Virus record (IMG/VR): IMGVR_UViG_3300035093_000027 | Source of the DNA: an uncultured virus (IMG/VR IMGVR_UViG_3300035093_000027) | Taxonomy: Duplodnaviria > Heunggongvirae > Uroviricota > Caudoviricetes | DNA: 64,000 nt | Reading direction: 5' to 3' (one strand) | In this document: positions 1 to 64,000 of the stretch, piece after piece | How positions within the stretch are numbered: position 1 is the stretch's first letter | Layout of the letters: every line of letters starts with the position of its first letter | The notes under the pieces: generated by a model | The model's input: the letters and a program-made list of their open reading frames with translations, nothing else | Told to the model about the DNA's origin: nothing | Databases searched by the model: none | Program-made: the position numbers and the translations under genes

Positions 1-1
1 C

Positions 2-559
2 GTCACCGAGAACCCGCGTCGTCGTCGGAAGACTCGGCGTCGTCGGAACCCCGACGAGGTCGTGGCGACGAAGAAGGCCGCTGCCGTGGAGAACCCGCGT
101 CGTCGTCGCAAGAAGTCGCGTCGTCGCAACCCGGACGAGGTCGAGACCGCGGTCGAGAACCCGCGCCGTCGCAAGCGTCGTCGTCGGAACCCCGACGAGG
201 TCGCAGCTGCTCCGAAGGCGAAGGCCAAGACCGTCGCCGAGAACCCGCGCCGCCGCCGCAAGAAGTCGCGACGCCGGAATCCCGATGAGGTCGAGACGAA
301 GACGGCGGCCGAGAACCCGCGTCGTCGTCGGAAGACTCGGCGTCGTCGGAACCCCGACGAGGTGGACAGCACGCCCGCTCGAGCTCCGCGTGTCGACGCG
401 AGCTACCGCGTGGCGAACCCGCGTGGCGAAGACAACGACTACGCCGACCGGTGGGTGAACCCCGGCGTGGAAGATCCGGCCGAGCGCATGCGCCTCGAGC
501 AGCTCAAGAAGAACCCGGAGATGCAGCGCCGGGTCGGCAATCGCATCGGCAACCTCTGA
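2..559 (+). CDS. 5'-truncated protamine-like, Arg-rich repeat protein (ENPRRRR..RRRNPDEV x5)
   Basis: Frame is open from position 2 (VTENPRRRRKTRRRRNPDEV...). Five copies of the unit; ends NPEMQRRVGNRIGNL*. Confidence 0.8.
   Translation, partial: VTENPRRRRKTRRRRNPDEVVATKKAAAVENPRRRRKKSRRRNPDEVETAVENPRRRKRRRRNPDEVAAAPKAKAKTVAENPRRRRKKSRRRNPDEVETKTAAENPRRRRKTRRRRNPDEVDSTPARAPRVDASYRVANPRGEDNDYADRWVNPGVEDPAERMRLEQLKKNPEMQRRVGNRIGNL
6..363 (+). repeat. Coding direct repeats of the ENPRRRR-x-RRRNPDEV unit
   Basis: 6..60 is identical to 309..363 (55 bp); three more diverged copies lie between them. Confidence 0.9.
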
Positions 560-569
560 GCAGCACCAC

Positions 570-2126
570 ATGGCACGGGCAACTCGAACTCGTTCACGCA
601 AGCGCCGACGCGCCCGCTTCAATCCCACGTCTCGCGAAGTCGCGACGTGGGCAGGAGCGGTCGCAGCGGCCGGTCTCGTCGGCTACGGCGCGTACCGTCT
701 GCGCAAGCGCAGCAAGAAAAAGTTCGAGTTGCCCGAACCACCACAAGGCACGGGCGAGCCCACACCAATCGGGTGCGAGCTCGGGCCGGCCTATCCCGGA
801 TTCATCCTGGACTCCAGCGGAGCATGCGTGCCGACATCGGACACGCCGCCCGGAATCTACGTCGACTCCATGTGCACGGACTTCGCGTACGTCCCCGGTG
901 ACGACGGACCGCAGCCACGAGAGTTCGACAAGCTGATCTGGAATCTAGTCGCCGCGACCCGCGACCCGCGGATGCGCAGCGCCGATCCCACGTACAACGT
1001 CACCAACTTCTTGCGCTCGTACTGGCCGGACTGCACGTGGCCGCCTGTCGGCGGAACGCCACGGCTGCAGCAACTATTCAACGTGCTGTCGCTGCTGATC
1101 GGAAAAGAGGTCGTCCATCGCGGCGGCCACGTCCTGGGCACCGGCGATCTCGACACGGTCGACGAGCAGGTCGCCGCACGGCTCGCGGCTCTCGGCATGC
1201 CGGAGTTCGATCCGGACGTCGTGCCCGAGATCGAGTTGCCCAAGTACGAGGAGGACGAAGGCCTCGGCGAGGAGCAGCCACCTGGTCCGCCCGGTCCGGG
1301 CCCCGACGTCAACGAGCCCGAGCAGCCCGGAGGCGGCGTCGATCTGCCGCCCGGTGGCCAAGGCTTCCCCAGCGACGATCCGGTAGAGCCCGTGATCGTC
1401 TATCCCGTCGATCTCGAAGGAGCGCTCAGGGATTGCCAGAAGATCCCGTGGTCACCGCCCGCGAAGCACAAGATCGCGATGGAGGACGCGCGGTGGACCG
1501 GACCGAGCACTCACGACTTCTTGCTGTTCGACTTCGACATCGGAGACAACGCGGAGTGCGTCGCGTACAACGTGCGATTCGGACTGTGTCTTCGCACGAC
1601 AGAGATCAACATCTACGGTGAGTATCACGCTGGCGTCCCCATCGCGGGCGTACATCTGCGCAACGCTGACGGCACCCCGGTGAACTGGGAAAGCCTGCAG
1701 CAACCGGCGCTGTGGAAGCGTCAATACAAGACCCGCGTCGGTCTTGCGAACGGCAAGGCCGTGTTCGATGCGCCGACGCCGATCAGCGATCCGGGCGTCG
1801 ATCCATGCCCCGATGACGCGACGGCTTGGCCAAGCGCGCCGGCCTCTGGCTTCATCGTGGACGTTCCGCCCTTGGGCGAGTTCTCGCCCATGAATCTGCC
1901 GTGGATGCCACGACCTCGAGTCGAACTCGTTGCCAAGAACCGCAAGGTCTACGTACGTCTGTTCTACAGCGGGATGCCGAAGTTTCTGCTCGGCGTGAAG
2001 GACACGAAGTGGGGCGGAGTGAAGGTCCCTGATGTGTGGGTCGGCGAGTACGTCGCCAACCGTTTCCAGGACACCGCGTTCAAGGGCGACTTCAAAATGT
2101 GGTCGCTTGGCACCCTGCCCGCGTAG
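570..2126 (+). CDS. Membrane-anchored protein (basic N-terminus, NP, one TM helix, Pro-rich linker)
   Basis: RSRKRRRARFNP, then hydrophobic WAGAVAAAGLVGYGAY; 518-aa ORF packed between its neighbours. Confidence 0.75.
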   Translation: MARATRTRSRKRRRARFNPTSREVATWAGAVAAAGLVGYGAYRLRKRSKKKFELPEPPQGTGEPTPIGCELGPAYPGFILDSSGACVPTSDTPPGIYVDSMCTDFAYVPGDDGPQPREFDKLIWNLVAATRDPRMRSADPTYNVTNFLRSYWPDCTWPPVGGTPRLQQLFNVLSLLIGKEVVHRGGHVLGTGDLDTVDEQVAARLAALGMPEFDPDVVPEIELPKYEEDEGLGEEQPPGPPGPGPDVNEPEQPGGGVDLPPGGQGFPSDDPVEPVIVYPVDLEGALRDCQKIPWSPPAKHKIAMEDARWTGPSTHDFLLFDFDIGDNAECVAYNVRFGLCLRTTEINIYGEYHAGVPIAGVHLRNADGTPVNWESLQQPALWKRQYKTRVGLANGKAVFDAPTPISDPGVDPCPDDATAWPSAPASGFIVDVPPLGEFSPMNLPWMPRPRVELVAKNRKVYVRLFYSGMPKFLLGVKDTKWGGVKVPDVWVGEYVANRFQDTAFKGDFKMWSLGTLPA

Positions 2127-2136
2127 GAGATCCATC

Positions 2137-2871
2137 ATGGCTGAAACGATCATCGAAGCACTCGTTCGTGACCACAACGCCGTGATGCGCGATGTCGCCG
2201 CGGTGCGCTCCAACCCGCGGCTGGCGGCGCGCTTGTATCCCGGGATCGCCGATGCGATCCGGCGTCACAGCGCCGCAGAGGAGGCGACCTTCTACCAGGC
2301 GCTGCGCCGGATCTCTGGACTCGACGCGCGCACGGTTTCGTCGCTCGAGGCGGGGCACAAGCAGATCGCGACGATCCTGGCCGCGCTCGATCGCACGCCC
2401 TACGGCACGCCGCTGTTCGCGGCTGGCTTCCTGCAGATGTCGCAGTTGCTCGCCGCGCACGTGAACTACGAGGAGGACGTCGTGTTCCCTCGCGCATCGC
2501 GGGAGTTGCCGATAACTCGGCAGTACGCGCTGGCGCGTCGCTACAAGCAGCGCATGGGTGCCACTCGAGCCAAGAACGTCTCGATGGTGAACCCGCGTGA
2601 GGCCAACTGCGCGTGCAAGAACCCGTGTGCGTGCGCCTCGTGCAGCACGAAGACCAATCCGAAGATCCGTCGTCGGCCGCGCTGGTATCACCACTTCGCG
2701 GGCATGGGCGCGCCGCTGCTCGATATGCTCACGGTGAAGATCCCGCAGGTGAACGCGACTCCGGGTCTGAAGAAGGACGTGCTCATGTGGCCGAGCCCGT
2801 ACACGGCGCCCATCCATCGCCACGGATCGTACTCGACCACGATCGCGGGTCGCGGCCCGACGTACGGCTGA
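2137..2871 (+). CDS. Hemerythrin-like (HHE) domain protein with Cys-rich, NP-containing tail
   Basis: DH...RHSAAEEATFY...H...HVNYEEDVVFP pattern; RBS AGGAGA before ATG 2137; tail NPREANCACKNPCACASCSTKTNPKIRRR. Confidence 0.8.
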   Translation: MAETIIEALVRDHNAVMRDVAAVRSNPRLAARLYPGIADAIRRHSAAEEATFYQALRRISGLDARTVSSLEAGHKQIATILAALDRTPYGTPLFAAGFLQMSQLLAAHVNYEEDVVFPRASRELPITRQYALARRYKQRMGATRAKNVSMVNPREANCACKNPCACASCSTKTNPKIRRRPRWYHHFAGMGAPLLDMLTVKIPQVNATPGLKKDVLMWPSPYTAPIHRHGSYSTTIAGRGPTYG

Positions 2872-2873
2872 GG

Positions 2874-3053
2874 ATGCCGGCGTCGCCACAAGAGGACTGG
2901 CAGCGAACCGCCAACGCGGTCGGCCTCGGTCTCGGCCTCGCGAGCGTGGGATTCTCCGTCTCGCAGGTGACCAAGCGCCCCGAGGTCGCGCTGGCGGGGA
3001 TCGTGCTCGGCTCGATCCTGACTGCGGCCATGTGGAGACGACGCGAGCGATGA
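2874..3053 (+). CDS. Small two-TM membrane protein
   Basis: AVGLGLGLASVGFSV and VALAGIVLGSILTAAMW; stop overlaps the next ATG (ATGA). Confidence 0.7.
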   Translation: MPASPQEDWQRTANAVGLGLGLASVGFSVSQVTKRPEVALAGIVLGSILTAAMWRRRER

Positions 3054-3775
3054 AGCGTCGTCGCAATCTCGATCGCCGCGTCAGCGACGCTCTGACGCGA
3101 GCACGGAGATCGGCCGCCTCGAATCCGGACATGGCTCTGGTAGCGATCATCGTGGAGGAGTACACGGTGGGTCCTGACGCCGCCGACCTGCAACGCACGC
3201 CGCCGGGCGAGTACATGGCGCTGTGGGCAGACGACGTGTGGATGAACGGCGACGTGCTGTTCGATGGCGACGAGTACGGCGCCGCCACTGCCCATGAGAT
3301 CCTGAAGGTGGCCGCGATCGATCTGGACGGCGAGCCGAAGTACGGGATGAGGCAACGCAACCCCGCTGCTCGGCGCGAGCGCAACGCGCTGCACGAGATC
3401 CGGGCGCATGCCTCCGACAAGCGCTGGTCGTCGCGGATCCCCGGGGGCACGACTCGAGCACCGGCGTCCTTCGAGCGGCGGACACTGGTCCACGGGTCCA
3501 TGGTCGAGCTCGAGCACACCACCGACCCGCTGATCGCGATGGAAATCGCCATGGACCATTTGGCCACCAACCCCGGCTTCTACCGCGCACTCAATCCCGA
3601 CCCCGACGCGTGCGTACTCGGGCGCTGGGCGTGGGATCGCAGCAGCGCGTCGTGCGGGCCCGGTGCGCCGGCGGCGACGCAGCGGGGCGCGTCAGAAGCC
3701 GCACAGCGGCTCGCGCGGAAGCGCTGGACGCTGCCGCCGCGGCAGCAGCGGATGGCCGCCCGGCTTCTTCGGTAG
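3050..3775 (+). CDS. DUF5661-like domain protein, NP-delimited
   Basis: GSMVELEHTTDPLIAMEIAMDHLATNPGFYRAL matches the phage DUF5661 pattern (VExEHTxD..IAxEIAxDHL.E.P.YY). Confidence 0.75.
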   Translation: MKRRRNLDRRVSDALTRARRSAASNPDMALVAIIVEEYTVGPDAADLQRTPPGEYMALWADDVWMNGDVLFDGDEYGAATAHEILKVAAIDLDGEPKYGMRQRNPAARRERNALHEIRAHASDKRWSSRIPGGTTRAPASFERRTLVHGSMVELEHTTDPLIAMEIAMDHLATNPGFYRALNPDPDACVLGRWAWDRSSASCGPGAPAATQRGASEAAQRLARKRWTLPPRQQRMAARLLR

Positions 3776-3786
3776 CTGGTAGGGTC
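3776..3786 (+). promoter_or_regulatory. Conserved promoter motif CTGGTAGGGT (extended -10), copy 1
   Basis: Intergenic; followed by GGAGG and ATG 3804. Confidence 0.65.
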
Positions 3787-3803
3787 GCGCGCGGAGGTCG
3801 TCC

Positions 3804-4295
3804 ATGATCCGAGTCGTCTCAGGTCGAGCAGAGATCCGCGGCCGCGTCACGTTTCCACTGCAGGTGGACAATCTGACGGGATTCCCCGGCCAGGCGGACT
3901 CCACCGACGGTGCGATCTGCTGGACGATTATCAAGTACGACGGCGTCATCGAGTGCTGCAGCTACCCGGGCGAGATGTTCCCGGTGTGCTTGTACGTCTC
4001 GCTGTGGCCGCCGGTGGAGCCCAACCCGCCCGTCGGTCCCAACGGAGAGGCGCTCACCGGAACGCGAGCGCAGCGCAACACCCTGTCGACCGATCGCGTC
4101 GTCGGCCGCAGTGCGCCGACGTCTCGCTCGACGAGCACGCCTCGTTCCGTGTCGGGGCCCACCAGCCAGGGCCGACTGCAGCCTGTGACCGAAACGCTCG
4201 TGCTGCTGGGCGGTGGCACGTCGTCGAATCGGATCGGCGGCGGCAATCGCAACGTGGCCTCGCATGGCTTCGTCGTCATCACGCCCTCGCGCTGA
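3804..4295 (+). CDS. Hypothetical protein (candidate virion protein)
   Basis: GGAGG RBS, promoter motif upstream, beta-rich N-terminal half with vicinal Cys. Confidence 0.6.
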   Translation: MIRVVSGRAEIRGRVTFPLQVDNLTGFPGQADSTDGAICWTIIKYDGVIECCSYPGEMFPVCLYVSLWPPVEPNPPVGPNGEALTGTRAQRNTLSTDRVVGRSAPTSRSTSTPRSVSGPTSQGRLQPVTETLVLLGGGTSSNRIGGGNRNVASHGFVVITPSR

Positions 4296-4308
4296 AAGAA
4301 GAACCGCC

Positions 4309-4764
4309 GTGAAGTTCGTCGCGATCAACAAGCGAGACCAGAACGAAGCATGGTTCGATCCGTGGTCGGTCGTGCACGGCGCGACCGGGCTCGCGTTCGG
4401 ACTCACGGGCGTTCCCTTCTGGTGGACGTTCGGCGCAGCGATCGCGTGGGACGTCTTCGAGCAGATGCTCGAGCGCTCGGAAGCGGGCCAGAAGTTCTTT
4501 CGGACGAGCGGGCCGGAGTCTTGGGGAAATGTCGCCTCCGACACGGCACTGTTTCTCGGCGGCTGGTGGCTCGGGCAGAAGTACAACTCGACCGGCCCTG
4601 CCACGAACCCGTACATGCCCAAGCGCAAGCGTCGTCGCGCGAACCCGGTGGTCGTCGCGCCCCCGAACATGACGAGCCCTTCGATGGGCCCGCGCGGCGC
4701 TCGGAAGCGAGCTGGCGCACCTGTGTCGCGTCGTGACGCGGTCGCCGGTACGATCTCATCGTAG
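4309..4764 (+). CDS. DUF2585-like membrane protein with basic NP tail
   Basis: DPWSVVHGATG...WDVFEQ...ESWGNVASDT...GGWW pattern; tail TNPYMPKRKRRRANP. Confidence 0.65.
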   Translation: MKFVAINKRDQNEAWFDPWSVVHGATGLAFGLTGVPFWWTFGAAIAWDVFEQMLERSEAGQKFFRTSGPESWGNVASDTALFLGGWWLGQKYNSTGPATNPYMPKRKRRRANPVVVAPPNMTSPSMGPRGARKRAGAPVSRRDAVAGTISS

Positions 4765-5063
4765 TGGATCTACCGCGCGAGCCTGGGTTCCAGCCGTTGG
4801 TCACCGGCATCCGCGAAGGCGGGCGCTTGGTCGGCCTGGTCGGACACGTGTACCACTACGGTCCGAAGCGCTGGTGGGTGCCCGGTCCGCTCGCGCTGCT
4901 GCTTCCTCCGCAGCGCATCGTGCTCGTCTTCGAGACGCGGATGATCCCGTTGCGTGAGGGATACACCGACGACGAGTACGAGCTCGCCGCCGCAGCCGTG
5001 GCGCTCGTGGCCGAAGAGCGCGCAGCTCTGCTCAACGACCGAGCACGAAGCGTCGGTCCCTGA
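4764..5063 (+). CDS. Hypothetical protein
   Basis: Start overlaps the previous stop; fills the gap. Confidence 0.55.
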   Translation: MDLPREPGFQPLVTGIREGGRLVGLVGHVYHYGPKRWWVPGPLALLLPPQRIVLVFETRMIPLREGYTDDEYELAAAAVALVAEERAALLNDRARSVGP

Positions 5064-5066
5064 CGA

Positions 5067-5249
5067 TCAGCGCGAGCGCCGACGACGTCGCGGGTTCTTG
5101 CGACGCTTGCGCTTGCCGACGACGTAGCCGACCAACCCGCCGACAGTCGCCGCACCGAGCACCACGAGCGCGGCGCCAGCCCTGAACCGTGCGCGCTCGG
5201 TGGGGTTGGCCCACAGCACGACGCCACCCGGTGGAACGCGAGCGCTCAT
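5067..5249 (-). CDS. Small single-TM protein with KRKRRKNPRRRRRSR tail
   Basis: WANP, then TM AALVVLGAATVGGLVGYVVG, then basic NP tail. Confidence 0.7.
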   Translation of the reverse strand: MSARVPPGGVVLWANPTERARFRAGAALVVLGAATVGGLVGYVVGKRKRRKNPRRRRRSR

Positions 5250-5259
5250 GGTCTGCATC

Positions 5260-5925
5260 CTACAACAAGCACGACATGCCTCCGCTTCGCCGCAACGCCG
5301 TGTGCGTGCGTCCGATCTGTCTCAGCATCTTCCACTGCCCCACAAGACCGTCGACGACGCCGGACTTGTCGAGTTTGGTGCGCGTGTCGATCCCCTCGAG
5401 CAGCACGAGCATCGTGGTGCCCTGCTCGCGCTCGACGACGTCGTTCATGGCGGTCTCGATGCAGTAGCCGTTCCAGCACGTCTGCGGCAGCGCCTCGAGC
5501 ACCCAGCGTCGAAGCACGCGCTGTCCAGTCACGAGCGGCCCGCACAACTGCAAGACGTTGATCACGTCGCCACGATCCTGCAGTCCCGCGACCTGGTCGT
5601 AGCCGAGATCGGACGCTTCGATCATCCGACGCACGTGCTGCGGTCGCAGCCCGACGAGGTCGGCGTCGAAGAACGCCACACGATCGTCTCCCTCGGGCAA
5701 CGACTCGTACGCGAACAGCATCGCTCCGCCCTTGCCGAGGTTGCGGGGCGTCCGGATCGCGACGGCCCCGGCCGCCTCGGCGCGCGCGGCCGTGTCGTCG
5801 GTGCTCCCGTCGTCGACGACGACGACGTCCTCGAAGCACCCGGCGTCCCGGAGCGCCCGGACGACGCCAGCCACGCTGGGCGCCTCGTTGTGCGCCGGAA
5901 CGACCGCATACAGGCTTTGCCTCAC
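5260..5925 (-). CDS. Glycosyltransferase family 2 (GT-A)
   Basis: VVPAHNEA, VVVVDDGSTDDT, NLGKGGA, FFDADL motifs. Confidence 0.9.
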   Translation of the reverse strand: MRQSLYAVVPAHNEAPSVAGVVRALRDAGCFEDVVVVDDGSTDDTAARAEAAGAVAIRTPRNLGKGGAMLFAYESLPEGDDRVAFFDADLVGLRPQHVRRMIEASDLGYDQVAGLQDRGDVINVLQLCGPLVTGQRVLRRWVLEALPQTCWNGYCIETAMNDVVEREQGTTMLVLLEGIDTRTKLDKSGVVDGLVGQWKMLRQIGRTHTALRRSGGMSCLL

Positions 5926-5975
5926 GATGAGGCTCCAGCCGCCAGAAGCGGTACCGCGCGTAAGCCACGCGCCAG
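5915..5975 (-). ncRNA. Candidate compact omegaRNA scaffold overlapping the tnpB 3' end
   Basis: Three consecutive minus-strand hairpins: GCGCGT-GGCTT-ACGCGC, CCGC-TTCTG-GCGG, GCCTCA-TCG-TGAGGC. Confidence 0.4.
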
Positions 5976-7052
5976 AACGTTGAGAGCCGCGTTGTGATCC
6001 CTACCCAGCACCAGCCCGCACTCGCACCGATGGACTCGATCTCCGAGTCCCTTCGGGACGGTGCGTCCGCATGTCGAGCAGTCCTGCGTCGTGCCTCGGG
6101 GGTCGATCGCGATCACGTGCACGCCAGCTTCTTCCGCTTTGCTGTGCAGGATCGAGATGAACTGAGCCCAGCCGACGTCGTGAACGGACTTGGCGAGCAT
6201 GCCGCTCGCCAGTCCGCGGACGTTCAGATCTTCGTGCGCGATGAGGTCGAACCGTTCGACCAGCGCCTTAGCCGTCTTGCGATGGAAGTCGATCCGCTGG
6301 TTGCGGACGCGCTCGTGCGCGCGAGCAACACGCTGCCGCGCGCGGCGACGGGAGTTCGACCCACGCTTCTTCGCAGAGAGTGCTCGCTGAGCGCGAGCGA
6401 GCGACTCCTGTCCGCGTCGGTAGAAACGCGGGTTGGCGATCTCTTCTCCATCGGAGAGGACTGCGAACGTCGTGAGACCAAGGTCGACGCCCGTCGTGCG
6501 ACCAGCTCGGACCGCGCGCTTCGCAGGTGCATCACCGATGTCGCACACGATGACGACAAACCATCTCCCACGCGCGTCCCGGGTGATCGACACGTCCCTG
6601 ACGACACCCTCCATGAGACGGTGCTGCTTGAAACGAACATGACCGATCTTCGGCACGCGAACGTACCCGCTGCCGCCCTCGCGCTCAGCGGGTTCGACAG
6701 TGACTCGCCCGATCCCGAAGGTGTCGTAGCGGTGGACCGATCGGAACCGTGGGAAGCCAGGCTTCTCTCCGCGCTTGCACCGACGGAAGAACGCCTCGAA
6801 CGTATTGTCTAGACGTCGAAGGGCTGAACGATGCACATCAACCGGCGAAGCAGACCAGTCGGACTCCATCCTAAGGTCGGTCAGTTGCCGAAGCTGATCG
6901 AAGCACCTGAGGCTCTGCTTGCGGGAGCGCCACGCCTTGATCCGTTGCTCAAGTCCAGCGTTGTAAAGCGTACAACACTGGGAGCACCATACGCTGAACG
7001 CCTCACGGTGAGCCGCGAGCGGACGAAGCGGGAACCGGTACGTCCGTAGCAC
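5922..7052 (-). CDS. tnpB: RNA-guided endonuclease TnpB (solo; no tnpA seen)
   Basis: RTYRFPL, LYNAGL, GFPRFRS, RuvC GVDLG / HEDLNVRGL / RDHNAALNV, Zn-finger CSTC..CEC. All three catalytic acidic residues are present. Confidence 0.95.
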   Translation of the reverse strand: MLRTYRFPLRPLAAHREAFSVWCSQCCTLYNAGLEQRIKAWRSRKQSLRCFDQLRQLTDLRMESDWSASPVDVHRSALRRLDNTFEAFFRRCKRGEKPGFPRFRSVHRYDTFGIGRVTVEPAEREGGSGYVRVPKIGHVRFKQHRLMEGVVRDVSITRDARGRWFVVIVCDIGDAPAKRAVRAGRTTGVDLGLTTFAVLSDGEEIANPRFYRRGQESLARAQRALSAKKRGSNSRRRARQRVARAHERVRNQRIDFHRKTAKALVERFDLIAHEDLNVRGLASGMLAKSVHDVGWAQFISILHSKAEEAGVHVIAIDPRGTTQDCSTCGRTVPKGLGDRVHRCECGLVLGRDHNAALNVLARGLRAVPLLAAGASS

Positions 7053-7059
7053 CCCCAGA

Positions 7060-7087
7060 ATGCTATCCCAGGCGGATTTTCACACAA
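7060..7087 (-). promoter_or_regulatory. Putative leaderless sigma70-type promoter of tnpB
   Basis: TTGTGT-N16-TAGCAT, 7 nt before the GTG start. Confidence 0.45.
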
Positions 7088-7108
7088 GACCGGGCGCCCT
7101 CCGACGAT

Positions 7109-7118
7109 CTGGTAGGCT
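7109..7118 (+). promoter_or_regulatory. Variant promoter motif CTGGTAGGCT
   Basis: One mismatch to the conserved motif; upstream of GAGG and ATG 7141. Confidence 0.55.
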
Positions 7119-7140
7119 CTACGAAGAGAGGTCAACGCCC

Positions 7141-7518
7141 ATGACGGAGCTCGCCGACTACCGCGGCCATCGCCTCGCGTCCAAGCGCCCCATGAACCGG
7201 GCCGCGCTCGCGCAGCAGAACCCCGTCAGCGTCGTCGGCGGAGGCGCGACGGTCGGCGGAGGCGCAGGCACTGGATCCGGCGTTTCGCAGTCGCCTGGCC
7301 AAGGGCAGCAGCGGTTCTACTACTACAACAACTACCAGCCCTGGTACTGGCCGTCGTACAACAACTGGTACGGCTACTACCCGTGGTGGCAGGGCTTCAA
7401 CTACGGATGGCCCGTGGGCTACGGCTTCAACTCGCCGGTGTACTGGCCGCAGTGGCCGCAGCAGTGGTGGCCCGGACCGTACGCCTACGCGCCGCGCCGC
7501 GTCGTCGCAGTCACGTAG
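7141..7518 (+). CDS. Leader-NP protein with Tyr/Trp/Pro/Asn/Gln low-complexity domain
   Basis: SKRPMNRAALAQQNP, then a Gly-rich linker and YYYNNYQPWYWPSYNNWYGYYPWW... Confidence 0.75.
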   Translation: MTELADYRGHRLASKRPMNRAALAQQNPVSVVGGGATVGGGAGTGSGVSQSPGQGQQRFYYYNNYQPWYWPSYNNWYGYYPWWQGFNYGWPVGYGFNSPVYWPQWPQQWWPGPYAYAPRRVVAVT

Positions 7519-7565
7519 CACGAGAAGCAGCCGAGGGCGCGAAGCCCAAGAAGAGGTGAACGACG

Positions 7566-7925
7566 ATGCGACTTCGACCCAAGCGACCCATCCTCCGTGC
7601 CCAGCTCGCGGCGCAGCAGAACCCGACGGGCTACACGACCGAGCCGACTGGATCGATCTGGTGTTGTCGGGTCGATGAGAACTGGAACTGCGAGAAGTAC
7701 TGCTACAACTTCGCCGGTGCTCCGGCTCCGGGCGGTCGCGCTCCGTCGCAGGGCCTCGGTCTCGCTGCACAAACCGGCCGAACGCATGCAACGATCTCGT
7801 GCCCACCGGGAACGCACGTCGCTGGATCTTCGCCACACGAGTACTGCGCGGACAACGGAAGCGGAGGAACATCGCTCCTCGGATGGCAGGCTACCGGACC
7901 GTACGGTACGACGCCCGGAGGCTGA
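7566..7925 (+). CDS. Leader-NP small Cys-rich protein
   Basis: AGAGGTG RBS; MRLRPKRPILRAQLAAQQNP leader, then six Cys. Confidence 0.75.
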   Translation: MRLRPKRPILRAQLAAQQNPTGYTTEPTGSIWCCRVDENWNCEKYCYNFAGAPAPGGRAPSQGLGLAAQTGRTHATISCPPGTHVAGSSPHEYCADNGSGGTSLLGWQATGPYGTTPGG

Positions 7926-7926
7926 G

Positions 7927-8178
7927 CTACGTAGGGGACGCTGCGGCCTGCGCGACGATCTCGGTCGACGACTGGCTTCGCGCTGGCGCGAGATCGCGTG
8001 CTTCGACCTCGGCGATCAGATCGATGAGCGCGGCCCGTCGACTCTTGAAACCCTCGCGGCGCATGCAGTGACCGGCGATCGTCGACTCGACCATCCCCTT
8101 CGTCTGCTTCCATCCCCAGCGCTTGGTGCGATCGTACCGGTTGAACGAGATCGCAAATCCATCGGGCTGCTGCTTCAT
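7927..8178 (-). CDS. Hypothetical protein
   Basis: GGGAG RBS; convergent with the previous gene. Confidence 0.5.
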   Translation of the reverse strand: MKQQPDGFAISFNRYDRTKRWGWKQTKGMVESTIAGHCMRREGFKSRRAALIDLIAEVEARDLAPARSQSSTEIVAQAAASPT

Positions 8179-8241
8179 GACGGGACTCCCCGGCGCGTCG
8201 CGCCGTCCTTCTTCAAGGCGGCCAAGGACGCGACGTGGATC

Positions 8242-8421
8242 TCACGCCGGCACCTCGACCCATTCGGCGTTTTCGGACAGCGCGCGGAGCTCGAGCACGA
8301 CGGTCCGATCCGACTTGCGAATCTCGGCACGCTCGCCGATCTGCAACGGCGGGTTGGCCCGGCGCGCAAGCCCTACTAGATCGTCCACGCTGTCCACGAC
8401 GAAACGTATTCTAGGCAGCAT
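8242..8421 (-). CDS. Small hypothetical protein
   Basis: ATG 8 nt after a TACCAT -10-like box. Confidence 0.45.
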   Translation of the reverse strand: MLPRIRFVVDSVDDLVGLARRANPPLQIGERAEIRKSDRTVVLELRALSENAEWVEVPA

Positions 8422-8503
8422 TCTCGACGATGGTAGTCGAGATGCACGCGCGATCACGTTCTTCGTCCACAGCGATCCGCGTGGCGTCACGCCACGTTGC
8501 ACG

Positions 8504-8638
8504 TTCGGAGATCTTCGGACAGATCAGGCAAAGCTCTTCGGACAGATCGGTCGAAGTGACACCGGATGTTCGGACACGAGCAGCTCGGGCTTCGGACAAA
8601 ACGAGGCAATGCTCTTGCTCAAGTTCGGACAGATCGGT
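8504..8638. repeat. Helically phased direct-repeat array (TTCGGACA), iteron/operator-like
   Basis: TTCGGACA at 8514, 8537, 8569, 8591 and 8624, plus TTCGGAGA at 8504; spacings 10, 23, 32, 22, 33. Confidence 0.8.
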
Positions 8639-8649
8639 ACAACCGAGGT

Positions 8650-9603
8650 GTGTCCGACCCCGAGTGGCAGTTCGAGTGCGGCGACGGCCTGAACGGCATG
8701 CTCGGCTTGTCCGCGGTCGACCACACGTTCACCGACGTGCCGTTCTCAGCGCGCGTCGACGAGAACCATGCCGCCGAAGGCGTGCGCGACCCGGGCGAGT
8801 TCGACTTCGAGCCGATGACACCCGAGTTGCTCGATCGAGCGTCGCGCGTGATCGCAGCGAAGACACGTCGATGGGCGCTCGTCATCACCGACTACGAAGA
8901 GGGCGTGCCGGCATGGAAGGCCGCGCTCGAGAACTGCGGGATGAAGTTCTGGGCGACGGGACACTTCCGCAAGTCCAACCCCAAGCCGCTCATGCGCGGC
9001 GTCGGTCCGGCGCAGCCCAACGAAGCGGTCGTGATCTGCCACGGCGCTCACCTCGAGCAGCGGTGGAACGGCGGCGGCAAGCCAGCGGAGTGGACGGCCG
9101 CGGTCGTCAAAGGGCTCGAGCGTTGCCACCCCACACAGAAGCCAACGATGCTGCTGCGCCAGCTCATCGAAGACTTCAGCGATCCCGGCGAGCTGATCGC
9201 TGATCCGTTCGGCGGCGTCGCGACGACGGGTGTCGCAGCGGTCGCGTGCGGTCGTCGCTTCTGGGGCGCCGAGCTCAAGCCGCACTATCACGCGCTCGGC
9301 ATCCAGCGCCTGTCGATGCCGCTGTTCGATCCCAGACCAGAACAGCGATCGCTGCTCGAAGACCACGAGCCCAAGGGCCACGTCTCGCGCGCGCGCATGG
9401 AGCTCGAGCGCTACATCCTTGACTTCGTGCGCTCGAGCAACGGCGAAGGCGTGAACATCTCGATGCTCGCGTCGGCGTTGCCGAACGCGAACGACAAAGA
9501 GTTGCAGCGCATCTTGGCGAAGCTCGTCAAGACCAAGGCGCTACACAAGACCGGAAAGACTGCATCGACGCGCTACCACGCGCTCGGACAAGGAACGCTA
9601 TGA
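8650..9603 (+). CDS. Beta-class N4/N6 DNA methyltransferase fused to a C-terminal winged HTH
   Basis: GDGL, TDVPF (motif IV variant), HPTQKP, DPFGG..TTGVAA..GRRFWGAEL; tail ILDFVRS..NISMLASAL..LQRILAKLVKTKALHKTG..TRY. Confidence 0.85.
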   Translation: MSDPEWQFECGDGLNGMLGLSAVDHTFTDVPFSARVDENHAAEGVRDPGEFDFEPMTPELLDRASRVIAAKTRRWALVITDYEEGVPAWKAALENCGMKFWATGHFRKSNPKPLMRGVGPAQPNEAVVICHGAHLEQRWNGGGKPAEWTAAVVKGLERCHPTQKPTMLLRQLIEDFSDPGELIADPFGGVATTGVAAVACGRRFWGAELKPHYHALGIQRLSMPLFDPRPEQRSLLEDHEPKGHVSRARMELERYILDFVRSSNGEGVNISMLASALPNANDKELQRILAKLVKTKALHKTGKTASTRYHALGQGTL

Positions 9604-10997
9604 ACCCCGACAAGCGAAAAGAGATCCTCAGCCGCACCGCCATCGTCGCACCGCCGTCGCTGACGCCACAGTTCCCAGCCGCGGCCGCAGGACCCGCAGG
9701 TCAGGGCTACGAGGTCGTGCCGCACGAAGATCCGGCGAAGGTGCAGGCGAGTGGACGCGGCGTTCACTTGGCGCCGGGCACCGTCAAGGGCATGGGAGGC
9801 GCGGATATTAAGATGACCCAGGGCGCACCACAGGCTGCCTCCGTGAACGTGCGCGGAGCGGTGCCCGTCGCCGGCGCGAAGACGGGCGCGACCGTGCAGA
9901 TGCAGGGTGCGAGCCGTCAAGTCGGCGTGCGCGGTGCGACGCTCGTCGGTCAGCACGGCCAGCCTGCGCCCATCGCCGGGATCGGACCCCAGCCCGCGCG
10001 GCAACTCGCGCCGGTGCCCAACACGTCCAAGGGATGGTCGGGCGCCGCGATCCCGACCGCTCGCCCGACGGGACCCGCCGCGCCGACGGTCGACCTGACG
10101 ATCATGCTCTCGCAGCACGCGCGCCCGAACCTGATCGAGGGCCAGCGCCGCGCACTCGACAGCTCGACGGTGCAGCCCGCCGCGCTGGCGTGCTTTATCA
10201 ACCCCGCCGGGATCCAGCTCAACGATCGCGCGTTGGCTGGGATCGCGACGGTGCGCGCGGCCTTCGACATGGGCCCGTGGATGCGGTGGACCTTCGCGAC
10301 CGAGACGACCACGAAGTACGTGCTGATCCTGGACGACGACTGCAACCCGGGGATCAACTGGATCCGTCTGGCCATCGAGCGTCTCGAGCTCGCCGAGCAG
10401 CGCGGCGAGCAGATCATCGTCGCGTGTGCCGGCACCATGTTCCAGAGCGACACCTACGACGACACGTACCCCATCGGGCCCGAGGCGCCGCGCATGGACG
10501 AGGTCGTGGCCGATGTCGGGCGCGGCGGATGGCTGATGCGTCGCGAGATGCTCGCGCCGATCCTCGCGTACCCGCGCCTGGGCACCACGCCCATGACACA
10601 GCGCCTCGCCGTGCCGCTCCACGTTGCGGCCGCGCTGCAGGACGCGATGCACTCGATCGTCGTGCTGCCGTTCTCGCCGGCCGAGAAAAGCGGATGGGGC
10701 ATGCTCGAGGCGCCCAAGCAGCCCGACCCGGGCTCGACCTCGGCGCAGATCGACGTGCAGGCGAAGGCGAACGCCGACTACCCGTCGTGGTGGTACCGGC
10801 AGGACGCCTACAACCACTACCGTGCCGCCGGCGGCTGGGAGCCGCACGTGGTGATGGCGGCCGCATCGACGGTCGAGCTCCAGCACAGCGACTTCCAGTC
10901 CAACCCCGTGCCGCCTCCGGTCGCTCCGCCGGCGAAGCCGAAGGCGGCAGCGGCTGCGCCCGCTCCGAAGGTCGAGGAGGCATCGGAGTCGGCATGA
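9600..10997 (+). CDS. GT-A-like glycosyltransferase with long low-complexity N-terminus
   Basis: KYVLILDDD DxD motif; about 160-aa A/P/G/Q-rich N-terminus. Confidence 0.65.
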   Translation: MNPDKRKEILSRTAIVAPPSLTPQFPAAAAGPAGQGYEVVPHEDPAKVQASGRGVHLAPGTVKGMGGADIKMTQGAPQAASVNVRGAVPVAGAKTGATVQMQGASRQVGVRGATLVGQHGQPAPIAGIGPQPARQLAPVPNTSKGWSGAAIPTARPTGPAAPTVDLTIMLSQHARPNLIEGQRRALDSSTVQPAALACFINPAGIQLNDRALAGIATVRAAFDMGPWMRWTFATETTTKYVLILDDDCNPGINWIRLAIERLELAEQRGEQIIVACAGTMFQSDTYDDTYPIGPEAPRMDEVVADVGRGGWLMRREMLAPILAYPRLGTTPMTQRLAVPLHVAAALQDAMHSIVVLPFSPAEKSGWGMLEAPKQPDPGSTSAQIDVQAKANADYPSWWYRQDAYNHYRAAGGWEPHVVMAAASTVELQHSDFQSNPVPPPVAPPAKPKAAAAAPAPKVEEASESA

Positions 10998-11161
10998 GCG
11001 CGAAGATGAAGGCCAAGATCCACGTCGGCAAAGCGGCAGCACGTCCCAAGGGGCTGCGGATCCGCGTCGGCGGACGACCGGGATCGTCGGGACGCGTGGT
11101 GTACGAGCGCACCACGTGCTGCTGGTCGATCCGGCAGAGCGAGTCGCAGATCCGCAGGTGA
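10994..11161 (+). CDS. Small basic hypothetical protein
   Basis: ATGA overlap; MSAKMKAKIHVGK... Confidence 0.5.
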   Translation: MSAKMKAKIHVGKAAARPKGLRIRVGGRPGSSGRVVYERTTCCWSIRQSESQIRR

Positions 11162-11376
11162 GGCGAAGCCGCCGCATCTCGCGGTGCGAGTTGATCCGGC
11201 CCGACGGCTACCGATGCGACCATCGGGCATGGATCGATCGTGACGGACGCCGCGTGTGCGGGACGCATCGCTGGACGCCCAATCCCCGCTACGTCCAGAA
11301 AGAAGGCAAGATCGACGCATGCTCCGGATCACCACACGAGAAGCACCCCGCGAACGGATCCGATCCGGACGCGTGA
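11158..11376 (+). CDS. Small Cys/His protein
   Basis: GTGA overlap; C..C..CGTH pattern. Confidence 0.45.
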   Translation: MRRSRRISRCELIRPDGYRCDHRAWIDRDGRRVCGTHRWTPNPRYVQKEGKIDACSGSPHEKHPANGSDPDA

Positions 11377-11537
11377 AGCCCAGTCCGACGCAGCGCTTCG
11401 TCGCTGCAATCCGCTCGGCGAGCCTGCGTCGGCCGCAGCCCAACCCCGGATCGTCGATCTCCGCGCTGCCGTGGGTGCACGGGGGCTGTTGAGCGCGCGC
11501 CAAGCCCCGCGGTCCGCGGGTGAAGTGAGAGGATGAG

Positions 11538-11798
11538 ATGCGATACCGACTGCCTCGTGAGATCCGACTGCGCCGAGCGAACGTCGAGCGCAAAGAAGGG
11601 CCACCACCGATCCAGCACGGGCACTGGCATGGCAGGGCGGACAAGTTCGATCCGGAGTGCTACGACTGCACGAGCTCGGCTCACCGCACACGCACGCTGC
11701 TCGCGGGCTCTCCGGAAGCCGTGCAAGCGCTGTGGGATCTCTGCCATCGCACGCCACTGCGGCAGAACATCGCCGAGCGTGTCGTGAAGATCGCGTGA
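11538..11798 (+). CDS. Hypothetical protein
   Basis: GAGGA RBS; fits the operon. Confidence 0.55.
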   Translation: MRYRLPREIRLRRANVERKEGPPPIQHGHWHGRADKFDPECYDCTSSAHRTRTLLAGSPEAVQALWDLCHRTPLRQNIAERVVKIA

Positions 11799-11816
11799 AC
11801 CAAGGGACGACGCTAG

Positions 11817-12641
11817 ATGTTCACGCAGGACCACGGTCGCGACCTCGACGCGCTGCTCGGCATGACCGATCCAATCGCGCTCGTGCGCTTCGGCGACGGA
11901 GAGATCGCTCTCATCGACGGCAACGTCCACAAGTCCGCCGACGCATGGCGGACCACGGGTCCCTCGTGGATCCGCGGCGATCTGGTGACGTCGCTGCGGC
12001 ATGCCGCCGACGGCTGGTGCATCGGACTTCCCACGCCGTGCTGCCTGCGCTCCGGGATCCGGATCCATCCGGCCGTGCGTGTGCCTGCGCCGCAGCGCAC
12101 CTTCGCGACGCTGTTCCTGCACTCCAACCTGCACCGGATCCACGACGTGCTCGAGCGCTTCTCGAGCGCCATCATCGTCGGATCGTGGTTCGGCGACGTC
12201 CGGATCCCCGAAGATGGCGTGAGCAAGTCGTGGGACATCGACGCGTGCGTCGACGAGATCATCCGGGCCGATCGCGACGTCCTGCTCGCCGCGGGCCCCT
12301 GCGCCAACGTGATCGCGATGAAGTACTGGGAGCGCGTGCCGGCCGAGGCGCGCCACTTCGTGCTCGATGTCGGATCGGCGCTCGACGTGCACCACGGCAA
12401 GCTGACCCGGCACTTCCACGACACGATGCTCGACCACCGATGCGTCTGGTCGACCGTGCGTGACGCACCAGGACGGCCCGCAGGACGTGTCGAGCGCCAG
12501 CGGACCGTCGTGCGACCGTACACGCCGCCCGAGCCCGTCGATCCCATCACGGCAGCGCCGGCCAAGCCGAAGATCCAAGAGCGCGGGCGCGTGCGCGCCG
12601 AGCCGCTGGGCAAGACCACGAAGATCGGAAAGAGACCATGA
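11817..12641 (+). CDS. GT-D fold (DUF1792-like) glycosyltransferase
   Basis: LVRFGDGEIALIDG, LAAGPCANVIA, LDVGSALD. Confidence 0.75.
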   Translation: MFTQDHGRDLDALLGMTDPIALVRFGDGEIALIDGNVHKSADAWRTTGPSWIRGDLVTSLRHAADGWCIGLPTPCCLRSGIRIHPAVRVPAPQRTFATLFLHSNLHRIHDVLERFSSAIIVGSWFGDVRIPEDGVSKSWDIDACVDEIIRADRDVLLAAGPCANVIAMKYWERVPAEARHFVLDVGSALDVHHGKLTRHFHDTMLDHRCVWSTVRDAPGRPAGRVERQRTVVRPYTPPEPVDPITAAPAKPKIQERGRVRAEPLGKTTKIGKRP

Positions 12642-13582
12642 GCGCTCGCTTCAAGCCCTCAGCAACGACCATCCGATCTCGCGGTGCATCCGCGCCGATC
12701 CAGGTGGTCGACACCAATGTCCCGCGCGCCGTCGGCGACGCGCCGACGATCCTGACCCGAGGCCGTCGGCGAGGCTTCGCCGCGACCGTGACGACGCCCG
12801 TCGCCAAGACCGTGAAGGCCGAGGCCCTACTGGGCCACGCCGCGATCCGGCAGCGTGAGCATCGTCAGTCGGGCAAAGACGACGACGTCAACGTCGTCGA
12901 TCCGAACAAGGTGCGCGGCGAGGCGATCGCGGTCGTGGTCAGCAAGCGACCCGGGATGGCCGCGTACGTCGGTCGCATGCTCGCGTGGCAGAGCCTGCGT
13001 CCCACGCACGTCGTCGTCTGCTCGTCGGTGCGCGACTACGACACCAAGCCCATCGAGGAGGCGCTGCCGGGGATCCCGGTCGTGTTCGTACGCGCCGATG
13101 GGGCTGCCAGCCTCGGCGAGCTCCGCAACTCGGCGATGCAGGTGGCGAGCTCGCTGTCGGACAAGGCGATCATGTGCACGATCGACGACGACGACTGCTA
13201 CGGCGTGCACTACCTCGCCGGGATCATGCACGCGTGGCACCGCCACCCGATCGCGCTGGTAGTCGGCCTCGGCTCGTTCGAGACTCGCAGCGTCGACGGC
13301 CCGCCCGCGGGTCCACTGACGCAGCGCTACCGCGTGCGCTCGGGTCTGCGTGCGCCGATCAGCGGCGCGACGATCTCGATTCCGGTCCGGGTGTGGAAGG
13401 AGCGCCACGACCTGCGGTACGCCGCAATCGGTTGCGGCGAGGACATCGAGTTCCTCAAGCGCGTGCAGGCCGAGAACCGGGTCGCCGCGGCGGCGTTCGG
13501 CGACTTCGTCGCGCTGCGCTATACCGACCCCGCGCACGCGCACACGTCCGTCAACCGCGGGATCCCGGGAGTCGCCCCTTGA
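12638..13582 (+). CDS. Glycosyltransferase family 2
   Basis: SLGELRN, TIDDDDCYGVHYL, GEDIEF. Confidence 0.8.
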   Translation: MSARFKPSATTIRSRGASAPIQVVDTNVPRAVGDAPTILTRGRRRGFAATVTTPVAKTVKAEALLGHAAIRQREHRQSGKDDDVNVVDPNKVRGEAIAVVVSKRPGMAAYVGRMLAWQSLRPTHVVVCSSVRDYDTKPIEEALPGIPVVFVRADGAASLGELRNSAMQVASSLSDKAIMCTIDDDDCYGVHYLAGIMHAWHRHPIALVVGLGSFETRSVDGPPAGPLTQRYRVRSGLRAPISGATISIPVRVWKERHDLRYAAIGCGEDIEFLKRVQAENRVAAAAFGDFVALRYTDPAHAHTSVNRGIPGVAP

Positions 13583-14457
13583 AACGCAAGCTGCGCCGCG
13601 CCTCCGGACGCCCGATCGTCGTCGACAATCGGACTCCGGGGCTTCAGCTCACGCCCGTACGCTCCCAGGCGCAGGCCGGACCGCGCGTCCCGGCTCCGCC
13701 CGCAATCGCACGGATGGCGAGCTCGGAGGCACAACGCGCGCTGGTGAGCGATCTCGTGCAGTACGTCTCGGACCACCCCGTCGCGCGCGACCAGCCGCTG
13801 GTCGCAGTCGTGGTGCCCGTGCTGCGGCGACCCCACCGGGTCGCACCGCTCGTGCAGTCGTTTCGGGCGACGACCGACCCGAGCGAGGCGCGGCTGTACT
13901 TCGTGGCGCAGGCCAGCGACATGGCGGAGATCGACGCGATCCGCTCGGCCGGCCTCGAGCCCATCATCGTCGGCGACGTCGACCAGAGCTGGGCGCGCAA
14001 GATCAACCGCGGCTACGAGCGCACCACCGAGCCATGGATCCTGCTCGCGGCCGACGACCTGCGGTTCCACCCGCGCTGGCTCGATGAGGTGCGCGCGATG
14101 CTCCTGACGTTCCAAGGCGTGATCGGCACCAACGATCTCGGCAGCCCCGACACCGCCAACGGCAACCGGTCGACGCACCCGTTCGTGAACCGCGCGTACG
14201 CGGCGATCTGCGGCACAGCCGACGAGCGCAACAAGATCTGCCACGAGGGCTACCACCACAACTTCCCCGACACCGAGCTCGTCATGACCGCGAAGGCTCG
14301 CGGCATGTTCCGTCATAGCCCGCGCTGTTGCCTCGAGCACCTGCACCCGTTGTGGGGCAAGGCGCCGCACGACGAGATCTACAAGCTCGGCATGAGCCGC
14401 TGGTACGAGGATCAGGCGCTCTTCTACCGCCGCGTCGCGGCGCACGGATTTCAGTGA
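13579..14457 (+). CDS. Glycosyltransferase family 2
   Basis: VAVVVPVLRRP, KINRGY, LLAADDL, HNFPDTEL, EHLHP; TTG start overlaps the previous stop. Confidence 0.8.
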   Translation: MKRKLRRASGRPIVVDNRTPGLQLTPVRSQAQAGPRVPAPPAIARMASSEAQRALVSDLVQYVSDHPVARDQPLVAVVVPVLRRPHRVAPLVQSFRATTDPSEARLYFVAQASDMAEIDAIRSAGLEPIIVGDVDQSWARKINRGYERTTEPWILLAADDLRFHPRWLDEVRAMLLTFQGVIGTNDLGSPDTANGNRSTHPFVNRAYAAICGTADERNKICHEGYHHNFPDTELVMTAKARGMFRHSPRCCLEHLHPLWGKAPHDEIYKLGMSRWYEDQALFYRRVAAHGFQ

Positions 14458-15149
14458 TGGGCGTCAAGTTTCTCAACCAGGGCAATGCACGAGGCTCGAG
14501 CGTGCCGGCCACCCCCAACGTCGGATCGCGCGCGCTGTACGCGCCGAGGATGCGGATCGCCGCGCAGGCGCCCGACACGAAGATCTTGCTGTCGGTGCTC
14601 GTGCCCACCGTGCCGGGCCGCGAGCACAAACTCGCCAAACTGCTCGCCGTGCTCGACTCGCAGATCGCCGCGCGCTCCGACGTTGAGCTGCTCGTGCTCC
14701 GCGACAACCGAAGCATGACGATCGGCGAGAAGCGCAACCGGATGCTAGCGATCTCCCGCGGCGCGTACGTGGCGTTCGTCGACGACGACGACGAGGTCAT
14801 GTCCGACTACGTCAGCTCGATTGCGCCGCGGCTCGCCGAGTCGCCAGACGTACTGTGCTTCGACGTGGTGGTCCACGGGCACGGTGCGCCCAAGACCTGC
14901 TACTACAGCCTGGCGATGAGCGACCAGAACCTGCCCGATCGCTACCATCGCAAGCCGAACCACCTCATGGTGTGGCGCCGCGAGCTCGCGGTGGCGTGTC
15001 CGTTCCCCTCGGTCAAGACCGGAGAGGACACGGCGTGGGCCAACCAGATCTGCTCACGCGCGACCAAAGAGATCCACGTGCCGCGCACGCTCTACAGCTA
15101 CAACTACGACCCAGCGGACAACTCCGCGACGCCGCGCCCAGCGAAGTGA
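14457..15149 (+). CDS. Glycosyltransferase family 2
   Basis: LSVLVPTVPGR, IGEKRN, YVAFVDDDD, GEDTAW. Confidence 0.85.
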   Translation: MGVKFLNQGNARGSSVPATPNVGSRALYAPRMRIAAQAPDTKILLSVLVPTVPGREHKLAKLLAVLDSQIAARSDVELLVLRDNRSMTIGEKRNRMLAISRGAYVAFVDDDDEVMSDYVSSIAPRLAESPDVLCFDVVVHGHGAPKTCYYSLAMSDQNLPDRYHRKPNHLMVWRRELAVACPFPSVKTGEDTAWANQICSRATKEIHVPRTLYSYNYDPADNSATPRPAK

Positions 15150-15159
15150 GGGATCGTCC

Positions 15160-16413
15160 ATGATCACGAGATCCGAGTGCCGCCTGTGCGGCAAGGCCAT
15201 GACCGACGTCCTTAGCCTCGGCGACATTGTGCCCGTCGACTTCATCGCGCCTGGCGCAGACGTGCGACCCGCTTTGCCGCTGACGCTCGCGCAGTGTGGC
15301 GAGTGCAGCCTCGTGCAGTTGCGGCACATGTTCGATCGCGACAGCCTGTTCCGCCAGTACTGGTACCTGAGCGGCCTGAATCCGACGATGGTCGATGCCC
15401 TGCGCGACGTCGTCGAAGGCGTGAAGGCCCGTGTCGCGCTCGAGGCCGGAGACGTCGTCGTCGACATCGGCGCCAACGACGGGACGCTGCTCGACCTGTA
15501 CGACGAGTCGCTGCACAAGATCGGCTTCGATCCCGCGCTCAACCTCGAGCAGAGCGCGAAGGCGTCGTGCGACCTGTTCGTGAACGACTACTTCGAGACG
15601 TCCGATGTCGATCTGCCGCCGGCCAAGGTGATCACGAGCATTGCGATGTTCTACGACCTCGACGATCCACGCGCGTTCCTGCGGCGCATCGTCACGTCAC
15701 TGCGCAAGGACGGGATCTGGGTCATGCAGATGACCGACCTGGTCAGGATGCTGCGCGCCAACGCGTTCGACAACATTTGCCACGAGCACGTCTGCTACTA
15801 CTCGCTCGCGGTCTTCGCCAACCTCGTGGCCGAGTACGGCCTGCGCGTGTTCGATGTCGAGTTCAACGATGTCAACGGCGCGAGCGTGCGCGCGTACATC
15901 GGGTGGAACGGCGCCCACGAGGTCAACTCGCGCGTCGCGGCCGCACTCGCCGACGAGGCGGCGTACCTGTGCGAGGACGACGCCATCGTGGCGTTCGCGG
16001 AGCGCGTCCGCACTGGCAAGGAGAGTCTGCTGCGGTTTCTCCGGTCCGAGCTCGCCGCCGGCAAGGTGTTCCACGCGATGGGCGCGAGCACGAAGGGCAA
16101 CACGCTGTTGCAGTTCTACGGACTGTCGCGCGCGCAGATCCACGTGGCCGCCGAGGTGAGCCCCGCGAAGTTCGGCCTCCTGATGGCTGGATGCGACGTG
16201 CCCATCGTGCCGCAGGAGGAGTCGCTCGCCCGGCGCCCCGATTACTACCTGGTGCTGCCCTGGCACTTCATCGACTTCCTCGCGCGCAAGCACGAGGGAT
16301 ACATGGCCGAGGGCGGTGCGCTCATCGTGCCCTTGCCCGCGCCGGCGCAGTACACCCGCGACGGTGCGCAGACGGCGGTGCGCCTGCTCGGCTCCAACTT
16401 GGGAGACGGCTGA
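15160..16413 (+). CDS. NDP-hexose C-methyltransferase (Zn-binding, Methyltransf_13/14 type)
   Basis: CRLCG, LAQCGECSLVQL, VDIGANDG, NICHEHVCYYS, GASTKGNTLL, PDYYLVLPWHF. Confidence 0.92.
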   Translation: MITRSECRLCGKAMTDVLSLGDIVPVDFIAPGADVRPALPLTLAQCGECSLVQLRHMFDRDSLFRQYWYLSGLNPTMVDALRDVVEGVKARVALEAGDVVVDIGANDGTLLDLYDESLHKIGFDPALNLEQSAKASCDLFVNDYFETSDVDLPPAKVITSIAMFYDLDDPRAFLRRIVTSLRKDGIWVMQMTDLVRMLRANAFDNICHEHVCYYSLAVFANLVAEYGLRVFDVEFNDVNGASVRAYIGWNGAHEVNSRVAAALADEAAYLCEDDAIVAFAERVRTGKESLLRFLRSELAAGKVFHAMGASTKGNTLLQFYGLSRAQIHVAAEVSPAKFGLLMAGCDVPIVPQEESLARRPDYYLVLPWHFIDFLARKHEGYMAEGGALIVPLPAPAQYTRDGAQTAVRLLGSNLGDG

Positions 16414-16880
16414 TGGCCGACATCGCGACCAAGAGCACCGGCCAGCTCCTCGACGAGCTGGTCACCAACGCGTTCAAGACGGTGCACGCCGCCGCCGAAG
16501 TGCGCGATGCCTCGGAGTTCTTGACGCGTCACACCCTACTGAGCGCTGCCATCGATCGACGCTTCGAGAAAACCGTGGCCGACTCAGTCGCGGTGGCCTG
16601 CTCTGTCTTGTTCCTGACGCCCGAGCAGGCGTGGCACGAACGGATCCTCGGACTGCCGCTCACCGCCGCTCTCCATGCCGCGTTGCTCAACTTGTGCGAG
16701 CACTCGTGTGCCACGTGGATCCACCAAGAGCACGTGATGAGCGGCGTGTCCGATGCTCTCGTGGCGAAGGCCGGGCGCGCCGCGCAGCAGTGCAACGCGC
16801 TGCGGACCGAGGCGATGCGGCGGATCGATCAGCTTCTCGGCGAGGCCGAGATCACCATCACGACCAAGACGTATGGCTAA
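16413..16880 (+). CDS. DUF4254-like helical protein
   Basis: STGQLLDEL...WIHQE...NALRTEAMRRID pattern; coupled start. Confidence 0.55.
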   Translation: MADIATKSTGQLLDELVTNAFKTVHAAAEVRDASEFLTRHTLLSAAIDRRFEKTVADSVAVACSVLFLTPEQAWHERILGLPLTAALHAALLNLCEHSCATWIHQEHVMSGVSDALVAKAGRAAQQCNALRTEAMRRIDQLLGEAEITITTKTYG

Positions 16881-18273
16881 GGCAGCGTGCGCGCACCCGG
16901 GCAAGATGGGCGACGCGCTGTACGCCCTGCCGGCGATCCGCGAGCTCGCCGAGCGCCACGGACCGGTCGACTTCTACACGAGCTCGTACTGCGCACCGAT
17001 GCGCCGTCTCTTCGAGGCGCAGTACTGCGTCGAGCGCTTCATCGTCGCCGAGGACTACGTGCTGCAGGACTTCGGCTGTGGCGCGCGACCGTGGACGGTT
17101 CCGATCCCCGAGGGCTACGAGGCCGTCTACCAGATGGGCTTCGAGCACTACCCCGAAGGCCCGATCCCCGACTACATCGCAACGCACGTCGGGCTGCCTG
17201 CGGGGCTTCCGATCCACTACGACTTCGATCTGCCCGACACGGAGATCGACGGTCCGTACATCGTCACCGCTCCGCGCGGGTACACGGAGTACTCGCACGT
17301 CTTCCGGGCGATCGCCGACCACTGTCCGATTGCAGTGGTGGAGATCGGGGCCGCCGGCGACGGCACCGGTTCTCCGCGCGCGATCGACAAGACGGGTCTC
17401 GACATGCTCGAGGTGCTGCCGTGGCTGTGTGGGGCTCGGGGCTTCTACGGGCTGCACTCCGCGATGCTCGTGCTCGCCAACGGCTTTCCGATCCCCAAGG
17501 TGGCGCCGCAGGGGCGCTGGGACATGCGGCACGTCGTGCGATCGCCGTACAACCAGTACCCCGTCGAGCCTGACGGCAACGAGATCCTCAAGCGACTGGG
17601 AGTGACGATGACGTACTGCAAGACCCTCGATCCCTCCGACTACGAGCCCATCCACGAGACGCAGCACGCCGACAGCATGAAGCGGATCGTCGGCACCTAC
17701 GGCGGCCGCGCCGAGCACCCACACCGCGCGTGGGAGTACGGGATCATCCTGCACGCGCTGCGCGAGCACGGATGCAAGTCGATCCTCGACGTCGGCGGCG
17801 GCGGATCGGTGTTCGCACCGGCGGCTTCGTGGGTCGGCATCGAGGTCACCGCGGTCGACCCCGAGGATTACGCCGCATGGGTGGCGCAGCAGAACCGCAT
17901 CGTCGCAGCGCACCATCCCGGCTCACCCGCGGTGCAGTACGTCCGCGAGGACTTCATGGCGTACCAGGGCGGCGAGTTCGACGCGGTCACGTGCGGCAGC
18001 GTGCTCGAGCACGTGCCCGACGACTTCGCGTTCTTCGCCAAGCTCGCCAGCCACGTTCGCGTCGGCGGACTACTCGCGCTCACGGTCGACTTCTGGCCCG
18101 ATGCCGCGCGCAAGAGCCCCGACCACCTGCGCACGTACAACGAGGATCGGCTCTCGGCGCTGGCGCAGTCGGTGCCCGGCTTCGAGACGCTGGGCCCGCT
18201 CGACTACGCCGATCGTGGCGCGCACGTCTACATCTACACGTTCGCGAGCCTCATGTTGCGGAGGGTGTCGTGA
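16873..18273 (+). CDS. Fusion of GT9-like glycosyltransferase and class I SAM methyltransferase
   Basis: N-terminal [19 protein letters not shown]-terminal [31 protein letters not shown]. Confidence 0.75.
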
Positions 18274-19268
18274 AGCGGGCGCTCGTCACAGGCATCACTG
18301 GACAATCGGGAAGCTTCCTCGCCGAGTTGCTTCTCGCCAAGGGCTACGTGGTCTACGGACTGATCCGACGCACGTCTGGCGTCACTACCGGCCGCATCGA
18401 GCACCTGCTCCGTGGAGATCATCCGATTCACCTCGTGTACGGCGACATGGCAGACGGTCTGTCGCTGCTCAACGCCGTGGAGATCGCCGAGCCCGATGAA
18501 GTCTACAACCTCGCGGGACAGAGCCAGGTCGGCGTGAGCTTCAAGATGCCCGACTACACCTGCGACGTAGTCGGCGCGGGCCCGATCCGTCTGCTCGAGG
18601 CTCTGCGCACGCTGCGATCGAAGGCACGCTTCTACCAAGCGTCGACGAGCGAGCTCTTCGGCAAGGTCGTCGAGACGCCGCAGACCGAGCGCACGCCCTT
18701 CCATCCGCGCAGTCCGTACGCCGCTGCAAAGGCGCAGGCCTTCTACGCGACGGTAAACTACCGCGAGGCGTACGGCATGTTCGCGGTCAACGGGATCCTC
18801 TATAACCACGAAAGCGAACGTCGCGGCGAAGAGTTCGTGACTCGCAAGATCACGCGCGCTGTCGCTCGGATCCATCTCGGCCTGCAGGAGTCTTTCGCGC
18901 TCGGCAACCTCGAGTCCAAGCGCGACTGGGGCTACGCCGGCGACTACGTCGAGGGCATGTGGAGGATGCTGCAAGCCGACACGCCCGACGACTACATCCT
19001 CGCGACCGGGCAGACGCACAGCGTGCGGGAGTTTGTCGATCTCGCGTTCGGGTGCGTCAGGATCAGCAACTGGGAGAAGCACGTGGTGCGCGACCCGGCG
19101 CTCGTGCGGCCCGCCGAGGTCGATCTGCTGCTCGGCGATGCATCCAAGGCCGAGCGCGAGCTCGGCTGGAAGCCGAAGGTCACGTTCGAGGAACTGGTGC
19201 GCATCATGGTCGAACACGACGTCGAGCGCGAAGCCGCGGCGAAGCATGCCGCCGAGGCTGAGTCGTGA
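18270..19268 (+). CDS. gmd: GDP-mannose 4,6-dehydratase
   Basis: [73 protein letters not shown]. Confidence 0.97.
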
Positions 19269-20182
19269 CCGCGCTCTTCCTGAACCACCAGACCGAGCGC
19301 TGCGGCGTGTACCAGATGGGCCGCCGGATCGGCCACACGCTGCGCGATGCCGGCGTCGCTAGCTACCTCGAGACGTGGGATCTGGGCACCGCGCTCGCGG
19401 TGGTACAGCAGCAGCAACCGGCGGTCGTGATCTACAACTGGCACCCGTCGACGCTGCCGTGGGCGCCGACGCTGATGGCCCGCTTCCCCGAGCGCAAGCA
19501 CGTCGGTCTGATCCACGAGATCGCCCCGGACGCTCCGACGGTCGGCGCCGATCTGTTCCGCTACCGGATGATCTGCGACCCGACGTTCCCGGTCGACGGC
19601 CGCACCACGTTCCGGAGCGTGCGCCACGTCCCGCGCGCGCAGCTCGAGACGCCCAGCAACGATCGCTTCACGGTCGGATCCTTCGGATTCGCCGTCGGCG
19701 GCAAGATGTTCGCGACCGTCGCCCATGCCGTGGGCGCCGCGTTTCCTGGCGCGCGTGTGCGCCTGCGGATCCCCTCGGCCCAATACGGTGACGCCGCGGG
19801 CACGCTCGCGCGTCAAGCCGCAGACGCTGCTCGAGCGGTCACGGTCGGTGGCGTCAGCGTGGAGGTAGAGCACGAGTTCCTCGGCGAGGACGCGCTGGTG
19901 CGCTGGATCGGCGCCAACGACCTGAACGTGTTCTTCTACGAGCCCAACGGCGGCCGCGGGATCTCGAGCGTCATCGACTACGCCATTGCGGGCCAGCGCC
20001 CGATCGCGGTGAACCAAAGCCAGATGTTCCGGCACGTGCACGACGTACTGGGCGCGTGGCCGAGCATGTCGCTTCAGGGGGCGCTGTCCCTGAGCAAGCA
20101 CGCCGTACCAGCTCTCTACGACGCTTGGACTCCTGAGCGCCTCGCTCGTGACTACGCGGATATGATCTCCGCACTGGGGTGA
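19265..20182 (+). CDS. Putative GT-B (GT4-like) glycosyltransferase
   Basis: [28 protein letters not shown]; cluster context. Confidence 0.6.
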
Positions 20183-20185
20183 CCA

Positions 20186-20812
20186 ATGAACACGCTCGCA
20201 CTGTGCGTCGTCGCGAAGGATGCTGCCGAGCTCGATCAGTGGATGAAGGCCCACGATCTGACGGTGGTCGACGAGCTCGTCGCGGTGAACAACCAAGGCG
20301 GTCGCTTCGGCGGCTACGGCCACGTGTCACAGCGGGCACTCGACGGCACGACCTCCTTCGTGTTCGGGATCTGCCACGCCGACACCCTGTTCATCGGAGA
20401 CGCACTCGCCGTGTTCCGCGACGTCGCGGCGGTGGGCAACGTGACTGGCATGGTGGGCCGCATGCCCGATGGCGAGTACCGCTGGTCGAAGAGCGGCATG
20501 ACGCACTCGCCGACCTGTCTCGACGGATGCGCGGTGTTCTTCCGCCGCGACTCGGGCCTGAAGTTCGACTGGCAGCGCTTTGACGGATTCCACTGCGTCG
20601 GCGAGGACGTCGCGCTCGCGGCCCGAGCCCGCGGAATCCCGCTCGTGATCCCGCACGCGAACGCCGAGCATACGAGCACGAGCAACTTCCCCCCTGGCGC
20701 CGACCACAGCACCGGAAACGCGCAGTGGCTGCACGATCCGAACAGCGGCTACTACCGATACGTCAAGCTGCTACGGGCTAAGTACCCGCAGTTGCAGTTC
20801 CACGTGAGCTGA
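20186..20812 (+). CDS. GT-A-like glycosyltransferase
   Basis: ICHADT, LDGCAVF, FDGFHCVGEDVAL. Confidence 0.7.
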   Translation: MNTLALCVVAKDAAELDQWMKAHDLTVVDELVAVNNQGGRFGGYGHVSQRALDGTTSFVFGICHADTLFIGDALAVFRDVAAVGNVTGMVGRMPDGEYRWSKSGMTHSPTCLDGCAVFFRRDSGLKFDWQRFDGFHCVGEDVALAARARGIPLVIPHANAEHTSTSNFPPGADHSTGNAQWLHDPNSGYYRYVKLLRAKYPQLQFHVS

Positions 20813-21258
20813 TGCTGCACCGCATCGCAGCGGTGATCGCCACCGATGCCGGCCGCTCGCGGTTCCTCGTGCAGCGCAAGGACGAGAGCTACCGCTACCC
20901 GCTCGCGCTCGCGCTCTTCGGCGGCGCGGTCGAGGCCGGCGAGAGCGACAGGCAAGCCATCGAGCGGGAGATCGTCGAGGAGTTGGGGATCCACAGCGCA
21001 ATGCTGCTCTTGGACGCTGGTCTCGACTGGGTCGCCGAGGTCGATCTCGGCTACCCGTTCGTGCTCTTCGAGGCTGTCATGCGCAGCGGGGCGCTCGACG
21101 TAGTAGCCGAGCGCCCCGTGTTCGAGGGAAAGCGAGCTGAGATCGTTGCTCGTGATCTTCTACTGACGGACCCGTCGTGGATGCCGGGTCTCGTCGAGGT
21201 GTTGCGCGTCTATCTCAGCCGGCGTAGCCCGGCACCCACTCCGGATCCTCGATCGTGA
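20812..21258 (+). CDS. NUDIX hydrolase
   Basis: Nudix box GGAVEAGESDRQAIEREIVEELG. Confidence 0.9.
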   Translation: MLHRIAAVIATDAGRSRFLVQRKDESYRYPLALALFGGAVEAGESDRQAIEREIVEELGIHSAMLLLDAGLDWVAEVDLGYPFVLFEAVMRSGALDVVAERPVFEGKRAEIVARDLLLTDPSWMPGLVEVLRVYLSRRSPAPTPDPRS

Positions 21259-22162
21259 AGTCGACGTCGAAGGTCTCGTCGGTGACGATGATGCCTTCGC
21301 CCTCGTCCAGCGACAGGATGAGGTTGATCGTGCACGCCCCTCCACAGTCGTCGACGAAGGCCGTGGGCGGCTCGAAGTTGCCATCGTAGCGGGGGAACCC
21401 GCTGATCCGGATGTCGTCGATCACGGCGTCCTTGAGGCGCCAGAATGACGTCGGATCCTCCGTGGCCGTGCCGCCGATCGTCCACTTGGTGCCGCCGGCT
21501 GAGGAGATCGCGCCGTTGGCCTGGCTGTCGGCGACCACTGCGATGCCGTCGACGTGCAGGAACACCGTGGTGCCATCCTTGGTCGCCGCGAGGTGGTGCC
21601 AGCCTTCGCCGATCTCGGTCACGGTCGGTCCCATCGTCATGCGGTTGATCTGCGTGCCGTCGAGGTACGAGAACACGAACGTGTGCCAGTCCGGGTGCAG
21701 GTAGAACGCCCATCCGGCGGTGGAGTCGAGGTTCTCGGACGCGAAGATGATGCCAGTCGAGTCGGTGTCCGTGATCTGCACCCACGCTTCGACGGTGAAG
21801 TCGGATGCGGTCCACTCGTACTCGCCGCCCTCTCCGATCTTGAGGCCTCGTGACGACCCGTCGAACTCCAGCGCCCAGTCGGGAGGTTCCGGCTCGCCGG
21901 TGCTCGATGATTCGTCGTCGGCCTCGGCGCCATCGTCGGATGTCGATCCTTCGTCACTCGACGACTCGTCGTCGGTGTCATCATCGGCGCTGCTCGTGCC
22001 CGAGGGTCCGTCGTCGTCGGCGTCATCGTCGGCCGTTGGATCGGTGTCGTCGTCGTCGGCTTCGTCGCCCGAGCTGCTCGAGTCCTCGAAGGCGGGGTTG
22101 CCCTCGGTCACCATTGGGCAAGCGCAGAGCAGAGCGGCCAGGGGCAGGAGTGCGTGTCGCAT
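21215..22162 (-). CDS. Lipoprotein with acidic linker and LamG/concanavalin-like domain
   Basis: MRHALLPLAALLCAC lipobox, D/S/E linker, FTVEAWV, WHHLAAT, LHVDG, IDDIRIS. Confidence 0.85.
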   Translation of the reverse strand: MRHALLPLAALLCACPMVTEGNPAFEDSSSSGDEADDDDTDPTADDDADDDGPSGTSSADDDTDDESSSDEGSTSDDGAEADDESSSTGEPEPPDWALEFDGSSRGLKIGEGGEYEWTASDFTVEAWVQITDTDSTGIIFASENLDSTAGWAFYLHPDWHTFVFSYLDGTQINRMTMGPTVTEIGEGWHHLAATKDGTTVFLHVDGIAVVADSQANGAISSAGGTKWTIGGTATEDPTSFWRLKDAVIDDIRISGFPRYDGNFEPPTAFVDDCGGACTINLILSLDEGEGIIVTDETFDVDFTIEDPEWVPGYAG

Positions 22163-22345
22163 CGTTCGGTCCTCTCTTGGGGCGCAGCTCCTCGCCGCAC
22201 CGGTTGTGGGTTCCAAGGGGCCATGGTCGCGCAGACCCGAACCCGTGTCGCCCCGACACTGACGCACCACGGATGCAGTTCATTCGCGCCAGCCGACGAC
22301 CGTTTCGCGATCTTCCGGTCCTACGTACCGCGGCCCGCGCCACCC

Positions 22346-22357
22346 CTGGTAGGGTCC
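22346..22357 (+). promoter_or_regulatory. Conserved promoter motif CTGGTAGGGTCC, leaderless
   Basis: TAGGGT ends 8 nt before ATG 22364. Confidence 0.7.
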
Positions 22358-22363
22358 GGCGCG

Positions 22364-22840
22364 ATGAGACTCCGCGACAAGATCACGTCGTTCTTCGACG
22401 CCGCCAAGGAACTCGCGCTGGAAATATCCTCGCCGTGGGACACCACGGCGAGATGGGAGATGATGCAGGGAACCTTCATGATTCCCGTGCTGGTCGAGAT
22501 CGGTAAGCCGGGCGATACGACGATCCTGATCACTCCGAAGGAGCGCGCGTACATCATCGCTGCCCGATCGTTCATGGATGCCAAGCTCGTTCATGTCATG
22601 TCGATCAAGCAGACGAAGGCCTACGACACCGAAGATCCGGCATACGTGGGACTGAACCGTGGAGCCGATGCCGGCTTCGACATCGCCTTCTGGAGCACCG
22701 ATGACGACTGCTGCCCCTTCGACTTCGGTGAGGCTGATCCGGATCATCCGATCCAAATGGTCGTGCGTCCGGTCGATGGCGTGACGTTTCCGCTGACGGT
22801 GAACATGGTGGTCTTCGCCAAGCCGACTCGTCGCCGATGA
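22364..22840 (+). CDS. Beta-rich hypothetical protein (candidate virion protein)
   Basis: Directly follows the promoter motif; DDDCCPF. Confidence 0.7.
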   Translation: MRLRDKITSFFDAAKELALEISSPWDTTARWEMMQGTFMIPVLVEIGKPGDTTILITPKERAYIIAARSFMDAKLVHVMSIKQTKAYDTEDPAYVGLNRGADAGFDIAFWSTDDDCCPFDFGEADPDHPIQMVVRPVDGVTFPLTVNMVVFAKPTRRR

Positions 22841-22968
22841 AGCCCCGCCGAGTATCGGGCGCCCCGCGCGGGGTCACCGGTTCGTTAGCGCACGAGCACA
22901 GGGCGATCAAGCACAAGATCCACTTCATGCGCGCCCCGACGTGTGCAGGAGCCGGGCCATTCCAAGGG

Positions 22969-22978
22969 TGGTAGGGTC
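22969..22978 (+). promoter_or_regulatory. Conserved promoter motif TGGTAGGGTC, leaderless
   Basis: TAGGGT ends 6 nt before GTG 22984. Confidence 0.7.
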
Positions 22979-22983
22979 GGCCC

Positions 22984-24747
22984 GTGACGGGCCGGATCCG
23001 CGCTACCAACCCTCAGGCCCGCCGCGAGTACGTCGACGCCGTCACGGGCGCCCGCACCCGCGCGGGAGTCCCCGGCTCGAGACGCAGCGGTCGACTCGTC
23101 ACCCGCGTGCGCCCGCGCGCGGACGCACCCTTCGAGGTGCTCGCGATCGATCCGGAGGATCTCGACCCCGCGCGCGACACGTTCGGGATCGATCCGGCCA
23201 CGACCAAGGGGCTACGCGAGCGATCTCGCTCGCAAGCTCGAGGGCGCGAGCCCAAGCCGATGCGCCGCGATGCCGATCTCGACCTCGGACGCGCAGGCGC
23301 GTCGACGACGTTCGCGTCGGGGCGAGCCGCCGCCGACGCGTTCATGCGCAACAACGCGTCGTTCTTCGACCACCCGCTGTTCGAGTCCACCGATCCGCTC
23401 GACATCACCCGCGACTTCATGGACGGCATCGAGGTCCGCAGCGGCAAGGGTCACAAGCGGCTGGCCGACACCCCGCGCGGCGACGAGATCCTCGGCGGCG
23501 GCGGGCGGGGCCACTCCGCGGTCGCGCGCGAGATGCTCGTCTACCTCATGGGGCAGGCCGGCGGCTCGAGGCGGTGGCGCGACGTGCCGTGGATGCTCGT
23601 CGACAGCTACGTCGACCGGATCGCGGTCGCGATGCAGGAGGAGGCGAAGCGCCAAGGGCGAGCAGCTCCGAGCCGTGGCCTGACGTGGTACCCGCTGTCG
23701 TCGGGCGTCTACCAGCCCGAGGAGGTCGTCGCGCTCGCCGTCGATGAGCTCGGCGAGGCCAAGGCGCGCAAGCTCGCCGCTTGGCTGAACAGCCAGTCGC
23801 TCTACGAGACGTCCGACCGGCTCGAGCACGTGCTCAAGCCCGTGAAGGGCGCCAAGGGCAAGACGGCCCGGCGCGCGCGCAAGTGCCTCTCGAAGGACGA
23901 CAGGGCCACAGTGCGCCGACGGATCCGGGAGATCCGCGAGTGGGCAGCATTCCCCGAGCAAGTCCCGAGCTGGGCGTGCGTGTCGAGCCGCGAGACGGAG
24001 TCGACGTCGGTGCCCGTCTGCATGTACCCGGCGCTCGAGGACGAGATCCGGCGTCTGCTCGCCGCGTGCGACGTCCCGTACGACTCGGACTGGCCGACGC
24101 GCGAGCACGCACGCCTGTGCGCCTCGGGCAGCACGGACACGTCCGGCCTACCGCCGCAGCCGTGCCCGGGCGACCACGACGATGACGACGAGGAGTTCGA
24201 GTCGCCCGTCGACGACGAGCTCGACCTGCCGTGGGAGAACCCAAGACGACGACACAACCCGCTGCAGTTCGCGAAGGTCAACGAGTATGGCGTACGCTTC
24301 GAGTCCGGCGTTCCGGTGACGTTCGAGTTCATGCGCAACACCGAGCGATCGCCCTACTTCGGATCGACGTACCAGCAAGACATCGAGCCTGCTGGCCGCT
24401 ACGTCCTGCACCAGCCTCCATCATCGGTGCAACAAGCGCCATGGGAGTTCGGAACGACGACGTTCAGAAAGCCGCTGGTCCTCGCGTTCAGCTCCGGAAA
24501 CGAGACGCGATACGACGAGCGCAGTTGGAAGGCGCAACTGCAGAAGGCGTACGGCAAGACCGGCAAGGCGCTCTCGCGTGCGCTTCAGAAAGACGGCTAC
24601 GACGGGATCGTCACCGTCGAGATGTCGCGAAGCGGAAAGCCCTTGGGCACCAGCGAGATCGTCGACCTGCGCGTGGTGAAGAACCCTCGCAAGAAAAACC
24701 CGTCGCCGCGCGCGACCACCATGACCCGACGACTGGGGAGGCTGTGA
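22984..24747 (+). CDS. NP-delimited multidomain protein; C-terminal ADP-ribosyltransferase-like (polyvalent-type) domain; C-terminal tag
   Basis: ENPRRRHNP linker, FRKPLVL...LQKDGYDGIVTV...SEIVDL; ends NPSPRATTMTRRLGRL*. Confidence 0.7.
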   Translation: MTGRIRATNPQARREYVDAVTGARTRAGVPGSRRSGRLVTRVRPRADAPFEVLAIDPEDLDPARDTFGIDPATTKGLRERSRSQARGREPKPMRRDADLDLGRAGASTTFASGRAAADAFMRNNASFFDHPLFESTDPLDITRDFMDGIEVRSGKGHKRLADTPRGDEILGGGGRGHSAVAREMLVYLMGQAGGSRRWRDVPWMLVDSYVDRIAVAMQEEAKRQGRAAPSRGLTWYPLSSGVYQPEEVVALAVDELGEAKARKLAAWLNSQSLYETSDRLEHVLKPVKGAKGKTARRARKCLSKDDRATVRRRIREIREWAAFPEQVPSWACVSSRETESTSVPVCMYPALEDEIRRLLAACDVPYDSDWPTREHARLCASGSTDTSGLPPQPCPGDHDDDDEEFESPVDDELDLPWENPRRRHNPLQFAKVNEYGVRFESGVPVTFEFMRNTERSPYFGSTYQQDIEPAGRYVLHQPPSSVQQAPWEFGTTTFRKPLVLAFSSGNETRYDERSWKAQLQKAYGKTGKALSRALQKDGYDGIVTVEMSRSGKPLGTSEIVDLRVVKNPRKKNPSPRATTMTRRLGRL

Positions 24748-24896
24748 TGCATAAGAAGCGACGAAGGAACACGAAGTCCCTCGCCAAGGCGCAGAACCTC
24801 GGACCGCTCGGCTGGGTCGGCGTCGGCGTCGGCACGGTTGCGGTGGTGGGTGTCGTGCTCGCCGGAGTGGTGTTCTACCGCCTCACGAGGCTGTGA
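24747..24896 (+). CDS. Small single-TM protein with basic N-terminus
   Basis: MHKKRRRNTK...WVGVGVGTVAVVGVVLAGVVFYRLTRL*; coupled start. Confidence 0.7.
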   Translation: MHKKRRRNTKSLAKAQNLGPLGWVGVGVGTVAVVGVVLAGVVFYRLTRL

Positions 24897-25982
24897 GTGC
24901 GACGCCAGAAGAACATCCCGAAGTTCGACGATCTGCATCGGAACTTCCGAGACGCGCTCCGCAACTTGGAGTCCGCGCCTTCGATCACGACAGCGCGCGC
25001 CGTGTTCCTCGCTGCCTTCCATCTCGCGCCTGTCGTGGTGCACGACAAGCAGGTGCCGGCAAGCGAGTTGAAGGACTTCGAGAAGATCGTGCGTGATGCC
25101 GATCGTCGTCGCTATCCGAAGGATATCGGCGCGTGGCTGGTGAAGAACGGCGCGGGACTGCATGCGCTCTTGCGCAGCACGGACTGGCCGGACAAGGGTG
25201 CGTCCGACGACCAACGCATCGGGTCGTTCTTGGTCCACAACCAGACCGGCCGGGACGTCTCGACCAACGTCAAGCTGCTCGAGACGGCCGAGACTCTCAT
25301 GCGCGACAGCGGGATCCCGCGCATCGACGACGCGGTCTACGGCGACGTCTACTTCGTCGGTGACATCGCCAAGAGTCGCAAGACGATGGCGCGGTACTAC
25401 CCGGAGAACGACACGATCCACATTATCGTCGTGAAGCGGTTCGAGGCCGACACGCTGAACTCGATCCTCCACGAGTTCGGTCACCGGTACTACCAGCGGA
25501 TCTGCAAGAGCGGACCTGCGCGCGCGCAGTGGGACGCGCACCACCGCGAAGTCGGACGTCGCGGAATGGATATGCCTCTGCCGAAGCCAGGCGACGTGCT
25601 GCCCACCGACAAGGGCGACCGCGTGGTGAAGTCGGTCGACGTCGATCGCCGCGGCAACGTCATCGTCTCGCTCGAGGGCAACTCCTACATCCCCGCGGCG
25701 GGCTACCGCAGGGTCATGGCCCAGAAGGCCTATCCGACGCTGTACGCGGCCAAGGATCCCGAGGAGCACTTCTGCGAGTCGTTCGCCCTGTTCTGCATGG
25801 GGGAACTGCCCGAGCCGCACCGCGCACCGTTCGAGAAGATCGTTGGTGTCGAGCGCCGAGCACCTGCGCCTGTCGCCGCTCCTGCTCCACCGCCATCGCC
25901 ACCCGGTCCGAAGGGCCAACTCGCGATGTTCAACCCATCCGCGCGCTCGAGCGCGATGTTGCGGCGTCTGACGAGGCTGTGA
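24897..25982 (+). CDS. Zincin metallopeptidase-like protein with C-terminal tag
   Basis: ILHEFGHRY (HExxH) and YAAKDPEEHFCESF; ends NPSARSSAMLRRLTRL*. Confidence 0.8.
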   Translation: MRRQKNIPKFDDLHRNFRDALRNLESAPSITTARAVFLAAFHLAPVVVHDKQVPASELKDFEKIVRDADRRRYPKDIGAWLVKNGAGLHALLRSTDWPDKGASDDQRIGSFLVHNQTGRDVSTNVKLLETAETLMRDSGIPRIDDAVYGDVYFVGDIAKSRKTMARYYPENDTIHIIVVKRFEADTLNSILHEFGHRYYQRICKSGPARAQWDAHHREVGRRGMDMPLPKPGDVLPTDKGDRVVKSVDVDRRGNVIVSLEGNSYIPAAGYRRVMAQKAYPTLYAAKDPEEHFCESFALFCMGELPEPHRAPFEKIVGVERRAPAPVAAPAPPPSPPGPKGQLAMFNPSARSSAMLRRLTRL

Positions 25983-26911
25983 TGGCGCGCTACCGCTACC
26001 TCGGCACCGACGACGAGGCCAGCACGTGCTCGTGCTGCGGCAAGCGGGGGCTGAAGCGCGTCGTGTGGCTGGCCGAGCTCGACGAGGACGGCAACGAGGC
26101 CGGCGAGGCCGCGCACTACGGCACGACCTGCGCCGGCCACCTGCTGCGCGGCGGCCTCGGCAAGAAGCCTACGGTCTCCCAAGCGAACGACGTCATCGCG
26201 CATGCGAAGGCGCGCTCGAAGGCGCAGTTCCACGACGAGTTCTCGCAGGCGCTCGATGCGACGGCGCACCTGAAGCCACCGGCGCCCACGCTCGGACGCG
26301 GACGAAGCGGGCAGTACGTCGTCATCGTCGGCGACGTACAGGAGACGTATGCGGGCAGCTTCGAGACGGATCCCGACGAGTCGTGGCGTCGCTGGTCCCG
26401 CGACAAGACGAGCGCAGCCAACCGTGCATGGCACGAACGGCGCGCGCTCGAGCACATGACCAAGCTCGGACAGCGCACGGATCTCGCGTCCGCGCACATC
26501 GGCAACCGCATGGCCAACCCTGACGACGACTTCGACGACGAGGACGACTCCGACGCGCCGCAGAGCTACCGCGACTTCAACGCGTGGATCCGGGCGCTCA
26601 AGGCTCGCAAGAACGAGTTCATCGAGGAGCACCGCAAGATCTTCGAGCGCGACGGGATCGTGGTTGTGCCGGGCTACGATGGGCGCTACCAACTCGTGCT
26701 CACGCGGGGCACTACTTCGCCCTACCGCGTCACCGATTTCATAGGCGACGAGCCAACGGGGCACAGCGAGCGAGACAAGCTCGACGAAGCGCTCGCGCTG
26801 TTGTGGGAGGACGCGACGCCCGAGTACAAGCGGGCGCCGCCGATGCCCAAGCGCGCGACCAACCCGGGCGCCCGCGCCACCAAGCTCGCTCGACGCGTCG
26901 GCTCGCTGTGA
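25982..26911 (+). CDS. Two-domain protein (N-terminal Cys Zn-finger) with C-terminal tag
   Basis: TCSCCGKRGLKRVV...YGTTCA; internal ANPDDDFDD; ends NPGARATKLARRVGSL*. Confidence 0.75.
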   Translation: MARYRYLGTDDEASTCSCCGKRGLKRVVWLAELDEDGNEAGEAAHYGTTCAGHLLRGGLGKKPTVSQANDVIAHAKARSKAQFHDEFSQALDATAHLKPPAPTLGRGRSGQYVVIVGDVQETYAGSFETDPDESWRRWSRDKTSAANRAWHERRALEHMTKLGQRTDLASAHIGNRMANPDDDFDDEDDSDAPQSYRDFNAWIRALKARKNEFIEEHRKIFERDGIVVVPGYDGRYQLVLTRGTTSPYRVTDFIGDEPTGHSERDKLDEALALLWEDATPEYKRAPPMPKRATNPGARATKLARRVGSL

Positions 26912-26924
26912 GGTACGATCGCGG

Positions 26925-27260
26925 CTCGGACCAGCCGCAGGTGTCCGAGGTGCGAAAACAGCGGCAGCGCGCGACGAGATTGTCCTTTCACTCGGGCGCG
27001 CGCGCGACCCCCAACGTCGTAGTGGCACACCGTCTGGCCGATGGTGAGGGGGTCGCTCTTGCCGGTTCGGCTAGGCCAGCACGTCGACGAGGAGGCGCTC
27101 GAGCGCGCCTTCGCTCCACTTCGGTGCAGGACCGGAAAGACGCAGAGCTCTACGCGCCATGATCCGAGCGTGAGCATCGGCGGCAGCAAGGAAGGCAACG
27201 CGAGCAGCGTGGGCGGTCTCTCGGATCGTCGTGGACATGATGGTGTCATCGGCATGTCGT
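26925..27260 (+). ncRNA. Candidate structured ncRNA
   Basis: TACGAT -10 box at 26914; a series of nested stems including a C-UUCG-G loop; no convincing ORF. Confidence 0.5.
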
Positions 27261-27282
27261 CGCTCGTCTGAAGGTCCAATGT

Positions 27283-27314
27283 GGGCCTGAAGGGCCTGTG
27301 GGCCTGTGGGCCTG
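27283..27314. repeat. GGGCCTG x4 tandem repeat
   Basis: Copies at 27283, 27292, 27300 and 27308, directly upstream of a -35 box. Confidence 0.8.
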
Positions 27315-27317
27315 GAC

Positions 27318-27346
27318 TTGACGCCGACCGTGGTCGGCTCCATGCT
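27318..27346 (+). promoter_or_regulatory. Sigma70-type promoter with operator-like palindrome in the spacer
   Basis: TTGACG-N17-CATGCT; GCCGACC-GT-GGTCGGC at 27323-27338. Confidence 0.6.
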
Positions 27347-27403
27347 GGTGCTCGTGACGTCGTCGCATTGACCGTCAGCCCACGAGGCCGACGCCAATCT
27401 CGG

Positions 27404-27441
27404 AACCCCGCCTCGAGCACCGTGCTCGACGCGGGGTTTTT
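27404..27441 (+). terminator. Intrinsic terminator / attenuator upstream of the tRNA-like genes
   Basis: AACCCCGC..TCGAGCAC-C-GTGCTCGA..GCGGGGTTTTT. Confidence 0.8.
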
Positions 27442-27460
27442 GCGTTCGTCGTCGCTTCGC

Positions 27461-27533
27461 GGGGGAGTAGCTCAGAGCAGAGCGTTCGGGTTCGCCCGGA
27501 AGGTCGTGGGTTCGCGCCCCGCCTCCCCCACCA
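27461..27533 (+). tRNA. tRNA-like gene; anticodon arm closed by a UUCG-type loop (no canonical anticodon); CCA encoded
   Basis: Acceptor GGGGGAG/CTCCCCC-A-CCA, D-arm GCTC/GAGC, 16-nt anticodon arm, AGGTC variable loop, T-arm GTGGG-TTCGCGC-CCCGC. Confidence 0.75.
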
Positions 27534-27535
27534 AT

Positions 27536-27610
27536 GCGCTGATAGCTCAGTCGGTAGAGCGTCCGGAGTAATGATCCGGAAGGTCGCAGGTTCGAAGCCT
27601 GCTCGGCGCT
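27536..27610 (+). tRNA. tRNA-like gene with extended anticodon arm (nominal AAT)
   Basis: Acceptor GCGCTGA/TCGGCGC, D-arm GCTC-AGTCGGTA-GAGC, TCCGGA-GTAATGA-TCCGGA, T-arm GCAGG-TTCGAAG-CCTGC; followed by CCG rather than CCA. Confidence 0.75.
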
Positions 27611-27626
27611 CCGCAGGAGGATCGTG

Positions 27627-27968
27627 ATGGACAAGGTGTACATCGTTGTGCGCGCCGACTTACCCCTTGGCGATCAGCTCGCACAGGTGGGCCATGCCGC
27701 CTTCGGCTTGGCCTTCGACGCTCGCGGCCGACCGGATCTCGACACGTGGTACGGCAGCGCCAACAACCTCGTGGTGCTCGAGGTGCCCGACGAGGCCGCG
27801 CTCGAGCACCTACGATCGCGGATCTTCGCGCTCGATCTGCCGTGCTTCGCGATGCGCGAGCCCGACCTCGGCGACGAGCAGACCGCGATCTCGTTCGGCG
27901 GCACGCCGGCGGCGCAGCGCGTGGTCTCGAGTCTGCCGCTGGCCGCGAAGTGGCGCGGCGCCGCCTGA
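27627..27968 (+). CDS. Peptidyl-tRNA hydrolase, Pth2-like
   Basis: YIVVRADL..GDQLAQVGHAA, VVLEV, REPDLGDEQTAI; AGGAGG RBS. Confidence 0.85.
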   Translation: MDKVYIVVRADLPLGDQLAQVGHAAFGLAFDARGRPDLDTWYGSANNLVVLEVPDEAALEHLRSRIFALDLPCFAMREPDLGDEQTAISFGGTPAAQRVVSSLPLAAKWRGAA

Positions 27969-27972
27969 TCGT

Positions 27973-28401
27973 CTACGAGGATCTCTTGGCGGCTGCCTCG
28001 GCAGCGGCCTCGGCCTCGAGTTCGGCGCCGATGTCCTGGCTCGTCTCGGCGAGCTCCTCGCGGATCTCCTCCTCGAGATCGAGGCTCGCCGCCGCTACGA
28101 ACTTCTCGCGCCACTGGATCCACGACGGCTCGGCCACGAGTTGACCAATGAGCGCGGGCTCGGCGTAGATCCGTGTCGCCTCTGCGAGCTGCGAGGCGGT
28201 CTCGAGATCGCCTTCGCGGACCAGGATCCCGAGCAGGTCGACGACGTTGAGTAGCGTGCTCGCCATCACGCGGTAGTCGTGACGATCAGCCGGCGTCGGC
28301 TTGGCGCACTCTGGTGCGCCGCAAGTGCAGTGCCGCGTGAAGGTGGCGCGGTACGACTCGACCAGTTCGGACAGACCCTCTTCGACATGCGCAGCGATCA
28401 C
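27973..28401 (-). CDS. Hypothetical protein
   Basis: GTGA overlap with the upstream gene; HCTCGAPEC. Confidence 0.55.
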   Translation of the reverse strand: MIAAHVEEGLSELVESYRATFTRHCTCGAPECAKPTPADRHDYRVMASTLLNVVDLLGILVREGDLETASQLAEATRIYAEPALIGQLVAEPSWIQWREKFVAAASLDLEEEIREELAETSQDIGAELEAEAAAEAAAKRSS

Positions 28402-28601
28402 TTTGGCCTCCGCCCGATCCGGATGGTGGACACGGCTCCGTCCACGAGTTGCTTGATCCGCTTCTTGCGACGGTCGCATGCCGCACACGGAGCTCGGCGA
28501 CCGATGATCCGCGCGATTGGCTGCGCGACCGCGGCCACAACGCCGGCAACGACGTCACCAGCGGTCGCTGGGGGCGTCTCGGGAGCAGTTTCGTCGCTCA
28601 T
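28398..28601 (-). CDS. Small protein with CxxCxxRK motif
   Basis: Leaderless (TACGAT 6 nt upstream); PCAACDRRKKRI. Confidence 0.6.
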   Translation of the reverse strand: MSDETAPETPPATAGDVVAGVVAAVAQPIARIIGRRAPCAACDRRKKRIKQLVDGAVSTIRIGRRPK

Positions 28602-28630
28602 GGCCTGATCGTACCCCACGCCGGGGGAGC

Positions 28631-28643
28631 GCTGGTAGGGTCC
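28631..28643 (+). promoter_or_regulatory. Conserved promoter motif GCTGGTAGGGTCC, leaderless
   Basis: TAGGGT ends 6 nt before GTG 28648; 20 bp identical to the copy at 35663-35682. Confidence 0.75.
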
Positions 28644-28647
28644 GGGC

Positions 28648-29202
28648 GTGCTACGACCCCCGCCGTTTCCGATGCGGCCGCTCGGCCTGCAGTACATCGT
28701 GTCGGGCCAGTTGGACGGCATCACGCCAGCGCCTTCGTTCGGCGTACCGCCGACGCGGGGTCCGTACGATCCGGACTCCCAGATGCTGACCTTCGAGGTC
28801 GAGGATCTGGGACTGGTCGATCTTACCGGCCTCGCGGGCGGATCCGGCCAACTCGCCGACCGGATCGTGAAGTGGATCATCATCCTGGGTCCTAGCGTTC
28901 CGTTCAACGACCGCAACATCGGCGTCGCCTTCGACGACGGCATCGGCCAGAACGACGTTGAGATCGGCGCCGCCGCGCTCGGCGTCTACTCGCGGCAGTG
29001 CATCCGCGTGCCGCAGACCGCGTCGCTTCGGCTCGACGGCATGGCCGCCAGCCCCACCGAACCCGTCGTGGTGCGCATGGGAGTGTGGATGCCACAGACC
29101 AAGCTCGAGCTCGCGGCCATGATCCAGTCGTGCTGTTGCACGGGCGCTGCGATCACGTCGCTCGGTCTCCCCGCGTTCCGCGTGGATCTTCCGCTCGCAT
29201 AG
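28648..29202 (+). CDS. Candidate virion protein, paralog of the next gene
   Basis: WI.I / I.VPQ / LE.A...CC pattern shared with 29210..30226. Confidence 0.7.
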   Translation: MLRPPPFPMRPLGLQYIVSGQLDGITPAPSFGVPPTRGPYDPDSQMLTFEVEDLGLVDLTGLAGGSGQLADRIVKWIIILGPSVPFNDRNIGVAFDDGIGQNDVEIGAAALGVYSRQCIRVPQTASLRLDGMAASPTEPVVVRMGVWMPQTKLELAAMIQSCCCTGAAITSLGLPAFRVDLPLA

Positions 29203-29209
29203 GACGACC

Positions 29210-30226
29210 ATGATCAACGACGTCCAGATCGAAGGCGTTCTCCACAACTTTACCGTGCAGTGGAACTGCCAGTTCGCGATCGACGGCTTCGACATCGCCG
29301 ATGGCCTGCGCACGAGCGGAAACACGATCGACAAGGGCCAGCAGGACGAAGAGGGCGTCTTCCGGATCGAGCAGATCGGACGCGCATCGATCTTCGACCT
29401 CGACGCGCTCGGCAAGGATGCCGCCTACGGCGAGCGCTACCTGCAGTGGATCCACATCGAGTCGGGCGATCTGGTGGGCGGGATCCCGCTGGGATTCCAG
29501 ATCTTCGTGGTCTTCCGCCATCCGACAACCGGTGACTACGTCCCGCTGCAGGAGATCACCGCCGGCTTCGTGTTCGGCGTGAGCCGCGTGTTCTACCTGT
29601 CGGAGGTGATCCACGTCCCGCAGGGTTGCGCGCTGCTCATCCAGAACCTGCCCGAGCCCACCGCTGGCGAGTTCAACGTCGTCAAGTTCTCGGTGCAGGC
29701 GGCGAGCTCGTCGCTCGAGGACGCGTCGCTGCAGCGCGCCATGTGCTGCGACGACTCCAGCGGCGACAGTGACGACGAGCCCGCGACGTTCTTGTACCGG
29801 CAGACGTACTCGTTCTCGAGCCAGGCCCTGCAGATCACCAGCGGTGACGACGATGCCATGTTCTTCTCTTGGTCGGGCTACTGGAACGGCGACGATGCGT
29901 TGGCGATGACCAACTACGCGCTGGCGATCGTCATGCAGGATGAAGGTGTCGTGCCACCTTCGGTCGATCGATGGACGTTCCGAACGAGCACGCTCACGAA
30001 CCTCGCGATCCGCACCACCGCTCCGTTCAACGGAAGGCCGATCGCTGAGATCAACGGAGTCCGTTCCTTCATCGGGGCACCTCAGCTCTTCGCATCTGGA
30101 GCACTCAACCCCGTAACCCTCAACTTTCCGGTGCCAGCAGGATCGCTGCTGCGCGTCGGAATCCTGCCGACGACCAACGCGCTCGCGGACATCCTCGCCG
30201 ATCTCGAGATCACCACGGTGGAGTGA
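29210..30226 (+). CDS. Candidate virion protein (two beta-rich domains)
   Basis: AGGA RBS; 338-aa ORF. Confidence 0.75.
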
Positions 30227-30229
30227 GTC

Positions 30230-30352
30230 ATGAAGAAACTGTTCTGGGCGGGAGTGCTGCTCGAGGTGAGCGTGATGGGCTACCTCGGCTGGTCGTGGGC
30301 TGCGGCAACCGAGCGCGGCTGGGCTCCAAGGGCGCCGCGCGGAAAGAAGTGA
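30230..30352 (+). CDS. 40-aa single-TM protein (below the ORF-track cutoff)
   Basis: MKKLFWAGVLLEVSVMGYLGWSWAAATERGWAPRAPRGKK*; stop overlaps the next ATG. Confidence 0.6.
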   Translation: MKKLFWAGVLLEVSVMGYLGWSWAAATERGWAPRAPRGKK

Positions 30353-31257
30353 TGCGCTGGCGCTGGCGCGACTTGAGCGGGACCGAGCGCATCGGTGCGC
30401 TCGCACTTCCGCTCGCGGTGGTGACGCTCGTCGGTTGCACGTCGAGCGATCGCCGGATCCGTCGCGTCTTCGATCGGATCCCGCGGTTGCGTACGAACCT
30501 GCTCGGGTTCGACGACGAGGGTGAGGCCGACCCGGAGCCCGAGGGGATCGAATACGACGACGAGCCGCCGTGTCGACCGGCGCCGGTGTCGATGCCCGGC
30601 ACCCAGGGGGCGCCCGATGCAGAGTTCTGCTTGCCGCCGGCGGATCTCGAGCCCCTGGCGAAGACCGACCGGCCGTTCGCGACCGGCGGTGAGCGGCCGA
30701 AGTGGCCACTCGATACGCACGACGATGACAAGCTGCGCGTCTCCTACGAGGACGTGCGCGAAAAGTGGCACGGTCGATATGGAAGGCACTTCGGAGCGAA
30801 GCGGACGACGAAGCTCGATGACGGCACGAGCTATCGTCGCGTGCACGTCGGCGTCGACCTGTTCGCCGAACCTGGAGACGTGGTGGTCGCGCCAGAGGAC
30901 GGCACGGTGATCGCAGCGCTGCCGTTCTACAAGGGCACCGGCGCGCTCTACTTGCTGACCGACTCGGGGATCGTCGTGAACCTCGGCGAGATCGCCGACG
31001 GATCGTGGACGAAGCATGGGATCCCCAGCGGGGTGCAGAGCACGCGCGTGCGCGCGGGCGATGCGGTCGCGAGGGTCGGAAAGTCCGACGACGGATCGCA
31101 CATGCTTCACGTCGAGACGTACCGCGCCGATACCACCACCGACGAGATCCGCCACGGCGCCATGCGCTGGAAGCTGGGTGACGATCCACCCGCCAAGGTG
31201 CTCGATCCCACGCGTTACCTGGTTCGCGCGCAGCGCGTCTTCTACGAGGGAGTCTGA
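30352..31257 (+). CDS. M23-family peptidoglycan peptidase with TM/lipobox-like N-terminus
   Basis: HVGVDLFAEPGDVVVAPEDGTV, VRAGDAVARVG, HMLHVETY, DPTRYL. Confidence 0.85.
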   Translation: MRWRWRDLSGTERIGALALPLAVVTLVGCTSSDRRIRRVFDRIPRLRTNLLGFDDEGEADPEPEGIEYDDEPPCRPAPVSMPGTQGAPDAEFCLPPADLEPLAKTDRPFATGGERPKWPLDTHDDDKLRVSYEDVREKWHGRYGRHFGAKRTTKLDDGTSYRRVHVGVDLFAEPGDVVVAPEDGTVIAALPFYKGTGALYLLTDSGIVVNLGEIADGSWTKHGIPSGVQSTRVRAGDAVARVGKSDDGSHMLHVETYRADTTTDEIRHGAMRWKLGDDPPAKVLDPTRYLVRAQRVFYEGV

Positions 31258-31261
31258 TCCA

Positions 31262-31504
31262 ATGGCCAACGTCGTGACCTACCCCGCGGTGAACCTCGGC
31301 GCCCCCAAGCGCGCGCCCACCCGACGCAACGCCCGCTCCGAGCAAGGTGCGGCCACTGTGGCGGCGCTGTTGGGCATCGGGGTCATGGCGATCTCGGGCG
31401 CGGCCGCGTTGAAATGGAAGAAGCCGGTGCTCGCGCTCGGTGGCCTTTTGGCCGGTACCGCGGCGGCAGCTTTGGCGTTCGAGGCGACCAAGGCAACGAG
31501 GTAG
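31262..31504 (+). CDS. Small two-TM membrane protein
   Basis: Two hydrophobic stretches separated by KWKKP. Confidence 0.65.
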   Translation: MANVVTYPAVNLGAPKRAPTRRNARSEQGAATVAALLGIGVMAISGAAALKWKKPVLALGGLLAGTAAAALAFEATKATR

Positions 31505-31513
31505 GATCACCTG

Positions 31514-31948
31514 GTGGCCCAAGGTGGTGTCGACCGGTTCGACGAGCTGATCGAGACCAATCAGGTCCACGTGTCGTGGCTTCGCCAGCACGCCCACGCC
31601 CTGTACGAGTGCGGGCTGGATGCGATGGCCACCGCGGTGATGGAGCAGGCGCTGACGATCGAGACCAAGGCCTCATGGGCTCTCGCGACGCCGGCGGACG
31701 AGTCGCGCCCCGGCGGCGGGTGGGTCGACGAGATGATCGACCAGCTCAAGATGCCGTGGTTCTCGCCGATCCGGCCCCACGTCGTGTGGCTGCTCCACTG
31801 GTCGCGCCGAGCTCGCTCGGTGGTCCGGCACATGGCAGGGGTCGCCGAGGCGTACAACGAGCCGGCGACCAAGGTGGCCGCGGCGCAGAGGCTGCTCGAC
31901 GAGATCGACGAAGGCCCTCCATCGCCGACGCGTGATAGGATCCCGTGA
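31514..31948 (+). CDS. Hypothetical protein
   Basis: TAGGAT 6 nt before GTG. Confidence 0.6.
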   Translation: MAQGGVDRFDELIETNQVHVSWLRQHAHALYECGLDAMATAVMEQALTIETKASWALATPADESRPGGGWVDEMIDQLKMPWFSPIRPHVVWLLHWSRRARSVVRHMAGVAEAYNEPATKVAAAQRLLDEIDEGPPSPTRDRIP

Positions 31949-32145
31949 TGAAGCGCTACATCGTGATCGGAGGCATGAAGATGCCGATCGACAGCGAGCA
32001 AGATCAAGCGATCGCGCGCGAGGTCATGACCGGCGGCGGAATCGAGAACTGCGTGATCTGGGAGCGGCTCGAGGTCGAGACGCCTGCTGGTGAGACGACG
32101 ACGTCGTGGGTCGCGCTCGAGGAGCGCTTCTTACTCAACCCATGA
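31948..32145 (+). CDS. Hypothetical protein
   Basis: TAGGAT 6 nt before ATG; coupled. Confidence 0.55.
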   Translation: MKRYIVIGGMKMPIDSEQDQAIAREVMTGGGIENCVIWERLEVETPAGETTTSWVALEERFLLNP

Positions 32146-35100
32146 GCGAGAAGTAGATGATGTACGTCTCGCCCACGAGCGGCGTGCCCACGAACGTGAC
32201 GACGATCTGCGTGGCCGACACGGTTCGTGTCAGCCGAGTGACGGTGCCGGCGACGTAGCCGGTGCCGCCGACGAAGATCACGGTCGCACCCGGTGCAGTG
32301 GTCCACGTGCCGTTGGTGAACGTCAGCGTGACGGTCGGGTTGGCGGCGGGCGCCGTGCCAACGGTCACCGTGATCTCGCCGCGCATGTCCTTGCCGTTGG
32401 CGGCAACGGTTGCGGTCGCGCCCGCGCCCATGTTGTTGGTCGCGACATCGCCGTTGACGAGCGACGTTCCCAGATCGCACCACAGTCGGTTGAGCGCAAG
32501 GCCGGCGCGACCGTTGTTCACGTTGTAGCGCCACGTATACGGACGGACGGTGAGCAGGTTGCCCGAGGCGTCGAACACGAAGCCCACGCGATCGGTGCTC
32601 GAGTTGAACTGCTCGCCCCACCGCGAGTCGGAGGCGGTCGTACCGACCATCCACTCGGCGAACTGCATGTTGTTGCCGGATCCCTTGCGGAACGACAGGC
32701 GTGCGTTGCCGGCGACGGCCGAGTCTCCGATCGCGATGACAGCCGCCGACGCGGAAAACGTCAGGTTGGCGGCCATGAGCACGCTGTTGCCGAACTGGGC
32801 CAGGCCGCTGGAGTTCGTGATCTGGAAGGGCGTTCCGATTGCAACGCCTGCAGAATCGAAGCTCTCGACCAAGAAGTTCTCGGAGGTGTTCTCGCGGAGG
32901 CGCCAGCGCAGGACGCCGATGTTCAGCAGGTTGATATCGGCGGTGCCAGCATCGGGCTTGTCGATCGACAGCGAGCCCGAGACCGTGCTCGAGCCGAGCA
33001 CCACTGTCGTAGGCGTGACGACGAACGCAGTCCCGTCGTAGACCCACGATCCAACGGTGCCCGTCGTGGCCAGGATGTTGCGCACCACCATGCCCGCGGG
33101 GTAGAGCGTCGCGGCCTGCGGTACCGGCAGCGCCGCCGGCAAGGTCGGGATCACGTTGCTGATCGGATCGCCGCCGTCGTAGACGCCGATGTTAGGCGGC
33201 ACGGCGGACAGAAAGTTCAGGTCGGCGACACCCACGAGCGGACGGATGTCCGCAAGGCCCAGGCCGAAGACGTCGAACTGCTCGATCTGCGCGGCTAAGG
33301 TGCCAGTGGCGATCCCGACGAACACGAACGCGACGCTCTCTCCGAAGCTGACCAGGGTCTCGGCGGAGTCGGGCGTCATGTCGCCGCCCGAGCGGTAGTA
33401 GTTCACGGCTCCGTTGAAGCCGAGACTGCAGTCGTCGGCGCTGGTGAGCCGCACGCCGGCGGCATCCCAGCACACCACCGCGAAGCGTCCGCCGGTCGCA
33501 CGGACGATCGCCTTGAGGGTCAGGATCCGCGTGTAGTCGCGGGTGACGTTGCGGAAGTCCAGCGCGAATCCGATCGGATCGCCGCTCGAGATCGTGACAC
33601 GATCATCGGAGATCGCGCCGGTCACCGCGTTCAAGAACGAGAACGTGGCACGGTTCCAGCCCACCCCGCGAGCTGGTCGCCACAGGTTGGCGCCCACGGC
33701 GATGCAGTTGTTCTTGTTGAACGTCGCGTAGCGGATCGGATCGGACGATCCGGCCAGCACGAGATTGGTGTCGAAGATGTTCTGGATGAGGACGAGCAGG
33801 TCGGCGGGCGTGTTCGCGTTGAGCAGGTCCGCCGGGATCCCTTCGTTGGGACCGAGGTAGTTGATCCCGATGACGTTGTCGCGGACGCCCTCGCCCGAGA
33901 TCCAGTAGTCGGTGCTCTCGATGCGGGTGTTCTCGATGACGTTGGATCGTCCCGAGACCGAGCCCACGGTGAACTCGCCATGGATGGCGCTCGTGAAGCC
34001 GGCGCCCACGTTGTGGAGCTCGAACGACGGCCCCAGGATCTTGTTGCCGTTGCACGAGAACGTCGAGTCGCACACGAACTCGATGCCGGCCATGTTCAGC
34101 GCGGAGCTCGTGGCCTGCAGGCTCGAGTAGCGGCCGCCTTGGATCGTATTCTCGTTGGACCACCCGATCCCCACCGCGTGGAAGCGAACGCCCACGCGGT
34201 TGCCGAAGAAGCGCTGGGCTTGGATCTGGTTGTACGAGGTCCCGGTGCCGTCGCCCTGCAGAAGCAGTCCGCACTCGAAGTCCTCGACGCTGACGATCGC
34301 CTGCAGCTCGTCGACGTTGAGCAGGCGCAGCCCCGCGAACGCGTCCGTCCAGTCCTGCGTGTTGCGCCGGATGTTGAGCACGCTCTGCAAGGTCGACGGT
34401 GCATCGGTGTTGCTGGCCACCTGTCCGTACGTGAGCGCATGGGCGCCCGATCCCGTGAACACGAGCTCGCCGGTACACACGATGGGTACGCACGCGGGAT
34501 TCGTGAGCGCCGTGGCGAACTGGTACGAGCCCGCCGGGATGTACACGACTCCGCCGTTGAGCGGATCGGAGGCGTAGTCGATGACGGCCTGCAGCGCCGC
34601 GGAGTTGTCGGCGTTCGCCGGCAGCGCGCCCCACTGCCGCGCGTTCCAGTTCGTGTCGGCCAATGGCCATGGATCGGCGTGGTGGTTGCCGTCGAACAGG
34701 ATCCCGCCCTCGAAGAGCGCGGACTCCTCGAACGTGGACAGGATCTCGAAGTCGGCGCCCAGCGGGATCGTGGCGCCCTTCTCGAGCCAGCATCCCGTCA
34801 TCGAGAACGATGGAGCTCCACCGATCTGCATGCCGACGTTGTAGTCCTCGAGCGCGAGCCCTCCAGAGATCGACAAGGCGCGCGCGTCGGCGATCTGCAG
34901 CGCGATCGCGGTGTTGCCGACGTTGCGGGTGAAGAAGACGCGTCCGCCGATGATGGCGTTGGCGTTGGCGCTCTGCAGCGCTCGGATCCCGACCTCGGTC
35001 GAGTTGTTCACCTCGCACTGCTCGACGAGGTTGTACGCCGAGAAGGGCGTCACGCCGTCCGAGAAGTCGATGCCGATCTCGTGGTACCAGATCTGTAGGT

Positions 35101-35665
35101 TCTTGGCGTAGTTGAACTGGCTCGCCGTGAACGAGATCGCGATGCCGGACGGTGCACCGCTAGGACCGAGGATCTGCAGGCCTTGGATCCCGGAGCGGTT
35201 GAAACCGGCCGCGAACTGGAAGACCGGATCGCCCGAGGGCAGAAACGAGTAGATGAGCGACGCGTTGCCGTCGGCACCGTCGACGCCGAAGAGCACGACG
35301 TTGGCCGGGATCGTGACGGTCGAGTAGATCCCGAAGCCTTCGCCCGCGCCGACGTCGACGTTGGGTACGAGCACCCATGACGTGCCTTGGGTGTTGGCGG
35401 CGGCAGCCGCGAGCGCAGCGGTGAACGCAGCGGTGCTGTCGACGAGCGGGTTGGTCGACGCGCCGTAGTCGGTGACGTCGAGCCACAGCGTCGCGCCCGG
35501 AGGACCGACCGGACCGGGGCCGCCCGGTGCACCTGCGGCGCCTGGAGCTCCCGGCGGACCGGGCGGGCAGTCACAGGAGTCGCCGCTGCCTGAAACAGAT
35601 CCGGGGTTGATGTCCGGGCAACTGAAGCCGAGACATGCCTCCCCTTGGGTCACTCGGATCGACAC
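32135..35665 (-). CDS. Spike/tailspike-like protein: collagen-like repeats and two pectate-lyase-like beta-helix modules
   Basis: GPPGAPGAAGAPGGPGPVGPPG; LDVTDYGA..DSTAAFTAAL and NARQWGA..DNSAALQAVID..GGVVYIPAGSY. Confidence 0.85.
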   Translation of the reverse strand: MSIRVTQGEACLGFSCPDINPGSVSGSGDSCDCPPGPPGAPGAAGAPGGPGPVGPPGATLWLDVTDYGASTNPLVDSTAAFTAALAAAAANTQGTSWVLVPNVDVGAGEGFGIYSTVTIPANVVLFGVDGADGNASLIYSFLPSGDPVFQFAAGFNRSGIQGLQILGPSGAPSGIAISFTASQFNYAKNLQIWYHEIGIDFSDGVTPFSAYNLVEQCEVNNSTEVGIRALQSANANAIIGGRVFFTRNVGNTAIALQIADARALSISGGLALEDYNVGMQIGGAPSFSMTGCWLEKGATIPLGADFEILSTFEESALFEGGILFDGNHHADPWPLADTNWNARQWGALPANADNSAALQAVIDYASDPLNGGVVYIPAGSYQFATALTNPACVPIVCTGELVFTGSGAHALTYGQVASNTDAPSTLQSVLNIRRNTQDWTDAFAGLRLLNVDELQAIVSVEDFECGLLLQGDGTGTSYNQIQAQRFFGNRVGVRFHAVGIGWSNENTIQGGRYSSLQATSSALNMAGIEFVCDSTFSCNGNKILGPSFELHNVGAGFTSAIHGEFTVGSVSGRSNVIENTRIESTDYWISGEGVRDNVIGINYLGPNEGIPADLLNANTPADLLVLIQNIFDTNLVLAGSSDPIRYATFNKNNCIAVGANLWRPARGVGWNRATFSFLNAVTGAISDDRVTISSGDPIGFALDFRNVTRDYTRILTLKAIVRATGGRFAVVCWDAAGVRLTSADDCSLGFNGAVNYYRSGGDMTPDSAETLVSFGESVAFVFVGIATGTLAAQIEQFDVFGLGLADIRPLVGVADLNFLSAVPPNIGVYDGGDPISNVIPTLPAALPVPQAATLYPAGMVVRNILATTGTVGSWVYDGTAFVVTPTTVVLGSSTVSGSLSIDKPDAGTADINLLNIGVLRWRLRENTSENFLVESFDSAGVAIGTPFQITNSSGLAQFGNSVLMAANLTFSASAAVIAIGDSAVAGNARLSFRKGSGNNMQFAEWMVGTTASDSRWGEQFNSSTDRVGFVFDASGNLLTVRPYTWRYNVNNGRAGLALNRLWCDLGTSLVNGDVATNNMGAGATATVAANGKDMRGEITVTVGTAPAANPTVTLTFTNGTWTTAPGATVIFVGGTGYVAGTVTRLTRTVSATQIVVTFVGTPLVGETYIIYFSLMG

Positions 35666-35669
35666 GCCC

Positions 35670-35682
35670 GGACCCTACCAGC
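35670..35682 (-). promoter_or_regulatory. Conserved promoter motif GCTGGTAGGGTCC, leaderless
   Basis: TAGGGT ends 6 nt before GTG 35665. Confidence 0.75.
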
Positions 35683-35732
35683 GTCTGGTCGGGACGAAGG
35701 ATCTGTGCTGAGATCGAGGCGGGAGCGCGCTC

Positions 35733-36152
35733 ATGGCCCGGATCCGCAAGCGAACGAAGTCGATGCGCCTACGCGCCGGAGCCGCGGTAATCGCCGTACT
35801 GGTGGTGATCCTCGTGGCGTACCTGATCGGCTCGCGCAGTCGTGCGCGCAAGGGCCAGATGGTCACGATGGACGCGGGTCTCATGACGATCCGCGACTAC
35901 GACGCGTGGTTCAACGTGCTGCCCACGGCGATCCGCGCGGCGATGCGTCGCAACAACCCCAACGCGGAAGCGATCCTCGCCGACGTCTTCTCGTCGATCT
36001 TGCCCAACGAGACATGGCCGCCTCCGGCCGGATCGCCGCAGCGCTGGCAGTGGACGCAGATGCTCGAGCAGACGCGCGCGTTGCTCGAGCCACCTCCGCG
36101 CCGACCGACACCCGAGCGGCTGCGCGTCGTTCGTCCCAACGCGATCGCCTAG
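35733..36152 (+). CDS. Single-TM protein with basic N-terminus
   Basis: AAVIAVLVVILVAYLIG; P..TWPP motif shared with 570..2126. Confidence 0.7.
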   Translation: MARIRKRTKSMRLRAGAAVIAVLVVILVAYLIGSRSRARKGQMVTMDAGLMTIRDYDAWFNVLPTAIRAAMRRNNPNAEAILADVFSSILPNETWPPPAGSPQRWQWTQMLEQTRALLEPPPRRPTPERLRVVRPNAIA

Positions 36153-39121
36153 CGCTTGCGCATCGCGCGAGCAAGCGTGGCGGCAATGGACGCCATCGGA
36201 TCACCGGAGATCGCGGCCGCGAGCTCGGCTACGACATCGTAGGCGAGATCGTCGAGATCCTCTTCGGTCTGCTCGTCGATCGACGCGTCGTCGGCCTCGA
36301 GTTGGGCGATCTCCGCCTCGAGCTGCTGCAGCGGCGTGGGCGGTGGAGGCGTCTGCGGTGGCATCGGCCAGTAGCCACCTGGCCCTCCCTGCCCACGACG
36401 AGGTCGTGTCGGCGTGGGCGGTGGAGGAGGAGGAGGAGGCGGCGGCGGCGTTGAAGGGGTGACGATCCCGACCGAGATCATCGTGGGAAGCGGAAGCGAG
36501 ACGTCGAAGATCCCGAAGGTGCCCAAGCCACCAAGCGCGTCGAGTACCGGCAGCGGCAGCGTGATCGCGAAGTCGCCGGCAGCGACGTGCTGTCCGGTCG
36601 CATCGAGCACGGGCAGCGGCAGGGTGCTCGCAAAGTCGCCTTGGTGTTCGACGGCCGCAGTCGCATCGAAGACGACGACGGGCAGGATCGTGGCGAAGGT
36701 GCCTTCGTGCTCGACCGATCCGGACGCATCGAGCACAGGCAGCGGAAGCGTGGTCGCGAACGTGCCTTGCAGCGTGCCTTCGCCTGCGGCCGCCATCGTC
36801 GGCACGGGCAGGGTCGTCGCGAAGGTGCCGACCTCGGCCCGCTGGCCTGCGGAGGCCATGGTGGGGACGGGCAGGGTCGTCGCGAAGGTGCCCTCGTGCT
36901 CGAAGATCCCCTGCGCGTCGAGAAGAGGAACCGGCAGCGTCGTCGCGAAGGTGCCCTCGTGCTCCGCGGTGCCGGCGGCGTCGAGCACGGGCAGGGGCAG
37001 GGAGCTCGCGAAGACGCCCTGCGGGGTGACGTCACCAGCGGCATCGAGCACAGGCAGCGGCAGCGTGGCGGCGAAGATCCCCTCGAACTCGACGACGCCT
37101 GAGGCATCGAGGACGGGAAGGGGCAACGTCGTCGCGAAGTCGCCGACCTCGGCGCGTTGTCCCGCGGCGGCCATGGTCGGCACCGGCAGCGTGGTGGCAA
37201 AGACGCCCTCGTGCTCGACGACGCCCGTCGCCGCGAGCACCGGCACGGGCAGCGAGCTCGCGAAGGTGCCCAGCTCGACGCGCTGACCCGCAGCCGCCAT
37301 CGTCGGCACCGGCAACGCCGCGGCGAACGTGCTGACCTCTGCGCGTTGTCCCGCGGCAGCCATCGTAGGTACCGGCAGGGTCGTCGCGAAGGCTCCCTCA
37401 TGCTCGACGGAGCCTGCCGCCGCGAGTACGACGACCGGCAGCGTGGTGGCAAAGACGCCCTCGTGCTCGACGGAGCCTGCGGCGACCATCGTCGGCACCG
37501 GCAGCGGGCTCGCGAACGCCCCCGTGTGCTCGACGACGCCTGTCGCCGCGAGTACGGGCACCGGCAGCGTCGTCGCAAATGCTCCCGCGTGCTCGGCTAA
37601 CCCAGATGCGGCCATGGTCGGCACGGGTAGCGAGCTCGCGAACGTTCCGGCCTCTTCGCGCTGTCCCGCAGCCGCCATCGTCGGCACCGGCAGCGGGCTC
37701 GCGAACGCCCCCGTGTGCTCGGACGTGCCCGATGCCGCCATCGTCGGGATCGGCAAGCTCGAGGCAAAGTCTCCGGTCGTTTCGCCAGCGTTGGTCGCCA
37801 AGCGGATCGACAGGATCGCCATGTCGCCATCGTCGGTTCGCACGCATGCGTTGCCAAACTCGGCACCTCCTCCTGCTCCCGACGCTCCCGGGCCGGTGGC
37901 GAGCAGGATTTCGACGAGCGTCGACGTGGCGACCGCCGGGATCACGAACATGCCGAAGGTGTGCGGCATGTCGCCGCCGGCACCGAGATCAGCGACGGTG
38001 ACGGAGCACGTGTAGCCGTCAGGTGGTTGCGCGTCCGAACCCGGATACGAGAACTGTCCTCGAGCCCACCATGTGAGCTGCTGCTGGTAGTCGGTGAGAA
38101 CGAGGAAGTCGCGGGCCGCAGGCGGATCCAGCGTGACTGACATCGCTGGGGTGGCCGAGTTGGTGCCGACGATCGTGACGCCCGTAGAGTCGACGTCGGC
38201 TTGGATGTCGTCGTCCTCGATCTGGGCGGCCTCGAGCGCGTGCAGACGGATCCGGCGGAATCCGTAGTTGCCGTTGGAACTCGTGCCGTTGCCTTGGATC
38301 GCGAACGAGTACGAGACCCCAGAGCTCAGCGTGAAGCGCCGCGCGACGAAGTAGCCGTGGACCTGGTTGAGCTGCGAGTCCGTCTGTTGCTGGTGGACGG
38401 TGCCCGAGACCTCGGTTCCGTCCTGCGTGAGCCGGATGTGGCAGTAGTCGGCGGTCGATCCGCCCGAGTGCACAGCCTCAGCGGACGCGATGATGGCGTA
38501 GTCACCCGAGCGAGTCGGCGTGAACACCAACGCGTTGCCGACAGTGGTCCAACCCGAGCTCGGCGTGGTGACGATCGTGTCGCTGTTGGCGGTCTGCTCG
38601 TGCCAGCGTCCGTCGTCCTCGACGATGTTGGTCAGATCGAGGGCGTAGGCACGACACGACGTCGCGAAGAAATCGACGTCGTCACACCAGCCCTGGAACT
38701 GCATCGTCTCGGATGGACCGGGGACGAACGCGTACGCGCAGGCGAGCTGCGAAGTGCCCGAGAGCGCGGGCGCCTGGTCGTCGTTGGCGCCGAAGCCTTG
38801 GTGGTTGGTCTCGGTGGCGACGACCGTTCCGCCGATGAGCAGGTTCAGATGCGACGATCCGTTGGTCGTCGCGCTGTGCCCCATTGCGACGACGAGGTAG
38901 GGCGCGTCCTCGGTCAGGGCAGCGGAGGCAGATCCGATGTCGGTCGGCGTCGTTGCGTCGTTGTCAATCTCGTCGACGGATAGATCGACGTGCTCGATGA
39001 TCGTCGATGGCGGTGCTGCAGTCGCACCCAGCGCGTCGACGTCGAACCATCCGATCGCTTCGGCGGTCTCGTCGAACCATGCGATCGCAACTAGCGTCTC
39101 GTCGAATGTGCCCGCCGCCAT
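36149..39121 (-). CDS. Fibre-like protein with 21 tandem 21-aa repeats, poly-Pro hinge and acidic coiled C-terminus
   Basis: Repeat xGxFA(T/S)(T/S)LP(V/L)Px(M/L)xAxGxxxx. Confidence 0.85.
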   Translation of the reverse strand: MAAGTFDETLVAIAWFDETAEAIGWFDVDALGATAAPPSTIIEHVDLSVDEIDNDATTPTDIGSASAALTEDAPYLVVAMGHSATTNGSSHLNLLIGGTVVATETNHQGFGANDDQAPALSGTSQLACAYAFVPGPSETMQFQGWCDDVDFFATSCRAYALDLTNIVEDDGRWHEQTANSDTIVTTPSSGWTTVGNALVFTPTRSGDYAIIASAEAVHSGGSTADYCHIRLTQDGTEVSGTVHQQQTDSQLNQVHGYFVARRFTLSSGVSYSFAIQGNGTSSNGNYGFRRIRLHALEAAQIEDDDIQADVDSTGVTIVGTNSATPAMSVTLDPPAARDFLVLTDYQQQLTWWARGQFSYPGSDAQPPDGYTCSVTVADLGAGGDMPHTFGMFVIPAVATSTLVEILLATGPGASGAGGGAEFGNACVRTDDGDMAILSIRLATNAGETTGDFASSLPIPTMAASGTSEHTGAFASPLPVPTMAAAGQREEAGTFASSLPVPTMAASGLAEHAGAFATTLPVPVLAATGVVEHTGAFASPLPVPTMVAAGSVEHEGVFATTLPVVVLAAAGSVEHEGAFATTLPVPTMAAAGQRAEVSTFAAALPVPTMAAAGQRVELGTFASSLPVPVLAATGVVEHEGVFATTLPVPTMAAAGQRAEVGDFATTLPLPVLDASGVVEFEGIFAATLPLPVLDAAGDVTPQGVFASSLPLPVLDAAGTAEHEGTFATTLPVPLLDAQGIFEHEGTFATTLPVPTMASAGQRAEVGTFATTLPVPTMAAAGEGTLQGTFATTLPLPVLDASGSVEHEGTFATILPVVVFDATAAVEHQGDFASTLPLPVLDATGQHVAAGDFAITLPLPVLDALGGLGTFGIFDVSLPLPTMISVGIVTPSTPPPPPPPPPPPTPTRPRRGQGGPGGYWPMPPQTPPPPTPLQQLEAEIAQLEADDASIDEQTEEDLDDLAYDVVAELAAAISGDPMASIAATLARAMRKR
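36455..37777 (-). repeat. 63-bp coding tandem repeat, 21 diverged copies
   Basis: Counted from the translation; exact 21-aa period with no indels. Confidence 0.9.
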
Positions 39122-39168
39122 CGCGACTCACTTCGTCAACGAACGCTGGCGTTGGTACTCTGAAAGCG

Positions 39169-39600
39169 GTGCAGACGCTTGCTGAACGGTTCTGGAAGTT
39201 CGTTCACTTCGAACCCAACACAGGGTGTTGGATATGGATCGGCGCGAGCAATCGAGAAAAACGGGGCTACGGCCTCTTCAACGTCGGCGGACAGAGATGG
39301 GTGGCCCATCGGTACGCCTACGAGCACATCGTCGGTTCTGTTCCGGAAGGAATGGAGATCGACCATGTCGTCTCGAGGGGCTGCTCGACGACGCTCTGCG
39401 TGAATCCTGCTCATCTCCAGCCTGTCACGCACGCGGAGAACATGCACAGGAGTAGCACCGTGAGTCGTACGAACTGCCCGCAAGGTCATCCGTACGACGA
39501 GACGAACACACGGATCTACCAAGGACGTCGTTACTGTCGCGCGTGTCACTACACGAGAAGCATCGAACGGAATCGTCGACTGGCGCGGCTCACCAAGTAA
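39169..39600 (+). CDS. HNH homing endonuclease, antisense within the structural operon
   Basis: RFWKFV, GCWIWIG, AHRYAY, IDH..C....CVNPAHL..VTHAEN, CPQGH, CRAC; TACTCT 7 nt before GTG. Confidence 0.92.
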   Translation: MQTLAERFWKFVHFEPNTGCWIWIGASNREKRGYGLFNVGGQRWVAHRYAYEHIVGSVPEGMEIDHVVSRGCSTTLCVNPAHLQPVTHAENMHRSSTVSRTNCPQGHPYDETNTRIYQGRRYCRACHYTRSIERNRRLARLTK

Positions 39601-40900
39601 AGACATAGATCGCCCCGTTGCCGCCCACGCCACTGGCACCACCGGCGTTGGTATTGCTGCCCACGCCGCCACCACCACCACCACCACCAGGATCACCGCC
39701 ATTGCCGCCCGCTGCGCCAGTCGTGTTGGCGGTGATCGTTCCACCACCACCACCACCACCGGCGCCGGCTCGGCGAGAGTCGCCCGAGGCACCAGCCGTA
39801 CCGTTGGTCGGAGCAGCACCGCTCGCGCCCGCCGCACCGCCGGTGCCAGCCGTGATCGTGCCGGAGTTTCCGCCAGCGGTCGCATTGACCGTCGCGGGTG
39901 TGACGGTCGCACCGCCACCACATCCACCACCTCCGCCGCCGAAGAGCGAGCCTCCGCCGGTACCGTTGGCGGGGACGTTCGTGTGGCCGCCACCGCCAGC
40001 GCCGCCGCGCTCGGCATGGCCGCCCGGAGATCCGTTCGCTCCACCGATCGCACCGGTGCCGCCTGTGGATGTCAGCGAGCCTGTGCCCGGACCACCGCCG
40101 GCACCGCCAGCAGTTGTGCCCACGGCACCCGCGGCGCCCGTGCCCCCGCCCCCTCCACCGCCGCCGGCAGAGGCTGCGTTGTCGCCGAGTTGTCCACCGC
40201 CGCCGCCATAGCCGATGAGCACCGTACTGCCGAACGTCGAACTTCCACCGATCCCGCCGGCAGTGCCGTCGGCTCCCGACGCACCCGCGCCGCCTGCCGT
40301 GCCGCCCGTCCCGACCGCTGTCGCTTCGGTGCTACCGAGGTCGAGCGCGTTGAAGATCTTCTCGGAGTACGATCCGCCACCGCCGCCGCATCCACCCGTG
40401 CGCACCACGGCGCCCGTCTGTGATGCACCGCCACCGCCACCGCCACCGGCTCCGATGCACACGACACGCACGAAGCTCGGTGTGAAGTTCGTCGGCTTGG
40501 TCCATGTTCCGGCGCCCGGTGTGGTGAACACCTGGATGTTCGTTGGACCGGTCGTGCCGTAGTACGTGAAGCCGTTGCCGTCGACGTACTGCAGTTCCTC
40601 GCTCGCGAGGAGCAGTTGCTGGTGAAGCTGCGGGACGTTCGTTCCATCGCTGTGGATGACGGTGACAAGGCACGACAGCGTCGCGTGACGGTTGCGGATG
40701 AACAGCGCCTTGACGTTGCGGATCGTCGACGCTCCTGGCGACGCCACGACCGTCGTCGTCGTCGCGCTCGAGATGAGCGTGTCGGTCCGCCCCGGCGTGA
40801 CCGTGGTGCCGTTGAGATCGACCCACGACGCATGCACGTCTACGGTAGCCGTGCTGTCGGTGATGATCCGGAGCAGATCTGTGCTGGCGAGGTTGATCAT
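39590..40900 (-). CDS. Glycine-rich tail-fibre-like protein
   Basis: QVFTTPGAGTWTKP..VRVVCIGAGGGGG...GGNGAIYVFTW. Confidence 0.85.
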   Translation of the reverse strand: MINLASTDLLRIITDSTATVDVHASWVDLNGTTVTPGRTDTLISSATTTTVVASPGASTIRNVKALFIRNRHATLSCLVTVIHSDGTNVPQLHQQLLLASEELQYVDGNGFTYYGTTGPTNIQVFTTPGAGTWTKPTNFTPSFVRVVCIGAGGGGGGGASQTGAVVRTGGCGGGGGSYSEKIFNALDLGSTEATAVGTGGTAGGAGASGADGTAGGIGGSSTFGSTVLIGYGGGGGQLGDNAASAGGGGGGGGTGAAGAVGTTAGGAGGGPGTGSLTSTGGTGAIGGANGSPGGHAERGGAGGGGHTNVPANGTGGGSLFGGGGGGCGGGATVTPATVNATAGGNSGTITAGTGGAAGASGAAPTNGTAGASGDSRRAGAGGGGGGGTITANTTGAAGGNGGDPGGGGGGGGVGSNTNAGGASGVGGNGAIYVFTW

Positions 40901-40913
40901 GATGGCAGCAGGC

Positions 40914-41279
40914 CTATTTCTTGATCATCGCTTGCATGGTGGAGAAGGCGCGGTCGAGGTCCGCCTCTGTCCTGGCAGCGAAGGCGAACTGTCCTCGGAT
41001 CGTCCTCGGATCGGTCTTGATGCTTTGGACGAGACGTTCCAGGTGCTCGACCGTCAGAGGCTTGCCCTGTCGGCGGAACTCGTCGCACGCATGACAGAGC
41101 ACGTCGACCAGCGGGATCTCGACGGTCACCTCGGTCGCGGGGTCGAGCGCGAGCAGGAGCTCGCGGCAGATCTGCGCGGCTGTGCCGTTGCCGCCTTGCT
41201 CGGCGATCGCACCGAGCCACGCCAGCGACTGATGCAGGTTGACGCCGAGCGGGAGCTTGCGATGGATCTCGTTGGACAT
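40914..41279 (-). CDS. Hypothetical protein
   Basis: Fits the operon between two structural-type genes. Confidence 0.6.
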   Translation of the reverse strand: MSNEIHRKLPLGVNLHQSLAWLGAIAEQGGNGTAAQICRELLLALDPATEVTVEIPLVDVLCHACDEFRRQGKPLTVEHLERLVQSIKTDPRTIRGQFAFAARTEADLDRAFSTMQAMIKK

Positions 41280-41280
41280 G

Positions 41281-41676
41281 TCAGCTCGCCGGCATCGTGA
41301 CCGTCGCGCTAGAAATCCCGATACGATCGCCAGCCGTCACGGCCAACGTGTTGAGCTGAAGGTCACCACCACCGCCGGTCGCGGTGATCGTGAACTCGGC
41401 GACCGTCGTGTTGTCGCGGTTGCGAAGACGTCCGACGGCCGCGGTGCCGGTGTTGTTGGCCGAGACGTCGTCGGAGATGGCATTGGCCGTCGCGACGCCG
41501 ACCGCTGCAGCGCCGAAGGCGGGGTTGCTGAAGTTGTTCTCGAACAGCAGTGAAGCGAACGCGGCGGAGTAGCCCGCCAGATCGCCGGTGGCATCGGTGG
41601 TACCTACGTCGATGGCGTCGACGAACACATCCGCCATCCCGTTGCGCACCGTGGTCGCGATGTTGTTGATGGCCAT
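41281..41676 (-). CDS. Conserved small phage virion-type protein
   Basis: VRNGMAD...NPAFGAA...GTAAVGRL...GGGGDLQLNT...ISSATVT pattern. Confidence 0.75.
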   Translation of the reverse strand: MAINNIATTVRNGMADVFVDAIDVGTTDATGDLAGYSAAFASLLFENNFSNPAFGAAAVGVATANAISDDVSANNTGTAAVGRLRNRDNTTVAEFTITATGGGGDLQLNTLAVTAGDRIGISSATVTMPAS

Positions 41677-41682
41677 GCGGCC

Positions 41683-41695
41683 GGACCCTACCAGC
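41683..41695 (-). promoter_or_regulatory. Conserved promoter motif GCTGGTAGGGTCC, leaderless
   Basis: TAGGGT ends 8 nt before ATG 41676. Confidence 0.75.
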
Positions 41696-41826
41696 GAAGC
41701 TCGAAACCCGCCCGGACGGCCTTCGAGGGGCCCTGCTGCCGCCCGAGATCGGCGCGTTGTGACCCCCTGCGCGCGGGTGACGAATCGGGATTCCCCGAGG
41801 GAGCGGCATGCGCACCTTGGACGGCC

Positions 41827-42027
41827 TCACGGCGCGAGTTTGCGGACGGCATCGAGCGCATCACGGCTCAGCTTGGATCGGTCGGTCAGCGACGCGCGTA
41901 CGATGAGCTCGTGGCGCGCCACGTGCCCTTCCACCACGCTGAAGTACTCGACGAGGACCACGATCCCCACGGCGCCATCCAAGCTCTCGAGCGCAGCATC
42001 GAGAGCTTCGTGGAGCTCTCGTCGCAT
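41827..42027 (-). CDS. Hypothetical protein
   Basis: Starts 1 nt after the upstream stop. Confidence 0.45.
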   Translation of the reverse strand: MRRELHEALDAALESLDGAVGIVVLVEYFSVVEGHVARHELIVRASLTDRSKLSRDALDAVRKLAP

Positions 42028-42028
42028 C

Positions 42029-42364
42029 TCAGCGTCCTTGGCCACGGAGCCTCGCACGCCGCACGCCATTGGCACGGCACATCGCCTTCAGCGTCGGATA
42101 GAGCGCGTGGCCGCCATCGGTGACGACGGGCTGCCCGTCCTTCATGCGCCACTCAGCACCGTTGCGCGGGGTCCTACTCGGCGTACGGCGCAGCTTGCCG
42201 AGATCTTCGAGCTCGACGAGGCACGTGTTGGCCTTGGTCCGCGAGGTCGTGCTCTTCTTACCGTCCCCGCCGAACAGCTTGATCGCGATGTCCTTCGCGG
42301 TGCAGTGAGGGTTCTCGGCCACGAACTCCAGCACCTTCGCGATCTCCTCGGCGTGTTTGCTCAT
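42029..42364 (-). CDS. Winged-HTH DNA-binding protein
   Basis: VLEFVAENPHCTAKDIAIKL...LVELEDLGKL. Confidence 0.6.
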   Translation of the reverse strand: MSKHAEEIAKVLEFVAENPHCTAKDIAIKLFGGDGKKSTTSRTKANTCLVELEDLGKLRRTPSRTPRNGAEWRMKDGQPVVTDGGHALYPTLKAMCRANGVRRARLRGQGR

Positions 42365-42656
42365 GGGCATCTTTGGTGTCCGCAGCTCCTCGCCGCGTCC
42401 TGTCACCCGTGCGTACGTGCGTTTGGCCGCTGGCCTTCCAGCTCGGCTCACGCTCGCTTGACGGGGTGAGATCACCATGGCATGGTCGCAATCCGTTCGG
42501 CAAGGTCGAAAGACCGAACCGAATGGAATGGACCGATGGGCTCGATCGTCGAGCCATCACAAGGACGCGGCGAGGAGCTGCGGACAACGAAGAGGATCCG
42601 ATGAGCGGGAATGAACCCAGCACGAGGTCGGCGTGATCACGGACGAACGTGATTCG

Positions 42657-43202
42657 ATGACACAGGCCACCGCCACGAGTCCATGGGATCCGCCGCGCGA
42701 GATGCTCGGATGCTGCGTCGATCGGCCCCACCCCAAGGGCTGCGAGATCCACACCTGCATGCACCTGCCCGACGCCAAGACCTGCGGCGACTGCGTGCAT
42801 CACAGCAAGTGCACCACCATGTTCGGGGCGCACTCCGAGGACACAGCGTGCCAGTTCTTCCCGCGGAGGTTCATCCGCGTGACCGATCCGCGGATCGACA
42901 AGATCGCACGCGCGCTGGTCCCGTTGAGCAAGTCGCAACGACGTCGCGTCATGGCGATGCTCGACACGCCAGCGGTGTGGGGCTGGGCGGCCAACGAGCA
43001 CGCCAAGCTCGAGCGTACCGGCATCGTCGCACGGTGGATCCAGGCCAACGGCATGACCCGTGCCTCGCTGACCGAGGACGGCTACTACGTCGCGTGGATC
43101 CTCAAAGAGGGCGTGCCGCCCACGTTCGACGGGATCAAGGTGCTCGCGCAGACGCTCTTGCGCGAGCGTCCGTTCCTGCCCGGGGAGTTGATCCATGCAT
43201 GA
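42657..43202 (+). CDS. Hypothetical Cys-rich protein
   Basis: LPDAKTCGDCVH..C...C.FFPRRF. Confidence 0.6.
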   Translation: MTQATATSPWDPPREMLGCCVDRPHPKGCEIHTCMHLPDAKTCGDCVHHSKCTTMFGAHSEDTACQFFPRRFIRVTDPRIDKIARALVPLSKSQRRRVMAMLDTPAVWGWAANEHAKLERTGIVARWIQANGMTRASLTEDGYYVAWILKEGVPPTFDGIKVLAQTLLRERPFLPGELIHA

Positions 43203-43581
43203 TGACTGCCCATGGTCGCACGCCACACGGGGGCCGTGCGTGCTCGCGAACCATCACGACGAGCCCCATCGGTTCCGCGACGAGCCGATTCCAATCCGTT
43301 CGGAGCGGGCCGCGGGCGCGCTCGCGCGCGTGAAGGCGGCCCTCGATACGGCGATCCACGCCTTCCAAGACGCACGTGCAGTGGCATCCGAAGAGGGCAC
43401 GCCGCTGCCTGAGTCGATCGACGACGACATCATGACCGCGCTGGTCAGAGCGGACACGCTCGTGCGGACCCAGGCCTCGCTGCGAAGGGCCAAGGAGAGC
43501 CACGACGCGGTCGTTCGACCGAAGCGTCCCGCATTAGGACTCAAACTACGCGTCCATGCGCGCGATGGTGAAAGCACATGA
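43195..43581 (+). CDS. Hypothetical protein
   Basis: Overlapping starts and stops within the operon. Confidence 0.55.
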   Translation: MHDDCPWSHATRGPCVLANHHDEPHRFRDEPIPIRSERAAGALARVKAALDTAIHAFQDARAVASEEGTPLPESIDDDIMTALVRADTLVRTQASLRRAKESHDAVVRPKRPALGLKLRVHARDGEST

Positions 43582-44006
43582 CCCACGAGATCACGCCTGA
43601 AGTCTCCGAGTACTCCCGCGCCGAGATCATGGCGATCTGCGAGCGTAAGAACGCGATCACCGAGCGGCTCCGCAGCGTGGATCCGGTGGCCGCGCTCGAG
43701 GCTCCGGAGACTGTGGATCCCGATGTCTTCTGGGCCGCGCTGGCGCTGGCGGCCGGCCGCAAGGATCTGTTCGACGGCCTCGCGCACGTGCGCATGTTCC
43801 ACGAGGCGACGCCCGTGCGTGTTGACGCGCTCGCGTGTCTACTCGCCGCCGATCCGGTGCTCGTCGCCGAGTTGGGCGTGCGCGTGGATGCGGCGATCGC
43901 CGAGCGCCGGCACGACGAGGTGTTCCTGGTGTGGGCCCACGCATGCGTCGACGACGACACGTGGGAGCTTCTGCGGGTCGCTCGTCACCAACTCGGATCG
44001 CGCTGA
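43578..44006 (+). CDS. Hypothetical protein
   Basis: ATGA overlap. Confidence 0.6.
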   Translation: MTHEITPEVSEYSRAEIMAICERKNAITERLRSVDPVAALEAPETVDPDVFWAALALAAGRKDLFDGLAHVRMFHEATPVRVDALACLLAADPVLVAELGVRVDAAIAERRHDEVFLVWAHACVDDDTWELLRVARHQLGSR

Positions 44007-44019
44007 CGAAAGGAAGAGG

Positions 44020-44625
44020 ATGCCGACCGGATACACAGCCAAGGTGCTGCAAGGGTGCTCGTTTCAAGAGTTCGTGTGGTCGTGCATCCGCGCGTTTATC
44101 GAAGAGGCTCGTGAGAGCGACGGTCCGATCCCGCTCGTCTACGAGCAGACCGAGCGCATCGCACTCGCCGAGGCGGAGATCGCATCTTGTCAGGCGGAGA
44201 TCGATCGCGTAGCGACGCTTAGCGATGAAGAGATCCTCGTGCTGCTCGCGAAGCGTCGTGCTGATCGACAACGACAGCACCGCGCGTACCAGGAGGCCAG
44301 CGCGCGCGAGAACGATCAACTGCAGACCATGCTCGTTCAGGTACAGCAGTGGTCGCCGCCTGCGACGATCCTCGGCCTCAAGAGCTTCATGATCCAGCAG
44401 ATCGAGATCACGATGAATCACCCCTATCCATGGGATGAGACCGTCGGATCCGACGCGCAGGAGATCGAGAGGTATCGACGAGAGGCCGCGAGTCGACTGC
44501 AGTCCGCGCGCGAGCACCTCGAGACGATCCGTCGCGCCGACGCACACCGCAACGAGATCGTCGCGGCACTCGCCGCCAGTGTGCCACCGCCCGAGGACAC
44601 GTCGTGGCGCCGAGGGGATACGTGA
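44020..44625 (+). CDS. Phage-type hypothetical coiled-coil protein (MPTGYTA N-terminus)
   Basis: AGGA RBS; MPTGYTAKV..SFQEFVWSCIRAF, W.PP....GLK.FMIQQI. Confidence 0.7.
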   Translation: MPTGYTAKVLQGCSFQEFVWSCIRAFIEEARESDGPIPLVYEQTERIALAEAEIASCQAEIDRVATLSDEEILVLLAKRRADRQRQHRAYQEASARENDQLQTMLVQVQQWSPPATILGLKSFMIQQIEITMNHPYPWDETVGSDAQEIERYRREAASRLQSAREHLETIRRADAHRNEIVAALAASVPPPEDTSWRRGDT

Positions 44626-45074
44626 TGAGGCTCTTCTCCATGGAGATCCTGCGTACGGTGCTCGGGGTGAAGGACGGCGAGTCCAATACGGTCATCCTCG
44701 ACAAGATCCGCGATCTGCAGGACTGCAATCCGTGCCAATCCTGCGGGGCCAAGCCCAACGTCACGCCGCCGACCGGTCAAGAACTGCCGATCGTCCGTGG
44801 AGCGCTCGACGCCCAATACGCGGCCGAGCGCGAGGCGTTCGAGCTGAAGCAGAAGGTCGCACGGATGGAGGCGGATCGGGAGGCCAGGTGTGTCGCGTCT
44901 GATCGTATTCACGACGCCCTGCGAGCCGCAGGCGTGTCGCCGGACGCCGATGGCGTGCGCGAGTTGGTTACGCGTGCCACCGGCGACTGCACGGCGGACG
45001 GCAAGCGCCGCGCCTTCATCCCTGGAGAGGGATGGATCGTGTTGTCCGAGCGGAAAGCATGGGACGATGTCTGA
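44625..45074 (+). CDS. Hypothetical protein
   Basis: Coupled start. Confidence 0.55.
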   Translation: MRLFSMEILRTVLGVKDGESNTVILDKIRDLQDCNPCQSCGAKPNVTPPTGQELPIVRGALDAQYAAEREAFELKQKVARMEADREARCVASDRIHDALRAAGVSPDADGVRELVTRATGDCTADGKRRAFIPGEGWIVLSERKAWDDV

Positions 45075-46584
45075 CTATCCGCGGCGCAGGATCTGGCGCG
45101 AGTCCTCGGCGGCACAGGTGCGCCACTGGGGCGACTCGGACTGGACCGGCGGCGATCGCTGGCGCCACTACAACACCGTGTGGCGCACGCATGACGCCGC
45201 GACGCCGCTGGCAGACGTCAAGTTGCCCTACGAGCCGCAGCCCGTCGAAGATCCTCGGCCGATCCCCGAGCCGCTGCGTCCGCAGGCCGAGCTCGCACTC
45301 ACCGTGGCCACCGACGACGGATCCGCGATCGCCGACGCCCAGCTCGAGGTGCTCGAGACCGGCGAGATCCTGACGACCGACGCTGCGGGCGCGTGCCTCA
45401 CGCCCATCCGCGAAGGATCCTACGAGATCCGCTTCGCCGAGCGCCCCAAGCTCCCCGTCCTCGGCGAAGGCCCCGGTCCGCGGACCGTGCTCCTCGAGTG
45501 CACGCGCACCGAGCCGTTTACGCTGTCGACCGGCGGAGCTCGGCACGTCGTCGTGCGCCGCCCCCGGTGCACGGAGATCCTCGTCGACGGCTACGCGCTT
45601 GGATCCAAGGTGCTGCGCTGGGGTGGCACCCGTCAGCGGCTCGAGGCCGGACCGGACGGCCCGCTCCCCGTGGTCGGCACCACGCGCGCAGCGCTGGCGG
45701 TCGCCCTCGTGGCGGCCCGTGGCCACTACGTGGTCGTCGTCGGCCATGCCGATCCCGAAGGATCGGACCAGAGCAACGCCGAGGTCGCGCTGCAGCGCAG
45801 CCGCTCGACGTTTCTCTACGCGTCTGGGCAGTTCGGCCTGTGGTCGTCCCACGCCGCTGCGTCGGCGAGCGAGCTGGACTTCTCCTGCGCCATGATCGCC
45901 TGCTCGAAGATCCTGGGCGAGACGCAGGACGTCTCCGAGATCCCCGCGCTCGACGACCCGGCGTCGATCCGGCGCGCCTCCGCGGCGCTGCGACGCTGGG
46001 GCGGTGACGCGAGCGCTGGACCATCTCCGAGCCCCAAGGGCACTCCGGACGACTGGCGCCTCGTTGCCGAGGCCTACGAGCTCGACCTGTCGCGCCTGCT
46101 CGGCGTCGACACCGTCGACCTGCAGCGGATCCGCGAAGCGGCCACGTGGGTGGGGCCCGGGCACGGGGCGCTCGGCGAGCGCTTCCCGCGTCCGCGCACC
46201 GAGATCGACGTCGCGTCGCAGGTGGGCGTGCCGTACGCGGTGGCGCAGCGCCGATCGGCCATCGTGATCATGACCCGCCTCGACGCCGAAGTCCTCGTGC
46301 ACGACGACGTGCTCGAGCCGCTGTACGACGGCACGTGGCGCCGCACGACGCTCGAGACGCCCGCCGAGGTGCCAGTGGTACTGCGCTGCGTCGACGTCGC
46401 GGGCAAGGCTCTGCCGCATGCGCGCGTGTGGCTCGGCGGCCCGCTGGGCGTCGCCGCACACGTCTGCGACGCGGCCGGCGCGGTCACGTTCTTGGCCGTT
46501 CGCGGCACCCGCTTCGATGTCGCGCTGGCGCGCGGCGCCGACGACACCGGCAGTCTAGTGCGCCTCGATCCTGTTCGTCCGTAG
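45067..46584 (+). CDS. Protein with OmpA-like peptidoglycan-binding motif
   Basis: VVVVGHADPEGSDQSNAEVALQRSRS. Confidence 0.65.
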   Translation: MSDYPRRRIWRESSAAQVRHWGDSDWTGGDRWRHYNTVWRTHDAATPLADVKLPYEPQPVEDPRPIPEPLRPQAELALTVATDDGSAIADAQLEVLETGEILTTDAAGACLTPIREGSYEIRFAERPKLPVLGEGPGPRTVLLECTRTEPFTLSTGGARHVVVRRPRCTEILVDGYALGSKVLRWGGTRQRLEAGPDGPLPVVGTTRAALAVALVAARGHYVVVVGHADPEGSDQSNAEVALQRSRSTFLYASGQFGLWSSHAAASASELDFSCAMIACSKILGETQDVSEIPALDDPASIRRASAALRRWGGDASAGPSPSPKGTPDDWRLVAEAYELDLSRLLGVDTVDLQRIREAATWVGPGHGALGERFPRPRTEIDVASQVGVPYAVAQRRSAIVIMTRLDAEVLVHDDVLEPLYDGTWRRTTLETPAEVPVVLRCVDVAGKALPHARVWLGGPLGVAAHVCDAAGAVTFLAVRGTRFDVALARGADDTGSLVRLDPVRP

Positions 46585-46607
46585 TCCTTCACCCGGAGTT
46601 TTCTGTC

Positions 46608-47048
46608 ATGAGCCAAGACGACATCCCAAGCGCTTACGGTGACGAGATCGGGTTCCTGCGTACGCTCGTCCTGAAACTGGTCGGCCTGCGCGAGTCTCGA
46701 CAAGATCCCCACGGATCGAGGAGCGGTGAGACCGACGAGTCCCGGATCGCGTGGGCCTTCGCGCACGACGACGGATCGCTCGACGCTGGCACGTCGACCG
46801 CGGCCATGCGCAACCTCGAAGCGCGCTACGGAGCCGAGGTCGCCAAGTCGTTGGAGGGCTTCGTGTGCACCACCATGCTCACCGGCCGCATGCGCGACGT
46901 GAAGATCTCGCTGCGCGTGCTGCATGCCGACGGATCGCAGGGGACCATCGCGTTCGTGCAGCGCTGCGACGGATCCTGGATCCCGGCGCAGGACGCTGCG
47001 GTGAAGACCGGGGATCTACTGCGGCTCGATCTGCGTCACGAGGGGTAG
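46608..47048 (+). CDS. Hypothetical protein
   Basis: GGAG RBS. Confidence 0.55.
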   Translation: MSQDDIPSAYGDEIGFLRTLVLKLVGLRESRQDPHGSRSGETDESRIAWAFAHDDGSLDAGTSTAAMRNLEARYGAEVAKSLEGFVCTTMLTGRMRDVKISLRVLHADGSQGTIAFVQRCDGSWIPAQDAAVKTGDLLRLDLRHEG

Positions 47049-47051
47049 ACC

Positions 47052-47603
47052 ATGAACGACGACAAGCCCGAAGCACTGCCTGCGATCGTCGGCGACATCC
47101 GTGCGCCTGACTTCACCGGCTACGCCGCCGAGGCGAGCCTCGACCGGCAGGTCCGCGACGCGCTGCAGACCCACGTCGGCAACCGCCACGATATCCGTCG
47201 GATGCAGGACAAGCAGATCGAGCTAGAACTCACGATCATGAAGATGACGGGGTTCTGTGAGCGGCCCCGCAGCAACCGCGACGAGTTGGACGTGCGCGTC
47301 TTCGATGGCACCCGCAAGTGGTGGATCGTCGGACCGATCGCCAAGGCGTCGGGTCAGGATCCGGCGCGCCAAGAGCACAGCAGCATCTGGATCCAGTCGG
47401 GTCCCGAACCGTGTACGCCGCTCACACTGGCACAGGGCCGCTGCACGACGCTTCGTCGCGAGAACGTTCGACCCGACGAGACGGGAACCGTCCTGCGCGT
47501 GGTCCGCTTCGGCGCGTACGCAATCCTTATCGACCACACGTACGAGTCATCGGTCCAGTTCACGCTGCTGGAGACGGCGCTCGAGGTGAAGGACCATGCC
47601 TGA
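47052..47603 (+). CDS. Hypothetical protein
   Basis: GAGGGG RBS. Confidence 0.6.
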   Translation: MNDDKPEALPAIVGDIRAPDFTGYAAEASLDRQVRDALQTHVGNRHDIRRMQDKQIELELTIMKMTGFCERPRSNRDELDVRVFDGTRKWWIVGPIAKASGQDPARQEHSSIWIQSGPEPCTPLTLAQGRCTTLRRENVRPDETGTVLRVVRFGAYAILIDHTYESSVQFTLLETALEVKDHA

Positions 47604-49245
47604 TCTCGACAGCCTGCTCTCGCACACCATGCTGTGGACGGGCGCGCGCGGGGCCAACCTCGAGCCTGTGCCCTGCAGCATGAGCGAGGTGTTCGGCTCG
47701 CCGACGACGCCACAGCCGCAGACCATGGAAGAAGTCGAGCAGCACGAGCGTGCTGACACGGCGATGCGCAACTACGTCTGGCGCTTCACGTGGGATCCGG
47801 CCGAGCCGGCGGTGTTCCGCGACGTGAAGATCCGGACCCGCGGCATGGGCTCGGACTACGGCATGGTCGCGACCGTCTTCGACGCCGTGACATTCGGCGC
47901 AGCCAAGGTCGAGCGCGACGATGGATCGGTGCTCAACCTCTCGCTCGACGCTGCGCACTGCGTCGGCGCGTGGTGGACCCGCACCGGCGAGATCAACGCT
48001 TCGCTCGCGGCTCTGTCGGCGCTGTGGAAGCTCGAGGCCAAACTCGACTCGTCGCTGCTCGCGTGCTTCGCCTTCCAGCTCGTCGACGGGGTGATCCAGC
48101 CGTTGCCCAAGGCGGAGATCGATGATCTGGGCGAGTTGCTGATGCCTGTGGCTGGCCGCCGAGCCCCCTCGGTCGTCGCTGGCGAGGCGGAGGCCTACGA
48201 CGTCTGCATCGGCCCGTCGCGCTACGTGGTGGCGGTCGAGCTCGTGCTGTGCCGCGAGCGCCCCGACTTCGTGCCCGGCACGCTCGTGGGCTTTTGCCGG
48301 ATCCACCCGCATGCGTTCGTGTGGAGCAACGAAGATCTGGTGCACTCCGAGGTGTCCATCACGCTCGAGCGGCCGGTCAACGCCATGGCGTGCGATCCGA
48401 CGATGGATCCGCCGATCGGCGCGTTGGCGGTTTCCGACACCAACGACGACCGATCGTCGTCGGCATGGATCAACTTGCCGATCCCCTACGCCGACAACCT
48501 GTACGACTACTACGAGACCAACCCGCATAAGCGCTTCCTCGCGCCCGAACTGCACACGGACGACCATTCACTGCAGGCTAAGACCGAGGTCACGATGGTC
48601 GACCCTCGTCGCGCGGAGCGCACGATCGAGGCCGGAGTCCGACGGCGCACGCCGCTGGTCCGCGACTCTTCGAAGATCCGCAAGGTCGCGCGGCAGGGTC
48701 AGATCGACAACGTCCACCTTGCTGCGCGCATGACCGCACGCTTCGACGACGAGCACGGCGAGCCCGTCGCGCTGAAGAAGATCGTGATGCTCAACCAGTG
48801 CCTGCACGACTGCGTGCACATGCACGTGCGCTGGGGCGAGTTTCTTGAGGCCAAGATGATGCGGGGCTGGGGTCGTCGTGGCCCGTTCACCGAACCGGGC
48901 GCACCTGCAGTGCCACACAACCAGGTGGTGTTCGCGTCGTTCCCCAGCAAGCACGCGCTCACGTACCGGGCCGTCCCCCAGAACGTGAAGGCCGGAGAGA
49001 TCCAGGTGATCTGCCACCACGGCCTAGGCTACGCGGTCGACGAGTGGCCCGACGGTGAGGCGTGGGCGAAGATCGGCGTGCTGCACGGCACGATCGCCGC
49101 CGAGTCGGTGCTGCACGACGAGCCGTACCGCGCGCAGATCCCCTTCGGATGGCTCGAGTTCTACTGGCGGGTACGGTGGACGGGAAGCCACGGCCACGAA
49201 CCGGTCGAGCGACTGACGTTCGACCTCGAAAGGTGCATGCGATGA
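47596..49245 (+). CDS. Large hypothetical protein with His/Cys cluster
   Basis: 549 aa; DNVHL, CLHDCVHMHVRW, CHHG. Confidence 0.75.
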   Translation: MPDLDSLLSHTMLWTGARGANLEPVPCSMSEVFGSPTTPQPQTMEEVEQHERADTAMRNYVWRFTWDPAEPAVFRDVKIRTRGMGSDYGMVATVFDAVTFGAAKVERDDGSVLNLSLDAAHCVGAWWTRTGEINASLAALSALWKLEAKLDSSLLACFAFQLVDGVIQPLPKAEIDDLGELLMPVAGRRAPSVVAGEAEAYDVCIGPSRYVVAVELVLCRERPDFVPGTLVGFCRIHPHAFVWSNEDLVHSEVSITLERPVNAMACDPTMDPPIGALAVSDTNDDRSSSAWINLPIPYADNLYDYYETNPHKRFLAPELHTDDHSLQAKTEVTMVDPRRAERTIEAGVRRRTPLVRDSSKIRKVARQGQIDNVHLAARMTARFDDEHGEPVALKKIVMLNQCLHDCVHMHVRWGEFLEAKMMRGWGRRGPFTEPGAPAVPHNQVVFASFPSKHALTYRAVPQNVKAGEIQVICHHGLGYAVDEWPDGEAWAKIGVLHGTIAAESVLHDEPYRAQIPFGWLEFYWRVRWTGSHGHEPVERLTFDLERCMR

Positions 49246-49685
49246 GCGACACGATCCCGCGTCCAATGAGACCGATCCACAAGCTCGCGCTCGTACTCAC
49301 GCCCGTGTTCTGGGTGTCATCGGTGCCCGTCGCCAGCTACGGGATCTACCTCAGCGTGCTCGGCTTCGTGCTGGCGGGCATGATCATCGGCGTGGTGTCG
49401 CGCTTCCGCGACGACACCGCCTCGATCGCCGCGCCGCTCATGTTCGCGGCGATCTGGTGGCCACTGCATGGCGCAGCCGCGGCGGCGCTGTGCATCGTCA
49501 TCGGCCTGCTCGCGCCGCGCCGCACATGGTACTTCGCGGCGGTGGCTGCCGGCGCCATGGTGGCGCTCGCGGTCGCCAACCCGCCAGTGGGACCGGTCCA
49601 CCTCGCGACGATCTCGGCGCTCGTGGTGGTCCATGCCTTGCTCGTTGGCGTAGGCGTGCTCGTCGAGGTGAAGGGACGACGATGA
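49242..49685 (+). CDS. Multi-pass membrane protein
   Basis: About five hydrophobic segments. Confidence 0.7.
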   Translation: MSDTIPRPMRPIHKLALVLTPVFWVSSVPVASYGIYLSVLGFVLAGMIIGVVSRFRDDTASIAAPLMFAAIWWPLHGAAAAALCIVIGLLAPRRTWYFAAVAAGAMVALAVANPPVGPVHLATISALVVVHALLVGVGVLVEVKGRR

Positions 49686-50167
49686 TGCCGATCGACTGGA
49701 GTCGCCGCGCGCATCGGTTCGCGTGCCTCGTGCTGGGCTTCGTCCTGCTCGCCCAGATCTGGATCTTGCTGCCCATCATGCTGCCGTGGGTGCTAGGGAT
49801 CGTGCTCGTCATCCTCGTCGTCGAGGCCGCCGCCAACTTCGCCGCGCGTCCCGAGGTCGTGCTGAGTCCCGCGCTATGGCTGTCCGCACTCGCGACCGCG
49901 CGCCCGGGCCACGCCCTCTTCTGCGCCGGTGCGATCGCGCTGCTCTACGTCGGGCGCGGACGGATCGCCCGGCCGGTGGCGGGGCTCGTGGTGCTGGGCC
50001 TGGTCGCACTCGGCTACAGCGTGCCCGAGGCGCTGTTCTCGTCGTGGTCGGCGACGGAGGTGAGCCACGGTGTGTGGCTGTACCGCGCCGTCGTGGCCAC
50101 TGCAGCGGTTCCGCTGGTTCTGTTCGCCCTGTCGCGTCGCGAGGATCCATCATGCTCGACGCCATGA
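49682..50167 (+). CDS. Multi-pass membrane protein
   Basis: About five hydrophobic segments. Confidence 0.7.
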   Translation: MMPIDWSRRAHRFACLVLGFVLLAQIWILLPIMLPWVLGIVLVILVVEAAANFAARPEVVLSPALWLSALATARPGHALFCAGAIALLYVGRGRIARPVAGLVVLGLVALGYSVPEALFSSWSATEVSHGVWLYRAVVATAAVPLVLFALSRREDPSCSTP

Positions 50168-50607
50168 CCCGCACCCCCAACGAGATCGCGCTGGCGGCGA
50201 TCCGCCGCTCTCCGTCGGATCCGACTAGCGCCCAGCACGTGTACAGCGCTCTGGCAGCGCGCGCCTTCGAGTTGCGCGTATGGATTGCGCACTACCCCAA
50301 GATCGCCGAGTACCCACGCGACTACATCGCCGTGGTCGACCTGATGGAGGCGATGCGCGGCGGAAGTACGTGGACCGTCAGAGGTGCGGTGATCGGCGCG
50401 ATGCTCATCGACGGATTCGTCACCGAATCCGACTCGGGATGGTTCGTGGGTCCGGTCGGCTGGACGCTCGCGACCGCCGTACTCTTCGACGAGCCCGTCC
50501 ACGACGTGCTTGGAGCGCTGGGCACCTTCTCGCTGCCGCCGGCCGTGATGAAGGCGGTCGAGCAGCGCTGGTCGTCCAACCCGCAGATCTTCTCGTGGAG
50601 GTCGTGA
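50152..50607 (+). CDS. Hypothetical protein
   Basis: GAGGA RBS. Confidence 0.55.
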   Translation: MLDAMTRTPNEIALAAIRRSPSDPTSAQHVYSALAARAFELRVWIAHYPKIAEYPRDYIAVVDLMEAMRGGSTWTVRGAVIGAMLIDGFVTESDSGWFVGPVGWTLATAVLFDEPVHDVLGALGTFSLPPAVMKAVEQRWSSNPQIFSWRS

Positions 50608-50975
50608 TGCCTGTCGCCGACGAGATCGTTCGTACCGTTCAAGAGGCCGAGCTCGCGTCGAAGTCCGACGCTCTGCGTCGCAAGGCCGCGGATCTAGAAA
50701 AGCGCATGGCTGCGATCGAGCAGTCGCGCTTGGAGGCGGAGACGAAGAAGATCGACGTGGTCGCGGTGATGGGGATCGTTGCGATCATGCTCTTGGCCGT
50801 CGCCGTACTCGGCGTAGGTGCTTACGTGCTGTGGTCGATGGATCCGAACTGCACCGAGAACGCACATGCCCACCTGGACGCGTGCAACCGATCCGCGACC
50901 GATGTCGACAGCATCGAGGCCTGCACGCAGCAGTACGCGACAGTGCGCGCGTCGTGCGAAGGAGTTACGCCATGA
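50607..50975 (+). CDS. Coiled-coil single-TM protein
   Basis: Coiled coil, TM helix, Cys-rich tail. Confidence 0.6.
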   Translation: MPVADEIVRTVQEAELASKSDALRRKAADLEKRMAAIEQSRLEAETKKIDVVAVMGIVAIMLLAVAVLGVGAYVLWSMDPNCTENAHAHLDACNRSATDVDSIEACTQQYATVRASCEGVTP

Positions 50976-51211
50976 ACACCGACGACACACCGCCATCCCG
51001 ACATCCGACCGAGCCAGCGCTGCCGGTGAGCGTGGACGACGCGACGTACACCGATCTGTTCTGCATCACCCGCTGCGAGAACCTCCACGAGGTCTACTGG
51101 TCCATCGAGACTGCGATCGATGGCGATGTACACGCCACGCAGGAGGAGGCCGAGGCGGCGCTCGCGAGGTTCATTGCCGACGTGCAGGCGCTGCGGAGCG
51201 CGGTGCGGTGA
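50972..51211 (+). CDS. Hypothetical protein
   Basis: AGGAG RBS; ATGA overlap. Confidence 0.55.
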   Translation: MNTDDTPPSRHPTEPALPVSVDDATYTDLFCITRCENLHEVYWSIETAIDGDVHATQEEAEAALARFIADVQALRSAVR

Positions 51212-51744
51212 GCAAGGTCGAGTACATCGAGTCGAGTGCGGTATTCTCCGAGGAGACGCCGCCGCGCTACCGCTACGAGTTGCGCCGACGATGGGCGCCC
51301 GGGCCCGTGGCGCTGTGGGTCGGTGCCAACCCTTCGAAGGCGGGCGCGGCCGCCAACGAGCCTGACCACACGCTCGACCGCATCGTATGGTTCTCGAGGC
51401 ACCACGCCACGCTGCCCGAGTCGCCGCTCGAGGGCGTCGGCGGGATCCTACTGGCCAACACGCTCGCGTACATCTCCACCGATCCTGCAGGTCTGCTGCT
51501 CACGCGCGACCCGGTTGGACCGCGCACCGACGAGTTCTTGGCCAAGCTCGCCGACGAGGCCGTCGCGATCGTCGTGTGCTGGGGGCAGATCCCAGATCGT
51601 CGTCGCGTCTCCGAGGTCGTGTCGATCCTGACCCGCAGCGGCAAGCCGCTGCTCTGTCTCGGGACGGGCGGCAAAGGATCTCCGCTGCATCCCGCTCGGC
51701 TCGCGAACACAACAAGCATCGTGCCATGGAGGCGCGTTGCGTGA
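51208..51744 (+). CDS. DUF1643 domain protein
   Basis: RYRYELRRRW, GANPSKA, DHTL, LANT.AYISTDP, DPVGP, VVCWG, SPLHP. Confidence 0.85.
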   Translation: MSKVEYIESSAVFSEETPPRYRYELRRRWAPGPVALWVGANPSKAGAAANEPDHTLDRIVWFSRHHATLPESPLEGVGGILLANTLAYISTDPAGLLLTRDPVGPRTDEFLAKLADEAVAIVVCWGQIPDRRRVSEVVSILTRSGKPLLCLGTGGKGSPLHPARLANTTSIVPWRRVA

Positions 51745-51816
51745 TCGACAACCCGTTGTGCCGGCGCGCAATGCCGCGCGTCGGCGCTGATCATCCACCT
51801 GAAAGGACCGAACATC

Positions 51817-52122
51817 ATGGAAACCCGAAACGAGAGTGCTGCGCTGGCCAAGGCCGAAGAGTTCATCGCGAGCGTGAAGGAGATCGACGCGATCGCTGCA
51901 CGTCTGCGGATGCTGCTGTCCGAGCCGATGCCGCAAGATGAGACGTGGAGCACGCAGGTGACCACTGTCGCGATCGACCTGCGCCTGGCGATGGTCGAGG
52001 CGTTCGAGCTTCCGCCCGAGGAGCACGTGGCCACCGCCGTGTCGTTCCTGTGCGCCACGCTCGAGGAGGCGTTCGCGAAGCTCGAGTCGTGGAAGGATCG
52101 CGGATGTCAGGGAGATCTGTGA
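51817..52122 (+). CDS. Hypothetical protein
   Basis: AAGGA RBS. Confidence 0.55.
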   Translation: METRNESAALAKAEEFIASVKEIDAIAARLRMLLSEPMPQDETWSTQVTTVAIDLRLAMVEAFELPPEEHVATAVSFLCATLEEAFAKLESWKDRGCQGDL

Positions 52123-52868
52123 TGGTCAGCCCCGACAAGCCGTACCCGAACCCGCCCCTGATGCGCGTCGACCAAAAGGGGCAGGTCGTCGACGAGGACA
52201 CGCCGATGCCCCGCCGTCGCGTGGTCGACGTCGACGCCCAAGCCACGACGGCTGTGGACGCCACCACCAGCCCTCACCGCTCGTCGACGACCGACCGTCT
52301 GCCGGAGGGGTCGGTGTGGGACGGCGTCGCTCCGGCGCCCGCGCGCGAGCCGACGATGATGCTCGACGCAGTCACGACCAAGGTCGAGAGCGCCGAGGCC
52401 CCGGCAGCGCCCGCGAGCGCGGACTTCGACCGAGTGGAATGGGCCGCCGAACGTCTCGGTTCGGTGGCCGAGGCCTTGCGGGCCGACAAGCGGATTACCG
52501 CGGCCGATGTCGCCGCAGGCGCGCGGGCGGGCTTGGCCATGGGCGCGGTGCGTGGGCCGATGCAGTACGTCACGTCCAAGCTCATGCAACGAGCTCTACT
52601 CGCGGACGCGGGCGTCGGGGCGGCGCTCGATGGCGCCGCGATCGCGGCGATCCTGTTCGAGATCGGCTCCGAGATCCTCGTGGGCGTCGAGCCGGTCCGG
52701 CTGGCCCGGCGCGACCTCGCACGAACCTTCGAGCTGCGGATCCGCGAACTCGAAGTCCTGCAGGCCAAGGCGGAGTCGCGCGGTGACACCGACGCGGCCG
52801 CCGAGTACCGTGGGCGCCTCGACGAACTCACGGTACACACCCGACAACTCCGAAGGACGACTCGATGA
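52122..52868 (+). CDS. Hypothetical protein
   Basis: Coupled start. Confidence 0.6.
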   Translation: MVSPDKPYPNPPLMRVDQKGQVVDEDTPMPRRRVVDVDAQATTAVDATTSPHRSSTTDRLPEGSVWDGVAPAPAREPTMMLDAVTTKVESAEAPAAPASADFDRVEWAAERLGSVAEALRADKRITAADVAAGARAGLAMGAVRGPMQYVTSKLMQRALLADAGVGAALDGAAIAAILFEIGSEILVGVEPVRLARRDLARTFELRIRELEVLQAKAESRGDTDAAAEYRGRLDELTVHTRQLRRTTR

Positions 52869-53131
52869 GCACTGACAGCAACGACATCTTCAAGACGCTT
52901 GCGTCGATGAGCGACGAAGAGACGATCGCGGCACTGGAAGCCCTACGCAAGCGCCTCGACGACGCCGAGGATCGTTCCGTCGCTTGTCAGGGCGTCATCC
53001 TCGGCCGCTTGGTGGAGCTCACCTCCGGTGCCAGCAATGACCCGGTGATCGTCACCGCCGCCAAGGCGCTCGAGGGCGATGACGACGCCTACGGCGAGAT
53101 CCTCGAGATGATCAAGGGGAGCAAGGGCTGA
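52865..53131 (+). CDS. Hypothetical protein
   Basis: ATGA overlap. Confidence 0.6.
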   Translation: MSTDSNDIFKTLASMSDEETIAALEALRKRLDDAEDRSVACQGVILGRLVELTSGASNDPVIVTAAKALEGDDDAYGEILEMIKGSKG

Positions 53132-53598
53132 TGTTCGGCGACATCCTCAATGCGATCGCGGGCGTTCGCAACGCCATCGACTCCGGATTTCGTTTGCTCG
53201 AGGCGAGTCTCAAGCCGCCCGAGCTGGAGACGTGGACGTTTCGGTTCAAGCTCGGCGAGGCCAAGGACTGGCAACCAGTCGCGGACATGGTCTCCGTCCA
53301 GCAGATCTCGATGGATCTCACCGACCCGCGGTACCGACTGGTGCTGCACAGCGATGCGTGGTCCCGCAGCTACAACGCGCACGCGTTCCGCTTTGCGCCG
53401 GTCGATGTTGGCGGATTCTTGGTGACACGCTCCCACATGATGCAGTGCATCGTCGAGCCGGACGGGGTCGTGGAGATGCCGCTTGCGCCCGACGTCGATG
53501 TGACGCTCGTGATCCGCGGACGCTCCGCAATGGTGAATACGTGCCCGTCGCCGCTCGCTCCCGTCGGCATAGCAGGCCCTCGTCGGATCTTCCCGTAG
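53131..53598 (+). CDS. Hypothetical protein
   Basis: Coupled start. Confidence 0.6.
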   Translation: MFGDILNAIAGVRNAIDSGFRLLEASLKPPELETWTFRFKLGEAKDWQPVADMVSVQQISMDLTDPRYRLVLHSDAWSRSYNAHAFRFAPVDVGGFLVTRSHMMQCIVEPDGVVEMPLAPDVDVTLVIRGRSAMVNTCPSPLAPVGIAGPRRIFP

Positions 53599-53608
53599 AA
53601 TGCCGCCC

Positions 53609-53854
53609 ATGAAGGTACGGATCCGATCGATTCGATCGATCAGCGTCAGCGGCCGGCTGTACGCTCGGCTCGTCGCCCATGTGGGGCGCGGCAACATCGC
53701 GGCCTTCGTGGGCGCGACCATCGACGAGCGGATGGATTCGCTGGGACAGCCGATCCCCGACAAGGTGAGGCCGGTCGTCCCGCGGCGCATCACGAGCGAG
53801 AGCATCATCTCGCAGAACATCACGTTCTCGTCGCGCGGACGCGACGAGTCGTGA
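53609..53854 (+). CDS. Small basic hypothetical protein
   Basis: TAGAAT 7 nt before ATG. Confidence 0.5.
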   Translation: MKVRIRSIRSISVSGRLYARLVAHVGRGNIAAFVGATIDERMDSLGQPIPDKVRPVVPRRITSESIISQNITFSSRGRDES

Positions 53855-54893
53855 TCCGACCGTGCTCGAGCATCTCCTTCAGATCCTGTAGACCCTTCAT
53901 CTGATGCTGACGTACGCGCTCGCGGCTGATCTTCAGGTCGGCCCCGATCTCAGCCAGCGTTTGCTCGGGTGCGCCGTCGAGTCCGAAGCGGCAGCGAAGC
54001 ACGTGAGCGAGCTTGTGATCCACCTGGGGCAGCAGCACCCGTAGCCGGCGGAGTTGCTCGCGATTCATCATCTGCACGTCGATGGGTGCATTGGGGTCCG
54101 GTACATCCATCGCACCGTAGGATCGACCGAGGCCGTCGATCCCGTTGACGTCGAAGCTGATCCCCGGCTTCGTGTCTCGCTCGATTTGACGGATCCGATC
54201 GGCGCCGACCCCCATGAGCTCAGCCACCTCGTCGTCGCAGATCGGCTCGCCTCGAGCTTCGGCTGCTGCGCGATGCTTGAGGATCTCTGCGCGAACGATG
54301 CGGGCGTTGACGGGCACACGTACCGTCCATCCCCGATCGTCGATGCCACGCTGGATCTCGTGGCGGATCCAGTGCAACGCGTACGTCGAGAACTGCACTT
54401 TGTAGGCCGGATCGAAGCGATCCACCGATCGGAACAGTCCCATGTTTCCGTCGGCGACCATGTCCTCGTAGTGGATGTGGATCGACTTGAAACGGCGGGC
54501 CACGCCGAAGACGAGCCGCAGGTTGACCTTCACGAGCTCGGCACGGGTGCGCACGAGCGCCTCGACCTTCCACCGGGCCTCCGTCGCAGTTGTGCCGGCG
54601 AACTCGCCCACGATCGTCCGGGCCAGATCGAGGGCCTCGGTCGCGACCGCCAGAGACTTGGCGACCGCCTTGATCGCAGCGGGGCGCTCGCGCGTCCGCT
54701 TGCCGTGTAACGGTTCGAGCATGGTAGCGCCGTCGTAGAGCGACTTGGAACGCTCGAGCGTGTGCTCGAACGCCACCTCGAACAGGTGCCGCCACAACGC
54801 CTCCTTGTCGCGTACAAACGCTGTGAAGGCTTCCGATTGGACGACGGGGTCGAGCCGAGGATGACGCGCGACATCGTGTGTGTACGCTCGCAT
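53820..54893 (-). CDS. Sigma-70 family RNA polymerase sigma factor (RpoD/RpoS-like, divergent)
   Basis: NLRLVFGVARRF, DGNMGLFRSVDRFDP, FSTYALHWIR, TVRVP, RFGL...TLAEIG..SRERVRQ; start position approximate. Confidence 0.93.
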   Translation of the reverse strand: MRAYTHDVARHPRLDPVVQSEAFTAFVRDKEALWRHLFEVAFEHTLERSKSLYDGATMLEPLHGKRTRERPAAIKAVAKSLAVATEALDLARTIVGEFAGTTATEARWKVEALVRTRAELVKVNLRLVFGVARRFKSIHIHYEDMVADGNMGLFRSVDRFDPAYKVQFSTYALHWIRHEIQRGIDDRGWTVRVPVNARIVRAEILKHRAAAEARGEPICDDEVAELMGVGADRIRQIERDTKPGISFDVNGIDGLGRSYGAMDVPDPNAPIDVQMMNREQLRRLRVLLPQVDHKLAHVLRCRFGLDGAPEQTLAEIGADLKISRERVRQHQMKGLQDLKEMLEHGRITTRRVRATRT

Positions 54894-54977
54894 CACCCGC
54901 GCGGAACAGGGCGCGGCACCGCGCTGCGAGGATGAGAGTCGACGAGGCTGTGGCACCGGATCCAGTGGACGGAAAAC

Positions 54978-55349
54978 GTGTTCCCGTGTCAAGTTCGGAA
55001 GGTGCCGAGCAACCAGTCTACCCGCGCCTCGGATCACGACGTCGCGCATCCCATCCTGCTCGGAATCTTCACGCATCCCGAGGCTGCTACATGCATGTGC
55101 GTGGCGCCGCGCTGCGAAGATTCGGCGATTGGGTTTGCGACGTTTCTGTGGCGCGGCGTGATCGTGTTGCCGTTGTGCCACGACCATGGCGTGGCCGCGG
55201 GGCAGCGCGATACCGTCCCGATGGGCGCACAGCGACAGCAGGTGTCGTCGGACATCGCCGCGCTTCCGGCCAAGGTGATCCGCAACGGCGCAGTCGGCCA
55301 GCGCGACGCGCTGTCGAGCTGGACCATGTGGCGGAGGCACTGCGGATGA
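54978..55349 (+). CDS. Hypothetical Cys/His protein
   Basis: CMCVAPRC...LCHDH; start uncertain. Confidence 0.4.
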   Translation: MFPCQVRKVPSNQSTRASDHDVAHPILLGIFTHPEAATCMCVAPRCEDSAIGFATFLWRGVIVLPLCHDHGVAAGQRDTVPMGAQRQQVSSDIAALPAKVIRNGAVGQRDALSSWTMWRRHCG

Positions 55350-55353
55350 GCGG

Positions 55354-55563
55354 ATGAGCGCCGCTGATCGTGGCCTGCTCGATGCGCTCGTCGGATGGTG
55401 GGATCTGGTGGCGCGCTCATGGCCGATGCACGACGCGGCCTGTTGGCAATGGCTCGTAGACGAGGGCTACGTCGCGTTCGCGCCCGAGAACCGGATCTAC
55501 CCGCTGCCCCGCGGGATCAGCTTCATCCACCGCAGCAACGCTCGTCTCAGCAAGGATCCATGA
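55354..55563 (+). CDS. Small hypothetical protein
   Basis: Coupled to the next gene. Confidence 0.5.
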   Translation: MSAADRGLLDALVGWWDLVARSWPMHDAACWQWLVDEGYVAFAPENRIYPLPRGISFIHRSNARLSKDP

Positions 55564-55797
55564 TGCCCACGCTCGACATCGACCATCTCTTCACATACCA
55601 ACCGCCCACCGCCGAGCAGAAGGATCACTACGACACGCTCACGGCGTTGTTCAAGCAACTCGGCCACGCGATCCAGTTGCACTGTCCCGACTCCGCCGAG
55701 CGCCGAGCGGATGCTCGCGATCCGCAAGCTGCAGGAGTCCAAGCTGTGGGCGAACACCGCGATCGCAGTGACGGGCGCGGTTAAGCCGAACGCCTAA
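55560..55797 (+). pseudogene. Acb2/Tad1-like helical-hairpin protein frameshifted by a 7-bp tandem duplication
   Basis: FTYQPPTAEQ..Y...CPDSAER | MLAIRKLQESKLWANTAIA are in different frames; GCCGAGC is duplicated at 55695-55708. Confidence 0.75.
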
Positions 55798-55932
55798 GGA
55801 CGCCTCGCTCGCGCTCGAGGCTCTGTACAAGCAACTCGGCCACGCGATCCAGGAGATGGTGACGCCGAGCGCACACGCGCAGATCTGGGCACGGGCACCG
55901 GTTTTCGAGGTGGAGATCCGCTCGCTGGGCAT

Positions 55933-55945
55933 GCTGGTAGGGTCC
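55933..55945 (+). promoter_or_regulatory. Conserved promoter motif GCTGGTAGGGTCC
   Basis: TAGGGT ends 9 nt before ATG 55953. Confidence 0.75.
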
Positions 55946-55952
55946 ACGAACC

Positions 55953-57122
55953 ATGCTTCGGATCCGGCCCAAGCGACCCATCTTGCGCGCTCAGCTTGCC
56001 GCACAACTTAACGGTGGGACTGCTCGGCGCATGAGCAATCCAGCCGAAACGGTAGACATGCCGGCCAGAACTGGGCCGCTGCCGCAAGACTGGTGGACCA
56101 GCAACTTCCACCCCGATCCGCCGATGTGGGGATCCGAACCCACGAACGAGCCTTGGGTGCAGGTCGTCAACACGCCCGAGACGAGCTCGGGTGACGGTGT
56201 CGTCTTCGATCCTCAACGTCCCCAACAGCGCGGCATGATCGTGAAGGTCATCGATGTCTGGACGGCCTTCGGCGACACGCAGATGGCCACCGTGGATGTT
56301 CCGTCGGGAGCGGGAGACGGCTGGCCGCGACAGGGCGTACCTGCGGGCGACGTGGAGAAGTTCTGGGTGGCGGCATCGCAGTCGGCAACTAGGCCGTCAA
56401 ACAGCAGTTGGCGATGGGTGCAGATCACGAAGACCCCAGGTTTCGGACCGACGATCGACGGTCAGTCCACCGAGCGAGGGCGAGGTATTCTCTTCCAGCA
56501 GAGAGCATCTGGGCCGGTGAAGCAGGTCGGATCCGTCATCGTGTATCAGATGGCGCATGATCCTTCGGGGATGCGCGCGTCCGTCTCGAGGCTGGAGTCT
56601 GTACCGACGGGAGTCACAGCCGATCGCAAACCCGTGTGCACGGAATCGCTGGCGCTGTACGAGAACCGCTACAGCGTCTCTGGCTGGCCTGAAGAGCACC
56701 GGAACAAGCGGTATCTGTGCGGCGTGCCTGAGCCTACCAAGGACTATCAGTACTGCGGGCAAGGCGACAGATTCTCGCTGCCTTCGCTGATCTCCAACCC
56801 CGATGAGGATCCTCCGTTCCCGCCCGCAGGCCAAGGAACTAAGCGCTACTGCGGAAAGCTGGTGGAACTTCCGAAGGGCAAGTGGTACGCAGCCACGTTC
56901 TTCGATCACGCCCCTTCGCCGAAGTCGTTCATGTGGGTGAGGATCATCGACGTTCCACCCGACTACGACGGGAAGCACTTCGGACGGGGTGAGCTGTACA
57001 AGCGAAGCCGTTTTGGTGGTTCGATCAGCCGGAAGGAAGTTCTCATCGCGGAGATCGATCCTGGCGCATCGCCGCGAACTCGTATCGTGCCGAACGACAA
57101 TCCTTGGTCTGCGGGCGAGTGA
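55953..57122 (+). CDS. Leader-NP protein (same leader as 7566..7925)
   Basis: MLRIRPKRPILRAQLAAQ..RRMSNP; further NP motifs internally and near the C-terminus. Confidence 0.8.
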   Translation: MLRIRPKRPILRAQLAAQLNGGTARRMSNPAETVDMPARTGPLPQDWWTSNFHPDPPMWGSEPTNEPWVQVVNTPETSSGDGVVFDPQRPQQRGMIVKVIDVWTAFGDTQMATVDVPSGAGDGWPRQGVPAGDVEKFWVAASQSATRPSNSSWRWVQITKTPGFGPTIDGQSTERGRGILFQQRASGPVKQVGSVIVYQMAHDPSGMRASVSRLESVPTGVTADRKPVCTESLALYENRYSVSGWPEEHRNKRYLCGVPEPTKDYQYCGQGDRFSLPSLISNPDEDPPFPPAGQGTKRYCGKLVELPKGKWYAATFFDHAPSPKSFMWVRIIDVPPDYDGKHFGRGELYKRSRFGGSISRKEVLIAEIDPGASPRTRIVPNDNPWSAGE

Positions 57123-57182
57123 TCATGCGTTCTACATCCGCGCTCAGCGGTAGCCATGACCGGCATTACGTCGGTCACCACG

Positions 57183-57974
57183 TCACCACGTGTCCTCTCG
57201 AGCGCGGAACTCGGCCTCGTCGGCCACCACCTCGATCCAGAAGTCGACGCCCTTGACGATCTCTTCGTCGGTGTGGTCCTTGAAATACTCGCTGCCACGC
57301 TGGTAGAGCGCTCGAGAAGCAGATTCCTTCCGTACCACGGCGACAGCATCCGGCAGCGTGTCGAACAACTGCGCCTCGGGGTGCTTGGTGGTGAATCCGT
57401 GCTCGTAGTCTCGGAAGTAGCCGATCGTCTGATCCAGCACGGTGGCGATGGCGTACTTCACGGCCTGTGCGACGGGGGCATGGAGGGCGGGTGCTCTACA
57501 GCACTCCCATCCGTACACCTCGTGTATGCGCTCTCGCGTCATCCTCACGACGCACGGTTGACCATCCTCGAATCCGAACAGTTCGTACTTCGTCGCCTCG
57601 TCCGGCATGTTGGCCGCATGCCGCGAGGAAGCCTCCTCGGCCGGAGCGGGAGCACTTGAACCCGTCGCAGAGTCACTCGCGACCTTGCTGTCACCGAGCC
57701 CAACCGTGCCGGGCTCCGAGGTCTGCGTGTTGGTGTGCTCGCCGCCTCCGGCGTTGGAGATCGTTTCTGCCGGGCCCACGTCCGTGAATCCGAGCGCCTC
57801 GCCCGTCTCGTCCTCGTCCTCCTCCGGCGTACAGGGGGCGATTTCGGCGTCGATGCGAGCGCGCAGAAGGGGAGCGCCGCCGCCCGGCATGCCGTCGCGC
57901 CACTGGACGAAGTGGCGCGCTTCCTTCAGGAGTTCGCGCAGACGTGCGTTGGTCGCCTTCAGATCTTCACTCAC
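57183..57974 (-). CDS. Hypothetical protein
   Basis: Start overlaps the upstream stop. Confidence 0.6.
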   Translation of the reverse strand: MSEDLKATNARLRELLKEARHFVQWRDGMPGGGAPLLRARIDAEIAPCTPEEDEDETGEALGFTDVGPAETISNAGGGEHTNTQTSEPGTVGLGDSKVASDSATGSSAPAPAEEASSRHAANMPDEATKYELFGFEDGQPCVVRMTRERIHEVYGWECCRAPALHAPVAQAVKYAIATVLDQTIGYFRDYEHGFTTKHPEAQLFDTLPDAVAVVRKESASRALYQRGSEYFKDHTDEEIVKGVDFWIEVVADEAEFRAREDTW

Positions 57975-58707
57975 GGGGCACCTCGGGTTGCGGTAAGAAC
58001 ACGCGTTGGCCGGCGTTTACGCCGTAGACGAACAGGGCAGCTTCGGAGCCCTGCGCCCAGTCGTCGGGGCCGCCTTGGACGGGCACGTTCATCGTGGAGT
58101 CCACGAACGCGTGGCGTGGTCGTCGGTGGACATGGATCGGCACGAGCGCGACGACCGCGTCGTTGCTGGGAAGCTCCGGCGACGGCAAGCGCGGGACCTG
58201 TCCGATCCGCGACAGTCGAGTGGTCAGCGCGTGGGCCATGCCAGCTCGGAAGATCCGCTGCGCGTGGATGGGATCGACGTTGTGTCGCAGGAAGCGCGGC
58301 ATGGGCTCGTGATGGATGATCGTCAGGAGTCGGTCGAAGATCTCCTTGGCGCTGTGCAGGCGCTCTTGATCGCCGTGGTCGTCGAACACCACGAGCCCCA
58401 CCCTTCCATCCGTCGTCCAATACCAGACCGGTGCACTGTCGTAGAGCCACCCCACGCAGTGGGCGATCTCCTCGAGCCAGATCTCACGGGATTCGAAGAC
58501 GCCGAAGTCCTCGAGCACCTCTCGCGCGCGCGGCTGCTCTTCGGGCGGGGCGTCGCCGAGGATCACCTGCACGCCGTGCTTGTCCATGATCCGACGGGCG
58601 ATCTCCGCCGCGCGAGCGGCCGCGTTGTCGCCCTCGATCGTGCCGTCCGAGCTCGCCGCTTGGCGCAGCAGCTTCACGATCCGCTCGATTACGTCATCGC
58701 TGGCCAT
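57967..58707 (-). CDS. DUF2786 domain protein
   Basis: VIERIVKLLRQA.....E...A...A..IMDKHGV. Confidence 0.7.
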   Translation of the reverse strand: MASDDVIERIVKLLRQAASSDGTIEGDNAAARAAEIARRIMDKHGVQVILGDAPPEEQPRAREVLEDFGVFESREIWLEEIAHCVGWLYDSAPVWYWTTDGRVGLVVFDDHGDQERLHSAKEIFDRLLTIIHHEPMPRFLRHNVDPIHAQRIFRAGMAHALTTRLSRIGQVPRLPSPELPSNDAVVALVPIHVHRRPRHAFVDSTMNVPVQGGPDDWAQGSEAALFVYGVNAGQRVFLPQPEVPRE

Positions 58708-59323
58708 CGTCGTGCTCGACGTCGGTGGACGCTTCGGCGTCCAGGCTGGAGTCGCCGGCGTCGGCCTCCGGGTCGAGCACCCACGGCTCCTGTCCGAGCT
58801 CCAGATCCTGCTTGCCCGCCAGGATCACTTCGGAGATCCACTGCGCGACCGCTGCCCCGTCCGGCCAACCCTCGGCGTTCCACTCGGCGATCGCGGTCTC
58901 GACCATGGGCGACAGCGCGTTGAGGGTCGCCAAGCCGTGGCGGGCCTGCGCGGCCAGGACATGCGTGACGAGCTGCATGAGGTAGCGGGCGACTTTGAGC
59001 CCGGGATCGGCGTCCGACCGAAACGTCGAGGCGATCAGATCCTCCACGGCCAACTGCAGTGCCTTCTCGTCTTCGGCCGCGAACGCGTGGTGGATCCGCT
59101 TCTGGTAGATGATGAGTTGGTCGTCGCGCACGCCCTGGCCATCGCCGACGGCTTGCGACATGCGCCCGAGGACGCGCAGCAGCGTTTTGTAGATCTTCTG
59201 CTGCTTGCCCTGGCACTGCTTCGCTGCAGCTGCGAGGACGTTGGAGACGACCTCGTACTCGATCTCGTCGAGCTTGAGGCCTTCGGTGGCGATCGGGTTC
59301 TTGGTGGCCTTGGCTTTGCTCAT
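58694..59323 (-). CDS. Hypothetical protein
   Basis: ATGA overlap; GAGGA RBS. Confidence 0.6.
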   Translation of the reverse strand: MSKAKATKNPIATEGLKLDEIEYEVVSNVLAAAAKQCQGKQQKIYKTLLRVLGRMSQAVGDGQGVRDDQLIIYQKRIHHAFAAEDEKALQLAVEDLIASTFRSDADPGLKVARYLMQLVTHVLAAQARHGLATLNALSPMVETAIAEWNAEGWPDGAAVAQWISEVILAGKQDLELGQEPWVLDPEADAGDSSLDAEASTDVEHDDGQR

Positions 59324-60147
59324 GGGTTCCTCAGGTAGGGCGCGGAGCGCAGATCGACGACCTCGATGGATCTCCGCTGTGCCGCACGCGCGGCGTTGTC
59401 GGTCCCATCGCCGCCCGGTAACGCGACCACGATGGCGCGACGGTTCTCGAGCCGCATCGCCTCGGCGACCTCGGTCATCATGGTGTCGTTGCGCTTCACG
59501 AGCTCGTAGCGGATCTGCTCAGGAAGAAGCGAAGGCTCGGGCAGGAACACGCGCACCGGCACTCCCAGCTCGCGCGCGCACAGGCCGGCGCCTTCATCGA
59601 TGCCGATGGCGCCACCGTGCCACAGTGCAGCGATCGGCGAGTAGAGCACCAGGATCGTGATCAGCACGTCCGTGTGCGCCGGTCGCCACGCCACGTCGCG
59701 GCCGCCGGTAACGACGACGATGGCTCCGTCCTCCGCGACCTTGAAGCGCTGCAACGGCGCATCATCGACCTCGGTCGTGGCGGAGTTCGGCATGGTGTTC
59801 ATCGGGATTCCTTTCACGTGCACGGTGACCGTCGGGTTGGGGCCACCGTATGCGCCGATCGTCACCTTGCTGCTGGCGCCGGGCTCGTCGTCGACGAGCA
59901 ACGCAAACGACATCGGGCACAGCGGCTCCGCGTCGAAGCCGATCGTCGGCATCTGGAAGTTCTCGGGCACCGGACCGAGCACGAGCGGCTGGACGCCCGC
60001 CACCTCGACGTAGTCCTGCTGGAACTGCCGCACGAGGTCGCTCTGGGGCGGCTCGACCGGCGGCTGGCCGACTCGCACGCTGGGAAAGCACCCGTCGACG
60101 TCGGCGATGTCGAGGTCGAACGGGTCGGGAAGCTTGCGATCAGGCAC
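59320..60147 (-). CDS. SLOG-superfamily (YspA/DUF2493-like) domain protein
   Basis: VVVTGGRD, HGGAIGID, RNDTM, VVALPGGDGT. Confidence 0.8.
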   Translation of the reverse strand: MPDRKLPDPFDLDIADVDGCFPSVRVGQPPVEPPQSDLVRQFQQDYVEVAGVQPLVLGPVPENFQMPTIGFDAEPLCPMSFALLVDDEPGASSKVTIGAYGGPNPTVTVHVKGIPMNTMPNSATTEVDDAPLQRFKVAEDGAIVVVTGGRDVAWRPAHTDVLITILVLYSPIAALWHGGAIGIDEGAGLCARELGVPVRVFLPEPSLLPEQIRYELVKRNDTMMTEVAEAMRLENRRAIVVALPGGDGTDNAARAAQRRSIEVVDLRSAPYLRNP

Positions 60148-60421
60148 GGGCCTTTCCCTTCTTCTTCTTCTTGCGCTGGATCGGCATGGACGGCCGGGCG
60201 GCCTTGGCCCGTGCGGCGCGAGCATTCGCTGCGAGCTCGCGGCGTTGAGCCAGCCACGCCTCCTTCGTCATTCGCTGTGGTTTTGGTCGTGGCGAGGCTT
60301 CGAGCTTGGCGAGGCTGCCCTCGGCCTTCGCGAGCCTGTCTTGCAGATCCTTCACGCCGCGGGCCACGGACGTGATCATCTTGAGGATCTCGGGCAGCGT
60401 CGGGTCAGAGCGGGTCGCCAT
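60140..60421 (-). CDS. Small basic coiled-coil protein
   Basis: Coiled coil and KKKKK tail; divergent from the recombinase. Confidence 0.6.
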   Translation of the reverse strand: MATRSDPTLPEILKMITSVARGVKDLQDRLAKAEGSLAKLEASPRPKPQRMTKEAWLAQRRELAANARAARAKAARPSMPIQRKKKKKGKARA

Positions 60422-60523
60422 TCTGGTAGTTCTTATAGACTATCAAAATAGAGGCCTCAGGAGAGCTTTCTCACTGAGAGTATTCCCTCAGGATTCACGA
60501 TAAGGGATATTCTCGCAAAGCCA
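60422..60523. promoter_or_regulatory. AT-rich divergent intergenic region (promoters / possible recombination site)
   Basis: Visibly among the most AT-rich stretches of the window; CCTCAGGA twice; TCTCA-C-TGAGA palindrome. Confidence 0.5.
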
Positions 60524-61738
60524 GTGTCTCGTCAAGCCGAACCGCCTGCGCCTCCGCCCGCCCGCAAGAAGGCGCCTCCCAAGCCCCCGGCCGGCAAGGC
60601 CCCCGCGCCCCCGAAGGGGATGCAAAAGATCACCAAGCCCAAGCGACCAGCCAAGAGTCGTGTCCAGAAGGCTACCGAGCAGAGCGCGTCCCTTTCCACG
60701 CCCCGGCGCACGGCAACGCAGACGATCGGCACCACGAAGGCGTTGGCGGTGCGAGACGTCGAGCACGGTCTCGTGGTGCGAGACGAGGATGACGAGCACG
60801 CTGACGCGCTGTCCGAACACGCGCACGCGCCGGCCACCGAGCGAGCGTACAGCACGGACCTCGAGGACTGGCGTCGCTACGCGTTGGAACAGGGTCCGAA
60901 GAAAGGTTTCTACGAGCCGTTCTTCCCGGTGCTCCCGATGCAACTGCGCAAGTACATCGCGTCGATGGATCGCCGTGGTCTGTCGGTGTCTACGATCCGA
61001 AGGCGCTGCGCCGCGATTGCTCGTCTGCACAGCAACGAGGGCGTGACGAGCCCAACGCGGCATCCTGACGTGACCAAGGTGCTGCGAGGTCTGGCGCGCG
61101 AGCGCAACGTGGTGCCGGTGAAGAAGACCGCGATCACACCGGGGTTCGTAATCGCTGCGCTCAAGCAAATGCACGAGCCACGCGACAGGGCCCTCCTGTT
61201 GTTCGGGATCTGCAGCGCGATGCGACGAAGCGAGATCGTCTCGATACGCTGGCGCGAAGTCATCGAGAAGCCCAAGGGACTCGAGGTAAGGATCGCGTCA
61301 TCGAAGACCGACAAGGAGGGACGCGGAGCGATCATCGGTCTGCTCCGCATCGACGCCGTGCCCGAGTACTGTCCGGTGCGCGCGTTGTGGGCATGGAAGA
61401 CCGAACTCCGTCCAAAGCCCGACGACTTCGTTTTCCCGATCTGCGCGCAGACACTCGCCAACGTGGTGAAGCGTGCTGCGACGCTGGTGGGGCTCAATGC
61501 CGAGTTGTACGGCGGTCACTCCTTTCGATCCGGTTTTGCGACCAACGCTGCGGAGTCAGGTGTGCCGATGGTACTGTGGATGAAACACACTCGTCATCTG
61601 AGCGATCGCTCCGCGTCCGGCTACGCGCAGGCAGCAGACGCCCTCGGCAATCCGGCAGTCGCTGCGATGAGCAACGCGATTCAAGCTGCAGCGCAGCAGA
61701 ACAAGCCGCCCAAGCGCAAGGCTACGAGGCACCGATGA
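60524..61738 (+). CDS. Tyrosine recombinase, Cre-like
   Basis: TERAYSTD, RDRALLL..AMRRSEI, SKTDKEGRG, GHSFRSGFAT, RH....GY. Confidence 0.92.
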   Translation: MSRQAEPPAPPPARKKAPPKPPAGKAPAPPKGMQKITKPKRPAKSRVQKATEQSASLSTPRRTATQTIGTTKALAVRDVEHGLVVRDEDDEHADALSEHAHAPATERAYSTDLEDWRRYALEQGPKKGFYEPFFPVLPMQLRKYIASMDRRGLSVSTIRRRCAAIARLHSNEGVTSPTRHPDVTKVLRGLARERNVVPVKKTAITPGFVIAALKQMHEPRDRALLLFGICSAMRRSEIVSIRWREVIEKPKGLEVRIASSKTDKEGRGAIIGLLRIDAVPEYCPVRALWAWKTELRPKPDDFVFPICAQTLANVVKRAATLVGLNAELYGGHSFRSGFATNAAESGVPMVLWMKHTRHLSDRSASGYAQAADALGNPAVAAMSNAIQAAAQQNKPPKRKATRHR

Positions 61739-62415
61739 GCGCTGTCGCTCGTCCGCGCCGCTCCGGCATCCGTGCAGCCGAATCTTCGATCCGCGGCTCC
61801 ATGGTGCGCACTGGTGGCACGCGTGACACCGCGGTCAGTCGCGGCCAGCAGCCCTTCCCGCAGGATCAACGCCGCGCGCCTCCCCTTCCGGTCACACGTC
61901 CTGTCCCGCGCGCGACCTCACCTGCGCCGATTCCTACGCCCGTCGCCGCGCCGGCCATGATCGCGCCGCCGGTCGTGTCCGGACGCGTGGCGATCCCGTC
62001 ACGCGCAGTCGCTGTGCCGGCGGCGCTCGAGCCACCGCTGGTCGTGCCTACCCGATCGCGACCCCACGCGACTGCGCGCGGATCTGCACTGCCCCCGCCT
62101 GTGCCAGCGCCAGTTCAAGCGTCGCGCGCCGTGGCCGTCGCGTCATCGCGGCAGATCCAAGGTCGGACCAACCGAGACGACACACCGCCCGCACCATCGA
62201 AGCTGGGCGAGCTGCGCTCGATCATCGCGCGCATGCAGCAACGGATCGAGCAACTCGAGGCGGCCTCTGCGGGAGCGTCCGATAGCCAGGCGCGGATCGA
62301 CCTGCTCGTCGAGATCCTGGACGAGGCCATCGAGATCATCTCGCTGCCCGACGGGGTCGTGAACCGCCGACGTCTGCGCCAGAGGATCGAGGAAGCCAGG
62401 AAGGTGCTCGGATGA
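61735..62415 (+). CDS. Pro/Arg-rich low-complexity protein with C-terminal coiled coil
   Basis: ATGA overlap with the recombinase. Confidence 0.6.
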   Translation: MSAVARPRRSGIRAAESSIRGSMVRTGGTRDTAVSRGQQPFPQDQRRAPPLPVTRPVPRATSPAPIPTPVAAPAMIAPPVVSGRVAIPSRAVAVPAALEPPLVVPTRSRPHATARGSALPPPVPAPVQASRAVAVASSRQIQGRTNRDDTPPAPSKLGELRSIIARMQQRIEQLEAASAGASDSQARIDLLVEILDEAIEIISLPDGVVNRRRLRQRIEEARKVLG

Positions 62416-62506
62416 ACCAGTCCACGCAAGCGATGATCGTGCTCTTCGCACCTGTGATCGTGCTGATCCTCGTCATCGTCCTCGACCAGATCTGGAGCCG
62501 TCGCAA

Positions 62507-62734
62507 ATGACCGTCATCGTCACCACCGCCTTCGAACACGACGGACGCAAGTTCACAGCAGAGGGCACGTGGACGCCGACGCCGGCGCGCTGCGGCTTCG
62601 CGCCGACCGGCGACGTCGTGGTCGTCTGCGTGCTGTCGCGTGCAACCGGTGCCCGCATGGAACCCATCGAAGGAGGCGGACTCCACCGTGCGGCCAGCGC
62701 GGCGATCCGCAAAGCAGCCAGAAAGGACTCGTGA
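62507..62734 (+). CDS. Hypothetical protein
   Basis: Fits the operon. Confidence 0.5.
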   Translation: MTVIVTTAFEHDGRKFTAEGTWTPTPARCGFAPTGDVVVVCVLSRATGARMEPIEGGGLHRAASAAIRKAARKDS

Positions 62735-62880
62735 GCGATGAAACTGCAGCAGTTGATGGCACTCGCGGAGCGCGTGACGAGCAACACGAAAGAGCGACTG
62801 CGCACCGTCCAACTCGTCGAGACGTTCAAGGACGCCAGCGGCACCCGCGTGCGCGCGAGCGAAGAACTGCTGGGGTCGTA

Positions 62881-63483
62881 ATGAGCAGTGGCAACGACAA
62901 CCGACTCAACCTCGCTGAGATCCACTTCGACGTGTGGCCATACGGCGATGCGCTGTGGATCGAACGTCGTGCCATGGCGCGCGGTGAGCACCAACCGAAG
63001 CTGCTCGAAGGCGTCAACTTCTACATCGGCGGACCGGTGACGTATACGTCCGTCCACACCGCGATCCTCCGCACCGCGTCGCAGCTTCGAAGCCTCGCCT
63101 ACCTCGATAGCGCCCATGCTGTGGTGAAAGTGCACGCAGAGGAACGGCGCGCGCCCAAGATCGGAACGTTCGACGAAGCCTGCGGTGAAGTGAGCGATGA
63201 CGGCATCGACCTCGAGTTCGCCGGTGCGTGCCCGGTACAGGGCTACGGGATGGTGCATGGTAACCCCGCGTACTACCGCTCGCGCGGAACCGGATGGTCG
63301 CTCGATGTCTACGCAGTAGGCGTCGACGTCTGCTCCGAAGAAGACCCCACGGATCCGATCTTCTCTCACGACGAGAACCCGTACGCGTTCCCCGACGGGG
63401 GATGGATCCATCGAGACGAGTCGATCGCCAACATCCGCAAGGCCGCCGCCGCGTTCGCGGCGTGGAAGGCGGAGAACCCATGA
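62881..63483 (+). CDS. Hypothetical protein
   Basis: GACPVQGYG..YYRSRG..W motif; coupled to the next gene. Confidence 0.6.
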   Translation: MSSGNDNRLNLAEIHFDVWPYGDALWIERRAMARGEHQPKLLEGVNFYIGGPVTYTSVHTAILRTASQLRSLAYLDSAHAVVKVHAEERRAPKIGTFDEACGEVSDDGIDLEFAGACPVQGYGMVHGNPAYYRSRGTGWSLDVYAVGVDVCSEEDPTDPIFSHDENPYAFPDGGWIHRDESIANIRKAAAAFAAWKAENP

Positions 63484-64000
63484 GCGACGGAAGTTCGATC
63501 GAGTGGTGCCACGCTACGTGGACGATCGCGGTGGGTTGCACGCGCGTGAGCGCGGGCTGCGACAACTGCTACGCGATCAGCTTCGTGCACCGCGGACTGC
63601 ACGAGACGCACCGCGGGCTCACGAAGCTCCGCTCGAAGGACGCCGCACGTCCCGGCGTCGACTGGAACGGAACGGTGCGCACGCTGCCGGAGCGTCTCTC
63701 CGATCCGCTGAAGTGGAAGAAGCCGCGGCGCGTGTTCGTCGGATCGATCACCGATCTGTTCCACCCGTCGATCCCGTTCGAGTACATCGCGGCCGTCTTC
63801 GGAGTGATGGCCGCGTGCCCGCAGCACACGTTCCTCGTGCTGACGAAGCGTCCCGAGCGAGCGCGCGCGTTCTTCGACCACATTTTCGGGTTGGAGAACT
63901 GCGCCGAGACGGTCGCGTGGGAGGGCGAGCGGCACGGCGTGGTCTGGGACGCGCGCGGCAGCGAGGCGTTCCGCTACCCGCCGCATGAGCCGCTCAACCT
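63480..64000 (+). CDS. DUF5131 (phage Gp37/Gp68) protein, 3'-truncated; absent from the ORF track
   Basis: SSIEWCHATW...GCTRVSAGCDNCYA, PLKWKKPRRVFVGSITDLFH, PQHTFLVLTKRPERA. Confidence 0.9.
   Translation, partial: MSDGSSIEWCHATWTIAVGCTRVSAGCDNCYAISFVHRGLHETHRGLTKLRSKDAARPGVDWNGTVRTLPERLSDPLKWKKPRRVFVGSITDLFHPSIPFEYIAAVFGVMAACPQHTFLVLTKRPERARAFFDHIFGLENCAETVAWEGERHGVVWDARGSEAFRYPPHEPLN

Follow-up and report, generated by a model that had tools for sequence, protein, structure and literature searches.

In the 64,000-nucleotide stretch of DNA from an uncultured high-GC phage analyzed here (the window), the combination of an Asn-Pro (NP) pair with a run of basic residues behaves as a portable tag at module boundaries and protein termini. 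The motif comes in three forms: NP-[RK]n-NP linkers, which stand between small, exchangeable modules, N-terminal M-[basic]-NP leaders and C-terminal NP-[basic] tails. A previous sequence-only reading had noticed NP next to Arg/Lys in about 12 proteins, which it considered unrelated, and proposed that the motif marks virion proteins for sorting or proteolytic processing. NP is present at all 12 cited places (the one denoted 5249 is the minus-strand ORF 5067-5249, 60 aa), and the interpretation as a whole is partly supported; the proteins carrying the motif are not all unrelated, because several have leaders or tails in common.

The frequency of NP was assessed on 86 home-made gene calls, with 1000 shuffles as the null model. 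Altogether 71 NP were observed against 32.6 expected, 23 NP beside a basic run against 2.11, and 8 NP-basic-NP brackets against 0.098, none of which was matched in any shuffle; with the repeat protein ORF 2-559 excluded, the respective counts are 58 against 31.3, 13 against 1.32 and 3 against 0.041. In-frame Asn-Pro accounts for 56 of the 96 AACCC/GGGTT words and uses at least six synonymous hexamers; being frame-specific and tolerant of synonymous codons, the signal acts at the protein level. At protein termini, 26 NP were found where 8.2 are expected (3.15-fold), compared to 32 against 23.8 (only 1.35-fold) in the interior, the N-terminal positions hinging on start choices because the gene calls are home-made. 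The relative L001 has a terminal excess too (5.0-fold in the C-terminal 30 aa), which is absent in Skog and phiC31 (0.4-0.5-fold).

Part of this signal has an ordinary source. In this Asn-poor proteome (2.6% Asn), NP might simply be the most frequent helix N-cap or turn; D/E/R are enriched at positions +1 to +3 after NP in a cap-like manner, basic runs are frequent in Arg-rich high-GC phage proteins and beside TM helices, and three unrelated high-GC phages have a 1.2-1.7-fold plain NP background (Mx8 1.55, phiC31 1.68, Skog 1.20), with 4 basic-flanked NP against 0.9 expected in Mx8. About half of the plain NP excess, or most of it, is such background. That the motif has no common function at all, its coincidences having been chosen by eye, is nevertheless improbable given the bracket counts above, and the specific part of the signal is NP with a basic run at termini and at the joints of shuffled modules. 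The near-absence of NP from the glycan enzymes, as claimed previously, is seen in the counts for an 11-gene block (1 NP against 3.85 expected) but with P = 0.10 only.

The motif occurs in the Arg-repeat protein at the beginning of the window and as leaders, tags and brackets in several genes downstream:

2..355, plus strand: repeat region of the 5'-truncated ORF 2-559, five NP-[RK]8-10-NP brackets alternating with acidic/neutral spacers (DEV...VE)
512..556, plus strand: C-terminal tail of ORF 2-559, NPEMQRRVGNRIGNL
570..626, plus strand: N-terminal basic leader MARATRTRSRKRRRARFNP, followed by a TM helix, of a 518-aa protein
2590..2679, plus strand: three clustered NP (VNP, KNP, TNPKIRRRP) within a Cys-rich part of gene 2137-2871, after the hemerythrin domain
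3050..3127, plus strand: N-terminal basic leader MKRRRNLDRRVSDALTRARRSAASNP of the DUF5661 protein 3050-3775
4606..4647, plus strand: bracket NPYMPKRKRRRANP past the TM helices of gene 4309-4764
5070..5120, minus strand: C-terminal tag VGKRKRRKNPRRRRRSR of the small TM ORF 5067-5249
7566..7625, plus strand: common N-terminal leader MRLRPKRPILRAQLAAQQNP
55953..56042, plus strand: second copy of this leader, MLRIRPKRPILRAQLAAQLNGGTARRMSNP (84% identity over 19 aa, E 1.7e-11)

The repeat protein (net charge +34, 13 NP in 185 aa) contains five E-NP-R3-4K..R3-4-NP-DEV units, and its homologue P0014 (63% identity, 127 aa) has three of them and aligns at all eight of its NP. Its tail loosely resembles that of genes 22984, 24897 and 25979 described below, although no significant match to the tail HMM was obtained. 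The first NP of each of the five brackets is preceded by Glu (VTE, AVE, AVE, VAE, AAE), as is the PWE-NP joint of gene 22984-24747, which would suit a prohead protease of the T4/phiKZ type cutting after Glu (x-x-E|NP); the T4 enzyme follows an L/I-x-E rule and that of phiKZ an S/A/G-x-E rule. This analogy, drawn in the sequence-only reading, found no support: there is no such family among 85 window proteins (Pfam, PHROGs), which does not imply its absence from the whole phage because the head genes lie outside the window, most NP sites lack a preceding Glu, and the residue before NP in other phages is S, A, T, R or Y. Cleavage of this kind thus appears very improbable.

Among the leaders, those of genes 7141, 7566 and 55953 are related to each other and end in QQNP/..NP; the copy at 7141-7224 is weaker, and the DNA similarity does not extend beyond the coding leader, within which synonymous changes are seen. 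ORF 5067-5249, the codon score of which (5.7-7.5) is just below the gene-call threshold of 8, consists of ANP, a TM helix and then GKRKRRKNPRRRRRSR. For the tags adjacent to TM helices (570, 4309, 5249 and L132, a locus in another contig described below), the positive-inside rule is by itself enough to account for the basic run. The DUF5661 protein contains NP in four contexts (ASNP, RQRNP, TNP, LNP), with a second basic site, RQRNPAARRER, at 3347-3385, and ends in RMAARLLR. The claim that NP marks domain boundaries holds for NP with basic runs at termini and module joints, such as the TNPKIRRR cluster located C-terminal of the Pfam hemerythrin match (aa 4-120) in gene 2137-2871, but some NP are inside domains, namely at aa 26 of the same protein and in the TNP within the DUF5661 match.

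Three neighboring genes share a C-terminal tail consisting of NP and a basic helix, and two of them have joints between shuffled modules:

22984..23013, plus strand: N-terminal MTGRIRATNP of gene 22984-24747
24229..24261, plus strand: module joint PWE-NP-RRRH-NP of gene 22984-24747
24679..24744, plus strand: C-terminal KNPRKKNP bracket and tail SPRATTMTRRLGRL of gene 22984-24747 (tail HMM E 3.8e-6, aa 570-587)
24897..25982, plus strand: stand-alone zincin-like metallopeptidase, HEFGH at aa 192-196 (nt 25470-25484), EEHF Glu 290
25914-25979, plus strand: peptidase tail GQLAMF-NP-SARSSAMLRRLTRL
26510..26548, plus strand: joint MA-NP-DDDFDDEDD between the two modules of gene 25979-26911
26855..26908, plus strand: C-terminal tail ATNPGARATKLARRVGSL of gene 25979-26911 (tail HMM E 1.4e-4, aa 292-310)

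The 22984 protein contains NP in the contexts ATNP, WENPRRRHNP and KNPRKKNP. NPQARRE is kept in seven of the eight homologues that possess the N-terminal end, NP at the PWE-NP joint in 9/9, and P-W-E-N-P (P416-P420) is invariant in 7/7. Downstream of this joint, the homologues carry differing modules, each opened by NP or basic-NP; conservation of the joint NP while the flanks vary argues against mere coincidence. The downstream module of the window protein matches gene 167 of Gordonia phage Skog over aa 432-563, and a stand-alone version retains the basic-NP (MPRLQSRRRNP-LQFAKVNE in P0010, compared to NPRRRHNP-LQFAKVNE in the window). Similarly, in P0003, P0005, P0007 and P0008, the second module of 25979 is fused to a 22984-type N-domain, again behind NP. 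In the AF2 model of the 22984 protein, joint residues 419-426 fall in a stretch with pLDDT 22-35, so that module joints probably sit in flexible, accessible segments; the tail helix begins at P347 in the model of 24897 and, in that of 22984, two residues past the Pro (575-586). Such starts, as with an ordinary N-cap, are in line with a tag capped by NP but also with the absence of a common function.

Cleavage, as envisaged in the sequence-only reading, calls for a protease, and the search for one yielded the HEFGH zincin encoded by gene 24897-25982. The protein has no Pfam match, and its profile reaches only E 0.35-0.59 against PDB; by predicted structure, anthrax lethal factor is the nearest match (Z 10.7, rmsd 5.7, 201 aligned), followed by the Pro-Pro endopeptidases PPEP-3 (Z 9.3) and PPEP-2 (Z 9.1). 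HEFGH and Glu290 are invariant in 58/58 sequences, and judging by the model, the gene encodes an HExxH zinc peptidase with a fold of the lethal factor/Pro-Pro-endopeptidase type. Close homologues keep GPKGQ[MIL][SA]MF-NP. Relatives of the domain lie inside 1000-3500-aa multi-domain polyvalent phage proteins, fused to DUF5661, PolyA_pol, topoisomerase IB, HAD_SAK_1 and 2'-5' RNA ligase domains.

Some proteins stop at the NP itself. Three of the 84 complete window proteins end exactly in NP (0.14 expected, P 4e-4), and the genes close with the same nine bases:

32137..32145, plus strand: Asn-Pro-stop, written AACCCATGA
59320-59328, minus strand: Asn-Pro-stop, same nine bases
63475-63483, plus strand: Asn-Pro-stop, same nine bases

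The same holds for 4 of 149 more distant homologues of the peptidase (~0.23 expected); three of these are tail-less, ending at the NP after which the others carry their tail, and the fourth, P0017, keeps a basic tail before the final NP. Slow self-cleavage of Asn-Pro bonds by Asn cyclization, as a maturation timer, is suggested by the chemistry of this pair alone, with FlhB/YscU (NPTH) and reovirus mu1 (N42/P43) as precedents; Asn-Pro autoproteolysis of RsgI is reportedly the subject of one paper. We consider such a timer hardly credible since the known cases require a folded, strained turn whereas the sites here are in low-confidence model stretches, and since a cut between N and P would not leave the terminal Pro.

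The surplus of NP ends would also fit cutting after Pro at [basic]-Asn-Pro joints by the co-encoded zincin, whereby modules would be freed and leaders and tails trimmed. The intact HEFGH and Glu290, the same NP tail on the peptidase and both neighbors, and the probable accessibility of the joints are compatible with this possibility, as are the published substrates of the structurally closest enzymes: the optimal peptide of lethal factor, RRKKVYP|YPME, combines four basic residues with a cut after Pro (PMC6226181), and PPEP-1 cuts VNP|PVP (PMC10413326). For zincins of this type, a role in the processing of polyvalent phage proteins has been proposed (Iyer et al., 2017; PMC5512222), and the part of that article consulted names no linker or cleavage motif for them. 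The [basic]-Asn-Pro joints would give the polyvalent-protein peptidases their first defined site. Against such processing, the peptidase family is missing from all 26 NP-RRRR-NP loci of other viral contigs (±8 kb) and from all 80 ENPRRRR loci (±3 kb), no peptidase gene is present at the syntenic position in the relative L002, the bracket occurs just once among the 149 homologues, and it is hard to see what would be gained by trimming a polyArg tail at the extreme C-terminus or a leader of six residues. On balance, we regard this scenario as unlikely, albeit a serious contender.

A scan of IMG/VR shows that the motif recurs in unrelated high-GC viral contigs as linkers and C-terminal tags. NP-RRRR-NP was found in 26 loci, in 6 of them coding-like and in frame. 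The control pattern DP-RRRR-DP gave at least 119 hits, and of the 80 that were examined only 1 was of this kind, even though Asp is the commoner residue (2.4 times Asn). In L132:7781-8971(-), all 9 NP belong to four brackets and a C-terminal NP-RRRRSKRRAR, which separate approximately five modules. For the basic-flanked class, the control and the L132 protein, together with the brackets and joints of the window, largely refute the absence of a common function. L142 and L152, on one contig, share the same first module, followed by NP-RRRR-NP and then by differing modules. C-terminal NP-polyArg tags are present on 10 of 100 proteins called in five NP-RRRR-NP loci, none of which has homologues in common with the window at E<=1e-4. 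The tagged proteins include one endolysin-like and one M23/endolysin-like protein, and two NUDIX proteins end in ..NPRH.FA; such bearers are typical injected cargo, which supports the packaging idea.

Our preferred, although tentative, explanation is a sorting role: through binding to a polyanion, probably DNA, the NP-capped polybasic tags and linkers would direct proteins into virions. The Asn-Pro pair would act as a helix stop or start (Asx-Pro turn or N-cap) that sets the basic stretch apart from the fold of the module, keeping it exposed; the polycation could then bind phage DNA or, for tags beside TM helices, an anionic membrane. Tagged proteins would gather on the genome, enter the capsid and then the next host. 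The tagged set of the window (the DUF5661 protein, the 22984 and 25979 modules, the Arg-repeat protein and the zincin peptidase) might represent a disaggregated polyvalent protein system. Besides the basic runs beside TM helices, two observations run against sorting by polyanion binding: the strict use of Asn-Pro rather than any helix breaker, which a purely electrostatic handle would not need, suggests that an enzyme or partner recognizes it specifically, and the proteins that stop at NP without a following basic run do not fit a tag that needs its basic run.

Of the known systems, the helix N-cap or Asx-Pro turn, a general element of protein structure, resembles the motif in the helix starts of the 24897 and 22984 models and in the D/E after NP, but does not account for the link with basic runs, the fencing on both sides, the NP-ending proteins or the contrast with DP. 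Polycationic DNA condensers, such as protamines, the S/T-P-K/R-K/R (SPKK) minor-groove units of histones and the adenovirus core peptides VII and mu, share with the motif Arg tracts of 4-10 residues broken by Pro and the high charge of ORF 2-559, and the Asx-Pro turn could mimic the Ser-Pro turn of SPKK; the window motif differs in having Asn for Ser/Thr and a tract fenced on both sides, and in being a linker or tag on enzymes instead of a dedicated condensing protein. The T4 capsid-targeting sequence and T4/phiKZ prohead-protease processing are known head-addressing and processing systems, and short terminal peptides common to unrelated window proteins could likewise address the head, with Glu ahead of some NP; unlike in those systems, no such protease was found in the window, and the tags, which in the window are mostly NP-capped amphipathic basic helices at the C-terminus (NP-polyArg in other phages), are polybasic, NP-fenced, both terminal and internal, and present on membrane proteins as well.

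The M34-type zincins (lethal factor, PPEP-1/2/3) include the best structural matches of the 24897 model, and their substrates pair a basic run and/or Asn-Pro with a cut after Pro; the window protein differs in the lack of a significant sequence match and in an additional N-terminal helical bundle (aa 1-100). Polyvalent proteins, described as injected along with the DNA (Iyer et al., 2017; PMC5512222), are similar in the HExxH motif with a downstream Glu on a zincin fold, in the multi-domain giants that contain the 24897-type domain, in the DUF5661 domain, which is a solo protein here, and in the shuffling of modules among homologues. In contrast to these giants, the system of the window is split into small genes, and NP-polybasic tags also occur in phage loci without a 24897-family peptidase nearby.

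Because six-frame ORFs mislead at the G+C content of the window (65-68% throughout), genes were called with a self-trained codon model, which gave 85 genes; adopting the starts at 3050 and 55953 from the sequence-only reading and adding a small minus-strand ORF (5067-5249) brought the set to 86. That reading had proposed Asn-Pro (NP) as a cleavage site or docking motif that marks virion proteins, and every NP motif that it quoted is present in the window. NP ranks second of 400 dipeptides in over-representation (68 observed vs 33.0 expected, z 6.1). The counts for the 86-gene set are 71 vs 32.6 expected for NP, 23 vs 2.11 for basic-flanked NP (three or more Arg/Lys in the six residues to either side) and 8 vs 0.098 for NP-basic-NP brackets (two NP separated by 2-14 residues, at least three of them basic). 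None of 1000 shuffles attains any of the observed values, and local shuffling in blocks of 10 or 20 residues has the same outcome for NP enrichment. When ORF 2-559, a 5'-truncated Arg-rich repeat protein, is left out, the respective counts are 58 vs 31.3, 13 vs 1.32 and 3 vs 0.041, which likewise none of the 1000 shuffles attains.

The NP signal belongs to the protein level. Among the 96 AACCC/GGGTT words in the window, 56 are in-frame Asn-Pro, and all eight synonymous Asn-Pro hexamers occur. A DNA-level explanation was ruled out given that AACCC is enriched in the coding frame only and that the codons vary. Tandem Repeats Finder detected no DNA tandem repeat in ORF 2-559, the repeat of which is therefore maintained at the protein level.

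A plain excess of NP is ordinary, given that it is also found in other high-GC phages (observed to expected ratios of 1.55 in Mx8, 1.68 in phiC31 and 1.20 in 50 kb of Skog), in which basic-flanked NP number 4 vs 0.9, 2 vs 0.7 and 2 vs 1.0 expected, respectively; this excess probably reflects a helix-cap preference in Asn-poor proteomes. What sets the window apart is the position of NP within proteins. In the 84 window proteins that are complete, the terminal 30 residues at the two ends together contain 26 NP vs 8.2 expected (3.15-fold), and the interiors 32 vs 23.8 (1.35-fold). A terminal excess is also present in the relative L001 (2.9-fold at one terminus, 5.0-fold at the other), and is not seen in Skog or phiC31. 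Chance or a plain helix-cap bias as the source of the entire pattern appears improbable to us: such a bias would fit the plain excess but does not explain the brackets. The glycan-enzyme block is NP-poor, as had been noticed by eye (1 vs 3.85 expected). The block (11817-21258, plus strand) is contiguous, and its enzymes for sugar nucleotides and glycans comprise a GDP-mannose 4,6-dehydratase, a C-methyltransferase, several family-2 glycosyltransferases, methyltransferases and a NUDIX hydrolase.

ORF 2-559 consists of NP-R4K..R4-NP blocks alternating with acidic spacers, and its 127-aa homologue (63% identical), with three R7-8 blocks, is aligned to it at all eight of its own NP. The product of gene 22984 (genes are named by start coordinate) has an N-domain of about 420 aa that terminates in PWE-NP; P-W-E-N-P does not vary across 7 of 7 close homologues, and 9 of 9 have the NP. 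Downstream of this joint, the homologues differ in module, each module being preceded by NP or basic-NP, and the same modules occur elsewhere as the second half of the adjacent gene 25979 or as stand-alone proteins that retain the N-terminal basic-NP. Both 22984 and 25979 comprise two modules, recombined otherwise in homologues, and no module has an assigned activity. The 22984 model is poor (pLDDT 56.9, with the joint at pLDDT 22-35); its fold search returned generic helical-bundle rows alone (Z at most 6.3) and the Atlas search nothing above 0.78. A C-terminal tail, NP-x2-R-x5-RR[LV]xxL, is common to the three adjacent genes 22984, 24897 and 25979, the coding DNAs of the tails being about 62% alike; an HMM derived from non-window sequences recovers it with E values of 4e-6 to 1.4e-4, at the exact C-terminus every time. 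ORF 2-559 is not detected by this HMM, so the tail is counted in three proteins, not four. An N-terminal leader ending in NP is common to 7566 and 55953 and, more weakly, 7141, with DNA likeness confined to the coding part. In 570, 4309 and 5249, the tags, i.e. NP-fenced basic stretches, adjoin transmembrane helices.

Three of the 84 complete proteins stop directly after NP (0.14 expected). The nine bases of these Asn-Pro-stop gene ends are identical in all three, and a second set of nine-base ends, Arg-Leu-stop, recurs in the consecutive genes 22984, 24744 and 24897:

32137-32145, plus strand, Asn-Pro-stop gene end, AACCCATGA
59320-59328, minus strand, Asn-Pro-stop gene end, AACCCATGA
63475-63483, plus strand, Asn-Pro-stop gene end, AACCCATGA
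24739-24747, plus strand, Arg-Leu-stop end of gene 22984, AGGCTGTGA
24888-24896, plus strand, Arg-Leu-stop end of gene 24744, AGGCTGTGA
25974-25982, plus strand, Arg-Leu-stop end of gene 24897, AGGCTGTGA

The AACCCATGA ends use the rare Pro codon CCA, which is the last codon in 7 of the 19 ATGA-type gene ends listed, and in two of the three cases their internal ATG can start the next gene. The internal GTG of AGGCTGTGA is the start of the next gene after 22984 and 24897, and the gene after 24744 begins just beyond the stop codon of 24744. These junctions look like repeated cassettes, as though one long gene had been split.

The placement of the tags at termini and joints, their low-confidence setting in the models and the start of a helix at, or two residues after, the Pro would suit an exposed polycationic handle. 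The helix starts come from two models: in 24897, N346-P347 directly precedes helix 347-360, and in 22984, N572-P573 is followed by helix 575-586, both helices being of low confidence. Such a handle would bind DNA, or anionic membrane where tags adjoin transmembrane helices, and would bring its cargo into the particle; this is our leading, if tentative, reading.

The search for a protease suggested by the sequence-only reading led to gene 24897-25982. Its product has no Pfam family even at E 0.5 and no PHROG match; an exhaustive search recovered 468 relatives, which have HEFGHRYW and EEHFCEAFA in common. Within the HExxH motif (HEFGH, aa 192-196, located in helix 184-203 of the model), 58 of 58 aligned homologues retain H192, E193 and H196, and likewise the predicted third zinc ligand, E290 (EEHFCE, helix 288-300). 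In VIA-align comparisons, the model (pLDDT 91.3) best matches anthrax lethal factor (Z 10.7, 201 aligned), followed by the Certhrax LF-like domain (Z 9.4), the Pro-Pro endopeptidases PPEP-3 (Z 9.3) and PPEP-2 (Z 9.1), and other zinc peptidases (Z 8.4-8.8); Foldseek matches are weak (best E 0.013), the top rows being nearly all zincins. Judged by HExxH, the Glu ligand and the predicted fold, the protein is a zincin-like metallopeptidase of predicted activity. By sequence it has no significant match to peptidase family M34 (lethal factor/PPEP), its profile matching lethal factor at E 0.35 and an ATLF-like protein at E 0.59 among PDB sequences; the giant homologue P0119 matches ATLF at 9.8e-7 across 34 residues.

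The 24897-type domain is found within 1000-3500-aa proteins (up to 3524 aa among the best 150 of the 468 relatives) alongside DUF5661, PolyA_pol, HAD_SAK_1, topoisomerase IB (Topoisom_I), 2'-5' RNA ligase (2_5_RNA_ligase2) and inteins, Pfam domains of this kind being present in 12 of the 16 large homologues scanned. The protein is of the zincin-like peptidase type of Iyer et al. (2017), the hub of polyvalent proteins; the portion of that article consulted proposes processing by the peptidase and does not name the site (PMC5512222). By analogy, the substrates published for the enzymes nearest in structure are suggestive, as they resemble the basic/NP motif: a lethal-factor test peptide, RRKKVYP↓YPME, is cleaved after Pro behind four basic residues (PMC6226181), and PPEP-1 cleaves VNP↓PVP (PMC10413326). 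Among the matches listed, 149 peptidase homologues contain 187 NP vs 133 expected and 34 basic-flanked NP vs 12.1 expected; four of them end in NP (about 0.23 expected), three of which are tail-less, stopping at the NP that precedes the tail in others. The density of the heptad [RK]VAxR[YWFH]L is fivefold higher at termini (within 35 residues of the N- or C-terminus) than inside (2.29 vs 0.43 matches per 1000 aa in homologues P0016-P0165); its regular expression matches 24 proteins of the best 150 of 468, P0030 and P0155 being loose matches. The heptad is, to judge from these sequences, a movable terminal peptide of the peptidase family, of which the tails in the window (..RRLGRL) seem to be a variant. 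Complex prediction for peptidase aa 1-322 with its own tail (aa 323-361), run without controls, gave 0.00 vs a mark of 0.32 and counts neither way.

The window appears to belong to a large tailed phage or prophage. It encodes a sigma factor, a tyrosine integrase, a pectate-lyase-like tailspike, tail-fibre-like and virion structural proteins and an M23 peptidase, in addition to the sugar-modifying enzyme block, an IS605-type TnpB and two tRNAs. The TnpB gene (5922-6836, minus strand; OrfB_IS605 and a Cas12f1-like TNB domain) adjoins a family-2 glycosyltransferase and has a codon score below that of its neighbors (GC3 0.72), which suggests a recent insertion. The adjacent genes for tRNA-Arg(TCG) and tRNA-Ile(AAT) (27461-27612, plus strand) are directly followed by a PTH2-type peptidyl-tRNA hydrolase gene (27624-27968); in view of the poly-Arg tracts of this phage, the presence of an Arg tRNA may not be a coincidence. 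Beside the tailspike, a 990-aa protein (36149-39121, minus strand) contains a tandem array (36593-37755) of 63-bp (21-aa) repeats, also scored at periods 126 and 189. The product of 55560-55784 (plus strand) weakly matches phrog_1454 and the hairpin domain of the anti-CBASS/Thoeris sponges Acb2/Tad1, the latter at E 3.2e-4, which does not reach the Pfam cut-off. Syntenic relatives are 172-kb and 31-kb metagenome contigs and a 4.5-kb contig binned with a Myxococcales MAG; one window protein is recorded on a 130-kb contig. No relatives of the 570 and 22984 proteins were found in IMG/VR, no DNA similar to window 1-8000 in the phage collection searched, and the homologue search with 55953 matched itself only.

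Beyond the window's lineage, an IMG/VR scan for DNA able to encode NP-RRRR-NP yielded 26 loci, 6 of them coding-like in frame. The DP-RRRR-DP control yielded at least 119 loci, of which 80 were examined and 1 was coding-like, despite Asp being 2.4 times as common as Asn. A scan for ENPRRRR DNA gave mostly out-of-frame noise, few of the 80 loci read being coding. In a 397-aa protein of about five modules (L132:7781-8971, minus strand), all nine NP belong to four brackets and a C-terminal NP-RRRRSKRRAR, and on a 58.6-kb contig two genes share their first module, which is followed by NP-RRRR-NP and then by a different module in each. NP-polyArg ends 10 of the 100 called proteins at five NP-RRRR-NP loci, including one endolysin-like and one M23/endolysin-like protein, and two NUDIX hydrolases at such loci terminate in NPRH.FA. 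These loci have no homologue in common with the window (at E<=1e-4). The tag is real, portable and predates any single phage lineage.

Near the bracket protein of L132, an unrelated 109.5-kb viral contig, at least eight genes (3047-13646, minus strand) encode a C-terminal hydrophobic helix with Arg/Lys after it, which marks their products as predicted tail-anchored membrane proteins; small window proteins at 2874-3053, 24744-24896 and 31262-31504 resemble these. On a 140-kb viral contig, an 827-aa ORF (L024:1926-4406, minus strand; GC3 0.78) contains several hundred extremely Arg/Lys-rich residues and then a Gly/Ala/Gln-rich repeat region.

Cleavage after Pro at NP joints by the LF/PPEP-like peptidase would account for the strict use of Asn-Pro and for the proteins ending in NP, and the peptidase gene neighbors tagged genes; however, no 24897-type peptidase lies within 8 kb of any of the 26 NP-RRRR-NP loci, and we regard this reading as a doubtful, if serious, contender. 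Cutting after Glu by a prohead protease seems very improbable: 9 of the 71 NP sites have a Glu in front, mainly in ORF 2-559 and PWE-NP, and Pfam and PHROGs reveal no prohead protease among 85 window proteins, head genes not being recognizable in this part of a contig of at least 130 kb. Spontaneous cleavage at Asn-Pro is hardly credible. The handle and the peptidase could also be combined, in a scheme that we consider unlikely, such that a portable, Asn-Pro-fenced poly-Arg 'zip code' loads proteins onto the genome and into the capsid and, in the window's lineage, the joints serve as after-Pro cut sites of the peptidase. The cargo, in several unrelated high-GC phages, would be cell-wall hydrolases, NUDIX proteins, small effector modules and the peptidase itself; by such cutting, beads-on-a-string precursors such as ORF 2-559 would be divided into individual modules and free Arg peptides (+8/+9).

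Injected polyvalent proteins of phages, like their zincin peptidases, are widespread; to our knowledge, neither the addressing of polyvalent proteins to the particle nor the place of their processing has been defined. A short recognizable tag with an adjacent candidate protease would open both to simple experiments, and the tag would help to annotate cargo proteins of uncultured phages; if it turns out to direct packaging, its small size could make it useful for bringing foreign proteins into phage heads.

The likeness of the tag to the SPKK-type DNA-binding unit is a structural analogy only, given that the latter has Ser/Thr where the tag has Asn at all bracket sites. The placement of NP before a helix agrees with a helix N-cap, in two model helices of low confidence. 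Neither an NP-fenced polybasic tag nor a polyvalent-peptidase site was found in a full-text literature search covering few subscription journals, or in the consulted passages of Iyer et al. 2017 (PMC5512222). The tagged proteins would belong among the polyvalent or packaged effectors of phages, with addressing at the termini and perhaps processing; what may be new is the NP-fenced form of the tag.

What the first reader, a model, noticed from the sequence alone, without database searches (positions are those of the whole stretch)
7141..56050. Portable N-terminal leader RPKRPILRAQLAAQ..NP shared by genes 48 kb apart
Seen: 7566 begins MRLRPKRPILRAQLAAQQNP and 55953 begins MLRIRPKRPILRAQLAAQLNGGTARRMSNP (14 identical residues with many synonymous changes). 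7141 has the variant SKRPMNRAALAQQNP. The downstream parts are unrelated (Cys-rich peptide, 360-aa protein, aromatic low-complexity domain). It has no hydrophobic core, so it is not a Sec or Tat signal. Both loci follow the conserved promoter motif. Inference: a second address label ending at the NP site, like a RiPP leader or packaging peptide. The 55953 gene looks like a self-contained promoter + leader + cargo cassette dropped among early genes.
Basis: partly seen in the sequence, partly recalled or inferred. Interest (0 to 1): 0.8.

Follow-up and report, generated by a model that had tools for sequence, protein, structure and literature searches.

The report
Portable leader peptide on phage proteins
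An uncultured high-GC phage and a few relatives in metagenomes put the same roughly 20-residue basic peptide in front of many unrelated small late proteins; it is most likely an address tag read by a conserved phage component, but what reads it is not known.

Summary
ORFs 7566..7925 and 55953..57122 share RPKRPILRAQLAAQ at their extreme N-termini. ORF 7141..7518 carries a variant of it. Four DNA copies of the 13-codon core (two in the window, two in metagenome contigs) differ at 3-10 of 39 bases, and every difference is synonymous, so the peptide is translated and under strong purifying selection.

Beyond the leader the three window proteins show no detectable similarity. Searches found the core on 14 of the 21 related proteins I compared, all from metagenomes. 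They carry at least seven cargo types. The commonest is a new C-terminal four-cysteine mini-domain.

In one relative the core sits inside a protein, between two modules. Asn-Pro follows within 20 residues in 10 of 14 cases, so it is common but not universal.

Gene 55953 lies behind an exact copy of a 13-base promoter-like motif that also precedes a tailspike gene and a virion-protein gene. No RiPP enzymes, transporter or protease were found in the window.

Best reading (about 0.4): a virion-assembly address tag comparable to the phage T4 capsid targeting sequence, possibly clipped near Asn-Pro. The rivals are a pro/export leader of released disulfide peptides and an uncleaved docking peptide. 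Function is untested.

The parts
7108..7120 (+). Variant copy (TCTGGTAGGCTCT) of the promoter-like motif. TAGGCT lies 22 bases before the ATG at 7141, with GAGAGG in between.
7141..7518 (+). Gene for a 125-aa protein. It has a variant leader (..ASKRPMNRAALAQQNP, residues 1-28, bases 7141-7224), then a Gly-rich stretch, then a Trp/Tyr-rich low-complexity tail.
   Evidence: P0002 is the source's own gene call from 7141; 38.5 bits
7566..7925 (+). Gene for a 119-aa protein. The canonical leader is residues 1-20 (bases 7566-7625), followed by a six-cysteine cargo. The cargo contains GLGLAAQTG, a second motif shared with P0007 and L001. A GAGG ribosome-binding site lies 9 bases before the ATG. The source's gene caller did not call this gene.
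55933..55945 (+). Exact copy of the 13-base promoter-like motif GCTGGTAGGGTCC. TAGGGT ends 9 bases before the ATG, so the mRNA would be leaderless or nearly so.
55953..57122 (+). Gene for a 389-aa protein. The canonical leader has a 12-residue insertion before Asn-Pro (residues 1-30, bases 55953-56042). The 359-aa cargo has no relatives.
3775..4295 (+). Promoter-like motif (3775-3787, one mismatch) and ORF 3804..4295. The ORF carries the four-cysteine 'CWW' mini-domain behind a diverged N-terminus (MIRVVSGRAEIRGRVTFP). The 3' end of the ORF is uncertain.
   Evidence: (P0010, 63% identical)
55811..55852 (+). 41-base partial duplicate (35 of 41 bases identical) of bases 55635-55676 of the Acb2/Tad1-like gene. 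It lies just upstream of the 55953 promoter motif and is a likely recombination scar.

Best explanation
The leader is a portable recognition peptide. Its consensus is M-F/L-R-M/I-R-P-K-R-P-I-L-R-A-Q-L-A-A-x-N-P. It is basic and has no hydrophobic core.

A small lineage of uncultured high-GC phages fuses it to many unrelated, fast-changing small proteins. In this window at least gene 55953 sits behind the same promoter-like motif as virion genes.

I think it most likely works like the capsid targeting sequence of phage T4 internal proteins. A conserved assembly component would bind the invariant core (K-R-P-I-L-R-A/S-x-L) and so bring whatever is attached into or onto the virion. The tag, and the linker modules behind it, may then be clipped by a maturation protease at or near Asn-Pro.

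Shown here:
- The peptide is translated and under purifying selection.
- It sits on unrelated cargo, in the window and in other contigs.
- Gene 55953 shares the promoter-like motif with virion genes.

Inferred, not shown:
- Binding to an assembly partner.
- Virion location of the cargo.
- Any cleavage.
For: 1. Translation and selection. Four DNA copies of the 13-codon core differ at 3-10 of 39 bases with no amino-acid change. None of 50,000 random 9-change trials was fully synonymous.

2. Portability. The core is present in 14 of the 21 proteins examined. They carry at least 7 cargo types: the CWW domain (7 proteins), w7566, w55953, w7141, P0009, P0007, and P0008/L001.

3. The core is far better conserved than anything attached to it, and it is conserved across contigs. 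That fits a conserved reader.

4. Position independence. In L001 the core lies at residues 92-100 of a 316-aa ORF that is seen on 3 contigs. This fits a linear motif read by a protease or adaptor rather than a signal that needs a free N-terminus.

5. Co-regulation. The exact 13-mer GCTGGTAGGGTCC occurs 4 times. It precedes 55953, the 1176-aa tailspike-like gene (32135..35665, minus strand), the PHROG 'virion structural protein' gene (41281..41676, minus strand), and the 28648 operon that includes an M23 peptidase.

6. Asn-Pro follows the core within 20 residues in 10 of 14 proteins. It is kept even when 12-14 residues are inserted (55953, P0006), and it recurs at module borders in P0003, P0014 and P0015.

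7. Precedent. [quoted passage not shown] In the giant phage SPN3US several propeptides contain multiple motifs matching the protease cleavage motif; for one of them (gp53) at least three were shown to be cut (PMC10052503, passages).
Against: No head gene, scaffold or prohead protease was identified in the window (PHROGs; Pfam). The proposed reader is therefore unseen, and the other half of the 130,310-base contig could not be read.

The leader has no Glu-type cleavage motif like T4's.

4 of 14 leader proteins (P0011, P0012, P0013, P0017) lack Asn-Pro soon after the core.

The cargo looks extracellular rather than DNA-associated. Cysteine counts are even in 10 of 11 cargos (two of those have none), most cargos are near neutral or acidic, and they are rich in Pro, Gly and aromatic residues. 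The precursor-like layout of leader, spacer and conserved C-terminal four-cysteine domain also fits a released peptide.

AlphaFold2 gave the leader no confident structure (pLDDT 40-52).

Gene 55953 lies 3 kb from a tyrosine integrase, and its counterpart in L001 lies likewise. That is a typical place for accessory 'moron' genes.
Confidence: 0.4

Rival explanations
1. The leader is a pro-/export leader of released peptides, like a bacteriocin or RiPP leader. The genes would encode precursors whose leader and spacers are removed by a dedicated peptidase. This would free small disulfide-bonded peptides, such as the C-terminal four-cysteine domain, which act outside the cell after export or lysis.
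For: Many members are short (55-107 aa). They have a conserved leader, a variable spacer and a conserved C-terminal core that ends the protein.

The core domain is predicted as a small three-stranded unit with pLDDT 84-89.

Cysteine counts are even in 10 of 11 cargos.

An Ala/Gly-rich stretch (LALAAG, LGLAAAG and similar) precedes the core.

Leader genes occur as a tandem pair in both the window and L002.
Against: No modifying enzyme, RiPP recognition domain, C39 peptidase, ABC transporter or protease was found among the 91 window ORFs scanned with Pfam, nor in the L001/L002 ORFs scanned.

The same leader also sits on cargos of 359, 148 and 137 aa.

The genes are phage genes, and at least 55953 lies behind the motif shared with virion genes.
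Confidence: 0.25
2. The leader is an uncleaved docking peptide. It would stay attached and plug variable binding modules (the Cys-rich domain, the aromatic-rich tail, the 359-aa cargo) onto the outside of the virion or onto a lysin catalytic subunit, as conserved N-terminal anchors do for tail fibres.
For: The pattern of a conserved N-terminus with a variable C-terminus is the classic mosaic of phage fibre and adhesin genes (established knowledge, recalled).

The linkers are rich in Pro and Gly, and the folded domain sits at the far C-terminus.

The promoter-like motif is shared with the tailspike gene and with the operon that holds an M23 peptidase.

The tailspike-like protein itself has a Cys-rich N-terminus.
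Against: A core of about 14 residues is very short for a stable anchor.

No partner has been identified.

The internal copy in L001 and the recurrent Asn-Pro at module borders are not explained by this reading.
Confidence: 0.15
3. The leader acts during translation as a nascent-chain signal, for example an arrest or skipping element at Asn-Pro, or an aid to translating leaderless mRNAs. On this reading it is not an address.
For: The 55953 mRNA would be leaderless or nearly so.

Asn-Pro preceded by a conserved stretch loosely recalls the eukaryotic viral 2A elements (recalled, not tested).

The internal copy in L001 lies between two modules.
Against: Three leader genes (7141, 7566, L002 gene B) have ordinary ribosome-binding sites.

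The 2A hallmark of Asn-Pro-Gly-Pro is absent in all 14 proteins.

Asn-Pro is missing soon after the core in 4 of 14, and its distance from the core varies from 0 to 18 residues.
Confidence: 0.05

Closest known systems
Capsid targeting sequence (CTS) of phage T4 internal proteins IPI-III, and the variable internal-protein loci of T-even phages
   Same: A short conserved N-terminal peptide sits on otherwise unrelated, fast-changing small proteins of a phage (PMC3012670, passages).
   Different: There is no sequence likeness. The T4-type Leu/Ile-x-Glu cleavage motif (recalled) is absent. The phage is not T4-like: high GC, has an integrase, has its own sigma factor. The cargo is rich in cysteine and proline and is not small and basic. 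The tag also occurs inside a protein. The protease and the packaging are both unseen.
Propeptides of head proteins cut by the prohead protease in giant phages (SPN3US gp245 substrates)
   Same: N-terminal propeptides can contain several cleavage motifs. The authors suggest they may have targeting roles like those of T4 propeptides (PMC10052503, passages).
   Different: Those propeptides are not one shared sequence. Here a single 14-residue core is invariant across proteins and across contigs.
Double-glycine bacteriocin leaders and RiPP leaders of the 'one leader, many cores' type such as prochlorosins (recalled)
   Same: A leader without a hydrophobic core is conserved while the cores vary. 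The precursors are short, and their cysteine-rich C-terminal cores end the protein.
   Different: There is no Gly-Gly site after the leader. No peptidase-transporter or modifying enzyme was found in 64 kb. Some cargos are 137-359 aa long. The genes belong to a phage and share a promoter-like motif with virion genes.
Encapsulation peptides of bacterial microcompartments and encapsulin cargo-loading peptides (recalled)
   Same: Short portable tags that load unrelated cargo into a protein shell.
   Different: The sequence is different, no shell partner has been identified, and the context is a phage.

Membership tests
T4-type capsid targeting sequence | One short N-terminal peptide shared by otherwise unrelated phage proteins | tested here: met
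   The core is in 14 of 21 proteins and on at least 7 cargo types.
T4-type capsid targeting sequence | The tag ends in the prohead protease motif (Leu/Ile-x-Glu in T4, recalled) | tested here: not met
   No Glu occurs in the leader. Asn-Pro follows instead, in 10 of 14.
T4-type capsid targeting sequence | A prohead protease and scaffold core are encoded by the same phage | not testable with these tools
   None was found in the 64-kb window. The rest of the 130,310-base contig is not held.
T4-type capsid targeting sequence | The cargo is found inside the capsid with the tag removed | not testable with these tools
   This needs virion proteomics.
RiPP precursor | A modifying enzyme or leader-recognition (RRE) domain is encoded nearby | tested here: not met
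   Pfam scans of 91 window ORFs and of L001/L002 ORFs found none.
RiPP precursor | A short core peptide follows the leader | tested here: inconclusive
   True for the members of 55-107 aa, but the same leader also carries cargos of 137-359 aa.
Sec or Tat signal peptide | A hydrophobic h-region, plus a twin-arginine motif for Tat | tested here: not met
   The sequence itself shows this: the stretch I-L-R-A-Q-L-A-A is interrupted by Arg and Gln, and there is no twin-arginine consensus.
Double-glycine (peptidase-transporter) leader | A Gly-Gly, Gly-Ala or Gly-Ser cleavage site ends the leader, and a C39 peptidase ABC transporter is present | tested here: not met
   The leader ends in Asn-Pro, and no such transporter is in the window.
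2A-type translational skipping element | An Asn-Pro-Gly-Pro end (recalled) | tested here: not met
   The residues after Asn-Pro are T, A, V, P, Y and R. None of the 14 has Gly-Pro there.

The most novel reading that the evidence does not exclude
The lineage uses Asn-Pro as a general processing mark, cut by an unknown phage protease or by self-cleavage of the Asn-Pro bond. Modular precursor proteins would be cut at these marks into many small products. These would include disulfide-bonded mini-domains from the leader family, and protamine-like Arg-rich peptides from the repeat protein at 2..559, where five basic units are each flanked by Asn-Pro. The invariant K-R-P-I-L-R-A-x-L core would be the handle that brings the precursors to the processing or assembly site. 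This would be a phage polyprotein and peptide-maturation system with no described counterpart.
Probability: 0.12. Interest if true: 0.85.

Novelty: new variant of a known kind. Interest (0 to 1): 0.58.

Why it matters
If the tag loads cargo into or onto virions, it marks a whole set of fast-evolving phage proteins (candidate ejected, adhesive or anti-defence factors) in a lineage known only from metagenomes.

It would also be a compact, portable tag of about 14 residues that could in principle load foreign proteins.

The work defines a new four-cysteine mini-domain and a set of short linear modules that are shuffled between genes.

The Asn-Pro marks give a concrete, testable idea about proteolytic maturation outside the T4 and giant-phage models.

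Tried and rejected
**Database scans that found nothing**
- Leader DNA patterns found nothing in viral contigs or in genome contigs.
- The CWW-domain alignment found no relative in viral contigs.
- No match in the cultured-phage collection for the 389-aa protein, for 6 kb of the window or for the 549-aa ORF. The 587-aa ORF gave only a weak partial match.

**Protein searches**
- The 389-aa protein has no relative besides its own record.
- The 119-aa ORF was not even called by the source.
- The ESM Atlas search for the 389-aa protein gave only sub-threshold rows.

**Structure**
- The Foldseek search of the P0005 model against the PDB found no match at E<=0.001.
- PDB sequence searches found nothing for L002's downstream ORF, and nothing better than E=0.24 for alignment A7.

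**L002 downstream ORF.** I recalled a Cys...His...Asp transglutaminase-like pattern in it. Pfam gave no support and no homologue is present in the window, so I dropped the idea.

**Host.** TnpB relatives are only 32-41% identical and come from Actinomycetota and Chloroflexota, so the host is unresolved.

**Records not held.** No whole genome is held for the window, and the record behind L001 is not held.

**Sequencing runs.** One DNA holder was listed, which may be the source of this DNA. No RNA holder was listed, and no reads were laid.

**Literature.** A full-text search for the leader string found 0 papers.

**Earlier notes.** There are none for this genome or this sequence.

**tblastx.** The first run was too noisy. 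It was repeated with a 45-bit cut-off.

**Asn-Pro in the whole window proteome.** 67 of 475 Asn residues (14%) are followed by Pro, against a Pro frequency of 6.9%. I judged this too weak to use as evidence.
Full report
**What is in the sequence**

The window is 66% G+C and phage-like. It holds the following:
- tail fibre, tailspike and virion-protein matches;
- a sigma-70-type factor at 53820..55340, minus strand;
- a tyrosine integrase at 60524..61738;
- a TnpB at 5922..7052, minus strand;
- a sugar-biosynthesis cluster.

The source contig is 130,310 bases long. No whole genome is held for it.

ORF 7141..7518 (125 aa) has the variant ASKRPMNRAALAQQNP. Both canonical leaders begin at the first start codon after an in-frame stop. 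A leader HMM scores only these three of 845 frames in the window (41.4, 41.1 and 38.5 bits; next best 6.8).

**Is the leader translated?**

Yes. Four DNA copies of the 13-codon core R-P-K-R-P-I-L-R-A-Q-L-A-A were compared: 7566, 55953, L001 and L002. They differ pairwise at 3-10 of 39 bases with no amino-acid change. In 50,000 random trials of nine changes, none was fully synonymous.

Genes 7141, 7566 and L002 gene B have ribosome-binding sites at the right distance from the start codon.

The source's gene caller started 55953 at Met27 and did not call 7566 at all. The leader is therefore missing from public protein sets for those two genes.

**Are the proteins full-length homologues?**

No. 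With the core removed, blastp at E<=1e-3 gives no hit among the three window proteins. None of them has a Pfam or PHROG match.

**The family outside the window**

A degenerate DNA pattern found three metagenome loci:
- L002 repeats the window's tandem pair. Gene A has a variant leader (MIRPRRVMNQMNRAALMAAGANP). Gene B has the canonical leader on a 58-residue Cys-rich cargo.
- L001 (172-kb contig) and L003 carry the same 316-aa ORF. In it the intact core lies inside the protein, at residues 92-100 between two Cys-rich modules. A decayed second copy, ending QQLAAQNP, lies further on. The same TGGTAGGGT motif precedes the ORF.
- L001 is syntenic with window 55953-61738. The SLOG-like protein matches at about 50% identity and the integrase also matches.

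A word/HMM search with the leader alignment found 8 proteins with E<=10 among the 8000 candidates scored. An HMM of leader plus Cys domain, run against 1.84 billion representatives, found 11 with E<=0.001. One of these, P0018, is a repeat-containing protein with a lipoprotein-like N-terminus; I set it aside as a likely chance match.

In total, 14 of the 21 proteins examined carry the core (13 canonical, 1 variant). Their cargo falls into at least seven groups. The largest group (7 proteins) is a C-terminal domain of about 33 residues with four cysteines that ends the protein. AlphaFold2 predicts it as three short strands with pLDDT 84-89, while the leader is unstructured (pLDDT 40-52). The same domain also occurs behind other N-termini: P0010, P0014-P0016, P0019, and window ORF 3804..4295.

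Other short modules are shuffled among members:
- P-L-P-A-P-Q-F-R-L-P-V-R-Y-A-P-P;
- D-L-G-L-A-A-Q-T-G, also present in 7566;
- P-Q-Y-Y-P-H-F-R-A-Q-R-R-A-D-A.

All members come from metagenomes. None was found in viral contigs, in genome contigs or in the cultured-phage collection. P0012 and P0003 are both recorded on a contig of 172,251 bases, so the relative probably also has at least two leader genes.

**Asn-Pro**

Asn-Pro follows the core within 20 residues in 10 of 14 proteins. P0011, P0012, P0013 and P0017 lack it there. It is retained after 12-14-residue insertions in 55953 and P0006. It also marks module borders in P0003, P0014 and P0015. It is frequent, but it is not a defining feature of the leader.

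**Promoter and cassette**

TGGTAGG occurs 9 times against 1.43 expected. At least 7 of the 9 copies lie 15-31 bases before a start codon, which implies leaderless or short-leader mRNAs.

The exact 13-mer GCTGGTAGGGTCC occurs four times (gene identities). It precedes:
- gene 55953;
- the tailspike-like gene;
- a PHROG 'virion structural protein' gene;
- the 28648 operon.

Just upstream of the 55953 motif is a 41-base partial duplicate of the adjacent Acb2/Tad1-like gene. This supports the idea of an inserted promoter-leader-cargo unit.

**Interpretation**

An invariant short peptide on unrelated, rapidly changing phage proteins, expressed with virion genes, most resembles the T4 capsid targeting sequence. 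A review passage describes T-even internal proteins as diverse proteins sharing only that sequence (PMC3012670). The giant phage SPN3US shows that propeptides can contain several cleavage motifs (PMC10052503). I give this assembly-tag reading about 0.4.

Against it:
- No reader or protease has been seen.
- There is no T4-type cleavage motif.
- The cargo looks extracellular: cysteine counts are even in 10 of 11 cargos, and the cargos are rich in Pro, Gly and aromatic residues.

That cargo character keeps two rivals alive: a released-peptide precursor (0.25) and an uncleaved docking peptide (0.15). The RiPP reading lacks any enzyme in the 91 window ORFs scanned with Pfam.

Earlier notes of this scan describe comparable shared leaders in other phage genomes, read the same way. 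Those notes are unchecked and are not independent support.

**Verdict**

The mechanism is open. The finding is a new variant of a known kind.

Noticed in passing
window 2..559 (+), open at the 5' end: An Arg-rich repeat protein. It has five units of the form E-N-P-(8 to 10 Arg/Lys-rich residues)-N-P-D-E-V, and 13 Asn-Pro in 186 residues. Similar N-P-basic-N-P units occur near the C-terminus of ORF 22984..24747.
   Followed up: partly
window 3775, 7108, 22345, 22967, 28631, 35682(-), 41695(-), 55933: A promoter-like motif, GCTGGTAGGGTCC, which has the form of an extended -10 (TGn-TAnnnT). It lies 15-31 bases before start codons, which implies leaderless mRNAs. It may be read by the phage's own sigma factor.
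   Followed up: partly
window 55395..55797: An Acb2/Tad1-hairpin-like gene (Pfam E=8.7e-4, below the curated cut-off). It appears split by a frameshift near 55690: the text ...CPDSAER continues in another frame as AERMLAIRKLQESKLW...
   Followed up: partly
window 5922..7052 (-): A TnpB (OrfB_IS605 plus Cas12f1-like TNB domain) ends 56 bases before the 7141 promoter-like motif. The leader locus therefore lies beside a mobile element.
   Followed up: no
window 12985..20182: A sugar-nucleotide and glycan gene cluster in the phage: GDP-mannose 4,6-dehydratase, a C-methyltransferase with a zinc-binding domain, other methyltransferases and glycosyltransferases.
   Followed up: no
window 53820..55340 (-): A phage-encoded 506-aa sigma-70-family factor (regions 2 and 4 clear, region 3 weak) lies about 600 bases from gene 55953.
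   Followed up: no
L002 871..1365 (+): The ORF after the leader gene pair has a Cys...His...Asp spacing that I recalled as transglutaminase-like or cysteine-peptidase-like. Pfam and PDB searches gave no support, and no homologue is present in the window.
   Followed up: yes
L001 2979..3629 (+): A protein with a lipoprotein-like N-terminus and an acidic, Ser-rich linker lies next to the leader gene in the related contig. An IS-type transposase-like ORF lies at 188..1447 (-).
   Followed up: no
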